This document shows, in pieces, positions 1-64,000 of a stretch of DNA of 64,000 bases. The notes under the pieces were generated by a model. The model did not search any database, was not told where the DNA came from, and saw only the letters and a list, made by a program, of their open reading frames with translations. How positions within the stretch are numbered: position 1 is the stretch's first letter; each line of letters starts with the position of its first letter. This DNA is from Azolla caroliniana (lineage: Eukaryota; Plantae; Polypodiophyta). The translations under genes and the position numbers were made by a program. Location: positions 1,612,001 through 1,676,000 of the forward strand of contig JBHGNT010000013.1 of assembly GCA_043228905.1 (NCBI GenBank), given 5' to 3'.

Positions 1-98
1 CGCTCCACTGATGCCGCTATCTCCGACATCGCACGTTGTTCTTGTAGCATGCGCTTGAACATCATCATCATGTTGCTAGCCTCCGGTTGATTTTCCAT
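1..98 (-). CDS. gag: N-terminus of gag of Gypsy element A1 (runs off the left edge)
   Basis: ATG at 98, about 17 nt downstream of the PBS; reads MENQPEASNMMMMFKRMLQEQRAMSEIAASVE. Same position as gag starts in elements E, I and J. Confidence 0.6.
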   Translation of the reverse strand, partial: MENQPEASNMMMMFKRMLQEQRAMSEIAASVE

Positions 99-114
99 CT
101 CCTTGCCACCCGTT

Positions 115-132
115 TTCACGTCGGGTTCACCA
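115..132 (-). promoter_or_regulatory. Primer-binding site, tRNA-Trp (element A1)
   Basis: TGGTGAACCCGACGTGAA, 4 nt from the LTR end; complementary to the 3' end of plant cytosolic tRNA-Trp (...TTCACGTCGGGTTCACCA, recalled from memory). Same PBS at 22838-22855, 38128-38145, 41582-41599, 43174-43191 and 54750-54767. Confidence 0.85.
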
Positions 133-136
133 ACTG

Positions 137-840
137 TGTCGTGCCCTTCGGCTCCGGATCGTTGCGTGAGTCGGGTGGGAACCACCGAGGTTTTGGACTA
201 GGAGGAAGAGGAATACAACTTAAGGCTAGTTATGAATAATAGGAAGAGAAGTAAGATAGTAACCTCGTGAATCCCACGAGTTTAGTGTAATTAAAACAAT
301 ATTTAGATTATTAGAGCAATTAGATGGCAAAATTCGTGAATCCCACGAATCTATTAGATTGATCAATTCTTCTATATTAATCAACAACCTTATACATATT
401 TCTCTCCTCCTTATATAAAGATGGAAGAGGCTAAGCATGGCTTCATGCTTTTTCACCTAAAGTGTCCATGCACACTAAATGTGCATGTGATGCTTTGTCA
501 TTTCCTAAATATAGGGCTCATGCACGCTAGACGTGCATGAGTCACTTTTAATGGCACGTGTAAATAAAATATTCACACTCTAAAGAATACATGATTTTTA
601 CCTTTTAATAAAGGTATGTGTAAATAAAGGTCTTATACATATTAAATCTACATTTATAACACTAAAGATAAGTTATTACAATGGTAAAGTTGGGGTTTAT
701 CTATGTGGAGGTGCATGGTTTGAATCCTGCCCTATTGATGTGATAAATTCTTTTGATATATTATTTATTTATTTATATGTATCTAAAATTGGATATATTA
801 TTTTATGGTTTTCACGTAGTGTGTGGAATACACTACGACA
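137..840 (-). mobile_element. 5' LTR of Gypsy element A1 (family A), inserted into LTR B1
   Basis: TGTCGTG...TACGACA termini; PBS adjacent; highly similar to 58883-59585; LTR-B sequence resumes at 841 (ACGA). Confidence 0.9.
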
Positions 841-2931
841 ACGACAATATTACTTCCCAACCCCTTCCCGAGCAAGGGTTTGTTGCCCCTTTTGTGGGAC
901 TGGTGGCTTTCGTTGATCATGACTCGTCGAGTTTTCGAGATCACCGCACGAGCCGAGTGATCAAACGGGTACAAGCAAAGATGAGCATGCAAGATGAACA
1001 CACAAGGGGACGATAACACAAACACGAATGCTTGTACGTCTTTATGAGGAGGAGATGTGCATGGGCATGTCCGAACGCTCCCTCATCACAAGACGTCGAA
1101 CGTACAATGAAAGGGACGATAACAGAAACACAAATGCCCGTACGTCTTTATGAGGAGGAGAGGTGCATGGGCACGCCCGAATGCTCCCTTGTCACAAGAC
1201 GGCTGAACGTACAAGGAAGACACAAAACACACGCACAAATGCTCGTACGCCTTTATGAGGAGGAGAGGTGCATGGGCAATCCCGAATGCTCCCTCGTCAC
1301 AAGACGACCGAACGTACAAGGAAGACACAAACACACACACAAATGCTCGTACGTCTTTATGAGGAGGAGAGGTGCATGGGCATGCCCGAAACGCTCCCTC
1401 GTCACAAGACGCCCGAACGTACAAGGAAGACACAAACACATGCACAAATGCTCGTATGCCTTTATGAGGAGGAGAGGTGCATGGGCACGCCTGAAACACT
1501 CCCTCGTCACAAGACAACCGAACGCACAAGGGGACGATAACACAAACACAAATGCCCGTACGTCTTTATGAGGAGGAGAGGTGCATGGGCACGCCCGAAT
1601 GCTCCCTCGTCACAAGACGGCTGAACGTACAAGGAAGACACAAAACACACGCACAAATGCTCGTAAGCCTTTATGAGGAGGAGAGGTGCATGGGCAAGCC
1701 CGAATGCTCCCTCGTCACAAGACGACCGAACGTACAAGGAAGACACAAACACACACACAAATGCTCGTACGTCTTTATGAGGAGGAGAGGTGCATGGGCA
1801 CGCCCGAAACGCTCCCTCGTCACAAGACGCCCGAACGTATAAGGAAGACACACACACACACAAATGCTCGTACTCCTTTATGAGGAGGAGAGGTGCATGG
1901 GCACGCTCGAAACGCTCCCTCGTCACAAGATGTCGGAATATACAAGGAAGACACAAAACACACACACAAATGCTCGTACGCCTTTATGAGGAGGAGAGGT
2001 GTATGGGCACGCCGGAAACACTCCCTCATCACAAGACGTCTGAACGTACAAGGAAGACACAAATACACGTACAAAATGCTCATGCACTATGCCCAAAACG
2101 CTCCCTCGTCACAAGACGGCTGAACATTCAAGTGGACGAGAACAAAGAAAGAAAGAAAGAAAACACGAATGATATTGGCTAAAGAAATAAATATGTGTTT
2201 GATTCCAATGCAAGAGGGCCCTTTATAAAATAGGGTTTGATTATAATGTGGCAACTTCTAGTTAACCACAAGCTCAACAAAACATAAATACTGAATGCCC
2301 TTAGAGACAAAAGCAAATCCGAACATGGAGCACGAACACGAAGAAGATGAGCACATGAGCACCGTAAACGAGCACTTCGAGTGCCAACCGGAAGAAGACG
2401 AGCACGTGGCGATGAGGGGATGAAGGGGTATGAGATGAAGAGAAATGGTGAAGATGAAGATGAAGAGCTCCGAAAGAAAAATGGCGATAGTCTCCTCCTC
2501 CCAAAAAGTCCTCTCCAAATGAGCCCCCCCCTCGACCCCCTTTTATAGGAAAAAAAGGAAGGGGGGTCGCCACATTCGTCTTCAATGCAAAAGGAATAAA
2601 ATTCCTCAAATCACGCTACATTGTAAGACCATATTTGAACCATGCACCTCTAGCGAGGAATCAATATTTCTATCCACTAGCGCATTAACTCTCTATTATA
2701 TAATATATAGTTCTATATCTAGAAATTTATAGCCTGTCTCCTCTCTACTTTTTATCTCTCATCTCTCATACTTTTTACACGAGTTTCTATACCTCCTTTC
2801 CACACTTTCTTTTCCCTTTTCTTTTGCATGTGCACAATTAATTGCGTTTGCATGCACACACATTGTACATGCACATTTTGACCCCCCCTTTCGCTGGTTT
2901 TTCCCTCACTCGAGCACACCACATCACGACA
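841..2931 (-). mobile_element. LTR B1 (5' or solo LTR of family B, interrupted by A1)
   Basis: Colinear with LTR 8498-10716; ends CATCACGACA at 2931; no PPT next to it; flank CCAT. Confidence 0.88.
1022..2130. repeat. ~105-bp tandem array (10 units plus a partial) inside LTR B1
   Basis: TTTATGAGGAGGAGA recurs at about 1041, 1147, 1252, 1356, 1461, 1565, 1670, 1774, 1877 and 1983. Confidence 0.95.
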
Positions 2932-3739
2932 CCATTAGACCATCTGTGCCTCGACATGTTCTTGGGCCATCCGTTCCGCAATGGTCACCTGGAGGCGAGT
3001 GAGAAAGCCGATGAGCTCATATGCTGTGCCATGTTGTAAGATTGCACCGAGCTTGTAGGACTCGGGCATGTCCTTGAGGGTCAACACTTCTTCCACCAAG
3101 ATGCGAGACGCTTGTCCCTTCTCTGTATTCTCTGTCAAGGACATGGCTTTGTCTAGGATGACAATGTCAGTCTTATCGGGAGCGATGACCAATTGGAGCT
3201 TTTCGGCCGAGGAGTCCCTTTGCTCTTTGCTGTGTCATTGCAGCTTGCGACGTTTCTTGGTAGGGCTTGTCTGGGAGGACGTTTTCGTTGCATCCACTGG
3301 TTCTTCTCGGAGCCATTTCGGCCGCTCCACGGATGACTACGTGTTGTTGTTCATGCTTATCTGAGTTTCTTTCCGACGGTCCTATCATAGGCTGGCTGAT
3401 TTGAGCTTAGGCATTTCCATCGGAGTAGATGTCTTGGGATTTTCACGCCCCCTAATGGTGATGTTGTCTTCTGGTTCCTAGGTCTTGGCAATGGTGGTCG
3501 GTAGTGGCGAGGTTACTGTTTGGATAGGCGTATCATCTTGCCATTCCTCCTGAGCAACTGTAAAGCTCGTTGATGTTTCGCCCGGGTGGGCGGGGCAGGG
3601 AGGGTGAGGGTTCGGCGGGGTGTGGTAGTGGAATGGGGAGGGTAGAGCACAAATAAGTAGTGTGCTAGAGCAGGCAAGAACCATTTTCCTGCCTGGAAAG
3701 CCGACAAGCCAGCACGAATGCCTTCCCCTGTGATGATTC

Positions 3740-4019
3740 TGACGTGAAATACGTGGATTAATCTCCAGCCACAACCGAAGCGTAGATCACTTGATGACAA
3801 TAAAAAAAAACACAAACGAAATGGGAATGGAGGTAAGTCGACAAAATAGAAAGAGAATACACAGGATATTAACGTGGAAAACCCTGAGAGGGAAAAACCA
3901 CAGGAGTCCACAGACTCCAAACTATCACTCTATAAAGAATACAACATGGAGCACAGAGGCAACGACCTATTGCTCACAATCTTCGCCTAGCAGCAGTTAC
4001 AACAGAGACATGCTCTATA

Positions 4020-4055
<36 letters not shown>

Positions 4056-4443
4056 CAGTCGTTACACCAAAATTACTCTATCATCATCACTATTAAGTTT
4101 GCCCTAGGTCATATTTATACTAATATGACTTTCGGGCTATTTACAAATATAGCCCCAGTGGGCTCTCTAGAACATATTTACATATATGTCCCTTCCATCC
4201 GATGAGATGTTCTCACCGGGCCTGCAACATCCGGTTCTCACCGGGTCTTCCTTGCCGGGTACTCGTCATCCGGTTCTCACCGGGTCTTCCGTTGCCGGGT
4301 GGTACTCCACATCCGGTTCTCACCGGGTCTTCCGTTGTCGGGTACTCCACATCCGGATTCGGCTGAGGCCTATCGGCCTCGGCTGAGTTGCTCATCAACA
4401 CTGTTCTTCTCACTTCCCATCCGGAGGGACCTGTTTCCTAACA
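3740..4443 (-). mobile_element. Solo LTR, Copia (D-related)
   Basis: TG...CA ends; perfect 5-bp TSD GATTC (3735-3739 / 4444-4448); shares TTAACGTGGAAAACCCT..GGAAAAACCAC and CATATTTATAC..TATGACTTT blocks with D LTRs. Confidence 0.88.
4205..4360. repeat. ~40-bp tandem repeats (3-4 units) in the solo LTR
   Basis: CATCCGGTTCTCACCGGGTCTTCC recurs. Confidence 0.85.
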
Positions 4444-4678
4444 GATTCCCCAATCGATTACACCGCCTCTGTAGGTGGTGATGATGATTCCTACCGTCTT
4501 CTTCGGCATGCTATATGTGTTAGCATGCACACATACGAACTCCAAAAGAAATTTGGCTAGATCACCAAAGAACTCATTAGGACCTCCTTGTGTAAGATAG
4601 GCCTGTATTGACACCAATACTCTCTGAAATGAGCTTCGAGGATGTTCTGAGGTGGAGTCTCTATGTCATGTTCCCCGC

Positions 4679-7600
4679 TGTTGGGAATTCGGTCCCTCCA
4701 GATGGGTTTCTGATGAGACGGATCAGACACGCCGAAGGAAGGAACCAGACCAGACGGATCCGGTTCAAGGACATATCTGTAAATATATTTCTAGTGTGCT
4801 TGTCATGGCTATATTTGTAAATAGTCCTAAAGTCATATAGGTAAAAATATGACTTAGGGCAATCACTTTGTATTTGTAGGTTGTTATTATCATGTGTGTA
4901 GAGATATTGTTGTATAGATACAGAGAGTGCGTGAGAGAGAGAGGTAGAGATACAGAAAGTATTTTTTGTTGTAACCGCTGGTTGGCGAAGGCATAGAGCT
5001 CGAGGTTGTTGCCTCTGAATCTTGCATTGTAACCCCTTCTTCTCATAGCGATAGTTGGAGTTTGTGGTCTCATGTGGTTTTTCCCTATTAGGGTTTTCCA
5101 CTTAAACATCTTGTGTCGTCTCTTCTGTGTAAATGTATTAATCTCCATCTCTGTTTTGTTCTTCCATTGAGCTAGTAAGACTCGGTTGTGGCCAAGCTCC
5201 ATTCCCGCACAAACTGGTATCAAAGCCAAGGTTCGAAACCTTGAAGAAAATGGAAGAGTCATTCGGAAGCATGTTCAAACTCACCGGCTCCAACTACCTA
5301 GTGTGGAAGTCGAAGATGAGGGACATGCTCGTGGTCAAAGATCTTTGGCTGCTGGTACAATTCGGGGTCAAGAAACTGGACAAGATCGATGCCACGACAT
5401 GGGAGGTCATGCATATGAAGAAGGAGACATACATTAGATGCTTCATCGACATGAACCTATACAATAACTTTAATAAAGAAAGTAAGGCTCTGTGCCCTGG
5501 GAGAAAATCGGTACCATGTTGGAGAGTAAAAACGTTGTAAATCGGGTTTCGGTATTTTGGAAGTTAGTGAGACTCCGGTACCAGGACGGATCCAACATGA
5601 CAGAGCACATGAATGCATTCCAGGGGTTCATAAATCAAACAACCTCGCTGGAAGTACCTCTAGCCAACGAGGTACTCGCTTGCTACTGCTCGGTTCCCTC
5701 CCGGATAGTTGGGAGACACTAGTTGTCACTTTGGGCAACGCCGGGCCAGAAGGAAAATAGTTGTCCCTAGCAAGGGTAAATTCGCTAGAAGAACCGGGAG
5801 TCCGGAACCGATCCGAAGGCCTTGGTCACGGAAGATGACTATAACAGGGGAAGAGGCCGCAATCGGAGTCCCCAAAACCGAGACAAATCGGGGCTGAGGT
5901 CGAAGTCAAGAGGGAGGCCCACTTGCTTTTATTACGGAAAGTTGGGGCACTTCCAGAAGAATTGCCGACACTTCCGAAAAACCAAAGGGGGAGTTGGCAT
6001 TCCGGAACCGAAGAAGATTTCGGAAAAGAGAGGAACGTCGGCGATTGCGACAAGTGAAGAAGAACTGCTGCTAATCACCGAGGAGAGTGAGCTGCATCTT
6101 GTCAATGACGAAACGACATGGGTGGTTGACTCCGGCATATTGTTCCATCTGACCCCCGACCAAAAATGCTTCTTATCGTATAGAGCTGGAGATCATGGTT
6201 CAATTCAGATGGGAAATGAAGGTGCATGCCAAATTGTTGGCATAGGAGACATGTGGTTGATGACGTCAACTGGGTGCAGGTTGTTGTTGAGAGATGTCTG
6301 ACATGTTCCGGAGGTTCAGTTAAACCTAATATCAGCCGATAGGCTAGATGATGAAGGCTACACGGGTAGCATCCGGAATGGAGTCATGAAGTTTGGCAAA
6401 GGAAGCCTGATTGTGGCCCGTGTTACCCGTAAGAATATACGGGGAGGCATAAGGGTATGTGTAATGATGTGGTTGATGTGTATGTGTAAAGTAAATGAGT
6501 GTGTGAGGATGAGTATGTGTATGGACACATGCACAATTATGTGCATGTGTACAAGAATGTGTAACGGTCTTATTTATAACGGTCATGTAACCGTTACATT
6601 AGATGTAAACCCTCTATGGGGTATGAAATGAAATATACATTTTTCCCCTCTCATTTTGTGTCACTTTCAATTTTTCTTTCTCTCTAGCTCTCTCACTATC
6701 GTAACCCCCTTGGGAGGGGGGTGAAGCCATTCTAGGTTTCACGCCCCACCCCAACAACAACCCGAGCCCGGAAGATCAACACACAGTACCTGATGCATGC
6801 CCGGATTTGCTGGGAGGAAGTGAACGTGGCATCTGAAAATGCTGGTGAGCTGTGGCACAAAAGGTGTGCCACATGAGCCAGAAAGGGATGAGATGAATTG
6901 CCGAAGATTTCCTCATTCCGAAGGTGAAAGATGTGCATCTTGAGAGGTGCACCGATTGCTTGGCTGGCAAGTAGAACCGAACCTCATTCCGGTCGAGACC
7001 ACCGTCGAGACGGAATGCACCGCTGGAACTTGTGCATGCCGACGTATGCCAAGTGGACACGAAGTCACATGCCGGATCACAGTATTTCGTGACGTTCATA
7101 GAAGACCACAACTGGAAGCTCTAAGTCTCACCACTGAAGACGAAGGATCAGGTATTGTCCGTCTTCAAGGACTTCCACGTGAGAGTGGAAAGGGAAACCG
7201 ATAGGAAGTTAAAGGCGGTTCGAGCGGACAACGAAGGAGAATACCAGGGGCAGTTCGAGGAGTACTGTCAGTCTAAGGGAATCCGGTTTGAATTCACCGT
7301 GCCGAAGTCACCGGAGCTAAACGGATTGGCCGAAAGGATGAACGGGACCATAATGGAGAGAATCCGGAGCATGTTGGCACATGCTAAACTGTCCAAGACG
7401 ATTTGGGCTGAGGCGCTAATGACGACGATGTACGTGATTAACGGATCACCCTCAGTACCCTTGGACGGAGACACACCACATAGTATGGACCGGTAAAGAT
7501 GTGTCTTACCGGCATTTGAAGGTGTTCGGCTGCCTTGCCTACGTGCATGTTGCAAAGGAAAAGTGAGCAAAGTTCGATCCGAAGTCCCAACCATGCATAT

Positions 7601-8497
7601 TCCTTGGATATAGCAATGATGAGTTCGGGTACCGAGTGTGGGACATGGTCGACAAGAAGGTGTTCCGGAGTCGAGACATAGTTTTCATGGAAGACAAGAC
7701 TATTGCCGACAGGGAGTCGAAGAAGAAGATAGTGGACTCCAGATCGATCGACAGAGATCGGTTGGAACATGCTAGGAAACATCCGGTTGGAAGCCAGATG
7801 TCAACCAAAGACCATAATGAACCGGACGGATTCAGACAAAGAATGGGACTGACCGAAGAAGAATCAGACACCGGAACCGGTCAAGACCCTAAATTGGATT
7901 TGGATGAAGAACAGATGGAGGAATTGGTGATTGAGAACCAAGGACGAAGATATCCTCTTAGGGAGAGAAGAGCCCCCCAAAGATTTCTGGATACAGAGCA
8001 TGTGCTGCTGATCGACGAGGGGGAGCCAGAAAGCTTTGAAGAAGCAAAGGAAGACACCCGCAACCGCAAGGAACCACAGGACGAGATGGATTCCCTGCAT
8101 GAGAACCACACATATGGATTGATGGAGCTACCGAAAGGAAAGAGAGCACTCAAGAACAAGTGGGTGTACAAGATAAAACCGGGAGACACCGAAAATCCAC
8201 CGAGGTACAAAGCCCAGAACAAGTGGGTTTCAACAGAAGGAAGGAATGGATATCGATGAGATCTTTGCCTCGGTAATCAAGATGACATCCATTCGAACTG
8301 TGTTGAGCATTGCAACAAGCATGGACCTCGAGGTAGAGCACCTAGACATCAAGATGGCATTCCTACATGGCGACCTCGAAGACGAGATCTACAAGCAACA
8401 ACTAAAGGGATTTGTCAAGAAAGGGAAGGAGCACCTGGTATGCCGGTTGAAGAAGAGCTTATACGGACTGAAGCAAGCTTCCCGACAATGGTACTGG
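4679..8497 (+). mobile_element. Decayed Ty1/Copia element D3 (5' LTR 4679-5211, gag-PR-INT-RT pseudo-ORF), cut by Gypsy B2
   Basis: TGTTGGG...GCACA LTR; PBS TGGTATCAAAGC (tRNA-Met-i) at 5215; fragments of the zinc knuckle, WVVDSG, NGLAERMN and LKKSLYGLKQ with many stops and frameshifts; paralogous to D1. Confidence 0.9.
6421..6759. mobile_element. Short solo LTR (339 bp) inserted in D3
   Basis: TGTTAC...CAACA ends; 5-bp TSD GCCCG/ACCCG; removal restores IVARARKIN. Confidence 0.8.
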
Positions 8498-10716
8498 TGT
8501 CGCAAGTTTCGCACGTGTGTGTTACTTGGCGGGACCATGGGGGTCATGGACTAGGGAGCACGAAGGGATAGAGAAGACCCGAGGCTTGCTTTATGACAAT
8601 ACTACTTCCCGATCCCTTCTTGAGCAAGGGCTCGTTGCCCCTTTTGTGGGACCGGTGGCTTTCGTTGATCACGCTCTTCGAGTTTTCGAGATCACCGCAC
8701 GAGCCAAGTGATCAAATGGGTACAAGCAAAGATGAGCATGTCGGATGAACGCACAAGGGGACGATAACACAAACACAAATGCCCGTACGTCTTTATGAGG
8801 AGGAGAGGTGCATGGGCACGCCCAAATGCTCCCTTGTCACAAGACGGCTGAACGTACAAGGAAGACACAAAACACACGCACAAATGCTCGTAAGCCTTTA
8901 TGAGGAGGAGAGGTGCATGGGCAAGCCCGGATGCTCCCTCGTCACAAGACGACCGAACGTACAAGGAAGACACAAACACACACACAAATGCTCGTACGTC
9001 TTTATGAGGAGGAGAGGTGCATGGGCACGCTCGAAACACTCCCTCGTCACAAGACGCCCGAACGTATAAGGAAGACACACACACACACAAATGCTCGTAC
9101 TCCTTTATGAGGAGGAGAGGTGCATGGGCACGCCCGAAACGCTCCCTCGTCACAAGACAGCCGAATGTACAAAGAAGACAAAAAACACACACACAAATGC
9201 TCGTACGCCTTTATGAGGAGGAGAGGTGCATGGGCACGCCCGAAACGCTCCCTTGTCACAAGACGACAGAATGTACAAGGAAGACACAAACACACACACA
9301 AAATGCTAGCACACCTTTATGAGGAGGAGAGGTGCATGGGCACGCCCAAAACGCTCCCTCGTCACAAGACGACCGAATGTACAAGGAAGACACAAACACA
9401 CGCGGAAATGCTCGTACGCCTTTATGAGGAGGAGAGGTGCATGTGCACACTCGAAATGCTCCCTCGTCATAAGACGACCGAACGTACGAGGAAGACACAA
9501 AAACACGCACAAAATGCACGTACGCCTTTATGAGGAGAAGAGGTACATGGGCACGCCCGAAACGCTCCCTTGTCACAAGACGGCCGAACGTACGAGGAAG
9601 ACACAAACACACACACAAAATATTCGTACGCCTTTATGAGGAGGAGAGGTGCATGGGCACGCTGGAAACGCTCCCTCGTCACAAGACGACCGAACGTACA
9701 AGGAAGACACAAACACATGCACAAATGCTCGTACGTCCTTATAAGGAGGAGAGTTGCATGGGCATGCCTGAAACACTCCCTCGTCACAAGACGGCCGAAC
9801 GTACAAGGAGACGAGAACAAAGAAAGAAAGGAAGAAAAAATACAAATGATACTGGCTAAAGAAATAAAGATGTGTTCGATTCCAACGCAAGAGGGCCCTT
9901 TATAAAATAGTGTTTGATTACAATGTGGCAACTTTTAGTTAACCACAAGCTCAACAAAAGATAAATACTAAATGCCCTTAGAGACAAAAGCAAATCCGAA
10001 CACGGACCACAAACACGACAAAGACGAACACATGAGCACCACATAAATGCCGACCCCTACGAACCACAACCACCCGAACGAGCACACGTGCTCGCAACGA
10101 CGAACGGGGGTGAACCAATGTCGAACTCATGAAGCTCGGGCTCACGAGCACTGTAAACGAGCACTTCGAATGTCAACGCGAAGAAGACGAGCACGTGGCG
10201 ATGAGGGGATGAAGGGGTATAAGATGAAGAGAAAATAGTGAAGAAGATGATGAAGAGCTCCGAAGGAAAAATGGGGATAGTCTCCTCCTCCCAAAACGTC
10301 CCCGAAGATGAGTCCCCCTCGACCTCCTTTTATAGGAAAAAAAGGAAGGGGGTTACTTATTTTGTCTTCAATGAAAAAGGAATAAAATTCCTTAAATCAT
10401 GCTATTGTAAGACTAGATTTGAACCAAGCACCACTAGCTAGAAGTCAATGCAACTATCCACTAGTCCATTAACTATATCTTATATAATACATAATTCTAT
10501 ATCTACAAATTCATAGCCTGTTTCCCCTCTACTTTTTATCTCTCCTCTCTCTTACTTTTTACACGAGCTTCTATACCCCCTTTCCACCCTTTCTTTTCCC
10601 TTTTCTTTTGCATGTGCACAATTAATTGCGTTTGTGTGCACACACATTGCACATGCACATTTTGACCCCCCCCTTTCGTCAATTTTTCCCACTCTCGAGC
10701 ACGCCACATCACGACA
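8498..10716 (-). mobile_element. 3' LTR (2.2 kb) of Gypsy element B2
   Basis: TGTCGC...CACGACA ends; PPT GGTGGGGGTGGA abuts at 10717-10728 on the minus strand; left flank CTGG where intact Copia has CCGG. Confidence 0.92.
8770..9812. repeat. ~105-bp tandem array (10 units) inside LTR B2
   Basis: Same unit as 1022-2130. Confidence 0.95.
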
Positions 10717-11956
10717 TCCACCCCCACCAAATTCGTCAAGGTCATCGAGGTTTGGCTCCATGTCGTGTCGCTTTTTGAAGTTTTTGACCCGTTTGCTTGC
10801 TATTGGTACTGCCAGCTTAGTCCCATCGAGTTCAGCGAGGTGGTAGGTGGCATTATCGTTTGCACTCGTTACTACGTACGGCCTAAACCATCTCTTTGCG
10901 AATTTCCTCATCGAGCTATGTTGATTGTCGAGATTGCTATCATACATAATCACCCAATCTCCTTCTTCGATCTTCCGAGGGCGTAGTCGGTGTGTATTGT
11001 CGAACCGGGCTTTGTTACTGAGCCTAACTGCTTCTAACCTCTCCTTTGCCAACTCCAAGTCTTCGGGTCTTCTCTCAAGTTGCCTTATCCTTGTTGCTAG
11101 AAGCTCTTCTCGACTCATCTCGTTTTCCCATGGCATCGCTACCCATGACGCGATCGTGTCTTGAATGGGCATCACCGGCTTTTGTCCGTACATGAGTTCA
11201 GCTAGCATGAAACTTGTAACTGAGCTATGAGTTGTTCTGTCGGCCCACAAGGCATAAGGTAGTAATCGAGGCCAGTTCCCGACTCGCCCATCACAAGCTC
11301 TTACAATGACTTTTACGATAGGCCCGTATCTGTGTTCTATCTTTCCATTAATCTATGGGGTATAGGTGGTCATGAGAGAGAGCTTCACTCCAAGTCGTTC
11401 AAAGAGCTCTGTAGCTTCGTGAGTCTTCAACTCTCCTCTGTCGGCCACTATCTTTCCCACACATCTGTACCGGCAGATGACATCCTCGAGTAAGAATTTA
11501 CACACCCCCGCCGTCGTTTTGTTTGCTAAGGCTCACCCTTCTACTTGGTTGGTTAGTTCTTCTCTTGCTAGCACCAAATATTTCATTTGGCCCACTCCCA
11601 CTCCCATCGGCATCGAAACCAAATTCACCATCCATTTGAAGTGTATGGTGAGTGGGTAGGTCAGGTGCAACTCATCCCTATGGCGTATGTTTGAGTGTAC
11701 ATTCCCCACGAAATGGGTGACATTCTTGTACATTCCCGGCCACCAATACTTCTCCTTTAACTTCTCGAATGTTGCCCACATTCCTCTATGGTCCGCCCAA
11801 GGACTCTCGTGGAACTTAGACACCGATGTTGTCTGGTCCTCTTCCTTTATGACCACTCGTTGTGGCGTTCCCGTCCTTCTCTTTGGGTGCCTCTAGAGGA
11901 ATCCCCCTCATAGGAAGTACTTGTACGCTTTCTTTCGGACTCTTTGTGCTTCCTCC

Positions 11957-14900
11957 TGTTGGGATTTCGGTCCCTTTCGGATGGGATGGTCGGATATCGG
12001 AGATGAATGCCGACAAGCCCGGTTTCGGTTTCGGATCCGGATGACGAAGACCCCGGCTTCGGTGCCGGATGACGAATGTACCCGGAGAGCGATCCGGATG
12101 CAGGGACATATCCGTGAATATGTTCGCTACGAGCCCCCTGAGGCTATAGTTGTAAATAGCCCAAAGTCATATAAGTATAAATATGACTTAGGGCAAACAG
12201 TTTTTCTGTTGCTCATTATTTTTCTGTTTTTCCACTCAAGAGGAGTGAAGAGGGAGCAGCCGTGAGAGAGAGAGAGAGATAGAGCGCGAGAGAGGAAGAG
12301 GTAGACGCCTCTGTGTATTTCCGCCGCCTGTGGCGAGGACAGCGAGCTCAAGGTCGTTGCCTTGGAGCTCGTCATTGTATATTTCTCTGTGCATAGTTTG
12401 GTTCGGAGTCTCGCACTCCCGTGGTTTTTCCCGTATAGGGTTTTCCACGTTAATCCCTGTGTATCGCGTCTTTCTCTGTATTTCCTATTTTCTGCTACAT
12501 TGATCCGCGATTAATCGGTTGTGGCCGAGTGGTGAAGGTGAATAGAAGCGTCAATTCTCAACAAACTGGTATCAGAGCGACTGTTGCAGAAAATGGAAGG
12601 CGGCGGCAGCGGGCAGCCGATGATGATGGTGCTGAATGCACAGAATTACGCCGACTGGAAGATCAAGATGGAGGATCTTCTGATTGTTCGGGACCTGTAC
12701 GAACCGATTGACAGGTCGGAAATACCGAAGGGGGTACTTGAGTCGGAGTGGAAGCTCCTGAACCGGAAAGCCGTAGCGACGATCCGACAATATGTCGACG
12801 TAAGCGTCCTGCAACATGTGGCGAACGACACCAACGCATACGAGATGTGGAAGAAGCTGTCTGGCCTCTATGAGAGGAAGAATGCGTTGAACCGGACCTC
12901 CCTGATGAGGAAGATAGTGAACCTCAAGTACCGGGACGGCGAGAGTATGGTAGAACACGTAAGCACGTTCATGGGATTCGTGAATCAGCTTGCGGCGATC
13001 AAGTTCCCGTTGGAGGATGCAATGCAAGCCATCATCCTGATGTGTACATTGCCGGACAGCTGGGAGAACTTGGTGGTGACTCTCAGCACCTCCTGCACCG
13101 AAGATAACTTGTCCCTACAAACGGTAAAGACAAGTATTCTGAATGAAGAAGCGCGTCGGAGAGATAAGGAACCGGCCTCCGACCCGAAGATGCTGTTTAC
13201 CGAATCGGATCGGGGAAGACAATGGAACCGGAGTCCGCAAAGACGGGAGAAGTCGGGGACCCGGTCGCAGTCAAGAGGAAGGCCCACATGCTTCCACTGT
13301 GGGAAGCCGGGGCACTTCCGAAAGAATTGTCGGCATTACCGAAAAGACAACGGAGCCGACGACACCGACTCGAAGAAGTCACCGGAGAGAAACGGTGCAT
13401 ACCGGGGAGCCACGGACCGGAGAGGTTCGGATCGGCGAGGGCAAGACCGGAAAGGAACAACGGCACTCGCGGCAAGTGAGGAAGAAATCATGCTCATCAC
13501 CGAAGAAGGTGAGCTAAACGTTGCCGGCGATGAGACGACCTGGGTGGTCGATTCCGGAGCATCGTTCCACCTGACCCCGGAGAGAAGATACTTCTCATCC
13601 TACACAGCCGGCGAGCATGGCTGTGTTCGGATGGGAAATGAAGGTACGTGCCGGATTGCCGGCATAGGAGACGTGTGGTTGACAACCCCGACCGGATGCA
13701 AAATGCTGCTGAAAGATGTCCGACACGTTCCGGAGGTCCGATTGAACCTGATTTCGGCCGGGAGGCTAGATGATGAAGGCTACACGGGTAGCATCCGGAA
13801 CGGTGTCATGAAGTTCAGCAAGGGGAGCTTGATAGTGGTTCGGGCCCGGAAGGTCAACACACTGTACCTGATGAATGCCCGGTTATGTCCGGAAGAGCTG
13901 AATGTGGCAGCCGACACTGCCGGTGAGCTGTGGCACAAAAGACTGTGCCACATGAGTGAGAAGGGGATGAAGAGGCTTGCAGAAGACAACCTCATCCCAG
14001 TGAAGCACGTGCACCTGGAGAAGTGCACCGATTGCCTGGCCGGTAAGCAGAACCGAACCTCCTTCCACTCAAGGCCACCGACGAGACGTAGCGCACCATT
14101 GGAGTTGGTGCACACTGACGTGTGTCAGGTAGAGACGAAGTCACATGGCGGAGCCCAGTACTTCGTAACATTCATCGATGATCATAGCCGAAAACTGTGG
14201 ACGGCACCGATGAAGACAAAGGACCAAGTGTTGTCCGTCTTCAAAGAACTCCATGCGAGAGTGGAAAGAGAATCCGGCAAGAAGCTGAAAGCGATACGAG
14301 CGGATAACGGAGGGGAATACCGAGGGCAGTTCCAGGAGTACTGTCGCTCGAAGGGAATCCGACTCGAGTTTACTGTGCCGAAGACGCCGGAACTGAACGG
14401 GCTGGCCGAGAGGATGAACCGGACCATAATGGAGCGGGTCCGGAGTATGCTGGCGCATGCGAAATTACCCAAGGGGTTTTGGGCTGAGGCAATGTCGACG
14501 GCGACATACGTGATAAACAGATCACCCTCAGTACCTTTGGACGGAGACACGCCGCAGAAAGTGTGGACTGGTAAGGAAGTGTCCTACCGGCATCTGAAGG
14601 TGTTCGGGTGTCTCGCATACATGCATGTGGCAAAGGACCGGAGAGGAAAGCTAGATCCGAAGACCCGGCCATGCATATTCCTCGGTTACGGCGACGACGA
14701 GTTCGGCTACCGAGTATGGGACCCGGTCGACAAGAAGATATTCCGGAGTCGTGATATCATCTTCATGGAGAACAAGACGCTCGCCGACTGGGAGTCGGAG
14801 AAGAAGATGAAGAGCTCCAAGTCGACCGGTGAGGATCAACTCTACGAGGAGCAGTCCCGACCGGCAAGGGACCGGTTAGCACTCGAGGATCCGGCCGAAG

Positions 14901-17283
14901 ACAGTGAAGACACAGAACCGGCCGAAGAAGATGAAAATGATACCGGAACCGGCCCCGATCCCGAAATGGTCTCGTATGAAGAAGAATCGGAAGAACCGGT
15001 TACCGAAGCTCCGGAACGGAGATATCCTCTAAGAGAGAGAAGGGCCCCCCGGAGATTTCCGGAACCAGAGCACGTGCTGCTAACCGACGAGGGGGAGCCG
15101 GAGAGCTTTGAAGAAGCGAAGCATGACACCCAGAGCCGCAGGTGGTTGAGTGCCATGCAGGACGAGATGGATTCCCTGCATGAGAACCACACATATGAAC
15201 TTGTGGAGTTGCCGAAGGGAAAGCGGGCACTTCGAAACAAGTGGGTGTTCAAGCTGAAACCGGGAGATGCCGGAAACCCCCCGAGATACAAAGCCAGGAT
15301 CGTGGTGAAGGGGTTTCAGCAAAAGAAGGGCGTCGACTTCGACGAGATATTTGCCCCGGTAGTGAAGATGACCTCCATCCGGACGGTGCTGAGCATAGCG
15401 GCAAGCATGGACCTCGAGGTAGAACAGATGGACGTGAAGACGGCATTCCTTCACGGCGACCTCGATGAAGAGATCTACATGCAGCAACCGGAAGGATTCG
15501 AGAAGGAAGGGAAGGAGCACCTGGTATGCCGGTTGAAGAAGAGCCTTTACGGACTGAAGCAGGCTCCCCGGCAATGGTACCGGAAGTTCGACTCCTTCAT
15601 GACCGACGAAGGGTACCTCAAAACGCAGTCCGACCACTGCGTGTTTGTGAAGAAGTTTGAAGGAGGAGACTTCCTAATACTCCTCCTGTACGTGGACGAC
15701 ATGTTGATCGTCGGACGGGACCAGGTCAAGATACGGATGCTGAAGAAGGCTCTTCACCGAACCTTCTCAATGAAGGACCTGGGTCCGGCGAGGCAAATAC
15801 TAGGGATGCACATCATCCGGGACCGGAAGAAGAAGCAGTTGTGGCTGTCACAGGAGAAGTACGTGACAAAGGTGCTTCAACGGTTCAACATGTCGGAAGC
15901 AAGACCGGTCGGATCGACCCTCCCGGCAAACTGCAAGCTGACCAGCAAGCAAAGTCCCAAGACAAAGGCTGAAAAGGAGGATATGATGAAAGTGCCGTAT
16001 GCCTCAGCAGTCGGGAGCTTGATGTACGCCATGGTGTGTACGAGACCGGACATCGGATATGCAGTCGGAGTGGTGAGCCGGTACATGAGCAATCCCGGCA
16101 AAGAGCATTGGAACGCGGCCAAGTGGATACTCCGATACCTGAAGGGCACGGCAAACGTGTGCCTCCGATTCAGCTCCGGTAAGCCCGAACTCGACGGCTT
16201 CACCGATTCGGATATGTCGGCTGATGCAGATACCAGCCGGTCCACATCAGGGTATGTGATGACGTATGCAGGGGGAGCTGTTTCGTGGCAGTCGAGGCTG
16301 CAGAAGACGGTTGCGTTGTCAACCACGGAGGCGGAGTACATGGCGGCTGTTGAAGCCGGCAAGGAAATAATATGGATGAAGGACTTCATTAGAGAGCTCG
16401 GTATCCGGCAAGAGGAGTACCGACTCTACTGCGACAGTCAGAGTGCCATCCACCTTGCGAAGAACGCAGCCTATCACTCCCGGACGAAGCACATCCAGCG
16501 AAGATATCACTGGATCCGGGAAAGGATAGAAGACAAGGAGTTCGTGCTGACGAAGATCCACACCGACGAGAACGGGTCGGATATGCTGACCAAGGTGCTC
16601 ACACCCGACAAGCTGGAAGCATGCCGGAAGAGGATCGGATTGGAAAGACATCCCATGCCGAAGTGAAGGGGGAGTTTGTTGGGATTTCGGTCCCTTTCGG
16701 ATGGGATGGTCGGATATCGGAGATGAATGCCGACAAGCCCGGTTTCGGTTTCGGATCCGGATGACGAAGACCCCGGCTTCGGTGCCGGATGACGAATGTA
16801 CCCGGAGAGCGATCCGGATGCAGGGACATATCCGTGAATATGTTCGCTACGAGCCCCCTGAGGCTATAGTTGTAAATAGCCCAAAGTCATATAAGTATAA
16901 ATATGACTTAGGGCAAACAGTTTTTCTGTTGCTCATTATTTTTCTGTTTTTCCACTCAAGAGGAGTGAAGAGGGAGCAGCCGTGAGAGAGAGAGAGAGAT
17001 AGAGCGCGAGAGAGGAAGAGGTAGACGCCTCTGTGTATTTCCGCCGCCTGTGGCGAGGACAGCGAGCTCAAGGTCGTTGCCTTGGAGCTCGTCATTGTAT
17101 ATTTCTCTGTGCATAGTTTGGTTCGGAGTCTCGCACTCCCGTGGTTTTTCCCGTATAGGGTTTTCCACGTTAATCCCTGTGTATCGCGTCTTTCTCTGTA
17201 TTTCCTATTTTCTGCTACATTGATCCGCGATTAATCGGTTGTGGCCGAGTGGTGAAGGTGAATAGAAGCGTCAATTCTCAACA
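11957..17283 (+). mobile_element. Intact Ty1/Copia element D1 (Tnt1/Tork-like)
   Basis: 607-bp LTRs 11957-12563 and 16677-17283 look identical; TSD CCTCC; PBS TGGTATCAGAGC at 12567; PPT GAAGGGGGAG; single long ORF. Confidence 0.97.
12593..16666 (+). CDS. Copia Gag-Pol polyprotein (gag, CCHC, PR, INT, RT, RNase H)
   Basis: CFHCGKPGHFRKNC, WVVDSGAS, LWHKRLCH, VHTD..DNGGEY..NGLAERMN, QMDVKTAFLHG, LYVDDML, FTDSD..TEAEY..CDSQSA. First ATG at 12593. Confidence 0.97.
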   Translation: MEGGGSGQPMMMVLNAQNYADWKIKMEDLLIVRDLYEPIDRSEIPKGVLESEWKLLNRKAVATIRQYVDVSVLQHVANDTNAYEMWKKLSGLYERKNALNRTSLMRKIVNLKYRDGESMVEHVSTFMGFVNQLAAIKFPLEDAMQAIILMCTLPDSWENLVVTLSTSCTEDNLSLQTVKTSILNEEARRRDKEPASDPKMLFTESDRGRQWNRSPQRREKSGTRSQSRGRPTCFHCGKPGHFRKNCRHYRKDNGADDTDSKKSPERNGAYRGATDRRGSDRRGQDRKGTTALAASEEEIMLITEEGELNVAGDETTWVVDSGASFHLTPERRYFSSYTAGEHGCVRMGNEGTCRIAGIGDVWLTTPTGCKMLLKDVRHVPEVRLNLISAGRLDDEGYTGSIRNGVMKFSKGSLIVVRARKVNTLYLMNARLCPEELNVAADTAGELWHKRLCHMSEKGMKRLAEDNLIPVKHVHLEKCTDCLAGKQNRTSFHSRPPTRRSAPLELVHTDVCQVETKSHGGAQYFVTFIDDHSRKLWTAPMKTKDQVLSVFKELHARVERESGKKLKAIRADNGGEYRGQFQEYCRSKGIRLEFTVPKTPELNGLAERMNRTIMERVRSMLAHAKLPKGFWAEAMSTATYVINRSPSVPLDGDTPQKVWTGKEVSYRHLKVFGCLAYMHVAKDRRGKLDPKTRPCIFLGYGDDEFGYRVWDPVDKKIFRSRDIIFMENKTLADWESEKKMKSSKSTGEDQLYEEQSRPARDRLALEDPAEDSEDTEPAEEDENDTGTGPDPEMVSYEEESEEPVTEAPERRYPLRERRAPRRFPEPEHVLLTDEGEPESFEEAKHDTQSRRWLSAMQDEMDSLHENHTYELVELPKGKRALRNKWVFKLKPGDAGNPPRYKARIVVKGFQQKKGVDFDEIFAPVVKMTSIRTVLSIAASMDLEVEQMDVKTAFLHGDLDEEIYMQQPEGFEKEGKEHLVCRLKKSLYGLKQAPRQWYRKFDSFMTDEGYLKTQSDHCVFVKKFEGGDFLILLLYVDDMLIVGRDQVKIRMLKKALHRTFSMKDLGPARQILGMHIIRDRKKKQLWLSQEKYVTKVLQRFNMSEARPVGSTLPANCKLTSKQSPKTKAEKEDMMKVPYASAVGSLMYAMVCTRPDIGYAVGVVSRYMSNPGKEHWNAAKWILRYLKGTANVCLRFSSGKPELDGFTDSDMSADADTSRSTSGYVMTYAGGAVSWQSRLQKTVALSTTEAEYMAAVEAGKEIIWMKDFIRELGIRQEEYRLYCDSQSAIHLAKNAAYHSRTKHIQRRYHWIRERIEDKEFVLTKIHTDENGSDMLTKVLTPDKLEACRKRIGLERHPMPK

Positions 17284-18814
17284 CCTCCTTCGGCCATGAA
17301 CTATCCACCGTCATTGAGCTTAAGAACTTGCCAATGTGTAGCCATGCCCCTTCGTATTCACTTTCATTGAAGGCATGGAGTACTCATACATCTCCATCAT
17401 CTATAGACGCTTGGGCCGTCTTAAAAAAGTCAAGAGTGACATCCTCATCTTCAGACACCATGTCGCTTTCGCACTCGAATCTTGCTCTCGATAGCATATC
17501 TGCCATGGCATTGTTCTTCCCTGAAATGTGGTGAATCTCCGGGTTCATTGATTTTATGTAATCAATCCATCTTAGCATAGCTAGGTCAGGTGTTGCACAT
17601 CCTGAAACCATCCCTAGGATTGGAAGGCAATCTGTCTCTATTACCACCTCTGACCCGATTAGGTAATCTTTATCTGCCTTCACTGCGGACACAATAGCCT
17701 AAAGCTCATGTTTTACTTGGACGTATCCTTGTTGCCGCTCGCTTAAGACCTTGGCTCTGAACCGGATGGCGTAGCGTGTACCATCCTCTCCTTCTTGGTT
17801 GATGACCTATCCGATCCCTGTTGGATTCGTATCTACCATCACGTAGATGGGCACCCCTTCCTTGTATACGACTTTTCGTAAAGCTAGTGCTACTACCAAC
17901 ATTCCTTTGAGCATCTTCATTGCCTCTGTGTGCTCTTCCTCCCACTTGAACTTCCTCCCCTTCTTGAGTAGCCCATACAAGGGCTTGGATAGGTGAGTGT
18001 AGTGTGGGATCCAGATGTGGTAGAATGCACAGGCACCAAGAAATCGCCTCACCTCTGTTTGCGATTTACATTCTTCCCTCATGTCTGTGATGGTGTCCAC
18101 CTTTGTCGGGGATGGCTTTTGTCCGTACACCCCACACAAGTGTCCCACCACAACAATCTCCATTTGGCCGAAGGCCGATTTCTCACCCGAGAAGGTCAAG
18201 TGTGCATCTTCGAGTCTTTGTAGAACCTTCTCGCAATTGGAGATGTGATATGGCACAAAACGTCTACACCCGCACCCATCCTCGTCCAAGGTTTCATCTT
18301 TCTCTGCTTTAGAGCACCCTTTTATGGGGATGCCCTCGAGGAATGGCATGGTGATGTCGGGGATGCAATCTCTCAATACCTTGTTCATTGCATTTGCCAT
18401 GTGGGCTATAGAGTTAGTGCCTCCTTGTGGCAAGGTACACATTCGCACTAGGCCGATAGGGGTCCGCATCGTTGTGATGTCCCTACTCTCCACAACTAGT
18501 TGGAATTGATCATACCCCGAGTATAGATCACCGATCGAATAAATAGACCTTCCAGCGAAGGCCTCGGCGAATTCGTCAACACTCGGCCCGGCCCCTGCAT
18601 TTCGAATTGTCACTTGATTAACAGGTTGTAGGTCCTGGATGAAGTGTAAGGTGCCGTTCTTCTTTGGCACAGTGAACCACCGATTCGAGTATGGGGCGCT
18701 TGATGGCTTGAGGATACCCATCTTGATCTTTTCCTTGAGTATCTCAATCAACTTCGGGATGTGAGCTCTTGGAATCGGGATTGGTTTGATGTTCCATGAT
18801 ACATGCAGCACCAT

Positions 18815-21800
18815 TGTCGCATTGTTACGCGCATGCGTGGAGGAGGCGGGACCACGGAGGTCTTGGACTAGGGAGTGATGGAGCGTAGGAGGTCGTGCTT
18901 CACCGTTTCTGGGGCATCCCAGAAACACACCGGAAGCAACCGAAGGGAGAGAGAGAGAGAGAGCGTGCTTAACACCAACTCACGCACACACCCGCACACA
19001 CACGCACACACAGCCCAACCCGGCTCACGCCTTATGTACAGAAAACGCAGGAAAAGGGGAAGCACCCGACACCAACAAAGACGCGAATATACGTAGACAG
19101 ACGCAAATGTATATATATATAAAGAAGAATACATTCCCGGCTTCGAGCCGGACTGAGGTAGGTTACAGTAGTCGTTTGCTGCCAAGCCGCCGTCGGGGAG
19201 CTCTCAGCTCGTCGCGCCGAGCGGGGTCTTGCACAGGAGGCCGAACCAAAGCAAACCCTAAGCAAACACGAAGGGGGAGAAGAAGGAGAAGAAGAAACCT
19301 AACTCTAAACCTAACGGTATACCCTCTAATGCAAAATGGGCAACCCTTTCACAAAGGGTGCTCCCTTCCTTTTATAGAACAAGGAGAGGGATGCGTTACA
19401 ATGTGGGACAAATCTCGACTTACATGGGATCGTCTGTCCCGACTTGACTACTCTTCGGCGCCATAAAGGCGCCCTCGATATTCACACTAAATGTACACGG
19501 GTGCGTACACACGCTGCACCCCGCCGATGTAGCCAATGTTTCCCGATTTCCGCCTCTGGCCGAAATTCTTCACGACATCCGCCCCCACCTAACTGCACGT
19601 CCACCGGTACGTGCCAAATCTGGTTGAAGGGTGAGAGATTTCGGCCGGCGAGAAACCGGTCTTCCGTGATCCGCATCCCGGCTCGCTGCCGGTTTGATCC
19701 GTCGGCTTCGATTCTTCCTTCGCGCTTACCTCCCCGTAGGCTCGTTCGACCCGTCGATGGGTCCTCTGCCGCGATCTCCGTAGTACGCGTACTTCCGTTG
19801 GCCCTTGTTCGGCCGTATGAATGCCTTGCTTCCCGCCATATGCCCGATATCCTCCGCTTGAGGCATGCCCATAGCGGTCCGCTCGGCCCTTCCCGTCTTC
19901 GTGCTGCCGCGACAGGTCCCGAGTCTTCCTTTTTCCGTCGTCCCCTCGCCCCCACCAGCTTGTCATCCCGGCTTGCCGTGTCAGTCTTCGTTACTTCGAC
20001 AGAGCTACCGAGATCTTCGAAGCGAGCGTGGAGGATCCTCCTCCGGACTCTCTTGCCATCCCCTGACTCCGACCCCGTGCAGTCCGCTAGGCACTTGTCA
20101 CCTCGTTCCTGGAACCTCTCTTGTGCCGTCTTTCACTTCCTTCGTTCGGTACCGCCCGTGCCGAACGCCGTCCCGTAGTCACGCTTTGATCCGGCCCGCG
20201 ATGGCCACTTGCGAGACTCTTGTTCTGTCCCAGGTGTGTCTTTTCGGCCTGACACACCTCCCCGTGTTTGCCCTTACCGGCTCCTTCCAAAACCTCGTGT
20301 CGTCGGGTCCCGTTCCCGGCCGCCACCAACCTTCTCTCTCGGTCTCACGTTGCCACGCTGGCCGAACTGCCGGAGTCTCCGGATCGGTGTGAGGGTCCCA
20401 TAGGACCGGACTCCGTTTCTATGCTTGCCGTAAATCGGGTGACCTTTGTTTGAGTCCCTCCCGGACTCTCCTCGTTTCTTCCGCGTAGTCGGGTCCCGTT
20501 TCCCGCCGCCACCTTCCTTCTCCCTCGGTCTTACGTTGCCACGTTGGCCGAACAGCCGGGGTCTCCGGAACCGGTGTGGGGATCCCGTAGGACCGGACTT
20601 CCTTACGCCCACTGACCTTGCCGGAAGGTTCGATTTGGTTCGTGGCCACCTTGCCGGCCTGATGCCTCCATGCCGTAGCCCTTGCCTTCGTCACCTCGCC
20701 GCCACCGTCAGTATCTTGGTCTTACGTCGACCGCGTTGCCGACTGCCGAAGTCTCTAGAACCTGTGTGAAGGATCCTCCGTAGACCGCCGATTTGTAGCC
20801 CTTGCCTTAGTCACCTCGCCGCCACCGTCAGTATCTTGGTCTTACGTCGACCGCGTTGTCGACTACCGAAGTCTCTAGAACCGGTGTGAAGGATCCTCCG
20901 TAAACCGCCCGATTTGTCTTCCTGACCCTGTCCCGGGTCGTCCTTTTCCGCATGCCGAGAGGGCGGTTTACTCCGCACCCTCTCCCGTGGTACCGACGTA
21001 CCGTGTCCTCGGCCTTTTCGTAGGCCTGCTCTCTTCCTCCCTCCCGGAATGGTCATCCCGGAGTCCGCTCCGCTCGGTTCTCGTCCGGGTCCGTTCGTCC
21101 TTCTCCGGATTGCCGAGTCCCGTTCTCCTGTCGCCACCGATCTCTCTTATAGGACTCACGCCGGCACTCAGGCTGGCAGCCGGATCGGTGTAAGGAACTT
21201 CATAGGACCGGCTTTCATTCTCCTTCCAACTCTCGACCTTCGCCCGGTCGGTCTGTCTCCCCATGTAAAAGAGGGCGGCTCGTCCCGCACCCTCTTCCGT
21301 TTCGACACTTTCATGCCGAATCCGGCGCCGATCGAACAATCCACGACTGGATCACGCTCCACCCTTATCGGAATGCTGATTTTCCCGTGCCGCGTCCGTC
21401 CTCGGCTTCCTCACTGGCCGTTTCCCATCCGTCTTCGCTGGCATCGTGCCAGGACTCCTCGGTACCGCCATCCATCTCCTCGGTCTTACATGGGCATACG
21501 GGCCTGAATGCCGAGTCCTCCGGAATCGGGTCCGTGGGCTTTCGTCCGCTCCTTCCCCGCATCGTCTCGCTGGTGATTCTTGGCCTTTCACCGCCGCCTT
21601 CCTCCGCTTGGGACTCACGTGGGCACTTGGGCCCAACGGCCATCGTCTCGGGAGCAAGTGTGGGAAGATACAAAGAATCGCCCGTCCGTAGCCACCGACT
21701 CCTCGTGGTCGGCGGTCGTCTTCTTACCAATCGCGCAAGCCCCGCCTGGGCTTGTTTCTCCGATTCCCGGGGTTTCGGGCTGACACGCCCGAAACCGCTG

Positions 21801-23623
21801 GTCCCAATTATCCGGTTCCGCAATCTGTATCTCGGCCTCATCCATGGCCGTTCTATCTCCGCAAGTCGAGAGGGCATTTTGTTCCGCACCCTCTCCCGTG
21901 GTATCGTCGTACCGATCTTCTGCCGTCGCATGGGGCAAGTCCGTCTCCTTAGTCTCGGCTTGCGGCCTCCGTCTTTCCTCTTCCTCGAGCATCGCCTCGA
22001 GAGCTGCGTACGCCTCCGCAATCCTGGCCCCAACGCCGACCCTTGCCGACTCTCTCTGCCGTTCGGCCTCTTCCCGCTGTGATGGCACGCCGTCGCGTCC
22101 CTTCCTCTTAGCCTTCTCGGCTCGCTCTTTGTCTAGCCGTTGGCACACCCTTCCGACCTTCGACCAGTCCTCCGTAAGCCCATTCGCTCCATCATCGTCT
22201 TCGAGCTCAATCCCGATGGCCTCCCGTTCCGCTCGGTCGATCGACCTAACGAACAATAGGACCTTCGACCTTCGACCAGTCCTCCGTAAGCCCATTCGCT
22301 CCATCATCGTCTTCGAGCTCAATCCCGATGGCCTCCCGTTCCGCTCGGTCGATCGACCTAACGAACAATAGGACCTTGTCCACCCCCACCAAACCTTGTT
22401 CCCGCTCTGGGAGCCGAGCAAGCCGTCGCTTGAACTCTCGGAATGTCTTCGTCGCGCCCCGATGGGTCTTTGCCGATGCTACCCACTGGTCGAAGTCGTG
22501 CCGTCCCCGGCTCTTCCGCCGTCCTCCGTATGGCCTCCCACGAACTATGAGCCTCATGGAGCTCCTTTACTTTCGCATGCATCCGGACAGCTACGACCCG
22601 ATAGAAGAACTCTAGCCTCAACGCCTCGTCTACGCCACGCTCCTCCATTTCCGCGTTGTAGGCTTCCAAGTAAGATGGGACTTTGTCCCTGTTGAAACGA
22701 CCGACTCTTTCGACCACTCGCTCAACCGCTTGTTGCGCTGCTTCTCGCCTCATCACCACTCGTGCCGACTCCAACACCACTTCGGCCACCATCTCCGCAA
22801 GGTCGTCGTCTTCCGACTCCATCCTCCCTTGCCGCCTTTCACATCGGGTTCACCAAATATGTCGCGTTGTTACGCGCGTGCGTGGAGAAAGGCGGGACCA
22901 CGGGGGTCTTGGACTAGGGAGTGATGGAGCGTAGGAGGTCGTGCTTCACCGTTTCTGGGGCATCCCAGAAACATACCGGAAGCAACCGAAGGGAGAGAGA
23001 GAGAGAGAGCGTGCTTAACACCGACTCACGCACACACACGCACACACACCCACACACAGCCCAACCCGGCTCACGCCTTATGTACAGAAAACGCAGGAAA
23101 AGGGGAAGCACCCGACACCAACAGAGACGCGAATATACGTAGACAGACGCAAATGTATACATATATAAAGAAGAATACATTCCCGGCTTCGAGCCGGACT
23201 GAGGTAGGTTACAATAGTCATCTACTGCCAAGCCGCCGTCGGGGAGCTCTCAGCTCGTCGCGCCGAGCGGGGTCTTGAACAGGAGGCCGAACCAAAGCAA
23301 ACCCTAAGCAAACACGAAGGGGGAGAAGAAGGAGAAGAAGAAACCTAACTCTAAACCTAACGGTATACCCTCTAATGCAAAATGGGCAACCCTTTCACAA
23401 AGGGCGCTCCCTTCCTTTTATAGAACAAGGAGAGGGATGCGTTACAATGTGGGACAAATCCCGACTTACATGGGATCGTCTGTCCCGACTTGACTACTCT
23501 TCGGCGCCATAAAGGCGCCCTCGATATTCACACTAAATGTACACGGGTGCGTACACACGCTGCACCCCACTGATGTAGCCAATGTTTCCCGATTTCCGCC
23601 TCTGGCCGAAATTCTTCACGACA
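18815..23623 (-). mobile_element. Non-autonomous gag-only Gypsy element E
   Basis: LTRs 18815-19577 and 22860-23623 nearly identical; TSD CCAT/CCGT; Trp PBS 22838-22855; PPT 19578-19589; gag-like start 22822; no PR, RT or INT motifs. Confidence 0.92.
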
Positions 23624-24188
23624 CCGTAAAGATCACCATTGGCTCCACGATCTTAGGGTTTACGCACCCTATCTCACCCAACGAGAAGGCGAAAGCCCTT
23701 CCGTGGCTTTCGATCATCCTTCTAAATCTTTCCTCCTCCCTAGACAATAGGAAGCCACCACCACCAATCCGGAGCTTCTATCGCATCTCGTCGATGACCC
23801 GGTGCCCTATGCCTCGTGGGTCCCGCACGCTAGGATCAACCGCTACCCATCCGATCCCAACTATCGTTAGGCAATGGGGCAGCCACAAGCTTCACCTTCT
23901 TGTCCACGGTCTTGTACTTTGTTTGCACCTTGACCGTCCTTGCTTCCTCAATCAACCATCCAAGCTCTTCGATGGCGATGTACATGTCAACTGAGTTGAT
24001 TGGAATTACCTTGTCTTCATTGAGGCCCGAAACAACTATCCTCTCCATCTCTCTAAGAGTGTCGTCGAATGAGACCACCTCCATGGCGCCGCTTATGGTG
24101 TCATCTTCCCCCAATAAATTACATTATTTGAGATACCTTTTGTATCTCTAGTCTCTAGGCTTATCTCTATCACTTAAACTAGTAATTT

Positions 24189-25299
24189 CGTATCACTTAA
24201 ACTTGAAGCATAATAGTATGATGAGAGGATGAGTGACGACGGTGTGGGGGCCGAAGCAGATCATGAGGGAGGAGGAAATAGTCTAGATTTATTTCATTTT
24301 TAGTTGTACAGGAACTTCACTGTTGAACTTCGTTTGGAAACAACAATCTGGGTTGGCTATTCAACCAAGACTGGGAGAGCAGGATCTTCTATTTGAATCA
24401 AAGACCTATGAAGCAATGATCACTTTCCTTTTGAAATGTTACAAAGAGTTTGAGAAGTCATCCCTAGATGAACGTATTTTGTTGCTATTGGAACATACCA
24501 TGGCCTTAAATGGAATTGTTGATTTACATGTTAAGGCATCAAATGGACTCCTGGTTGTTGCCGCTTAGTCACCAAAGAAATTTGCAGAAATGTATGTTGG
24601 GAGAGTAAGCTAGTCGAGACAATTTGTTGGACATGTTGATACAAGTACATGAGAGATAATAGGAAGGCTTTTTGACAAGGTTTGAAGAAGCTCACGGTGC
24701 TGTATGTGCAACTGGATATATTCTGGTGCAATGTATGTCTGGCATGCCAACATTTCCAATTAACAAGATGAAAAACATACTATCAAGCTTGGTTCACTTG
24801 AGAACATCAGGAAACCCTCTCCTATCAGGAACTGTAGTGGAAGCATTTGGTCATATTGGTCTACGAGGCTGTTTACCTCTATTTTTTGATGGTGATGAAC
24901 ACTATATAGGTAGAGATTCTATCAGCAATAATGAGGTGATAGAAGGAAAACTAGTTTTAACATCTGTAATTCAGTTGTTCAATGATGTCATATCTTCAAA
25001 AGATTCAAAATCAGTTTAGAAAGCAATATTGCGTATGGGCATGCCATGGTGGCCCTGAAAAGATACTTTTGGAAGCAGCGCTGAATGTGATATTTGCATT
25101 GAGCAGGACTACGGTGGAGGAGGTGTTGTTGTAGGTGAAGCTATTTGTTTTATATGGGGTGGTCTTCATTAGCATTGCTTTGATGGACATGTAGGGAAAA
25201 TGTGGTGTGTTGCAATTTTCTTTGTAATACTAGACTTTTTTGTATTTGCCTTTGGCCACTTTATGTTAATACCAATGGAGGCTATTTTTATGGAAAAAA
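24189..25299 (+). pseudogene. ECM29: Retroposed fragment of ECM29 (proteasome adaptor and scaffold, HEAT repeats)
   Basis: LLLLEHTMALNGIVDLHVKAS, RFEEAHGAVCATGY, EAFGHIGLRGCLP and ALSRTTVEEVL..GEAICFIWGG match plant ECM29 as recalled from memory; stops and frameshifts present; short poly-A end and 13-bp TSD. Confidence 0.8.
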
Positions 25300-28200
25300 A
25301 AACTACTAATTTTACAAGCTCCATTTTCGGAGAACCAAAAATGTTTCCTAGTACATTTAATAGTTCTACAAGGGTTTAGGTTCTTAGTTTGCCTCGGGCT
25401 ATTGCGGCCCCACTCTTTAATAGACCACATCAAAAATCCTCTCGGCTCTCCCCTTTCAGGGAGGCTCGATTGTGCTCATGGTTGGGTCTCACCGTAAGGA
25501 ATTAGACCGAATGCTTCCCATCTTGGCTCTTGACCCTACATATGCGACTCGTTGTCTAGCAACTTCGCCTCCATGCGAGCCGCCGTGATGTATGGTTCAC
25601 CCAAGATGACCGGGTGCGAGGACGTCTCTTGAACAAAGAAATGTTGATCTATTTCTACGTTCCCCACCTTCACACGTACATTCGGGCAAGCCCCGTATAG
25701 CTCCTTAGTTGCTCGGGTCGCCGCTCTAATCTTCCACCTGTGCTTCGTGTTGATCGGCCACTTTCCCTTTTCATAAAAGTCCATGGACATAAGGTTGATC
25801 TCAGAGCCATGGTCGATCAATGCTACAACTGGCTCTTTTACATCTCCGACCTGTACCGGTCTCTCCGTTGACACTCTCGCCCAATGTGGCCTCGTGTAGT
25901 GACTGCCCACATAGTCTTCGTCTTCCTTGGGAACCTCAGTTGACAATGCATTTATAATCGTGGTGTCGTGTTGTTTCACTTACGCGAGAGAAACTAAGGC
26001 GGGACCGCAGGGGCCTTGGACCGAGGAGTGCAAGAGATCAAGGGGGGGTGGGGGGGGAGAGAGAGCGAGCGTCGAGCCGGCGAAAGCCTGCTTCCAGCAA
26101 GTGGCGCTTACCGTTCGAATGAATCATGACCACGTGTACAGAACGAACAGAGATGCGCACCCATCAGACAGTGAAAGGGAAACACGCAGAAAAGCACAGA
26201 GAGACAGCAAACAGGAGAATTGATTCCAACAATAAGGATTACATCTTTGCAAGATTACAACCGGCGAGCCGGCAACAGACCCACTCACACTCTCACACAC
26301 ATAGTGGAGCCCTTGCCGTAAGCACTCGGGCTTTCCTCAAAGTAGAGGCAACCGACCAAGAACCTGTAGAGAGCAATGATAGAGGAGGAGAAAGCTTGGT
26401 TCCTAGTCCAACAACAGTCCGTCCTCGCCAAAATGCGATACCTGTTTCAGCCTTCTCCCGTCTCTTTTATAGGCCGCTGGGGAGGGCCGTCACATCCTGA
26501 ATACACCATCTTTATTCTCTATCCCTTCGGACAGAGATACACATCGATTTCCTAGCTACTAAATGTGCACTACCTAGTATATTTACATCAGCCGACCTAT
26601 TCCTAATTATGTACAATTTATCAATCCTTGTGCCCGCGCGTAAGGGCCGGTTCATGCACCTTTTACACTGATGCCGCCTAGGGCCGGTTTTCTTAACGAC
26701 ATCCACCCCCACCAAACCGCGCATCCACTAGTATGCGCCAGAGAAGGACAAATGCCGGATAAAACCAGCTCGTGTTCACCCGTCACTCTCCGAATCTCCA
26801 TCCGCTTCGGTCTGGTCGTCGTCTACGGCCCCCAGGTCCGGTTTGTCCTCGTGCCGCTTCTTGAATGCCTTAATCCTATTCCCCGCCACCGGCACAACTA
26901 TCCTTGTTCGATCAAGCTCCGCGAGATGGTAGGTGCCGTTGTCGTTTGTGCTTGGTACGGCATAAGGCCCGAACCACTCACGAACTTGCGCATTGCCTTG
27001 TGTTGGTTTTCGAGGCTATTGTCATAAACCAATACCTATTCGTCTTCCGCGATCTTCTTCGGTCGTAGCCGGTGAGTCCGATCGAACTGGCCTTTATTCC
27101 TTGCCCTCGCTGCATGCAACTTTGCCTTTGCCCGTTCCATGTCCTCCGGTCTTCGTTCAAGCTGCCGAATCCGCGCAGCCAGTAGCTCTTCCCGACTCAT
27201 CTCGTCTCTCTAGTCCACTGCTGCCCACGAGGAGATCGTTCACTCTACTGGCATGATCAGCTTCTGCCCATACATCAGCTCTGCAGGCATGAACTTGGTT
27301 ACTGAACTATGCGTAGTTCGGTCCACCCACAATGCGTAAGGTAGGAGCCACGACCAATTCTCGACTTGTCCTTCGCAAGCCCGTACTAACGCCTTCACAA
27401 TCGGCCCATGCCCGCGCTCTACCTTCCCGTTCGCCTCCGGATTGTACGCCGTAGTGAAGGAAAGCTTAACCCCTAGCCGACTGAACAGTCGGTGGCTTCC
27501 TGCGCATCCAACTCCCGCAGTCAGCCATGATCTTTTCCATGCACCCGTACCGGGACACCACTTCCTCAATTAGGAACTGGCACACGGTTGCAGTCGTCTT
27601 GTTCGGGAATGCCCGAACCTCCACTTGGTTTGTCAAATCCTCTCTTGCCAGCACCAAGTACCGCATATGCCCTACCCCCATCGGCATCGTCACCAAGTCC
27701 ACCATCCACTTGAAGTGGACGGTCGACAGGTAAGTCGGGTGTAGCTCGTCCCGATATCGAACTACGGAATGCATCTGGTAGCTCTCACAAGTCGTTGCGA
27801 ACCGATGAACGTCCCGGTACAATCCCAACCACCAATACTTCTCCTTCAGCTTTTAGAATGTGGCCCAGGTCCCGCGATGTCCGGCCCATGGACTCTCGTG
27901 ATACGCCGTTAGCAACGCCTCCTGCTCTTCCTTCTTTGCCACTACCCGGAGTGGGACGCCACCTCGCTTCTTCGGGTGTTTCCATATGCGTCTATCTTGT
28001 AGGAAGAACCAGTATGCTTTATTCCTGATCCGGTTAGCCTCTTCTCTCGTCCACGCCGCGTTCGACATCATCGTCTTTAGGAACCCACCGATCTGGAGCC
28101 ACTCCCCGTCGTACTCGCCCTCGTCAAACTCATTAAGCGCCGGAGTGCTCCCTTCCCTTGTCGTCACGTAAGCCGACTCGAAGAAGTCCACACAGACTTC

Positions 28201-29982
28201 CTCGTCCTCCGAAACCATGCCGTCTTCATCATCAAACCGCGCCCTCGAAAGCATGTCGGCCATGGCGTGGTCCTTCCTGGAGATGTGCCGTATCTCCGGA
28301 TTCAGGGACTTAATGTATGCGATCCACTTGAGCATCGCCAGGTCTGGCGTTGTGCATCCGGAAACCATTCCAAGGATCGGTGCAGTCCGTCTCGATTATT
28401 ACCTCCGTCCCGATCAAGTAGTGTTCGTCGACCTTGACCGACGAAACGATACCCCAGAGTTCGCGTTTAACCTGGGTGTATCCTCGTTGTCGCTCGCTAA
28501 GTACTATTGCTCTGAACCGGATAGGGAACCTCGTGCCATTCTCGTGCTCCTGGTTGATCACCCATCCTATCTTGGTCGGGATCGTGTCTACGGTCACGTA
28601 AATCGGAACCTCCTTACCGTAAACCGCTTTCCGGAGTGCCGGTGCCGCGGTACGCACTTCTTTCAATCTCCGGACTGATTCCGTATCTTCCCCGCTCCAC
28701 TCGAACTTGCACCCTTTCTTCAACAACCCGTAGAGTGGCTCCGCAACGTGTGCGTAGTGAGGAATCCAGATGTGGTAGAACGCGCACGCACCCAAGAACC
28801 TCCGGACTTTTGTAACCGACTCGCAGTCTTCCTTCATTGAGGAGATGGCCTCGATCTTTGCTGGGGATAGTTTCCGGCCATAAGGCCCGCACATGTGACC
28901 GACGACCATGATCTTTGACTGCCCGAAAGACGATTTCTCTCCAGAGAAGGTGAGCCGCATGCCCTGCAGCCTTTGTAGCACCTTCTCTTAGTCACCGATG
29001 TGGTCCGCAACGAATTTTCGGCAACCGTTCGGTCCAACCAATTCGCCCATATCTTCCACCGGACACCCTTTGATTGGGATGTCGTCCAAGAACGGCATGG
29101 TGATGTCCAGGATGAAATCCCTCAACACTTTGTTCATTGCATTCACCATGTGCGCCACCGAGTTGGTCCCTCCTTGCGGAAGGGTACACATCCACACTAG
29201 ACCAAGAGGAGTCCACATCTTCGTAATGTTCCTGCTCTCTACGGCTAGTTGGAATTGGTTGTACCCCGAGTACAAATCCCTAACCGAATAAATCAACCTT
29301 TCGACGAAGGCCTCAACGAACTCGTCAATGGTCGGCCCGACTCCAACATTCCAAATGGTCACCTTGTTGATTGGCTGCAGGTCCTGAATAAAGCGCAACG
29401 TGCCGTTCTTCTTCGGCACGGTAAACCACCGATTCGAATATGGGGTACTCGACGGCTCGAGGATGCCCACCTCCACCTTCTGTTTCTGTAGCTCCATCAA
29501 CTTTGGGATGTGAGCTCTCGGTACCGTGAAGATAACCATTGGTTCAATGATCGTCGGGTCTACGCACCTGTTCTCCTCTGGTGAGAATGCGAAGGCCTTC
29601 CCGTGCCTCCCGGGCATTCTCTGAAACCGTTCCTCCTCTGTGGGTAGTATAAAGCCACCCCCAACGATCTCGAGCTCCTGTAGCGTTTTGTAGGTGAACT
29701 GGTGTTGCGAAGATTCACGCGTGCATGTGCTACTCGAGCGACCACCGGGGTCTTGGACTAGGGAGGACGTTCGCGGAATTATCGAAGAGATGACGATCAA
29801 TGTAAGATTGGATGGAATTTGTTCACTTGAGAAGAAGAAAGATTGTACAATTGAGAAGTAGAAAAATATGAAGAAGATAAAGACGAATATAATTATGTTG
29901 ATGATAGTGGTGTTGGTGATATCACATATTGAGCCCCCCCTACACAAGCCCCACTTTAGGCTTTTATAGGTCTCTCCATGAA

Positions 29983-30100
29983 AAAACCATGGGCTAAACC
30001 CACGGCTAAAACCATGGACTGAAACCATGGGCTAAAACCACGGACTGAAACCATGGGCTGAAACCATGGGCTGAAACCATGGGCTAAACTATGGTTTTGT
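29983..30100. repeat. 11-12-bp AAACCATGGGCT microarray in U3 of H/J LTRs
   Basis: About 10 units in the H 3' LTR and 4 in the H 5' LTR (43478-43530); palindromic AAACCATGGTTT variants in J LTRs. Confidence 0.85.
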
Positions 30101-32489
30101 GCCCACGGTTTTTATATGTTTGCTTCCTACGAAATATTGAATATGAAAAGAAAATATACAAAATCTAAAGCACTTAGTAGTGGCTTTAGTGGTAAGTTAA
30201 TTCGTCTCTTATCATGGAGGTGCAAGGTTCAAGCCTTGCTTGCACCCCTTTGTGTGGACTCAAAGGTTACTAGGCTTTAGTCTTATTTTATGTACAAATG
30301 TTCGAGTGCTCATTACACTTTCTCAATTTTGTTTGTTCCACACAATTTTCACACCGTTGCCGAAAATCTTCACGACATCCACCCCCACCAAACCGCACAT
30401 CCTCTGGTACGTGCCAAGAAGAGAGCGTGCGAGATTTCGGCTACTGTGATCAATCAGATTCTTCCACGTCCTCATTCACATCCGTCCTATTATCTTCATC
30501 GTCAAGGTGATCGAGGTCAGCATAAATATTTACTCTTTTCCATGCAATGGGTACAACCAACCTTGATTCGTCTAGCTCCGCAAGGTGGTATGTGGCATTA
30601 TCGTTGGCACTTGTCACCACATACGGTCCGAACCATCTTCTTGCGAACTTTCTTGTTGTACTGTGTTGATTGTCAAGGCTGCTGGTTCGCGCGAAGGCTG
30701 CTCCATTATCGAACACCTTGGTCTCAATCTGGGATGAGGTGATATATGGTTGACCCAAGATGACAGGATGCGAAGTCGATTCTTGCACGAAGAAGTGTTG
30801 ATCCATTTCCACATCCCCAATCATGACTTTAACATTGGGACAAGCTCCGTACAAGTCCTCCGTGGCCTTCGTTGCCGCTCGAATCTTCCATCCGTGGTTT
30901 GTATTAATCAACCATCTTCCCTTTTTGTAGACCTTAGTCGACATGAGGTTAATCTCCGAACCATGGTCAATCAAAGCTACCATGGTCTCTTTCTTCTCCC
31001 TGATCTTCACCGGCGTCTCCGTTGTCGCTCTTGCCCAATGAGGCCAAGAGTAATGGCTGTCTCCCATCACTTCTTCTTCTCTCTCCTCTTCCGATTTTTC
31101 CATAGTTATGGCACTTGTTTTCACCTCCTCTTCATCCACTTGTTGCCTCTTCCGCTTAATGAAGTCCACGATAGTATCGTGAAACTCCTTTGCGATCCCA
31201 AGTAGCTCTCTCAAAGTAAGGTAGACATGACTGTCTAAAACCTTCTCCTCAAGGACCTTCCGCAAGTTGATTGTTTGTTCTATGTCCGACCATAGCTTGT
31301 AAGTCGGTGCCGCTCGTTCTTTTCCTTTCTTCACAGATTCATCGACTTCTATCCGAGAAGGTTGGCTCAATCCACCGGGCTTCATGCTTGTTTCTCCTAT
31401 CTCTTTTCGTGGCGTAGGTTGGGCTTGTCCTTCTTTCCCTGCATTCCTCGTATTGTGACGCTTTGATGTTCCATCTTCTTCACCGGTTCTTTTCCTCTTC
31501 TCTTCGACAAGAGCTTCCTAGTTGTCACGCACAACCTCCACAAAGCTCGTATTATCGTCGACTGGATCTGACCATCCGGTAACTCATTGCACATTTCGAT
31601 CAACAAGTTGTAGATCCTTCAAATCGATTTCTCCTTTCTTTTCACACTCAAATACCGTTGGCCAAAACCCAACTCCCAACTTGATCGTCTTTAGATTCTC
31701 TCTTCCAACTCGTATTCCGGCCGATGCGGCATAGTGCATGGCTTCTACATGCCTTGCATCTTCCTCTTCCACAATCTTTTTCAGCCCACCTCTTCCGAAG
31801 TTCACTCGTAGTGGCTTCCGGGTCTCCCTCGAATGAATCATGTTGCCGTTGTCGCATTACTACGCGCGTGCGTGGAGAAACGAGGCGGGACCACCGGGAT
31901 CTTGAACCGAAGAGCAGGTGATAGGAGGGGAAAGAGAAAGAGAGAGACGACCGGTTACGTCTGAGCAAAGAAACACAGGGACACGGCCCGTCAACGCAGA
32001 AAACACGAATGGACACAGAGACAGAGAGACACGATGTTTGTATATTAACAAATGACACAGAAAAACAGAGCACGCGAGCAGTTACAACCAAACAGGCCGG
32101 CGAATAGATGCCGATGCCTGCTCGTCTGCGCACGAAAGGGGATAGGATGGAGGTAGTGCCGGAAGCACACAGGCGTTCCTCGAAGCAGCGCGAGCCTCCC
32201 GAAATCTTGCAGAGAAGAGCGATGGAGAATGAACAGAGGAGAAGCGTTCGGTTATGGTCCGACAGCACTTCGTCCTCCTCAATGCGCGATCCCTTTCTCC
32301 CCGCGCCTCCCTCTCTTTTATAGCTTCAAGAAGGGAGCCGCTTCCCTCATTAACTTCCTACCTACCGAATCTAACTACCTAGGATATATCTTTGTACCTA
32401 ATCCTTTATTATATACATTAGAGGGCGCGCACGTGTGAAGAGCCGGTTCGCGCGCGCTATACACCGATTGCGCTAAGGGACGGTTTTCT

Positions 32490-35400
32490 TCACGACATCC
32501 GCCCCCACCTAACCGTGCATCCACCGGTATGCGCCAAAATTGGGTTCTGGTTGGAGAAAACCGGTCTGGGTTCCGGTTCCTCGTTCATCGGTTCGTCCTC
32601 CGTTTCGGACTGTTCGTCGTCGCTGTCCAGGCCTCTTACATCCGGTTCGCCGTCGTGGCGCTTCTTGAACGCCTTGATCCGCTTCCCTGCTACCGGTACC
32701 GCCATCCTCGTACCATCGAGTTGCGCCAGGTGATACGTCCCGTTGTCATTGGCGCTCGTTACCACGTAAGGCCCGAACCACCGCTTTGCAAACTTCCGGG
32801 TTGCCCGGTGCTGGTTGTCGAGGCTGATGTCGTAGACTAGCACGCAGTCGCCTTCCTCGATTTTCTTTGGTCGGAGCCAGTGCGTTCGGTTGAACCGGGC
32901 TTTGTTCCTCATCCTCGCCGTCCAAAGTCTCTCCGCCGCTTGTTCCACGTCCCCTGGCCTCCGCTCGAGCTGCCGTATACGCGCCGCTAGCAGTTCTTCC
33001 CGGCTCATCTCGTCTCTCCAGTCCACTATCGCCCAAGAGGAGATCGTCCGTTCCATCGGCATGATCGGCTTCTGTCCGAACATGAGCTCTGACGGCATGA
33101 ACCCGGTTACCGTACTGTGTGTTGTCCGGTCCGCCCACAAGGCATAAGGTAACAGTCGTGGCCAGTTCCCGACCTGGCCTCCGCATGCCCAGACTAGCGC
33201 TTTGACGATCGGTCCGTGTCCGCGCTCCACCTTCTCGTTCGCCTCCGGATTGTACGTTGTGGTGAGCGAGAGCTTGACCCCTAACCGGTCGAACAACGCC
33301 TCGGCCTCTTCGGCGTCCAACTCCCCGCGGTCAGCCACGATCTTCCCGACGCACCCGTACCGGCATATCACGTCCTCGATCAGGAACCGACACACGGCCG
33401 CGGTCGTTTTGTTCTGCAGGGCTCGGCCTTCCACCTGGTTCGTCAAGTCCTCCCGGGCCAGCACCAGATATCGCATCTGCCCTACGCCCATCGGCATCGT
33501 CACCAAATCTACCATCCATTTGAAGTGGATGGTCGGAGGGTATGTAGGGTGAAGCTCGTCCCGATGTCGGACTATGGAGTGTATCTTACAACTCTCACAA
33601 GTTGTCACGAACCGATGCACGTCCCGGTACAGTCCCGACCACCAGTACTTCCCCTTTAGTTTCTCGAACGTGGCCCACGTCCCACGGTGTCCAGCCCAGG
33701 GGCTGTCGTGGTAGGCCTTCAGCAACTTCTCCTGTTCCTCCTTCATCGCCACTACTCGGAGCGGGATGTCGTTTCTCTTCTTCGGGTGCTTCCACAAGTA
33801 TCCGTCCCGGAGAAAGAATCGGTACGCTTTCTTCCGGATCCGGTTGGCCTCGTTCTTTGTCCATGACGCGTCCGGCATCATGGTCCTTAAGAATCCCCCA
33901 ATCTGCAGCCACTCCCCGTCGTACTTAATCTCGTTGAAATCGTTAAGCGCCGGAGTGCTCCCCCCCTCGGTTGTTACGTAAGCCGCCTCGAAGAAGTCCA
34001 CGCCGACTTCCTCGTCCTCCGAAACCATGCCGCACTCGTCGTCGAATCGCGCCCTCGAAAGCATGTTGGCCATGGCATTGTCTTTCCCGGAAATGTGTCG
34101 TATTTCCGGGCACAGGGACTTGATGTACGCTATCCACCTGAGCATTGCCAGGTCCGGGGTTGCGCATCCGGAAACCATGCCGAGAATCGGCAGGCAGTCC
34201 GTCTCGATAATCACTTCTGTCCCGATCAGATAGTCTTTATCGGCCTTCATGGCCGAAACGATACCCCTGAGTTCGCGTTTAACCTGGGCGTATCCTTGTT
34301 GTCGCTCGTTGAGGACCTTAGCGCCGAACCGGATTGGGAACCGAATGCCATCCTCATCTTCTTGGTTGACGACCCATCTGATCCCGGTCGGACTCGTATC
34401 TACCGTCATGTAGATGGGAGTACCTTTCTCGTAGACAGCCTTCCGGAGTGCCGGAGCTGCAGCAAGAGCCTCCTTCATCTTTCGGACCGACTCCGTATGC
34501 TCGTCCCGCCACTCGAATTTTCGCCCCTTTTTCAGCAACCTGTATAGCGGCTTGGCAACGTGGGCGTAATGTGGGATCCATATGTGGTAGAAAGCGCATG
34601 CTCCCAAGAACCTCTGTACCTCCGTGACCGAGTTATAGTCGGGCTTCATTGCGGAGATGGCTTCTACCTTAGCCGTAGATGGTTTCCGGCCATACGGTCC
34701 GCATAGATGTCCGACGACCCTGATCTCTGATTGCCCGAAGGCCGATTTCTCCCTGGAGAAGGTGAGCCTCACGTCCTCTAGCCTTTGCAGCACCCTCTCA
34801 CAGTCGTCAATGTGTGTCGCCACGAATTTCCGGCATCCGTCCGGTCCGATCGTTTCGTCCCTTTTCTCCACCGGACATCCCTTGATCGGGATGTCGTCCA
34901 AGAATGGCATGGTGACCGCACTAGGCCGAGAGCAGTCCGCATCGTCGTAATGTCTCTGCTCTCTACGGCTAGTTGGAACTGATCGTACCCCGAGTACAGA
35001 TCACCGACCGAGTAGATCGACCTTCCGGCGAAGGCCTCCGCGAACTCGTCTATCGTTGGTCCGATTCCTGCGTTCCGAATGGTCACTCTGTTGACCGGTT
35101 GCAGGTCTTGAATGAAGCGCAACGTCCCGTTCTTCTTCGGTACGGTAAACCACCGGTTCGAGTACGGGGCACTCGACGGTTCGAGGATGCCCATATCGAC
35201 TTTCTGTCTCAATAGCTCCATCAGCTCCGGGATGTGAGCTCTCGGTACCGGAATTGGTTTGAGATTCCACGGCACATGCGGTACCGTGAATATCACCATC
35301 GGCTTCACGAGTGTCGGGTCTACGCACCCAATCTCTTCTGGTGAGAATGCGAAGGCTTTCCCGTGCCTTCCGAGCATTCTCCGAAACCGGTCTTCTTCCG

Positions 35401-35989
35401 CCGGCAGTAGGAAACCGCCCCCACCGATTTTGAGCTCCCGTAGCGTTCTGTCGGTGAAGGTGTGTCCTATGCAGGCCGGATCTCGTAAACTAGGGTCCGA
35501 CATGACCCCCTTGATTCGCAACTCGCTGCCCTCTGGTAAGGGTGCCGCGACTGGCCTTACCTTCCGGTCCACAGTCTTGTACTTCGTGTTAACCCGGGCC
35601 ATCCGATCCGACTCAAGCCCCCGACTGAAGTCCGCGATGACTTCGTACATCTCTTCTGAACAAACCGGTATCGTCTGGTCCTCTTTAAGGCCTTCTCCGA
35701 CCACCTCTCGCAGTATTCCCAAGGTATCGTCAAAGGAGACCGCCTCCACGGCTCCGTTGATTTCCTTGTTGGGCCCGAGAACTCCGCACGCCCGAAGTCG
35801 CTCTTCTGTCCTTGTCTTTTCTCGGCCAACGACGCTGACTATCATACACCCTCCGTTGTCGGAGAAACAAAACTTCCTACTTATGGTACAAGGTTTCTTC
35901 GGTTTCGCCTCTATCGTACATTTGTGGGGTTTTCCCGGAGTGTCCGGACTGTCGCGGCCCCACGCCTTGACAACCCTCTCTAAAAATCC
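32490..35989 (-). pseudogene. pol: pol (RT-RH-INT with GPY/F, no chromodomain) of element I, with a frameshifting deletion in RT
   Basis: ORFs 34778-36466 and 32490-34910; the LPQG segment is missing at about 34915. Confidence 0.9.
35924..35989 (-). promoter_or_regulatory. Predicted -1 ribosomal frameshift signal (GGAUUUU plus pseudoknot)
   Basis: G GAT TTT TAG at the gag-PR end, with pol open in the -1 frame; conserved at 25370-25439, 44243-44308 and 63854-63917. Confidence 0.75.
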
Positions 35990-38105
35990 TCTCGGTTCTC
36001 GCCACCGAGGGACTCGCGGTTTCGCTCGTGGTTCGGTCGCACCGTCAGGAACTGGACCGAAGGACGCCCGTCCTGACTCTTGACCCTCGCGTAAGCCGAC
36101 CCGTTGTCCAGCACCTTGGTCTCCATCCGCGCTGCCGTAATGTACGGTTCTCCCAGTATGACCGGGTGCGAGGACGTCTCCTGCACAAAGAAGTGTTGAT
36201 CTATCTCGACGTCGCCGATCTTGACTTGCACGTTTGGGCAGGCCTCGTGTAGTTCCTCGGTGGCGCGCGTCGCCGCCCGTATCTTCCACCCGTGCTTGGT
36301 GTTGATTGGCCATTTCCCCTTCTTGTAGAAGTCCATGGACATTAGGTTTATTTCTGAACCGTGGTCCACTAGCGCCACCACCGGTTCCTGAACATCTCCA
36401 ATCTTCACCGGGGTTTCCGTGGTCGCTCGGGCCCAGTGTGGCCTCGAGTAGTGGCTCTCCGCCCACTCGTCTTCCAGCGCCATGTCCTCCATGTGTGTCG
36501 TCCGCACCTCCACCGGCCTTTCCGGTTCTGTCTCCGTCGACAGCCTCTTCCTCTTCACCAAGTCTACGATGGAGTCGTGGAACTCCTTCTTGGCGATTCC
36601 GAGCACCTCCCGCAACGATAGTTCCACCTTGCTGTCGAGGATTCGTTCTTCCAGGACCTTTCGTAGGTCCATGGTCCTTTCGATCTCCGTGCCCAACCGG
36701 TATCCGCCCTTCTTGTGGTTATCCCGGGCACTGGTCTCATCGGCCTCGTTCTGTTTCGGCCTGAATCAGGTTTCGTATCTCTGTGAGAGTCCAGCCCCTC
36801 CGGTTTTACCTACCCGTTTATCTTCAACCAGAGCCTCGTAGTTCTGGCAAGCTACTTCGACGAAACCCATCTTTTCTTCGACCGGGTCACTCCACCCGGT
36901 TACCTCCTAGACCCGCTTCTCCGCGCGGTCCGCCTCGTCTTTCTTTAGTCGGGCACCGGCGAGGCCTTCCAGCACCGTCGGCCAGAACCTGGCTTTGCTC
37001 TCCTTCCGGGCCTCGCTGCCACCGACCCGAATACCGGCCGATGCCGAGTAGTGGACGGTTTCCGCGTGCCGGGCCGCCGCCTCTTCCATCAGCCTTTTCA
37101 TTCCTCCTCGCCCGTCGTTTCGGTTCAGGGCCCTCCGGGTATCGCTGGTGTGCACCCGACCTTCCCACAGGTACACTACCCGGCTTCTCAAAGCCTCCGC
37201 AAAGTCCCCGTAGTCTTTCCGGATGTGGCCAACCTCGTCGCACCACATGCACCTATTTCCTGCCGGAGGCCGTCGGTCACGAGCCTGTTCGCCACCTTCC
37301 CTCCGAGCCTGGGCGATCTGGAGATCCTTTACCGCCCGTGTCAACTCCTCCAAAGCTGCCCCCCCAGACGAGCCTCTGACCACGCCGGTCGAAGCCGAAC
37401 CGGTTTCGAGCCACTCCCGGGTCTCTTCCCGTTGCGCTTGCGGTATCGGTTCGAGCTTCCTTGCTGCGACAGGACCCACCCCGGTCGCCCCTGTATCAGC
37501 CCACTCCCACCGTTTGTCAAAACGGCCGCAGACTCTTTTTACCGCGGCCCAGTCGGCCGTCAGCCCGTCTTCAGTTTCCAGTAAGGAGCCCACTTGCTCC
37601 CGATCCCGTGCGTCAACCGATTTGACAAACAGTAGGACACGACTTGTGTTCAGAACGGTCCGATCGAGCGCCAAAAGGCGCGCAAAGCGATCCTCAAACT
37701 CCCGGAGGAGTGCCGACGCATTTCTTCCTCTGTCAGGGGACTCCACCCACTCCATGAAGCCCCACTTCGAAAGTCGAAGCGCGTTATCCAGCCCGTATTT
37801 CTCAAGGAGCCGTCCTTCGAACTCCTCCCAGGTCCGGCTCTCCGCCCGGACCTCGAGCACCTCCGCATGGATGCCCGGCATCGCCACTCGAGGGAATCCG
37901 CCAAGACGCCTCTCTTCCGGGAAATCCCTCATCAACATCTCCGCCCGGTAGGACGCCAAATAACTCGTGGCATCCTTTCCACTGAACCATCCAATCATAC
38001 CGACGATCGCCTCAATAGCCCTGTCAAGGGCGCCGGTGCCCCGCGCGCACTCACTATCCGGTCCACGGCCGAAGCCATGGCCTCTACAAGATCCGACCCC
38101 CTCAT
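35980..38105 (-). pseudogene. gag: gag-protease ORF of element I (a few lesions)
   Basis: CMWCDEVGHIRKD zinc knuckle; ALVDHGSEIN...VILGEPY protease; ends REDF-stop. Confidence 0.85.
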
Positions 38106-38832
38106 CTTCTGCTCCTCTACTGCCTTGTTCACGTCGGGTTCACCAAATATGTCGCGTTACTACGCGCGTGCGTGGAGAAACGAGGCGGGACAACCGGGGT
38201 CTTGAACCGAAGAGCAGGTGATAGGAGGGGAAAGAGAAAGAGAGAGACGACCGGTTACGTCTGAGCAAAGAAACACAGGGACACGGCCCGTCAACGCAGA
38301 AAACACGAATGGACACAGAGACAGAGAGACACAAATGTTTGTATATTAACAAATGACACAAACCAACAGAGCACGCGAGCGGTTACAACCGAACAGGCCG
38401 GCAAACAGATGCCGATGCCTGCTCGTCTGTCCACAAAAGGGGATAGGATGGAGGTGCTGCCGGAAGCACATGGGCGTTCCTCGAAGCAGCGCGAGCCTCC
38501 CGAAATCTTGCAGAGCAGAGCGATGGAGAATGAACAGAGGAGAAACGTTCGGTTACGGTCCGACATCACTTCGTCCTCCTCAATGCGCGATCCCTTTCTC
38601 CCCGCGCCTCCCTCTCTTTTATAGCTTCAAGAAGGGAGCCGCTTCCCTCATTAACTTCCTACCTACCGAATCTAACTACCTAGGATATACCTTTGTACCT
38701 AATCCTTTATTATATACATTAGAGGGCGCGCACGCGTGAAGAGCCGGTTCGCGCGCGCTATACACCGATTGCGCTAAGGGACGGTTTTCTTCACGACACC
38801 GTCCAAATAGACGACATTCTTGCGAATCGCGT

Positions 38833-41800
38833 TGTTGCGAAGATTCGCGCGTGCGTGTGCTACTCGAGCGACCACCGGGGTCTTGGACTAGGGAGGATGT
38901 TTGCAGAATTATCGAAGAGATGACATGACGATAAATGTAAGATTGGATGAAATTTTTTCGCTTGAGAAGAAGAAAGATTGTACACTTGAGAAGTAGAAAA
39001 ATATGAAGAAGATAAAGACAAATATAATTATATTGATGATATGGTGTTGGTGATATCACATATTGAGCCACCCTTACACAAGTTCAAGTAGAGGCTCTTA
39101 TAGGTCTTTCTATGCTTGTGACATGCACAAAACCATGGGCTAAAACCATGGTTTTGTGCACACGGTTTTGCTTATGTCATGCACAAACCATGGGTTTAGA
39201 ACCATGGTTTTGTGCACATGGTTTTGTAATGGTTGTTTCATCTATAATTCATATATGAAAAGTAAATACATAAAATCTACACTATATGATAGTTGTCCTA
39301 GTGGTAAGGCAATTATCTTGTATCTTAGAGGTGCAAGGTTCAAACCTTGCTTGCACCCCTCTGTATGAACTCAAGTGTCACTAGGCCTCAGGAGGCTAAT
39401 TTGCTAAGTGCATGTGCAATGTTGCACATCCTTGGTTTATTCGTCTCACTCGGTTTCACACCGTAGCCAAAAATCGTCACGACATCCACCCCCACCAAAC
39501 CCGCACATCCTCCGGTATGTGCCGAGAAAGGTGAAGAGGTGAGATCTTTGGCAACGGTGATCAACTGAGTTCCTCTGCACGCTCGTCGACCTCGTCTGAC
39601 TTCGTCTTCCACTTTGAGTATGCGCAATCTTTCCAACCGAACCACCATAGCCACCTGATCCACCATATCCGGCGCTCATACCTTCTTCCCCGATTGGTTG
39701 TAGTAGATCTACCGAACGATGTTGTCGATCCGACTGCTCTTCCTTCGTCCACCGCATGTGTCCTTCAATTGGACTCCTGGCCACTCCTTGTGCTCACCGT
39801 TTTCATCTGGGTATTGTGGATCGTTCGTGTCGATCTCTGATTAGGCCGGGTTTGCCCTTGTCCGAATCGGTCTCCACCGATCGCTTCTTGCCTTGGTTGG
39901 CCTTCGTCTGCATTCGCATTTCACAAAGTCCAGCTCGACCGATTGATTCCTGCCGGGTCGGCCCCCTTTTGGCTCGGGATTGTCCGATCGATTTTGGCCA
40001 AATCTGGTTTCGGCCGGGTCGGCCCTAGTCGATCAGCTCCCATGTGGATCTTCCTTCGTTTGGGCCGGAATCCCAGCCGGATGGTCTTCCGGTTCGACCG
40101 GTTCTCGACTTTTCCTTCCTTCCCGCATGCTGCCTCTCCATCGAACTCAACCGCGACTTCATCCTTGGCCTCCCCGTCGGCCACATCCTTCCCTCCGTGT
40201 ATGCTCGCCTCGAGCCATATTGTCTCCTCTCCACCACCTCCTTTATCTTCGGTCTTATGTCGACACACGGTCTCGACTACCGAAGTCTCCGGAACTAGTG
40301 TGAAGGAATCCCTTCGTTCATTTACCTTGTCTTCCTCATCACCCTTCCAGCCGTCCGCTTTTCCGTCGACACATTCCGTCTCTCCGCACTCACGTTGGCA
40401 CAAGTGCACAACCGCCTAAGTCTCTAGAATAGGTGTGGGGATATCCTTTCTTCCTCAATCTTCTTCCTCCTTGTGTTGGGCCTTCGTCTTCCCGTCACCA
40501 CCTTCCGTCTCTCCGGTCTCACATTTGCACACGGGTGCAACTACCGAAGTCTCTGGAACAAGCGTGGAGAAAGTCTCGACATGGCTATCCGTCATCGACT
40601 CGTCCATAGCCACCTCTGACTCAATGTCGTTTGTCATGGCTACCTCCTCAATCACTTCGGACTCAAACACTTTATCTCCCTTGATCATGCTTGCACCTTC
40701 ATTACTAAATGTTTCGTACACAATGCGTGTTCCGAAACATTTATCCTCCCTCAAAGTGGTGTTCGCCGTCCTCGTTTCTTCGTAAGACAAGAAGGTGACT
40801 TGTTTCACACCTTCTCTCTTGGTACCGTCATACCGAACCTGAGCCTTTGTATCCGCCACTTCATTAACCCACATTGGTTGGGAGGTCTCTTCTTCCTCGA
40901 TCACCATTCGCCTCGGTTTTGTCTCCCTTTTAAGCTTTATTTCTTTTGTTGGTGGTGTGTTGTTGTATCTCGCCCCTCTTCGATCATCCCTCATGGGCCG
41001 TCTTGTTGCTCCAATCCTCGATGAGGCCATTTGCACCATCATCTTCTTCGAGTTTGAGGCCGATGGCCATCCTTTCCATTCAATGGATTGACTTCACGAA
41101 CATAAGGACCTTATCGACCCCACCAATCTTTGTTCTCGCTCCGAGAGTTGAGAAAAATGATGCTCGAAGTCTACGAATGCTTGTGTCGTGCCTTGGTGGG
41201 TCTTCGCTGATGTCACCCATTGGTCGAAGTTGCGTCGATCTTGTCCCTTCAGTCTCTCATAGCCATATTCCTCCAATAGAGCCTTCTCGAAAGTCTCCCA
41301 CAAATCATGAGCTTCTAGAAGCTCTTTTACGTCTTTGAAGATCAGTTGAGACACCACCCGACAAAAGTACTCAAGCCTCATAGCTTCGCACACCAATTGA
41401 ATCCATCTCCGCATTGTAGACTTTTAGAAAACTTTGGACTTCGGCGCCGTTGAAATAGCTCACTCGCTCAACTACCCTATCGACAGCTTGTTGGGCTTCA
41501 TTTCTTCTTTTCCCTTCTCTCAGAAACTCCAAAATGCTTTTTGCCATTGCCGCCATCCATCTTCGTCCTCCCCTATTGCTCTTCACGTCGGGTTCACCAA
41601 ATGATGTCACGAAGATTCGCGCGTGCGTGTGCTACTCGAGCGACCACCGGGGTCTTGGACTAGGGAGGACATTTGCAGAATTATCGAAGAGATGACATGA
41701 CGATCAATGTAAGATTGGATGAAATTTGTTCGCTTGAGAAGAAGAAAGATTGTACACTTGAGAAGTAGAAAAATATGAAGAAGATAAAGACAAATATAAT

Positions 41801-42254
41801 TATATTGATGATATGGTGTTGGTGATATCACATATTGAGCCACCCTTACACAAGTTCAAGTAGAGGCTTTTATAGGTCTTTCCATACTTGTGACATGCAC
41901 AAAACCATGGGCTAAAACCATGGTTTTGTGCACACAATTTTGCTTATGTCACGCACAAACCATGGGTTTAGAACCATGGTGTTGTGCACATGGTTTTCTA
42001 ATGGTTGTTTCATCTATAATTCATAGGAAAAGTAAATACATAAAATCTACACTATATGATAGTAGTCCTAGTGGTAAGGCAATTATCTTGTATCTTAGAG
42101 GTGCAAGGTTCAAACCTTGCTTGCACCCCTCTGTATGAACTCAAGTGCCACTAGGCCTTAGAAGGCTTATTTGCTAAGTGCATGTGCAATGTTGCACATC
42201 CTTGGTTTATTCGTCTCACTCGGTTTCACACCGTAGCCGAAAATCGTCACGACA
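38833..42254 (-). mobile_element. Non-autonomous gag-only Gypsy element J1
   Basis: LTRs 38833-39484 and 41605-42254; TSD GCGT/TCGT; PBS 41582-41599; PPT 39485. Confidence 0.92.
39286..39358 (+). promoter_or_regulatory. tRNA-like A-box/B-box module in LTR U3 (representative copy)
   Basis: TGTCCTAGTGG-34 nt-TTCAAACC with a GCAAGG/CCTTGC stem; counterparts in 11 LTRs. Confidence 0.6.
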
Positions 42255-45200
42255 TCGTCTTGCAAGTCAGTGCACTCCCTTCGTGAGTGCTCGAAGCTGT
42301 CGCACCACACACATCTATATGTTTCTTTTCCCTTGGGCCCGCATCGACCTAAGTTGGCCAACGATACCGCTTCAAACTTCTTGGAGAGCTCTTAGATTAT
42401 GGATTCTTCCATCGCTTTCTTGTCGAAATTTTTGATTGGCTTGCTAGGCTCGATCGTCATAGGCGCCTTCGTCCTCCACGATTGTGGATTCTCCATATCA
42501 GTTTGCTCTTGCCATTGTCGACCCTTATCAAGACGGCTACAAGCCTTCTTCACCGCTGCCTAGCCCGCTACCAAACCATTTGGTTGTGTTTCGTCTTCCA
42601 AAAGGTTGCCCAATTCTCGCCGATCTTTCGCATCCACTACCTTTAGGAATAGTAGGAATTTATTTCGATCAACACTCGTTGATCAACACTTGGAAGTCGG
42701 TTGTACTTCTGGTTGAATTCGGCATATACTCCAGACGCACACATATTCTTCCCTTTCTTCTCGATCCACGTCATTAGCGTATGTCAAGTCATCCGTGATG
42801 TGTCTTCTAGCATGTATTCAACGAGAAGCGCCTTTTTGAACTCCACCTAAGTTGTGTGCTCGTTTTGGATCTCCATGACATGATCCGGATCCTTGGTTCC
42901 ACCACACGTTTGAAGCTAGAAATTTTTTTGAGATCGTTGACATCCCTCTGCTGCATCTCGTTCCGATAGGTAGCAAGGAAATCCGTGATGTTCTTGCCAC
43001 CAAATTGTCCAGCTATCTCGACCGTACAATCAACAACTTTGTCCATTAAAGCTTCTCGATCTCTCACCTTTAGCATGTATTCCACTATGGACACCATACC
43101 TTTCGTTAATTCCTCTCCATGAGTTCCGCTTGTCGAAGCCATCGTTGTACTTGAGATCCTCCCTACCGCGTCTTTCACGTCGGGTTCACCAAGTGATGTC
43201 GCGAAGATTCGCGTGTGCGTGTGCTACTCGAGCGACCACCGGGGTCTTGGACTGGGGAGGACGTTCGAGGAATTATTGAAGAGATGACGATCAATGTAAG
43301 ATTGGATGGAATTTGTTCACTTGAGAAGAAGAAAGATTGTACACTTGAAAAGTAGAAAAATATTAAGAAGATAATGATGAATATAATTATATTGATGATA
43401 GTGGTGTTGGTGATATCGCATATTGAGGCCCCCTTACACAAGCCCCACTATAGGCTTTTATAGGTCTCTCCATGCAAAAACCATGGGCTAAAACCACGGG
43501 CTAAACCATGGGTTAAAACCATGGTTTTGTGCCCACGGTTTTTATATGTTTGCTTCCTACGAAATATTGAATATGAAAAGAAAATATACAAAATTTAAAG
43601 CATTTAGTAGTGGCTTTAGTGGTAAGTTAATTCGTCTCTTATCATGGAGGTGCAAGGTTCAAGCCTTGCTTGCACCCCTTTGTGTGGACTCAAAGGTTAC
43701 TAGGCTTTAGTCTTATTTTATTTACAAATGTTTGAGTGCTCATTACACTTTCTCGATTTTGTTTGTCCCACACGATTTTCACACCGTTGCCGAAAATCTT
43801 CACGACACCGGTGTCCTATGCCGGCTGGATCCCGTAAACTTGGGTCCGACACGACCTCTTTCATCCTTTCCTTGCTGCCCTCCGGCAAGGGTGCCGTGAC
43901 TGGCCTCACCTTCCGGTCCACAGTCTTGTACCTTGTATCCACTCGGGCTGTTCTATCCAACTCGACCCCTTTCCCGAAATCAACAATGGCTTCGTACATC
44001 CTTTTCGAACAAATTGGAATCATCCGGTCTTCACTAAGTCCTTCTTCGAACGCCTTCCTTAATTCTCCCAAGGTGTTGTCGAAAGAGACCGCCTCCACGA
44101 CACTGCCAATCTCCTCGTCGGGGCCAAGGACTCTGCACGCCCTGAGACGTTCCTCTGCCTGCTTCTTTTCCTGGGTGCTAATGTTGGTTATCGTACAATC
44201 TCCATTGTCGGAGAGCCAAAATTTCCTACTTATGGTACACGTGTGGGGTTCCTCTGGGGTGTCCGGACTATCGCGGCCCCACGCCTTGATAGCCCTCTCT
44301 AAAAATCCCCTCGGCTATCGCCGTCGAGGGTCTTGCGGTTACGCTCATGGTTCGCTTGCACTGGACGGAGTGTCATGCATCTTGGCTCTTCACGCATGCG
44401 TACGCCGAATCGTTATCCAACACCTTTGTCTCCATGCATGCCGCCGTAATATACGGTTTGCCGAGTATCAATGAGTGCGAGGATGTCTCCTGCACGAAGA
44501 AGTGTTGGTCAATGTCGACATCGCAGATTTTCACACGTACATTCGGGCAGGCCCCGTGCAACTCCTTCATGGCGTGCGTCGCCGTGCATATCTTCCACCC
44601 GTGCCTGGTGTTGATCGTCCAGTTTCCCTTTTTGTCGAAGTCCATAGACATCCAGTCGATCTCGGTACTGTGGTCTATCAGCACCACCACCGGCTCCTGG
44701 ACGTCCCCGATCCGAACCGGGATCTCTGTAATGGCTCTAGGCTAGTGCAACCTTGAATAGTGGCTTTCTGCCAACTCGTCTTCCACGGACATGTCTTCCA
44801 GGTGCGTTGTCCACACCTCCATAGGCTTCTCTGGTCCCGGCTTCGTCGAGAGTCGTTTCCGCTTCACCAAGTCCACGATGGAATCGTGGAACTCTGTTAC
44901 CGATACGGAACACTATCTATCTTCAGAACTTCGAGATAGACCTCAAGGTGATTGCGTGGCAAGGTAGGCCGTCACACGACGCATGAGCCATACTCTATCG
45001 GTTGCGTAATAACGCGTATCCTATGGGTGAAGGTTCACGACTACGACCGAGAACCTGAGTGCGCTATTACGTTGACTCTTACCCTACGCTTTCAGAGACG
45101 CACTTACGAATAGTACAGAGATTATACAAGATAGCACGGGTTGCACAGACACCGAATATTAGAGAAGATAAGATTCTATTAGAAAAGAAAACCTCACGCT

Positions 45201-45871
45201 TAAAACTTACACGCTACCTCTTACAGAGGATTTCTACCCTTTATATACACAACGCGTTCAACCGTTCATGCTTCTCGCGTGAACCGTTACATTTTTTTTC
45301 TTAACACTTCTAATATATTTACACATTCTGTCCGGCGGTTACAATTCCGGCAGACAACACTTCGCACGCCTGTGGGACAGTGCCCTGGCACGTCAGACCC
45401 ATCCCTCTATTTCTCCTCCAAGATTTCCAGGATGTTCGGATCTGCTTGTATGTTCTGGTCCGGAGATGGCGTAATGTCCATTGGTGCTTCGTTGCTCTGT
45501 TGTGCGTCCTGTCCTTGCTCGACCGTCGTGGGGGTTTCTATGTTTTCCACTTCTCCCTGCGTGGTCGGACCCGGCTCTGCTAGCTCATTCCTGTCTGTTG
45601 CGGCTGGCGCTTCCGTCTATGGGCAAGTGGTTGACTAAGGCTCTATCCTATCCGTATCGTCCCCCATGTTGCTTGGCATAGTTGTCATTTTTGGTGAACT
45701 AGGCTGAGGCTCCCCGTGCTCGGTGGAATCAGTGGCTTTGTACGTTGTTGTTCGCTCCTGATCTCCATTAGTCGGTTGAAAATATCTTCTTGACTTTCCC
45801 CGAAGTTGTCTAACAGCTGTGCGAATTCCTCAGAGTGTTGGTCCGCTAGTGTGCGATAATCCTGTGGTAGG

Positions 45872-48800
45872 TGTTGTGAATCGACGCTTCGATTCACCTT
45901 CTCCGCTCGGCCACAACCGAGTAATCGCTAATCGATGCAGCAGAAAATAGGAAATACAGAGAAAGCCACGATACACAGGGATTAACGTGGAAAACCCTAT
46001 ACGGGAAAAACCACGGGAGTGCGAGACTCCAAACCAAAACTATACAGAGAAGTATACAATGGCGAGATGCAAGGCGACGAACTTGAGCTCGCTGTCCTCG
46101 CCACAGGCGGCGGAAATACACAGAGGCGTCTACCTCTTCCTCTCTCTCGCGCTCTATCTCTCTCTCTCACGGCTGCTTACACTTCACTCCTCTAGAGTGG
46201 AAAAACAGAAAAATGAGAAGCAACAGTAAAACTGTTTGCCCTAAGTCATATTTATACTTATATGACTTTGGGCTATTTACAACTATAGCCTCAGGGGGCC
46301 CATAGCGAACATATTCACGGATATGTCCCTGCATCCGGATCGCTCTCCGGGTACATTCGTCATCCGGTACCGAAGCCGGGGTCTTCGTCATCCGGATCCG
46401 AAACCGAAACCGGGCTTGTCGGCATCCATCTCAGATATCCGACCATCCCATCCGAAAGGGACCGAAATCCCAACAAACTCCCCCTTCACTTCGGCATGGG
46501 ATGTCTCTCCAATCCGATCCTCTTCCGGCATGCTTCCAGCTTGTCGGGTGTGAGCACCTTGGTCAGCATATCCGACCCATTCTCGTCCGTGTGGATCTTC
46601 GTCAGCACGAACTCCTTGTCTTCTATCCTTTCCCGGATCCAGTGATATCTTCGCTGGATGTGCTTCGTCCGGGAGTGATAGGCCGCGTTCTTCGCAAGGT
46701 GGATTGCACTCTGACTATCGCAGTAGAGTCGGTACTCCTCCTGTTGGATACCGAGCTCTCTAATGAAGTCCTTCATCCATATTAATTCCTTGCCGGCTTC
46801 AACAGCCGCCATGTACTCCGCCTCCGTGGTTGACAACGCAACCGACTTCTGCAGCCTCGACTGCCAGGAAACGGCTCCCCCTGCATACGTCATCACATAC
46901 CCTGATGTGGACCGGCTGGTATCTGCATCAGCCGACATATCCGAATCGGTGAAGCCGTCGAGTTCGGGCTTACCGGAGCCGAATCGGAGGCACACGTTCG
47001 CCGTGCCCTTCAGGTATCGGAGTATCCACTTGGCCGCGTTCCAATGCTCTTTGCCGGGATTGCTCATGTACCGACTCACCACTCCGACTGCATATCCGAT
47101 GTCCGGTCTCGTACACACCATGGCGTACATCAAGCTCCCGACGGCTGAGGCATACGGCACTTTCATCATATCCTCCTTTTCAGCCTTTGTCTTGGGACTT
47201 TGCTTGCTGGACAGCTTGCAGTTTGCCGGGAGGGTCGATCCGACCGGTCTTGCTTCCGACATGTTGAACCGGTGAAGCACCTTCGTCACGTACTTCTCCT
47301 GTGACAGCCACAACTGCTTCTTCTTCCGGTCCCGGATGATGTGCATCCCTAGTATTTGCCTCGCCGGACCCAGGTCCTTCATTGAGAAGGTTCGGTGAAG
47401 AGCCTTCTTCAGCATCCGTATCTTGACCTGGTCCCGTCCGACGATCAACATGTCGTCCACGTACAGGAGGAGTATTAGAAAGTCTCCTCCTTCGAATTTC
47501 TTCACAAACACGCAGTGGTCGGACTGCGTTTTGAGGTACCCTTCGTCGGTCATGAAGGAGTCGAACTTCCGGTACCATTGCCGGGGAGCCTGCTTCAGTC
47601 CGTAAAGGCTCTTCTTCAGCCGGCATACCAGGTGCTCCTTCCCTTTCTTCTCGAATCCTTCCGGTTGCTGCATGTAGATCTCTTCTTCGAGGTCACCGTG
47701 AAGGAATGCCGTCTTCACGTCCATCTGTTCTACCTCGAGGTCCATGCTTGCCGCTATGCTCAGCACCGTCCGGATGGAGGTCATCTTCACTACCGGGGCA
47801 AATATCTCGTCGAAGTCGACGCCCTTCTTCTGCTGAAACCCCTTCACCACGATCCTGGCTTTGTATCTCGGGGGGTTTCCGGCATCTCCCGGTTTCAGCT
47901 TGAACACCCACTTGTTTCGAAGTGCCCGCTTTCCTTTCGGCAACTCCACAAGTTCATATGTGTGGTTCTCATGCAGGGAATCCATCTCGTCCTGCATGGC
48001 ACTCAACCACCTGCGGCTCTGAGTGTCATGTTTTGCTTCTTCAAAACTCTCCGGCTCCCCCTCGTCGGTTAGCAGCACGTGCTCTGGTTCCGGAAATCTC
48101 CGGGGGGCCCTTCTCTCTCTTAGAGGATATCTCCGTTCTGGAGCTTCGGTAATCGGTTCTTCCGATTCTTCTTCATCCGAATCCATTTCGGGATCGGGGC
48201 CGGTTCCGGTATCATTTTCATCTTCTTCGGTCGGTTCGGTTTCTTCACCGTCTTCGGCCGGATCCTCGAGTGCTAACCGGTCCCTTGCCAGTCGGGACTG
48301 CTCCTCGTAGAGTTGATCCTCACCGGTCGACTTGGAGCTCTTCATCTTCTTCTCCGACTCCCAGTCGGCGAGTGTCTTGTCCTCCATGAAGATGATATCT
48401 CGACTCCTGAATATCTTCTTGTCGACCGGGTCCCATACTCGGTAGCCGAACTCGTCATCGCCGTAACCGAGGAATATGCATGGCCGGGTCTTTGGATCTA
48501 GCTTTCCTCTCAGGTCCTTTGCCACATGCACGTATGCGAGACACCCGAACACCTTCAGATGCCGGTAGGATACTTCCCTACCGGTCCACACTCTCTGCGG
48601 CGTGTCTCCGCCCAAAGGTACTGAGGGTGATCTGTTTATCACGTATGTCGCCGTCGACATCGCCTCAGCCCAAAAACCCTTGGGTAATTCCGCATGCGCC
48701 AGCATACTCCGGACCCTCTCCATTATGGTCCGGTTCATCCTCTCGGCCAGCCCGTTCAGTTCCGGCGTCTTCGGCATAGTAAACTCGAGTCGGATTCCCT

Positions 48801-51192
48801 TTGATCGACAGTACTCCTGGAACTGCCCCCGGTATTCCCCTCCGTTATCCGCTCGTATCGCTTTCAGCTTCTTGCCGGATTCTCTTTCCACTCTCGCGTG
48901 GAGTTCTTTGAAGACGGACAACACTTGGTCCTTTGTCTTCATCGGTGCCGTCCACAGTCTTCGGCTATGATCATCTATGAAAGTTACGAAGTACTGGGCT
49001 CCGCCATGTGACTTCGTTTCTACCTGACACACATCGGTGTGCACCAACTCCAATGGTGCGCTACGTCTCGTCGGTGGCCTTGAGTGGAAGGAGGTTCGGT
49101 TCTGCTTACCGGCCAGGCAATCGGTGCACTTCTCCAGGTGCACGTGCTTCACTGGAATAAGGTTGTCTTCTGCAAGCCTCTTCATCCCCTTCTCACTCAT
49201 GTGGCACAGTCTTTTGTGCCACAGCTCACCGGCAGTGTCGGCTGCCACATTCAGCTCTTCCGGACATAACCAGGCATTCATCAGGTACAGTGTGTTGACC
49301 TTCCGGGCCCGAGCCACTATCAAGCTCCCCTTGCTGAACTTCATGACACCGTTCCGGATGCTACCCGTGTAGCCTTCATCATCTAGCCTCCCGGCCGAAA
49401 TCAGGTTCAGTCGGACCTCCGGAACGTGTCGGACATTCTTCAGCAGCATTTTGCATCCGGTCGGGGTTGTCAACCACACGTCTCCTATGCCGGCAATCCG
49501 GCACGTACCTTCATTCCCCATCCGAACACAGCCATGCTCACCGGTTGTGTAGGATGAGAAGTATCTTCTCTTAGGGGTCAGGTGGAACGATGCTCCGGAA
49601 TCGACCACCCAGGTCGTCTCATCGCCGGCAATGTTTAGTTCACCTTCTTCGGTGATGAGCATGATCTCCTCTTCACTTGCCGCGAGTGCCGTCGTTCCTT
49701 TCCGGTCCTGTCCTCGCCGATCCGAACCATTTCGGTCCGTGGCTCCCCGGTATGCACCGTTTCTCTCCGGTGACTTCTTCGAATCGGTGTTGTCGGTTCC
49801 ATTGTCCTTTCGGTAATGCCGACAATTCTTTCGGAAGTGCCCGGGCTTCCCACAGTGGAAGCATGTGGGCCTTCCTCTTGACTGCGACCGGGTCCCCGAC
49901 TTCTCCCGTCTTTGCGGACTCCGGTTCCATTGTCTTCCCCGATCCGATTCGGTAAACAACATCTTCGGGTCGGAGGCCGGTTCCTTATCTCTCCGACGCG
50001 CTTCTTCATTCAAAATACTTGTCTTTACCGTTTGTAAGGACAAGTTATCTTCGGTGCAGGAGGTGCTGAGAGTCACCACCAAGTTCTCCCAGCTTTCCGG
50101 CAATGTACACATCAGGATGATGGCTTGCATTGCATCCTCCAATGGGAACTTGATCGCCGCAAGCTGATTCACGAATCCCATGAACGTGCTTACGTGTTCC
50201 ACCATACTCTCGCCGTCCCGGTACTTGAGATTCACAATCTTCCTCATCAGGGAGGTCCGGTTCAGCGCATTCTTCCTCTCGTAGAGGCCCGACAGCTTCC
50301 GCCACATCTCATATGCGTTGGTGTCGTTCGCCACATGTTGTAGGACGCTTACATCGACATATTGTCGGATCGTCGCCACGGCTTTCCGGTTCAGGAGCTT
50401 CCACTCCGACTCAAGTACCCCCTTCGGTATTTCCGACCTGTCAATCGGTTCGTACAGGTCCCGAACAATCAGAAGATCCTCCATCTTGATCTTCCAGTCG
50501 GCGTAATTCTGTGCATTCAGCACCATCATCATCGGCTGCCCGCTGCCGCCGCCTTCCATTTTCTGCAACAGTCGCTCTGATACCAGTTTGTTGTGAATCG
50601 ACGCTTCGATTCACCTTCTCCGCTCGGCCACAACCGAGTAATCGCTAATCGATGCAGCAGAAAATAGGAAATACAGAGAAAGCCACGATACACAGGGATT
50701 AACGTGGAAAACCCTATACGGGAAAAACCACGGGAGTGCGAGACTCCAAACCAAAACTATACAGAGAAGTATACAATGGCGAGATGCAAGGCGACGACCT
50801 TGAGCTTGCTGTCCTCGCCACAGGCGGCGGAAATACACAGAGGCGTCTACCTCTTCCTCTCTCTCGCGCTCTATCTCTCTCTCTCACGGCTGCTTACACT
50901 TCACTCCTCTAGAGTGGAAAAACAGAAAAATGAGAAGCAACAGTAAAACTGTTTGCCCTAAGTCATATTTATACTTATATGACTTTGGGCTATTTACAAC
51001 TATAGCCTCAGGGGGCCCATAGCGAACATATTCACGGATATGTCCCTGCATCCGGATCGCTCTCCGGGTACATTCGTCATCCGGTACCGAAGCCGGGGTC
51101 TTCGTCATCCGGATCCGAAACCGAAACCGGGCTTGTCGGCATCCATCTCAGATATCCGACCATCCCATCCGAAAGGGACCGAAATCCCAACA
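45872..51192 (-). mobile_element. Intact Ty1/Copia element D2
   Basis: 604-bp LTRs 45872-46475 and 50589-51192 (at least 2 differences seen); TSD GTAGG; Met-i PBS; PPT. Confidence 0.97.
46486..50559 (-). CDS. Copia Gag-Pol polyprotein, nearly identical to D1
   Basis: Uninterrupted ORF with all catalytic motifs. Confidence 0.97.
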   Translation of the reverse strand: MEGGGSGQPMMMVLNAQNYADWKIKMEDLLIVRDLYEPIDRSEIPKGVLESEWKLLNRKAVATIRQYVDVSVLQHVANDTNAYEMWRKLSGLYERKNALNRTSLMRKIVNLKYRDGESMVEHVSTFMGFVNQLAAIKFPLEDAMQAIILMCTLPESWENLVVTLSTSCTEDNLSLQTVKTSILNEEARRRDKEPASDPKMLFTESDRGRQWNRSPQRREKSGTRSQSRGRPTCFHCGKPGHFRKNCRHYRKDNGTDNTDSKKSPERNGAYRGATDRNGSDRRGQDRKGTTALAASEEEIMLITEEGELNIAGDETTWVVDSGASFHLTPKRRYFSSYTTGEHGCVRMGNEGTCRIAGIGDVWLTTPTGCKMLLKNVRHVPEVRLNLISAGRLDDEGYTGSIRNGVMKFSKGSLIVARARKVNTLYLMNAWLCPEELNVAADTAGELWHKRLCHMSEKGMKRLAEDNLIPVKHVHLEKCTDCLAGKQNRTSFHSRPPTRRSAPLELVHTDVCQVETKSHGGAQYFVTFIDDHSRRLWTAPMKTKDQVLSVFKELHARVERESGKKLKAIRADNGGEYRGQFQEYCRSKGIRLEFTMPKTPELNGLAERMNRTIMERVRSMLAHAELPKGFWAEAMSTATYVINRSPSVPLGGDTPQRVWTGREVSYRHLKVFGCLAYVHVAKDLRGKLDPKTRPCIFLGYGDDEFGYRVWDPVDKKIFRSRDIIFMEDKTLADWESEKKMKSSKSTGEDQLYEEQSRLARDRLALEDPAEDGEETEPTEEDENDTGTGPDPEMDSDEEESEEPITEAPERRYPLRERRAPRRFPEPEHVLLTDEGEPESFEEAKHDTQSRRWLSAMQDEMDSLHENHTYELVELPKGKRALRNKWVFKLKPGDAGNPPRYKARIVVKGFQQKKGVDFDEIFAPVVKMTSIRTVLSIAASMDLEVEQMDVKTAFLHGDLEEEIYMQQPEGFEKKGKEHLVCRLKKSLYGLKQAPRQWYRKFDSFMTDEGYLKTQSDHCVFVKKFEGGDFLILLLYVDDMLIVGRDQVKIRMLKKALHRTFSMKDLGPARQILGMHIIRDRKKKQLWLSQEKYVTKVLHRFNMSEARPVGSTLPANCKLSSKQSPKTKAEKEDMMKVPYASAVGSLMYAMVCTRPDIGYAVGVVSRYMSNPGKEHWNAAKWILRYLKGTANVCLRFGSGKPELDGFTDSDMSADADTSRSTSGYVMTYAGGAVSWQSRLQKSVALSTTEAEYMAAVEAGKELIWMKDFIRELGIQQEEYRLYCDSQSAIHLAKNAAYHSRTKHIQRRYHWIRERIEDKEFVLTKIHTDENGSDMLTKVLTPDKLEACRKRIGLERHPMPK

Positions 51193-53288
51193 GTAGGTCC
51201 TTGTGTACTGCCGCAATGCATTCCTCATTGAGTTTGTAGAAACCTCGGCCTTCTTTCCTTTGGTTCTCCCAGTCCGCCCGGTAGGTATGCAACTCCGTCA
51301 CTTGTGTTGCCCACGCCATTCAGCCTTGTCTAGCGCCGTTTTTAATTGCGCCGTAAATCTCTCCCGATTTGTTTGAAGAAGTACGCGTACATTATCTGTT
51401 ATCACTTGGGAGCGGTTTTGCGCTTCTTCCAGGGTTTTTTTTGAGGTTTTTGATTTCTCGCTTATTAACCGTAGCCACTTCCTCATATTGGTTTTTAATC
51501 TCTGCCCATATCTGGGATTCTTTCAAGTGTAGTTCCTCTAGTCGGCTCATTTCATTGTTCAGGCAGACTTCTACCTGATGCGTCACCTCCTTTTCCCGTA
51601 CAACCTGCTCGTCGTACCATGCTTTCTTCTTTTCCAATAACTCCCAGAGTCCTGTGATCACCGCTTCCGACTTTTGGGCTTCCTCTCGTAGCTTGTTGTT
51701 TTCTTCTTTTGTGCTGGTGTGCGCTGCTGCCTCCGCTTCGAGTTTATCTTCGAGTGCCTTCACTGCCCTTTGGCCATTGGCCCGGATGTCCATTTCTCTG
51801 TCGGAGGATTGGCGGAGTTCGGCGTGGAGGTGGTCAATCTCGGACTCCGCAAGCTGCGTAGCTCTTTTTGCTTTGGCGGCGATGGCCTTTTGCGCTGCAA
51901 TCTCCTTTTGGAGGGTTATCGATGTGTCTTCGCCGGATGTTGGTTTGGGGTTTTGTGGTGCCATAGTGACACTGTGTTCTAGCTCTGTAATGCGCTCTTG
52001 GGCCTTCTATAATTGGGCTTGAGTTAGCTTGATTGTTTTCCAAACGTTTTTATTCTTGATAGCCATATCCTTGGGGCCCATACTGATTCTAGCCGATTCC
52101 CGATGTGCCTCGACAAGGGTCAGATTCAATGGGGGTAGTTCAATGCCCATACACCGAATACCCACGTTCCGTTGCCTGGCTACCTTGGCTAGAGGTGCCT
52201 CATCCTTGCTTTCCGCTGTTTGCATTAGCACACGCTCTACCATCTACTGCTCGGCGTGTTCTTCGGCCATTGACTGCGACACCTTGATCTGTTGAGTCAC
52301 TAAAAATTCCATGAGCTCATATGTGGTGCCATACTACAATAACACACTGAACTCATGTGCCGTGTCCGGAATGTCTGGATATGTCATGACTTCGCTTTCC
52401 GCCATAAGCACTCCTTTGCCCCACTGAGATTGTGCTGTAATGATGGCTCGCGGTTTGCGGAATATCTCTAGTGTCGTAGTGGGCTCTACGGAAGCGGTAG
52501 TTTCGGTGGTGACGGTTGTATCTTATACCAATCTGTGGCCATCCTTCTGGTCTAATCGTTGCCATTTGGGTCTGGGACTGTCACTGACGGGCTCTTGCTC
52601 CTCTAATGTCGTGGAGGAGGGTTGTGTCTCAGCGTCTTTGGCCAATGGTTCCTTATGTGTCGTCCACTGGGTGGTAGGAGAAAGTTGTGCTTCTTCCTCC
52701 CATTCGGTGGTAGCTAACTCTGCTAGCCGTCGTTTCGTGGATCGCGGCGGAGGCGTCGGTTCGCTTGGCGTGAGGGCGGGGACTCCGCAAGGAGGAAATA
52801 GTATGGTAAGGTACTGTTGAATGATTGGCCGGAGTTTCTTCCCAGCTTGATACGTGTAGAGTCCTTTCCTAAGTGCTGACCCTGTGATGACAACCCAGTC
52901 TATGGCATGTCCTTCGAAGGTTTCGATCATGACGCCTGCTTTTTGTTTAGGCATCCCGTATGCATTGACATGTACGCACCCGACCTCCAGTAGGAACTTG
53001 GCGACTTCCCGAAAAAATGGATTTGGAATATCCTTTGTTTTGTATGCTTTAGCCGACGTTGAATATTCTCCAAAGTATTTCTCGAGTGTTTGTGCAGGAG
53101 AAATGTCGAAGTGCTTTTCCCCAATCGCCGATAACCCGAGTTTCTTCCAAATGGTGGCATTTGTCATTGTGTCTACATTCAACTTCTTGGCTATGTCAAG
53201 AGCCTCAGGGTGTGGTGGCGCTTCGCCGACCCTAATATAGCCCTCAAACCCCTTTTCTAGGAGCCATATGGATAGAGTTGCAGAGATA

Positions 53289-53631
53289 GTGATCAACATC
53301 GGGGGTGGATGGGGCTCGTGAAGGCTAGTCGAAGATTGCAGGTTATGGTGAGCGCGAACTTTGTTGTATGGTGGAGAACGAGGCAAAAGAGAAGAGCGAA
53401 GAGAGCGAGGATAGTTTTGTTGTCTGTAATGCGCCGAAAACCTTCTGCTTTCCTCTTTTTGTGATCGACATCGGGGGTGGATGGGGCTTGTGAAGGCTAG
53501 TCGAAGATTGCAGGTTATGGTGAGCGCGAGCTTTGTTGTATGGTGGAGAACGAGGCAAACAAGAAGAGCGAAGAGAGCGAGGAGAGGTTTGTTGTCTGTA
53601 ATGCGCAAAAAACCTTCTGCTTTCCTCTTTT
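53289..53631. repeat. 172-bp tandem duplication between INT and the extra ORF of element C
   Basis: GTGATC(A/G)ACATCGGGGGTGGATGGGGCT... at 53289 and 53461. Confidence 0.9.
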
Positions 53632-54099
53632 TGTGGTTTAGGGTGCATTGGTCTGTGTGACATCATAGTGCCGCATGTTCTTGCCCTAGAAGTTTGTGCA
53701 TGCATAAAGTCCCTTTTAATAGTCATCAGTACCTTCTCCTTTTTTATTTATTTTTATATTTTTATAGTGTTACAGTATTTTACAAGTGGCCCCCAACTTA
53801 TTAATTAATGTATGGGTTCCTTTGCTGTGGCAGTCACGATGTGGAACGGGTTTGGAGGCGTAGGTCCCAGATAGGGTTTCAATCGGAACCCACTTACTTT
53901 TTGTCGAAGTACCTCTCCGGCCAAGGTGCCTAATTAAAAAGTGTCGTTTTCCGCTCTGACTATCCAGTACGGCCCCCTCTAGCGGAATTTTAATTTCCCA
54001 GGCATCTGACCCATGCGTGTTTGAAAGACCAATATGGCCTTTCCGACTGCGAAGTCCTTCCCCCATGTGACTCAATGTTGATTGATAAATGCTTTACGT

Positions 54100-57000
54100 T
54101 GTCGTGACGATTTTCGGCTATGGTGTGAAACGGAGTGAGATGAATAAACCAAGGAAGTGCAACATTGCACATGCACTTAGCAAATAAACCTAAGGCCTAG
54201 TGGCACTTGAGTTCATATAGAGGGGCGCAAGTAAGGTTTGAACCTTGCACCTCTAAGATACAAGATAATTGCCTTACCACTAGGACAACTATCATATAGT
54301 GTGAATTTTATGTATTTACTTTTCATATATGAATTATAGATGAAACAACCATTAGAAAACCATGTGCACAAAACCATGGTTCTAAACCCATGGTTTGTGC
54401 ATGACATAAGCAAAACCGTGTGCACAAAACCATGGCTTTAGCCCATGGTTTTGTGCATGTCACAAGCATGGAAAGACCTATAAAAGCCTCTAGTTGGGCT
54501 TGTGTAAGGGGGGCTCAATATGTGATATCACCAACACCATTATCATCAATATAATTATATTTGTCTTTATCTTCTTCATATTTTTCTACTTCTCAAGTGT
54601 ACAATCTTTCTTCTTCTCAAGTAAACCAATTTCATCTAATCTTACATTGATCGTCATCTCTTCGATAATTCTGCAAACATCCTCCCCAGTCCAAGACCCT
54701 GGTGGTCGCTCGAGTAGCACACGCACGCGCGAATCTTCGCGACATCATTTGGTGAACCCGGCGTGAAGAGCAGCAGGGGAGGACGAAGATGGATGGCGAA
54801 TATCTCATGAAGGCAATGTCAAAAAGGATGATGGAGTTTCTGAGAGAAGGGAAAAGAAGAAATGAAGCCCAACAAGCCGTCGAGAGGGTAGTTGAGCGAG
54901 TGAGCTATTTTAACGGTGCCGAAGTCCAAAGTTTCCTAAAAGTCTACAATGCGGAGATGGATTCAAGAGGTGTGGACAAAGCTATGAGGCTAGAGTACTT
55001 TTGTCGGGTGGTGTCTCAACTGATCTTCAAAGATGTAAAAGAGCTTCTAGAAGCTCATGATTCATGGGAGACTTTTGAGAAGGCTCTATTGGAGGAATAT
55101 GGCTATGAGAGATTGAAGGGACGAGATCGACGCAACTTCGACCAATGGGTGACATCAGCGAAGACCCACCAAGGTGCGACACAAGCATTCGTAGACTTCG
55201 AGCATCGTTTTTCTCAACTCTCGGAGCGAGAACAAAGATTAGTGGGGGTCGATAAGGTCCTTATGCTCATGAAGTCAATCGATCGAATGGAAAGGATGTC
55301 CATTGGCCTCAAACTCGAAGAAGATGACGGTGCAAATGGCCTCATCGAGGATTGGAGCAAAGTGGAAAGTATATGCCGACTACACGATAAGGGGCAAGCG
55401 AGAATATCGACGAGAACAAGATGGCCCATGAGGGACGATCGAAGAGGGACGAGATGCAACAACGCGCCACCAACAAAAGAAATGAAGCTTAAAAGGGAGA
55501 CAAAACCGAGGCGAATGGTGATCGAAGAAGAAGAGACCTCCCAACAAATGCGGGTTAATGAAGTGGCCAATGCAATGGCTTAGGTTCGGTATGACGGTAC
55601 CGAGAGAGAAGGTGCGAAACAAGTCACCTTCTTGTCTTACGAAGAAACGACGGCCAAGGAGGAGGCCGATGACTCGAGGACGGCGAACGCCACTTCGAGG
55701 GAGGATAAATGTTTAGGAACACGCATTGTGTACGAAACATCGGGTGATGAAGGTGCAAGCATGAGAAGATCTTGCATGATCGAGGGAGATAAAGTGTTTG
55801 AGTTCGACATGATTGAGGAGGTAGCCATGACAAACGACATCGAGTCGGAGGTGGCTATGAACGAGTCGACGACGGATAGCCATGTCGACACTTTCTCCAC
55901 GGTTGTTCCAGAGACGTTGGCGGTTGCACCCGTGTGCCAACGTGAGACCGGAGAGACGGAAGGTGGTGACGGGAAGACAAAGGCCCAACACAAGGAGGAA
56001 GAAGATCGAGGAAGAAAGGATATCCCCACACCTGTTCTAGAGACTTCGACGGTTGTGCACGTGCGCCAATGTGAGACCGGAGAGACAGAATGTGTGGACG
56101 AAAAAGCGGACGACGGAAGGGCGATGAAGAAGACAAGGTAAATGTGCATGAGCGAAGGGATTCCTTCACACCGGTTTCGGAGACTTCAACAGTCGAGACC
56201 GTGTGTCGACATAAGACCGAAGATAAAGGAGGTGGCGAAGAGGAGACAATATGGCTCGAGGCGAGCATACACGGAGGGAAGGATATGGCTGACGAGTAGG
56301 CCAAGGATGAAGCCGCGGTTGAGTTCGATGGAGAGGCTGCATGCGGGAAGGAAGGAAGAGTCGAGAACCGGTCGAACCGGAAGACGATCCGGCCGGGATT
56401 CCGGCCCGAACGAAGGAAGATCCACATGGGAGCCAATCGACCGGGGCCGACCCGGCCGAAACCTGATTCGGCGAAAATCGATCGGACGATTCCGATCCAA
56501 AAGGGGGCCGACCTAGCCAGAATCAATTGGTCGAGCCCGACTCGGGGAAATGCGAATGCAGACGAAGGCCAATCGAGCCAAGAAGCGATCGGCGGAGACC
56601 GATCCGGACAAGGGCAAACCCAGCGTAATCGAAGATGGACACGAACGATCCACAACATCCAGTTGAAGACGGTGAGCATGAGGAGTGGCTAGGAATCCAA
56701 TCGAAGGACACGCGCGGTGGATGAAGGAAGAGCGGTTGGATCCAGGACATCGTTCAGTAGATCTACTACAACCGATCGGGGAAGAAGGTGTGAGCGCCAT
56801 ATATGGTGGATCGGGTGGCTACGGTGGTTCAGTTGGAAAGATTACGCATACTCGAAGTGGAAGACGAAGTCAGACGAGGTCGACGACTGTGCATAGGAAC
56901 TTCGTTGATCACCATTGCCAAAGATCTCACCTCTTCACCTTTCTCGGCACATACCGGAGGATGTGCGGGTTTGGTGGGGGTGGATGTCGTGACGATTTTC

Positions 57001-57604
57001 GGCTACGGTGTGAAACCGAGTGAGACGAATAAACCAAGGATGTGCAACATTGCACATGCACTTAGCAAATAAACCTAAGGCCTAGTGGCACTTGAGTTCA
57101 TATAGAGGGGCGCAAGTAAGGTTTGAACCTTGCACCTCTAAGATACAAGATAATTGCCTTACCACTAGGACAACTATCATATAGTGTGGATTTTATGTAT
57201 TTACTTTTCATATATGAATTATAGATGAAACAACCATTAGAAAACCATGGTTCTAAACCCATGGTTTGTGCATGACATAAGCAAAACCGTGTGCACAAAA
57301 CCATGGCTTTAGCCCATGGTTTTGTGCATGTCACAAGCCTGGAAAGACCTATAAAAGCCTCTAGTTGGGCTTGTGTAAGGGGGGCTCAATATGTGATATC
57401 ACCAACACCATTATCATCAATATAACTATATTTGTTTTTATCTTCTTCATATTTTTCTACTTCTTCTTTCTTCTTCTCAAATAAACCAATTTCATCTAAT
57501 CTTACATTGATCGTCATCTCTTCGATAATTCTGCAAACATCCTCCCCAGTCCAAGACCCCGATGGTCGCTCGAGTAGCACACGCACACGCGAATCTTCAC
57601 GACA
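54100..57604 (+). mobile_element. Non-autonomous gag-only Gypsy element J2
   Basis: LTRs 54100-54744 and 56985-57604; perfect TSD ACGT; PBS 54750-54767; PPT GGTGGGGGTGGA. Confidence 0.94.
54789..55583 (+). CDS. gag: Gag-like (capsid) ORF of J2, probably once continuing into a repetitive acidic tail
   Basis: FNGAEVQSFLKVYNAEM..WETFEKALLEEY..VLMLMKSID..DWSKV aligns with gag of I (FSGKDATSYLASYRAEM..WEEFEGRLLEKY..VLLFVKSVD..DWAAV). Confidence 0.8.
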   Translation: MDGEYLMKAMSKRMMEFLREGKRRNEAQQAVERVVERVSYFNGAEVQSFLKVYNAEMDSRGVDKAMRLEYFCRVVSQLIFKDVKELLEAHDSWETFEKALLEEYGYERLKGRDRRNFDQWVTSAKTHQGATQAFVDFEHRFSQLSEREQRLVGVDKVLMLMKSIDRMERMSIGLKLEEDDGANGLIEDWSKVESICRLHDKGQARISTRTRWPMRDDRRGTRCNNAPPTKEMKLKRETKPRRMVIEEEETSQQMRVNEVANAMA

Positions 57605-59542
57605 ACGTCGTCTCTGTTCCTGCTCCAGTATGGCCATACTACGTACCTGAGCCTCTCCTAATTCGAGGAGTTGTTGTAACCGTAGCTGCTTGGACTGGCC
57701 TTCCGCTAGGTGGTCTTGTACTTGAATTCACAGACTTGGCACCTGGAATTCAACAGGCATTACGGATTCTAACCCAAATGCAAGTCGGAATGGCACAGAC
57801 TATATGATAGTCTTATAACTGGTCTGATATGCGCACAAACCGTTGTGCAATTTAGTGTCCCAGTCCGTTCTATTTTCATTCACGATCTTCTTCAATATTT
57901 TCTACAAGATTTTGTTTGTGGACTTTGCTAGTCCATTCGCTTGTGGATAGTATGACGTGCTTTTCTTATAGACGATGGCGTAATGGTGCGTGAGCTCGTG
58001 GATGACTGAATTCAGAAAGTGAATCCCTTGATCACTAATGAGCTCGATGGGGCAACCAAAACAGCACCAGATGTAATCGTACAAAAACTTTGCCGTAGAT
58101 GCCGCTGTGTTGTCCTGTAGTACCTTTGCTTCCACCCACTTAGTGCAATAGTCCGTGGCTACCAAAATATACCGATTACTTGTTCGCGCTGCTGCCGGTG
58201 TAAAGAGTCCCACAAAATCAAGACCCCACTTCTGGAATGGATCTAGTGGAAGAATGGGTTGATGTGGCATTCTCGCGCTCTCCGTGGGCTGACCCAATCG
58301 TTGACATAAATCACATTTCTTGCAATAGAGGTGCGTTGTCCTTTTGCGTGGTCGGCCACCATAGACCTGCTTGCCATATTTTTCTGGCCGTAACATCTCC
58401 CGCATAGTACCCCCCTGTCATACCGTAGTGAGCTTCGCGCAAAACAACTTCCTTCTCATCCTGACATACCCCGCGTCGCCAGAGTCCATCGTTGCCCTTG
58501 TGATACAGTATTCCTTCGACTAGGCAAAAGTTACGGCTACGGACAACCAATCGCTTCTTTTTGTCCGTCCTTAATTGTGTCGGTGGCATTCCTGTAGTGA
58601 AAAATTATGTCATTTCCATTAGCCATCGATCCGGAAAATTTTTCTCTTCCCGTGACGCTACCATCGCGACCCCCAAAACATCCGCATTGAGAAAGTCATT
58701 GTCATCTGTCCTTGCAGTTTCCCCGTTATCCACCCTGCTCAAGAAATCTGTCACGACGTGTTGCGTACCTGGGCGATGCTGAATTATGAAGTCGAATTCT
58801 TGGAGCAATAACATCCATCTAGCTAGTTTTCCTGTCAGTGCTTGTTTCTCCACAAGGTAGAGCAACGCCGCATGATCTACGTTGTCGTGCCCTTCGGCTC
58901 CGGATCGTTGCGTGAGTCGGGTGGGAACCGCCGAGGTTTTGGACTAGGAGGAAAAGGAATAAAACTTAAGGCTAGTTATGAATAGTAGAAAGAGAAGTAA
59001 GATAGCAATCTCGTGAATCCCACGAGATTAGTGTATTTAAAACAATATTTAGATTACAAGAGTAATTTAGATGGCAAAATTCGTGAATCCCATGAATATA
59101 TTAGATTGATCAATCCTTATATTTTAATCAGCAACCTTATACATATTTCTCTCCTCCTTATATAAAGATGGAAGAGGCTAAGCATGGCTTCATGCTTTTC
59201 CACCAAATGTGTCCATGCACACTAAATGTGCATGTGATGCTTTGTCATTTCCTAATTATAGGGCTCATGCACGCTAGATGTGCACGAGTCACTTTTAATG
59301 TCACGTGTAAATAAAATATTCACACCCTAAAGAATACATGATTTTTACCTTTTAATAAAGGTATGTGTAAATAAAGGTCTTATACGTATTAAATTTATTG
59401 TATAACACTAAAGATAAGTTATTACAATGGTAAAGTTGAGGTTTATCTACGTGAAGGTGCAGGGTTCGAATCTTGCCCTATACATGTAATAAATATTTTG
59501 AGATATTATTTATTTATTTATATGTATCTAAAATCGGATATA

Positions 59543-62500
59543 TTATTTTATGGTTTTCACGTAGTGTGTGGAATACACTACGACACTCGCCCCTTCCGAA
59601 CCCGCACATCCTCCGGTATGTGCCGAAGTTCTCGATTCCTCATATCCGTCTTCACCCAAAGATTCCTCCGATTCTCCTCTTATGTCGACTATGAGTTGTA
59701 ATTCACTTTCTTCGCTTCCCGAATCACCGTGGTCTTCGTCCGATTGCTCCTCGTTGTCGGCCTTGGCTTGGATCACATAGGGTTTGTCGTCGGTCCGCTT
59801 CTTGAAAATCTTCACCCGCTTCCCGGCTATAGGCACTCGTAGTATTGTTCCATCCAACTCGGACAGTCGGTACGTTCCGTTGTCGAAGACTTTACGAACC
59901 TCGTATGGCCCGAACCACCTTTTTGCGAATTTCCGCATCGTTGTATGTTGATGGTCCAAACTACTGTCATAGACGATCACCCAATCTCCTCCTTCAATCC
60001 TCCTCGGTCGTAGTTGGTGCTTTGCGTCGAACCGGCTTTTGTTCCGGAATCGTGCTTCTTGTTGTCGGCGTATTGCTTCCGCTATGTCTGCCGGTCTTCC
60101 CTCTAGTTGTCGTATCCGGACCGCTAGTAGTTCTTCTCGGCTCATCTCTTCCTTCCACGGTAGCACTGTCCATGTTGCGATCACGGTTTCCGTCGGCATT
60201 ACTGGTGCTTGTCTGGTCATGAGTTCTGCCGGCATGTAACCGGTTACGGAGCTATGCGTCGTCCAATCCGCCCATAGTGCATACGGAAGCATCTGCGGCC
60301 AGTCCTTCACCTTTCCATCGCATGCCTTCGCAAGTGCTTTCACGATCGGACTATGTCCTCGTTCGATTTTCCCGTTGGCCTCCGGATTGTATGTTGTTGT
60401 CAGCGTTAACCGAACTCCGTGTTTGGCGAAGAATCCCCTAGCTTTATCCGAGTCGAGTTCTCCCTGGTCCGCAATCACTTGTCCTACGCACCCGTACCTG
60501 CAAAATACTTCCTCCAAAAGAAATTGGCATACCGCGGAACACGTTTTCCTCTGAAGCGCTCGACCTTCTACTTGATTCGTGAGATCTTCCCGAGCTAATA
60601 CCAAGTATTTCTTTTGTCCGATCCCGGTCGGCATGGCCACTATGTCGACCATCCACTTGAAGTTGATTGTCGGTGAGAATGTCGGATGTAACTTATCTCG
60701 ATGTCGAACCCCGGAGTAGACTTGACATTTCTCGCAGCTTTCCGTGAACTCCGCGACATCTTTGTACATTTTCTTCCACCAATATTTTTGCGTGATCTTC
60801 ACAAATGTTGCCCATGTTCCTCGGTGTCCAGCCCAATCGGATTCGTGAAACTCTGACATTATCCGGTTTCGTTGCTCTTTTGTCCCGACTACTCGAAGTG
60901 GTATACCATCCGGTCTTTTCGGCGCCCTCCATATTAATCCGTTTTCCAAGAAGAACTTTTGGACTTGCCTCTTCTTCCTTCGCATCTCGGCTCTTCTTTC
61001 TTTATCGTTTGTTGAATCCTCGGCCTCTTGTAACATCTTTCCGATCATCAAGCTTTCTCCCTCGTATTCTTCTTCCTGGAATTCTCGGATTACTTTTACT
61101 CGGCATATGTGCTCCGACGCGAAGTAGTCTTCGGAAACTTCTTCATTATCCGATTCGGTTATGTTGTCTCCGAACCGAGCCCTTGATAACATATCCGCTA
61201 CCGCGTTGTCCTTCCCCGAGATTTGTCGAACCTCCGGATTAAGCGACTTGACATATGCAACCCACCTTAGCATAGCTACATCCGGTATCGTACAACACCG
61301 TATCATCCCGAGTATCGGAAGACAATCCGTCTCGATCACTACTTCGGCTCCGATCAAATAATCCCGATCCGATTTTATCGCCGACACGACTCCCCACAGT
61401 TCTCTTTTGACTTGTGCATATCCACGTTGCCTTTCGTTGAGAACCTTTGCTCCGAATCGGATCGGATACCGCGAACCATCCGAGTCGGCTTGATTGATGA
61501 CCCACCCGATACCGGTTGGACTTGTATCAACCGTTACTATGATCGGTCGGTCATAGCTCGGCTTCTTAAGTGCTTCCGCCCTCCGAAGTGTCTTCTTCAA
61601 TTTCTTCATGGCTTTGGTGTGTTCCGGTTTCCATTCAAATTTCTTACCTTTCCGCAACAAGTGGTAGAGCGGGTCCGCTATATGTGCATAGTGCGGAATC
61701 CATATGTGATTGAATGCACATGCACCGAGAAACCTTCGGACTTCGGATGTTGACTCACATACTTCCTCCATAGCTTGAATCGCATCGATCTTTGTTGGTG
61801 ACGGTCTTCGGCCGTAGGGCCGACATAGATGTCCGACCACCAATATTTCTTCTTGCCCGAATGCCGATTTCTCCCCGGAAAGTGTTAGGTGCACATCTTC
61901 TAGCTTTCGCAACACTTTCTCGCAATCATGAATATGGTTGACCACGAACTTTCCGCATCCCCGATCATCCATAGTCTCATCTTTTTCTTCTACCGCGCAT
62001 CCTTTCATTGGAATGTCATCGAGGAACGGCATCGTTATCTCCGGAATGCAATCTCGAAGCACCTTGTTCATCGCGTTCATCATATGAGCAACCGAGTTTG
62101 TCGCTCCTTGTGGTAGTGTGCACATTCGGACTAATCCTATCGGTGTTCGCATTGTTGTGATGTCTCGGCTCTCCACGGCTAGTTGGAATTGGTCATATCC
62201 GGAGTATAGGTCTCCGATGGAGTATATCGCACGACCGGCAAAAGCTTCCGCAAATTCGTCCACTGTCGGACCGACTCCCGAGTTTCGGATCGTGACCTTA
62301 TTCACCGGTTGCAAGTCTTGGATAAATCGGAGTGACCCATTCTTCTTCGGAACCGTTGTCGTGCCTTTCGGCTCCGGATCGTTTGCGTGAGTCGGGTGGG
62401 AACCACTGGGGTTTTGGACTAGGAAGAGGAGAGTTTTAAGGCTAATAAGAATATAAATATGTTGTAAGAAAGAGTTATAGTAAACTCGTGAATCCCACGA

Positions 62501-63917
62501 GTGTATTGTATTAGATTAATCAATATGAATATAAGAATATAAACTTCGGTTGAAAGAGAATGATATAGAATTCTCGTGAATCCCACGAGTATAGTTTATT
62601 AATTGGTGTATTTTAGAAACATATCCAGTTTCCAAATATTTTTCACACACAATTACATTGTGCTCCCCATCCTTATGTAGTGATGAGGAAGTCTTAGTAA
62701 TCTATGCTTTTTCTCTAACTATAGACCCCATGCTTTTCCTATAGATAGACTATATGCTTTATCTAAAGTGATCATGCTTTTTTCTAACTTGTGCGTTTTT
62801 TATCATGCACGCTAGATGTGTATGTGTAGCTTTTTCTTTTGTTATGCGTTTTTCTAATGTTTATCCTAGCGTGAATTTACCTTTCTATGTGGGACATCTA
62901 TGCTTTAACACTAATGAAATGCTAGTGTAATGGTAAGACATTACATTATTAACATGGAGGTGCAAGGTTCAAATCTTGCCCTATGCATGTTCCATTTATT
63001 TTGCTATTTTCTTCTATTTCTTCATTTTTTATTGAATCTAATACTATATACGTTTTTCACGTAGTGTACAAAATACACTACGACACCGTGAACCAACGAT
63101 TTGAGTACGGAGCAGTTGATGGCTCTAGAATCCCCATCGCCACCTTCTCCTTGAGCAAGTCAATGACTTTCGGAATATGTGCTCGTGAAACTGGATTCGG
63201 CTTCAGGTTCCACGGTACATGGTCAATCGTGAAGATCACCATCGGCTCCACTATTCTCGGATCGATGCACCCTATCTCCCTTGATGTAAATGCAAACGCT
63301 TTGCCGTGTTGCTCCAACATCTCGCGAAACCGTTCTTCTTCTTTTTGTAATAGGAACCCACCTCCACCGATCCGAAGTTTCTTCCGGGTCTCATCCGTGA
63401 AGGCATGTCCGATATCCACGGACTTCCGAAGTGTCGGATCTCCCGAGACTTCTTTCCTCTTTTGTTCGCTATCGGCGGGTAGTGGTCCCGCGGCCGGTTT
63501 CACCTTCTTCTCCACGGTCTTGTATTTTGTACTTACCATTGCTTCTTCTTTGCGGAGCGTATCCGGCTCCATTTTTGCAATGATATCGTACATCTCGACC
63601 GATTCCACCAGGACTACCCGGTTCCCTTGGCTTTTATCTTCCGCAAGCTCTTCAAGTCGTTGTAGCGTGCTCCCATAGAACACTTCTTCGACTATCCCCA
63701 TGATTTCTTCATCTTCTTTTATTATTGATGCCGACCGCAACTTCTCCTCCACTTGTCGGTATCCTTTCTTCAATCCTCCGGTTACGGTCGTGTACGTAGA
63801 TGCCCCATCCGGACCGATTCGTACATGTTTTGCTCCGAGAGTTTTCTTCTTGTGTGGGGTATTAGGGCTTCTCGGACTATCACTTCCCCACTCCGCAACA
63901 GTCCGCTTTAAAAATCC
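59543..63917 (-). pseudogene. pol: pol of A2 (RT-RH-INT), open except for the solo-LTR insertion
   Basis: ORFs 63078-63773 and 59543-62314 join as YSNRWFTV|PKKNGSLRF; LPQGATNS, FLDDIP, VDTSP, WMVD and WFGPY. Confidence 0.92.
62357..63085 (-). mobile_element. Solo LTR of an A-related subfamily
   Basis: TGTCGTGCC...CTACGACA ends; perfect 4-bp TSD CCGT; ends like family A, middle diverged. Confidence 0.92.
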
Positions 63918-64000
63918 ATTCTCACTTGGGACATGAGTTCCCTCTTGTTCTTTTCGTGATTTGCCGGCACCATTAGGAATTGGACGGATTTCCCACCGTT

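Follow-up and report, generated by a model that had tools for sequence, protein, structure and literature searches.

The LTRs of several Gypsy-type retrotransposon families in Azolla caroliniana contain a short tRNA-derived module with an A box and a B box at tRNA spacing. Because the boxes and their spacing are conserved, and cloverleaf pairing is at the level of shuffled sequence, the pattern points to selection on a type-2 Pol III promoter acting as DNA and not on a tRNA. The conserved boxes likely bind TFIIIC and the Pol III machinery and, by analogy with known tDNA barriers, would keep the element's own Pol II promoter open against silencing, a reading to which a probability of about one half is given. 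The analysis comprises one whole stretch of 64,000 nt (the window) and a set of related loci. The window contains the following features, with tRNA numbering used for positions inside the modules:

137..840, minus strand: LTR A1, the 5' LTR of an element that continues past the left edge of the window; lies within B1 as an insertion; PBS at 116-132
667..737, plus strand: module of LTR A1; G19 at 684, T54 at 719; C56T in this copy; antisense to the element
841..2931, minus strand: LTR B1, 5' or solo LTR, split by A1; has a 105-bp tandem array
2622..2690, minus strand: module of LTR B1; T54 at 2639; sense to the element
8498..10716, minus strand: LTR B2, 3' LTR of a pol-bearing element
10405..10475, minus strand: module of LTR B2; G19 at 10458, T54 at 10423; sense; T54 is 87 nt upstream of a TATA-like box
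10735-11952, 17294-18811 and 23619-24177: pol pieces of the B2 element
18815..23623, minus strand: element E, RT-less, same lineage; its LTRs lack the module and serve as negative control
25454-25943: gag of the B2 element
25964..26701, minus strand: 3' LTR of element G, without module; negative control
29703..30377, minus strand: LTR H1, 3' LTR of the RT-less element H, itself inserted in the pol of G
30172..30247, plus strand: module of LTR H1; T54 at 30228, spacing 36; antisense
31850..38798, minus strand: element I (gag-pol), same lineage; its LTRs lack the module and serve as negative control
38833..39484, minus strand: LTR J1, the 3' LTR of element J, which spans 38833-42254 and lacks RT
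39286..39358, plus strand: module of LTR J1; G19 at 39304, T54 at 39339; antisense
41605..42254, minus strand: LTR J2, 5' LTR; PBS at 41583-41599
42056..42128, plus strand: module of LTR J2; T54 at 42109
43197..43807, minus strand: LTR H2, 5' LTR; PBS at 43175-43191
43602..43678, plus strand: module of LTR H2; T54 at 43658; antisense
54100..54744, plus strand: LTR J3, 5' LTR; target duplication ACGT/ACGT with J4
54223..54297, minus strand: module of LTR J3; T54 at 54242; antisense to the plus-strand element
56985..57604, plus strand: LTR J4, 3' LTR
57109..57180, minus strand: module of LTR J4; T54 at 57127; antisense
58883..59585, minus strand: LTR A2, 3' LTR of the pol-bearing element A
59413..59482, plus strand: module of LTR A2; T54 at 59465; antisense; T54 is 298 nt upstream of a TATA-like box
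59543..62356, minus strand: pol of the Gypsy element A, coding for RT, RNase H and integrase; the solo LTR splits it
62357..63085, minus strand: solo LTR from a family related to A; 79% to related locus L003; target duplication CCGT/CCGT
62914..62987, plus strand: module of the solo LTR; T54 at 62968; antisense
116-132, 22839, 38129, 41583 and 43175 on the minus strand and 54750 on the plus strand: PBS motif

In all 11 module LTRs, the A box is followed by GGT (tRNA positions 45-47) and the B box, at each of the 11 coordinates and on the strands given in a preliminary description of this DNA. The gap of 34 or 35 nt between GG and TTC reported there corresponds to a G19-to-T54 distance of 35 nt (36 nt in H). 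A textbook rule for A and B boxes, trained without these sites, matches 11/11 module LTRs, for which shuffling gives an expectation of 0.035-0.195 matches each, and 0/9 LTRs of E, I, G and Copia in the window. The absence of the module from E, G and I is confirmed, the G LTR at full length included. Over the whole 64-kb window, the rule gives 19 matches versus 4.65 in shuffles; being loose, it also over-matches internal sequence, with 18 matches against 7.4 expected. The PBS, PPT and pol strand agree with the orientations first assigned, which are antisense in A, the solo LTR, H and J, and sense in B. J2 also has a weak second, convergent A box (E 1.6) that shares a palindromic T arm, with T54 at 42114 on the minus strand.

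The LTR families were initially considered unalignable. This is correct for A/solo, H/J and B, which align with one another only at the module and at short end or palindrome pieces. Within these groups it is not: an alignment of H with J spans the entire LTR at 76%, and A and the solo LTR match at 72% in their first 183 nt, which contain the module. Because of this full-length match of H with J, about three independent groups are represented. Nor do A1 and A2, or B1 and B2, form LTR pairs: A1 is the 5' LTR of one element and A2 the 3' LTR of another, and B1 and B2 are not one pair because a PPT is present at B2 and absent at B1. The coding content needs revision as well. RT is missing from H, J and E; H consists of gag and an integrase tail, and J and E are gag-like only. 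The pol of element A has no match to a chromodomain or an extra RNase H.

The elements match the Phygy lineage, judged on target duplication, PBS, and domain content. One 17-nt PBS motif occurs at six window sites and in many related loci; we take it to be of the tRNA-Trp type, in agreement with Phygy. A scan of viral contigs with the PBS complement for the source tRNA gene gives 31 loci and no tRNA gene. All six elements having both ends show a 4-bp NCGN target duplication, which is exact in J3/J4 (ACGT/ACGT), I (CCGT/CCGT) and the solo LTR (CCGT/CCGT), and has one mismatch in H (CTGG/CCGG), J1/J2 (GCGT/TCGT) and E (CCAT/CCGT). A Pfam search of pol finds only RT, RNase H, H2C2, and integrase core, plus a weak SH3 match, in Gypsy domain order. 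The best named relatives of pol are Riccia proteins, with at most 61% identity over 91% of the query, and viral contigs searched for pol relatives gave none. Phygy is described as a non-chromovirus Ty3/gypsy lineage with a 4-bp NCGN target duplication, a tRNA-Trp PBS, no extra domain, and a polyprotein that occupies most of the interior (PMC6317226); these traits are shared by the present elements. In contrast, Phygy is described there from Physcomitrella only, and the available part of that description contains no LTR promoter module.

Among the related loci, a model seeded on the window sites finds 35 module sites in 25/46 LTR stretches, and most pol clades are represented. The full site is absent from 21/46 stretches, many of which are incomplete. 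Internal (non-LTR) sequence of the related loci (112 kb) contains 0 module sites, and contigs of prokaryote genomes give 0 matches to the module pattern. An LTR carries one to three modules on either strand. In the non-redundant set, 21/25 are antisense to the element and 4 are sense; sense modules occur in B, L018, L020, L021, L022, and L005. The same conserved bases are seen in both orientations, in line with the earlier statement that the module lies on either strand. Its assignment to U3 only was too narrow, since the module is found downstream of the TATA-like box in six related LTRs and on both sides of it in five (the 5' LTR of L026, L031, L032, L033, L054), TATA and U3 assignments being motif matches only.

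In loci with the module, gag and pol form long open frames, of ~700 aa for gag and 1160-1240 aa for pol in L001, L020, L026, and L054. Long open frames are also found in related families without the module (I, G, L013, L014, L019, L037, L056, and others), so the module is not essential. Near-identical pol sequences occur with and without it (L052 versus L056; L026 versus L014), and its presence is patchy on the pol tree. This is a quick tree of 51 loci and four window elements, with an arbitrary root and an artefactual long branch for L078; of the 80 loci, 25 have fewer than 600 aligned residues and 4 have no usable LTR notes.

The comparison of the boxes with the surrounding U3, proposed at the outset as a check, shows stronger conservation of the boxes. 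In 13 orthologous LTR pairs, the core box positions are identical in 113/117 cases and all 16 box positions in 184/208, versus 195/286 (68%) in the spacer and 1554/2051 (76%) in the flanks. Positions 44-47 are identical in 49/52. The spacing is off by 1 nt in 2/13 pairs versus 72 gaps per 2243 nt of flanks, and it also proves to be fixed when no A box is required, with 24/29 B sites still having one at 35 or 36. G18, G19, G45, G46, T47, G53, T55, A58, and C61 are invariant in the 25 non-redundant modules. Positions 54-58 read TTCAA in 15 modules, TTCGA in 7, TTTGA in 1, and otherwise in 2; the CpG is therefore altered at position 57 and C56 is kept. Since the modules share descent and the search model was seeded on these sites, p-values overstate their independence.

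The module is kept in 22/27 partner rows whose two flanks both align. The other five comprise two alternative pairings inside module-bearing LTRs, two short AT-rich flank matches, and L055, which retains both boxes and has an 11-nt deletion in the spacer. Past position 65, identity is at background (0.29-0.31), and there is no common body or tail. DNA runs were used as contigs, which show neither strand nor level. The B-box bins of J1 (39323-39355) have a depth peak in four DNA runs with four organism labels, and no variant is seen at G18-G19 or 39329-39346 among the 40 of 64 variant rows listed. For the B module, which is covered in 3/4 runs, only 10 variant rows are available, among them C56 variants at 3-8% and G19 variants at up to 5%, and this comparison adds little.

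ARAGORN and Rfam find no tRNA gene in the modules, the best Rfam tRNA score being 13.8 bits (J1) versus a cut-off of 29. The LTR A2 module has no Rfam tRNA match, a tRNA gene scan of 50 related loci gives 0 genes, and the modules yield no consensus fold. Cloverleaf pairing amounts to 47.2% versus 48.8% after shuffling. A shifted T hairpin with a 6-nt loop is above shuffles (p ~0.01) and is read as driven by the related A/H/J group, not as structure. An ARAGORN tRNA-SeC call at 30004-30094 is on a CCATGG repeat array and is treated as false. At the sequence level, the modules have the constitution of a type-2 promoter, with A and B boxes at tRNA spacing and intact TFIIIC contact bases. The human TFIIIC structure is reported to make base contacts, mapped here to 53, 55, 56, 57, and 61, to enclose the region upstream of the B box, and to accept variable A-B distances (10.1101/2023.05.16.540835). 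Because of this last property, TFIIIC by itself does not account for the rigid 35/36 spacing. Plant Pol III promoters are characterized by an upstream AT-rich region, a CAA motif, and downstream oligo-T (PMC13578239). The sequence upstream of the modules is ~75% AT, in a U3 that is AT-rich overall, and the plant CAA motif occurs in 3/25 modules. A T4 run follows 15/25 modules (positions 66-104) versus 6.3 expected from the neighbourhood; this count matches local T-richness, as shuffling the same 39 nt gives 14.4. The strand downstream is T-skewed, and the J module has no T4 within 300 nt.

A SINE origin of the modules is possible; neutrality fails. That they are tRNA-derived SINE heads or tRNA pseudogenes that hitchhike in LTRs without function is improbable. 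The uneven distribution over the pol tree, the occurrence in both orientations, and the variable positions would suit this, and SINE insertion was proposed by Kojima as the origin of Helenus (PMC10886601). However, orthologous LTRs differ much less in the boxes than in the intervening spacer, and most partner rows keep the module. A dispersed SINE had been named beforehand as a possible refutation, and the modules share no body or tail and have 0 sites in the 112 kb of internal sequence. The modules could instead be working Pol III units that restrain the element, via Pol II repression or short (~85-110 nt), mostly antisense transcripts. The antisense majority (21/25) and the T-skewed downstream strand, with T4 within positions 66-104 in 15/25, agree with this, and tDNAs are also able to repress neighbouring Pol II genes, adjacent tDNAs repressing Pol II reporters in budding yeast (PMC2040200). 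Such restraint is nevertheless rather unlikely, as neither RNA structure nor sequence beyond the boxes is conserved and J is without T4 within 300 nt; duplication and spread to distant families would better fit a benefit to the element.

The chance that the element's genomic RNA is a Pol III product of the module, the situation in Cassandra and the one suggested for Helenus, seems minute. It would suit the sense modules of B and the five related loci named above, but most modules are antisense, 4/4 non-redundant sense modules have T4 within ~40 nt, and the elements are 2.8-8 kb with TATA-like boxes in their LTRs. Pairing of an antisense module in the 3' U3 of genomic RNA with the primer tRNA is given a very small probability. 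It would resemble Ty3, in which U3 segments base-pair to the T arm and the D arm of the primer (PMC5371799), and the mostly antisense modules do retain D-loop and T-loop residues. The PBS, however, shows A62 in the primer, and hence T52 by stem pairing, whereas position 62 is C or T in 25/25 modules and position 52 is G in 20/25. C61 is invariant though position 61 is inside the PBS duplex, and sense modules, which are unable to pair with the tRNA, have the same pattern. It is highly improbable that the modules are mobile landing pads for Ty3-like integrases that target Pol III sites and insert adjacent to them. In run X9, one contig departs from the B LTR at ~10 nt upstream of its module and continues into sequence that by eye resembles the start of the window's Copia LTR. 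Against this, five nested insertions into module-bearing window elements are 1348-3008 nt from the host module, at no fixed distance, and no element is inserted beside the module in 11/11 LTRs. Landing would also be a side effect that leaves the carrier's retention of the boxes unexplained.

The preferred reading remains a barrier at the LTR promoter. TFIIIC would bind the module boxes, as the invariant B-box bases are those that TFIIIC contacts in known biochemistry, and TFIIIB and Pol III are probably loaded, since the A box is retained too. By analogy with yeast tDNA barriers, the bound complex would hold chromatin open at the element's Pol II promoter. In fission yeast, a centromeric tDNA barrier works in either orientation and requires both the A box and Pol III (PMC2040200); in the modules, orientation independence is seen as sequence only, in the same conserved bases on both strands. 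The first interpretation, an orientation-independent TFIIIC site acting as an insulator or antisense promoter, is borne out in part, namely in the conservation, the spacing, the occurrence on either strand, and the distinction from a dispersed SINE. Mosaic LTRs suggest that U3 blocks holding the module may pass between co-resident families through recombination. More tentatively, Phygy-type autonomous elements of this seed-free plant may have domesticated tRNA promoters as portable barriers that flank the Pol II core promoter, are duplicated or inverted, and are exchanged via U3 between distant families. This would be a counter-defence using an essential host complex that the plant cannot easily silence.

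How plant retrotransposons keep an LTR promoter usable inside methylated nests is, to our knowledge, an open question, and tests of the tDNA/TFIIIC barriers we know of come mostly from yeasts and animals. The lineage provides natural matched controls: near-identical pol with or without the module, families that differ in copy number (one to three), and modules in either orientation. Should the barrier reading prove true, the ~60-bp module would be a candidate for insulating transgenes in plants. Should only the promoter reading prove true, Pol III promoter capture extends from mini-elements to autonomous elements, and many candidate TFIIIC sites are added to such a genome.

Barriers of the tDNA/TFIIIC type are known in budding yeast and mammals. 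The Drosophila gypsy insulator, with Su(Hw) sites in the retrotransposon 5' UTR, is an element's own boundary. It resembles the present case as a retrotransposon with a boundary element, but consists of Su(Hw) sites and not of tRNA-derived LTR boxes. Like the modules, the A and B boxes of tDNA/TFIIIC barriers act as DNA and independently of orientation, as in the fission-yeast cen1 tDNA-Ala (PMC2040200). Those barriers are host loci with intact tRNA genes or lone B boxes and are not retrotransposon-borne, whereas the barrier role of the module is putative. The Ty3 bipartite PBS is similar in that the U3 of a Gypsy-type element holds sequence complementary to a tRNA; its segments match the primer tRNA (PMC5371799), while the modules follow the Pol III box consensus and disagree with the primer. 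Nearest to the present elements are the Helenus and Cassandra mini-elements. Cassandra and Ajax likewise retain a captured small-RNA-gene promoter in the LTR. In contrast, theirs is a type-1 (5S) promoter, and they are non-autonomous and drive their own transcript from it (PMC10886601).

The module was first thought to be undescribed in plant LTRs. This does not hold for non-autonomous elements, given the Helenus TRIMs (TRIMp3) of Kojima (2024), which include one Selaginella family and have tRNA-derived LTR sequence with conserved boxes A and B that is judged to code for no functional tRNA (PMC10886601). For autonomous plant elements, no paper on such modules was found in the literature, though Repbase entries may already note such LTRs. 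According to the portion of the Helenus paper available, "not a few" Repbase LTRs have tRNA-like parts and the analysis covered TRIMs only; it considers that autonomous partners of TRIMp3 need Pol II and are unlikely to share long common LTR stretches (PMC10886601). Helenus and the present LTRs thus have tRNA-derived sequence with conserved A and B boxes in common. Helenus elements are 311-1263 bp long and non-coding, and their tRNA-like part is sense in the LTR consensuses examined and is proposed to drive their own RNA (PMC10886601). In contrast, J is 2.8-3.5 kb with gag-like frames, A and B have pol, and the LTRs carry one to three modules that are mostly antisense.

The tRNA-type module of the Gypsy LTRs, comprising an A box, an invariant GGT at tRNA positions 45–47 and a B box, is real and conserved. 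All 11 sites of the preliminary description are present in the sequence. An untrained A+B box rule matches 11/11 module LTRs (≤0.2 expected per LTR) and 0/9 LTRs of the E, I, G and Copia elements. A sequence-only model, whose training set included five of the 11 window sites, places all 11 at E below 1e-5 and no other window site below E 1. The carrier LTR families, described as unalignable, are so only in part: H and J form one alignable group, and A and the solo LTR align at both ends. A1 and A2 come from different elements, and the same holds for B1 and B2. On the opposite strand, the J LTRs contain a second, weak A box with the palindromic T arm in common (42103-42146 (-), 54237 (+), 57122 (+)), which may be left over from a head-to-head pair. 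The related locus L030 has a clearer convergent module pair.

LTR retrotransposons nested in one another make up the window. Its Gypsy elements share ends of TGTCG...CGACA type, one 17-nt PBS and 4-bp, CG-centred target duplications, and none has an extra pol domain. The best named relatives of the element A Gypsy pol are from Riccia (liverwort), with weaker ones from Adiantum (fern), which makes a seed-free land plant the probable host. In the available text of PMC6317226, the Phygy lineage has 4-bp NCGN duplications in 100% and a tRNA-Trp PBS in 81%; the traits listed there are those of the window Gypsy elements, a likeness by traits rather than tree placement. RT is absent from H, J and E. 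The related locus L019 includes an RT-less element (7395-10688) with a 1098-aa open frame that has no Pfam match and resembles the J and E frames. L019, J and E appear to form a non-autonomous, gag-like group that has an unexplained long tail. The window also contains two copies of one Copia family:
11957-17283, +, Copia copy 1
45872-51192, -, Copia copy 2
These young copies are 96-97% alike; each has a 1374-aa open frame and 5-bp target duplications, and their LTR pairs are 100% and 99.7% identical. The family was likely active recently. One contig of run X9, a single event, departs from the B LTR ~10 nt upstream of the module (window 10484-10485) into letters like the Copia LTR start, as judged by eye.

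The related set comprises 80 loci, kept out of 163 found on metagenome contigs to encode a pol relative; a single block of host-rich assemblies is the source of most, which leaves host breadth uncertain. An iterated HMM gives 38 matches at E below 0.05 in loci and window together, and 0 in reversed decoys. A box-only weight matrix finds 35 sites in 25/46 LTR stretches (49.9 kb), six of them neither training sequences nor near-copies of these, and 0 in local shuffles or across 112 kb of internal sequence. The module has a patchy distribution over a quick pol tree (55 rows): it occurs in most deep clades and is absent from the I/G/L019/L027 group. The few loci from other sources have no module in their available LTR sequence, which is extensive only in L044 and L061. 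In module-bearing loci the gag and pol frames are long and open, on contigs that may be collapsed from many copies. Gag and pol lie in overlapping frames (L001 281-2416 and 2296-6018; also L020, L026, L054 and others), implying a putative translational frameshift. The gag end of such loci has DUF4100 and a weak protease match.

Conservation is concentrated in the boxes. Among 25 modules under 78% identical to one another, reduced from 37 full-length matches, pairwise identity averages 0.63 for the A box, 0.77 for positions 43-48 and 0.80 for the B box. The anticodon arm averages 0.39, the two acceptor strands 0.32 and 0.29, and the two flanks 0.34 and 0.31, where 0.31 is the random level. In canonical register, pairing exceeds that of shuffles in none of the stems, and the RNAalifold prediction contains no pair. 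The expectation that the boxes would be more conserved than the surrounding U3 is borne out by 13 orthologous LTR pairs, picked by the author from LTR alignments and not mutually independent, where core box bases are identical at 113/117, the spacer at 68% and the flanks at 76%. With partners chosen by flanks alone, the module is kept in 22/27 rows, and one further row lacks part of the spacer and has both boxes intact. B sites found without an A-box requirement have an A box at 35 or 36 nt in 24/29 cases. C56 is kept and position 57 varies G/A; the invariant B-box bases are those contacted by human TFIIIC, according to the available part of 10.1101/2023.05.16.540835. When contigs of four DNA runs (four organism labels) are mapped on J1, depth heaps over the B box, and loose contig ends there represent further subfamilies in which the A box is the same and the spacers differ. 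L050 (LTR 560-800) has two B boxes and an A-like box at 40 nt, and L055 (1061-1115) keeps both boxes at a spacing of 24 nt.

Most strong modules lie ~85-380 nt upstream of the TATA-like box, and 21/25 are antisense to their carrier. The B-group copy is sense. At 120-290 nt downstream of the TATA-like box, a sense copy occurs in L005, L026 (5' LTR), L032, L033 and L054; the downstream copy of L031 is antisense. In five LTRs, modules stand on both sides of this box, and in four of the five they face outwards. L031 and L033 have duplicated B-box halves. In H and J, palindromic CCATGG / TGCACA units form a variable array between module and TATA-like box:
29975-30075, palindromic array
39120-39230, palindromic array
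54340-54460, palindromic array
ATGCAT-rich palindromes occupy the matching place in A, L026, L032 and L054. Such units may possibly be a Pol II enhancer. A 105-bp tandem array (995-2081 and 8742-9809), lying downstream of the TATA-like box, accounts for the 2.2 kb of the B LTR. Module-less E, I, L019 and L027 have a GC- and CpG-rich 5' end (0.47-0.51 GC) and a short U3. Module-bearing LTRs are AT-rich (0.27-0.44 GC), as are some module-less ones, so the contrast is not clean.

U3 blocks including or adjoining the module are common to families distant on the pol tree (L026 and L054, 71% identical over 255 nt; L030 and L070, 73% over 274 nt). Conversely, L052 and L056 are close pol relatives with unrelated LTR bodies, and the H gag is 80-87% identical to that of module-less L014. 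LTR bodies are likewise unrelated in H/L014 and L026/L014, which are close in pol or gag. Shared blocks and close relatives with unrelated LTRs together suggest that co-resident families swap LTR blocks. LTR replacement appears frequent in this lineage.

Selection appears to target the promoter boxes as DNA, on either strand. From its sequence, the module would be a functional TFIIIC/Pol III site (probability roughly 0.85). Such strand-indifferent selection fits badly with a tRNA product, with a promoter of Helenus type for the element's genomic RNA and with primer pairing of Ty3 type. The window's five nested insertions show no landing-pad targeting.

The favoured role, at about even odds, is a candidate effect on the LTR's own Pol II promoter, as a barrier or through open chromatin. 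It is favoured by analogy with the centromeric tDNA barrier of fission yeast, which is orientation-independent and A-box-dependent in the available text of PMC2040200. The module is absent from many thriving families. The main rival, self-restraint through repression or a short antisense RNA from the module, is considered rather unlikely.

In the literature covered, from which subscription journals were mostly absent, no description of such modules in autonomous plant elements was found. In the available text of PMC10886601, Kojima mentions tRNA-like parts in other Repbase LTRs and leaves them unanalysed. Cassandra, Helenus and Ajax, described in the same text, likewise have small-RNA promoters in their LTRs, but all three are short, non-coding elements.

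What the first reader, a model, noticed from the sequence alone, without database searches (positions are those of the whole stretch)
841..63089. All 11 insertions of the Trp-primed Gypsy clade have 4-bp target sites centred on CpG
Seen, two-sided TSDs: CCGT/CCGT (I), CCGT/CCGT (solo 62357), ACGT/ACGT (J2), CCAT/CCGT (E), CTGG/CCGG (H) and GCGT/TCGT (J1). One-sided flanks: ACGA (841), CCAT (2932), CTGG (8494, where intact Copia has CCGG), GTGG (25960) and ACGT (58879). Every site is N-CG-N or its 5mC deamination product (TG/CA). Removing one 4-mer restores the host reading frame. Copia insertions here give 5-bp TSDs without this bias (CCTCC, GTAGG, GATTC). Known: most plant LTR elements make 5-bp TSDs with weak preference, and heterochromatin targeting is usually credited to chromodomains, which these integrases lack (GPY/F plus an acidic tail only). 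Inference: a CpG- or mCpG-directed integrase that steers the clade into other methylated TEs and explains the deep nesting.
Basis: partly seen in the sequence, partly recalled or inferred. Interest (0 to 1): 0.85.

Follow-up and report, generated by a model that had tools for sequence, protein, structure and literature searches.

The report
CG-targeting Phygy-type retrotransposons, nested cluster
Eleven jumping-gene insertions in this plant DNA sit in four-base target sites centred on CG or its decayed form, a habit already published for the moss Phygy retrotransposons that these elements likely belong with, and whether the CG must be methylated is untested.

Summary
All 11 flanks are at the stated coordinates. 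Duplications are 4 bp: 3 were measured against uninterrupted relatives and 2 against empty-site contigs. All 6 two-sided sites keep CG in at least one copy. Twelve more outer flanks from metagenome contigs give 9 CG, 3 TG/CA and 0 TA (CG background 4%). Neumann et al. 2019 already define the non-chromovirus lineage Phygy (186 Physcomitrella elements) with a 4-bp NCGN TSD (100%), a tRNA-Trp PBS (81%) and no extra domain. The window's Gag/protease is 48-56% identical to Physcomitrium proteins, and its pol has no chromodomain or aRH. These are therefore very likely new Phygy-type families in another host, probably a non-seed plant; a tree against REXdb could not be run. Small additions: the base 5' of the CG is A or C in 39 of 46 strand positions and T in only 1; one site was hit independently twice; and an acidic residue is invariant at the target-contacting integrase position. 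The TG/CA forms fit ordinary decay after insertion and say nothing about methylation at insertion. The idea that methyl-CpG steering explains the nesting is untested.

The parts
115..132 (-). 18-nt primer binding site of element A (tRNA-Trp type, identity recalled)
   Evidence: the same PBS lies at 22838, 38128, 41582, 43174 (-) and 54750 (+)
137..840 (-). Element A 5' LTR (K family), inserted into the LTR of B; one-sided flank ACGA 841-844
   Evidence: homologous LTR of C has ATGA
841..2931 (-). Element B LTR remnant with a 105-bp tandem array; one-sided flank CCAT 2932-2935
3740..4443 (-). Probable solo Copia LTR, 5-bp TSD GATTC (control)
8498..10716 (-). Element C 3' LTR, inserted in a Copia RT; flank CTGG 8494-8497, where intact Copia has CCGG
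11957..17283 (+). Copia 1, 5-bp TSD CCTCC, nested in the pol of C (control)
18815..23623 (-). Element E, TSD CCAT/CCGT, 4-base overlap on relatives
25964..26701 (-). Element F 3' LTR; flank GTGG 25960-25963 in the gag of C
29703..43807 (-). Element H (hosts I and J1), TSD CTGG/CCGG
31850..38798 (-). Element I (6,949 bp, gag-pol), TSD CCGT/CCGT
38833..42254 (-). Element J1 (short, gag-like only), TSD GCGT/TCGT; empty sites mostly read GCGT
45872..51192 (-). Copia 2, 5-bp TSD GTAGG (control)
54100..57604 (+). Element J2, TSD ACGT/ACGT
58883..59585 (-). Element K 3' LTR; flank ACGT 58879-58882
59711..62356 (-). K pol: RT, RNase H and integrase (H2C2, DDE core, SH3-like GPY module, basic patch, acidic tail); no chromodomain, no aRH
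62357..63085 (-). Solo LTR in the K RT, TSD CCGT/CCGT; an I-family LTR occupies the same site in locus L033

Best explanation
The insertions are copies of several Ty3/gypsy families, likely of the Phygy lineage, that make 4-bp target duplications centred on CG, and the preference likely comes from the integrase itself reading and bending the target DNA, with no need for methylation shown. Shown: the 4-bp length, the central CG, a skew to A/C before the CG and G/T after it (palindrome MCGK), kinship with Physcomitrium proteins, and the lack of a chromodomain or aRH. Inferred: a foamy-virus-like intasome with a 4-bp stagger needs a bendable pyrimidine-purine step at the centre, and this lineage narrows that step to CG by base contacts. 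Candidate contacts are the invariant Glu/Asp at the position of PFV Ala188 and the conserved basic patch of the SH3-like C-terminal domain. After insertion the CG is methylated with the element and decays to TG/CA. Nesting mostly reflects a region made of CG-rich elements.
For: Neumann 2019: Phygy, 186 elements, 4 bp 100% (NCGN), tRNA-Trp 81%, no extra domain. 17 of 80 hits of a window gag piece are Physcomitrium patens proteins; the 11 put in a tree are 48-56% identical over about 200-240 residues. Independent flanks: 12 of 12 in CG/TG/CA and 9 of 12 CG against a background of 0.041 (p 7e-11). A bendable-step-only model gives p 2e-5 for 9 CG, and p 0.003 for no TA in 23 sites. Base 5' of the CG: A 23, C 16, G 6, T 1 of 46, against a T background of 0.31-0.37. 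The same RT site was used by two LTR families (L033:1352 and window 62357). Best structural matches are PFV intasomes, which also make 4-bp TSDs with a central YR step. Glu 87 / Asp 12 of 99 rows at the Ala188 column. ZAM-group integrases in Drosophila target CGCG; that flies lack CpG methylation is recalled.
Against: No tree against labelled Phygy, Selgy or TatI sequences was possible (the REXdb file could not be read); the Physcomitrium proteins are not labelled Phygy, and the tree has no outgroup. TatI also has 4-bp TSDs and a Trp PBS and is excluded only by the missing aRH. Element I (6.9 kb) is shorter than published Phygy (7.7-10 kb). The sample is 23 sites, the 12 extra ones one-sided and from short-read assemblies that may repeat a genomic site. 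The residue assignment rests on alignment only. Nothing here excludes a boost from methylation.
Confidence: 0.72

Rival explanations
1. The integrase (or a partner) prefers methylated CpG, which steers the lineage into silenced elements and replaces a chromodomain.
For: Every identifiable host sequence is a retroelement. K-family variation is dominated by C>T and G>A, so the region is likely methylated. Phygy was reported nested in Tcn1 and enriched at liverwort centromeres. A 1992 paper on CpG methylation and retroviral integration exists (title seen only; content recalled as methylation creating hot spots).
Against: No MBD, SRA or chromo match at E up to 0.5. TG/CA copies fit decay after insertion. 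Copia 1, with a non-CG TSD, is nested too. One all-repeat window has no unmethylated control.
Confidence: 0.15
2. A host DNA-binding protein that recognises CG-centred palindromes such as ACGT tethers the integration complex.
For: ACGT is the commonest single site (7 of 23 sites), and one position was hit twice.
Against: The motif is centred exactly on the duplicated bases, as expected of integrase contacts rather than a neighbouring tether; no strong consensus beyond position 4.
Confidence: 0.08
3. Only generic bendability (any YR step) in CG-rich DNA, or a small-sample effect.
For: PFV prefers a central YR step; CG, TG and CA are all YR; CG is 27% of YR steps in the window.
Against: 9 of 12 independent flanks are CG (p 2e-5 under this model), TA is never seen in 23 sites, all 6 two-sided sites keep a CG, and Phygy has NCGN in the moss genome.
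Confidence: 0.05

Closest known systems
Phygy (Ty3/gypsy non-chromovirus; Neumann et al. 2019, PMC6317226)
   Same: 4-bp NCGN TSD, Trp-type PBS, no chromodomain, no aRH, coding region filling the internal part, Gag/protease kin in Physcomitrium.
   Different: Another host and a separate subclade (48-56% identity to the Physcomitrium proteins); element I is 6.9 kb against 7.7-10 kb (the authors call size of little use for classification); short gag-only derivatives; an A/C-before-CG skew not stated in the parts of the paper read.
TatI (non-chromovirus OTA)
   Same: 4-bp TSD, tRNA-Trp PBS in 75% of 4 elements.
   Different: TatI carries an extra aRH domain (100%); none is found here. No NCGN preference is given for it.
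Selgy
   Same: Short non-chromovirus with a 4-bp TSD.
   Different: tRNA-Ala PBS, about 5 kb, no NCGN preference given.
ZAM/Tirant errantiviruses of Drosophila
   Same: Gypsy integrase with a CG-rich palindromic target (CGCG); ZAM integrase binds the site in vitro.
   Different: Unrelated lineage with env, AGT/AnT ends and a longer fixed consensus.
Prototype foamy virus intasome
   Same: Best sequence and fold match of the integrase; 4-bp TSD with a central YR step.
   Different: Weak preference for any YR step; Ala at position 188 where this lineage has Glu/Asp.

Membership tests
Ty3/gypsy LTR retrotransposon | Paired TG...CA LTRs, PBS, PPT, order RT-RH-INT | tested here: met
Phygy | Groups with Phygy in RT/RH/INT trees (the primary criterion) | not testable with these tools
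   REXdb FASTA (Additional file 3) too large to read. Indirect only: Physcomitrium Gag/protease relatives at 48-56%, tree without outgroup
Phygy | 4-bp TSD | tested here: met
   5 of 6 two-sided insertions measured against empty sites or relatives; J2 by direct match only
Phygy | NCGN target preference | tested here: met
   CG in 8 of 11 window insertions and 9 of 12 independent flanks; the rest TG/CA
Phygy | tRNA-Trp PBS | tested here: inconclusive
   One conserved 18-nt PBS in 6 of 11 window elements and 13 of 39 loci; Trp identity recalled; no matching tRNA gene found
Phygy | No chromodomain and no aRH | tested here: met
   Pfam to E 0.5 on two window pol ORFs and four relatives; collinear with Ty3 pol
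TatI | Extra aRH domain | tested here: not met
Selgy | tRNA-Ala PBS | tested here: inconclusive
   The PBS is recalled as Trp, not Ala; not shown by a tool
Chromovirus (Tcn1, Galadriel and others) | Chromodomain at the integrase C-terminus | tested here: not met

The most novel reading that the evidence does not exclude
Phygy integrases read methyl-CpG directly at the centre of the target (an MCGK palindrome), using an acidic core residue and a basic SH3 patch conserved from moss to liverwort and fern relatives. They would be the first LTR integrases shown to target heterochromatin through DNA methylation instead of a chromodomain.
Probability: 0.12. Interest if true: 0.85.

Novelty: new member of a known kind. 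Interest (0 to 1): 0.3.

Why it matters
As it stands, it extends a published but mechanistically unexplained target preference (Phygy NCGN) to divergent families in another host, sharpens it to a likely MCGK palindrome and names candidate residues. That makes the question of how a plant LTR integrase picks CG testable. If methylation dependence were shown, it would be a new route of heterochromatin targeting and a sequence- and methylation-selective integrase.

Tried and rejected
Whole genome: none held, so no genome-wide logo. Viral contigs held no relative of the pol. A PBS pattern scan of viral contigs gave 31 matches, none in a tRNA. ARAGORN on the window gave one tRNA-SeC call inside an LTR, taken as spurious, and Rfam gave nothing. 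The ESM Atlas gave no result. Laying contigs on 58700-63300 did not list individual flanks. In one search, 16 of 32 listed J-family pieces extend 3 or more bases into the flank, but the list favours long pieces, so I did not count it. The first tree used the wrong reading frame and was redone. The 5-bp-with-shifted-ends reading was rejected (see observation check). Of 46 LTR termini found in 39 loci, 31 were internal PBS/PPT junctions and 3 were repeats inside LTRs (L007:534, L012:4155, L012:4170); these 34 were dropped before counting 12 outer flanks. The weakest kept flank is L003:333. Searches of the scan's earlier findings returned nothing. Paper searches for a mechanism or methylation test of Phygy targeting listed none. 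Kitamura 1992 was not held. A moss genome preprint had nothing relevant.

Full report
What the window is. The 64 kb are a pile of nested LTR retrotransposons. Self-alignment and Pfam show several Ty3/gypsy families with TGTCG...CGACA-type ends, plus two intact and one broken Copia. No genome is held. Named relatives of the gypsy pol come from Riccia (best hits 58-61% identical) and Adiantum, and of the gag also from Physcomitrium, so the host is probably a non-seed land plant (inference).

Checking the observation. All 11 flanks read as reported. LTR ends are fixed by the internal junctions with the PBS and the polypurine tract. I projected left and right flanks separately on uninterrupted relatives: the overlap is 4 for E, H and the solo LTR in every relative that gave both projections, and 5 for Copia 1. 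For I and J1, contigs from public runs cross the empty site and resume 4 bases into the opposite flank. J2 rests on the direct ACGT/ACGT match. A 5-bp reading with a shifted end is formally possible for E, H and the solo LTR, where the preceding base is A; it fails for I, J1 and J2, and the A is the invariant LTR end. The three Copia TSDs are as stated.

Is it chance? CG, TG and CA make up 18.9% of dinucleotides in the window; 11 of 11 gives p about 1e-8, but the class was chosen after seeing the data. An out-of-sample test came from 39 metagenome loci. Of 46 LTR termini in them, 31 were internal junctions, 3 were repeats inside LTRs and 12 were outer flanks. Those 12 show 9 CG, 3 TG/CA and no TA, against a CG background of 4.1% (p 7e-11). 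A model that only asks for a pyrimidine-purine step gives p 2e-5. These flanks are one-sided, come from short-read assemblies and may not all be independent.

The TG/CA sites. In E and H the partner copy has CG, so the change came after insertion. For C the intact Copia has CCGG. For F the two closest proteins (87% and 81% identical) have Pro-Ala across the site, consistent with a CG target. B is untested. Two of 6 TSD pairs differ by deamination; across five LTR pairs, 41 of 105 mismatches are CpG transitions over 163 CG sites. So decay at the TSD is about the ordinary rate, and it carries no information on methylation at the time of insertion.

Two small additions. Counting both strands of 23 sites, the base 5' of the CG is A 23, C 16, G 6 and T 1, whereas T precedes 31-37% of CGs in the background (p 0.003 in the window and 2e-5 in the loci, treating the strands as independent). 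The preferred site is thus closer to the palindrome MCGK than to NCGN. Second, in locus L033 an I-family LTR stands at the same position of the K-family RT as the window's solo LTR, which belongs to another LTR family: one site was used twice.

What is known. Neumann et al. [quoted passage not shown] Their table lists Phygy as 186 elements, 4 bp (100%, NCGN), tRNA-Trp 81%, 7.7-10 kb, no extra domain. Additional files 1 (per-element TSDs) and 3 (proteins) were too large to read and bear on both the MCGK skew and membership. Jedlicka et al. 2019 (PMC6911290; passages and section 7) also found 4-bp TSDs with GC-rich centres, Phygy mostly 4 bp, and Phygy nested in Tcn1. A liverwort genome paper (PMC12885004; passages) reports Phygy enriched at centromeres. 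PMC7466625 (passages) did not assign its families to Phygy in what I saw. Searches listed no study of the mechanism.

Membership. The window elements have one conserved PBS (6 of 11 elements, 13 of 39 loci), recalled as tRNA-Trp and not confirmed by a tool. They have no chromodomain, aRH, MBD or SRA match. A gag piece hits 17 Physcomitrium proteins among 80. In a 40-row tree of the Gag end and protease, the window copies form their own supported subclade beside the Physcomitrium, Riccia and Adiantum groups, at 48-56% identity to the 11 Physcomitrium rows; the tree has no outgroup. The primary criterion, a tree with labelled Phygy, could not be run. TatI (4 bp, Trp) is excluded by the missing aRH. 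I put membership at about 85%.

Mechanism. The integrase model (426 residues, the last 65 of the ORF, mostly acidic tail, left out; pLDDT 82) matches PFV and Ty3 intasomes best. PFV makes 4-bp TSDs around a bendable YR step, with Ala188 and Arg329 touching the neighbouring bases (PMC4176367, passages). Here the Ala188 column is Glu or Asp in 99 of 99 rows, and a KRxKxFxxR patch after the GPY module is present in about 96 of 99. I infer that a PFV-like bend plus direct base contacts narrows the YR step to CG. ZAM integrase binds its CGCGCG site in vitro, although that site alone did not suffice for cleavage (PMC2527525, passages; PMC5408687, passages). That Drosophila lacks CpG methylation is recalled. 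A methylation boost is not excluded: Kitamura 1992 (title seen in a reference list; text not held) is recalled as showing one for a retrovirus.

Nesting. Every identifiable host sequence is another retroelement, but the whole window is repeat DNA with CG at 6.3% (observed/expected 0.99), and Copia 1 is nested without the motif. The window cannot show that CG targeting causes nesting.

Verdict. A real and well-supported feature, already described for the Phygy lineage. New here are further families, a modest refinement of the motif and candidate residues. Interest 0.3; the methyl-CpG reading has probability about 0.12.

Noticed in passing
window 11957-17283 and 45872-51192: A very young Copia family: LTRs 100% identical in one copy and 2 differences in 604 bases in the other, each with an open 1374-residue frame.
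   Followed up: partly
window 995-2081 and 8742-9809: The LTRs of B and C (about 2.2 kb) carry arrays of a 105-bp unit.
   Followed up: no
window 38833-42254 and 54100-57604: J elements are about 3.4-3.5 kb with gag-like sequence only, probably non-autonomous partners; they share LTR sequence with H.
   Followed up: partly
window 57605-58882: RNase H-integrase fragment of a different gypsy lineage (about 25% identical), hosting K and J2.
   Followed up: partly
window 51193-54099: Unidentified segment with several open frames and a 175-bp tandem duplication; only weak coiled-coil-like Pfam hits.
   Followed up: no
L033:1352 versus window 62357: Two LTR families inserted at the same position of the K-family RT.
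   Followed up: yes
window 58700-63300: In four runs C>T and G>A dominate variation among K-family copies, and summed depth is far above single-contig depth, pointing to a high-copy, methylated family.
   Followed up: partly
window 25964 and 8498: The 5' LTRs of C and F are not in the window although their gag regions are, suggesting deletion or further nesting beyond the window.
   Followed up: no
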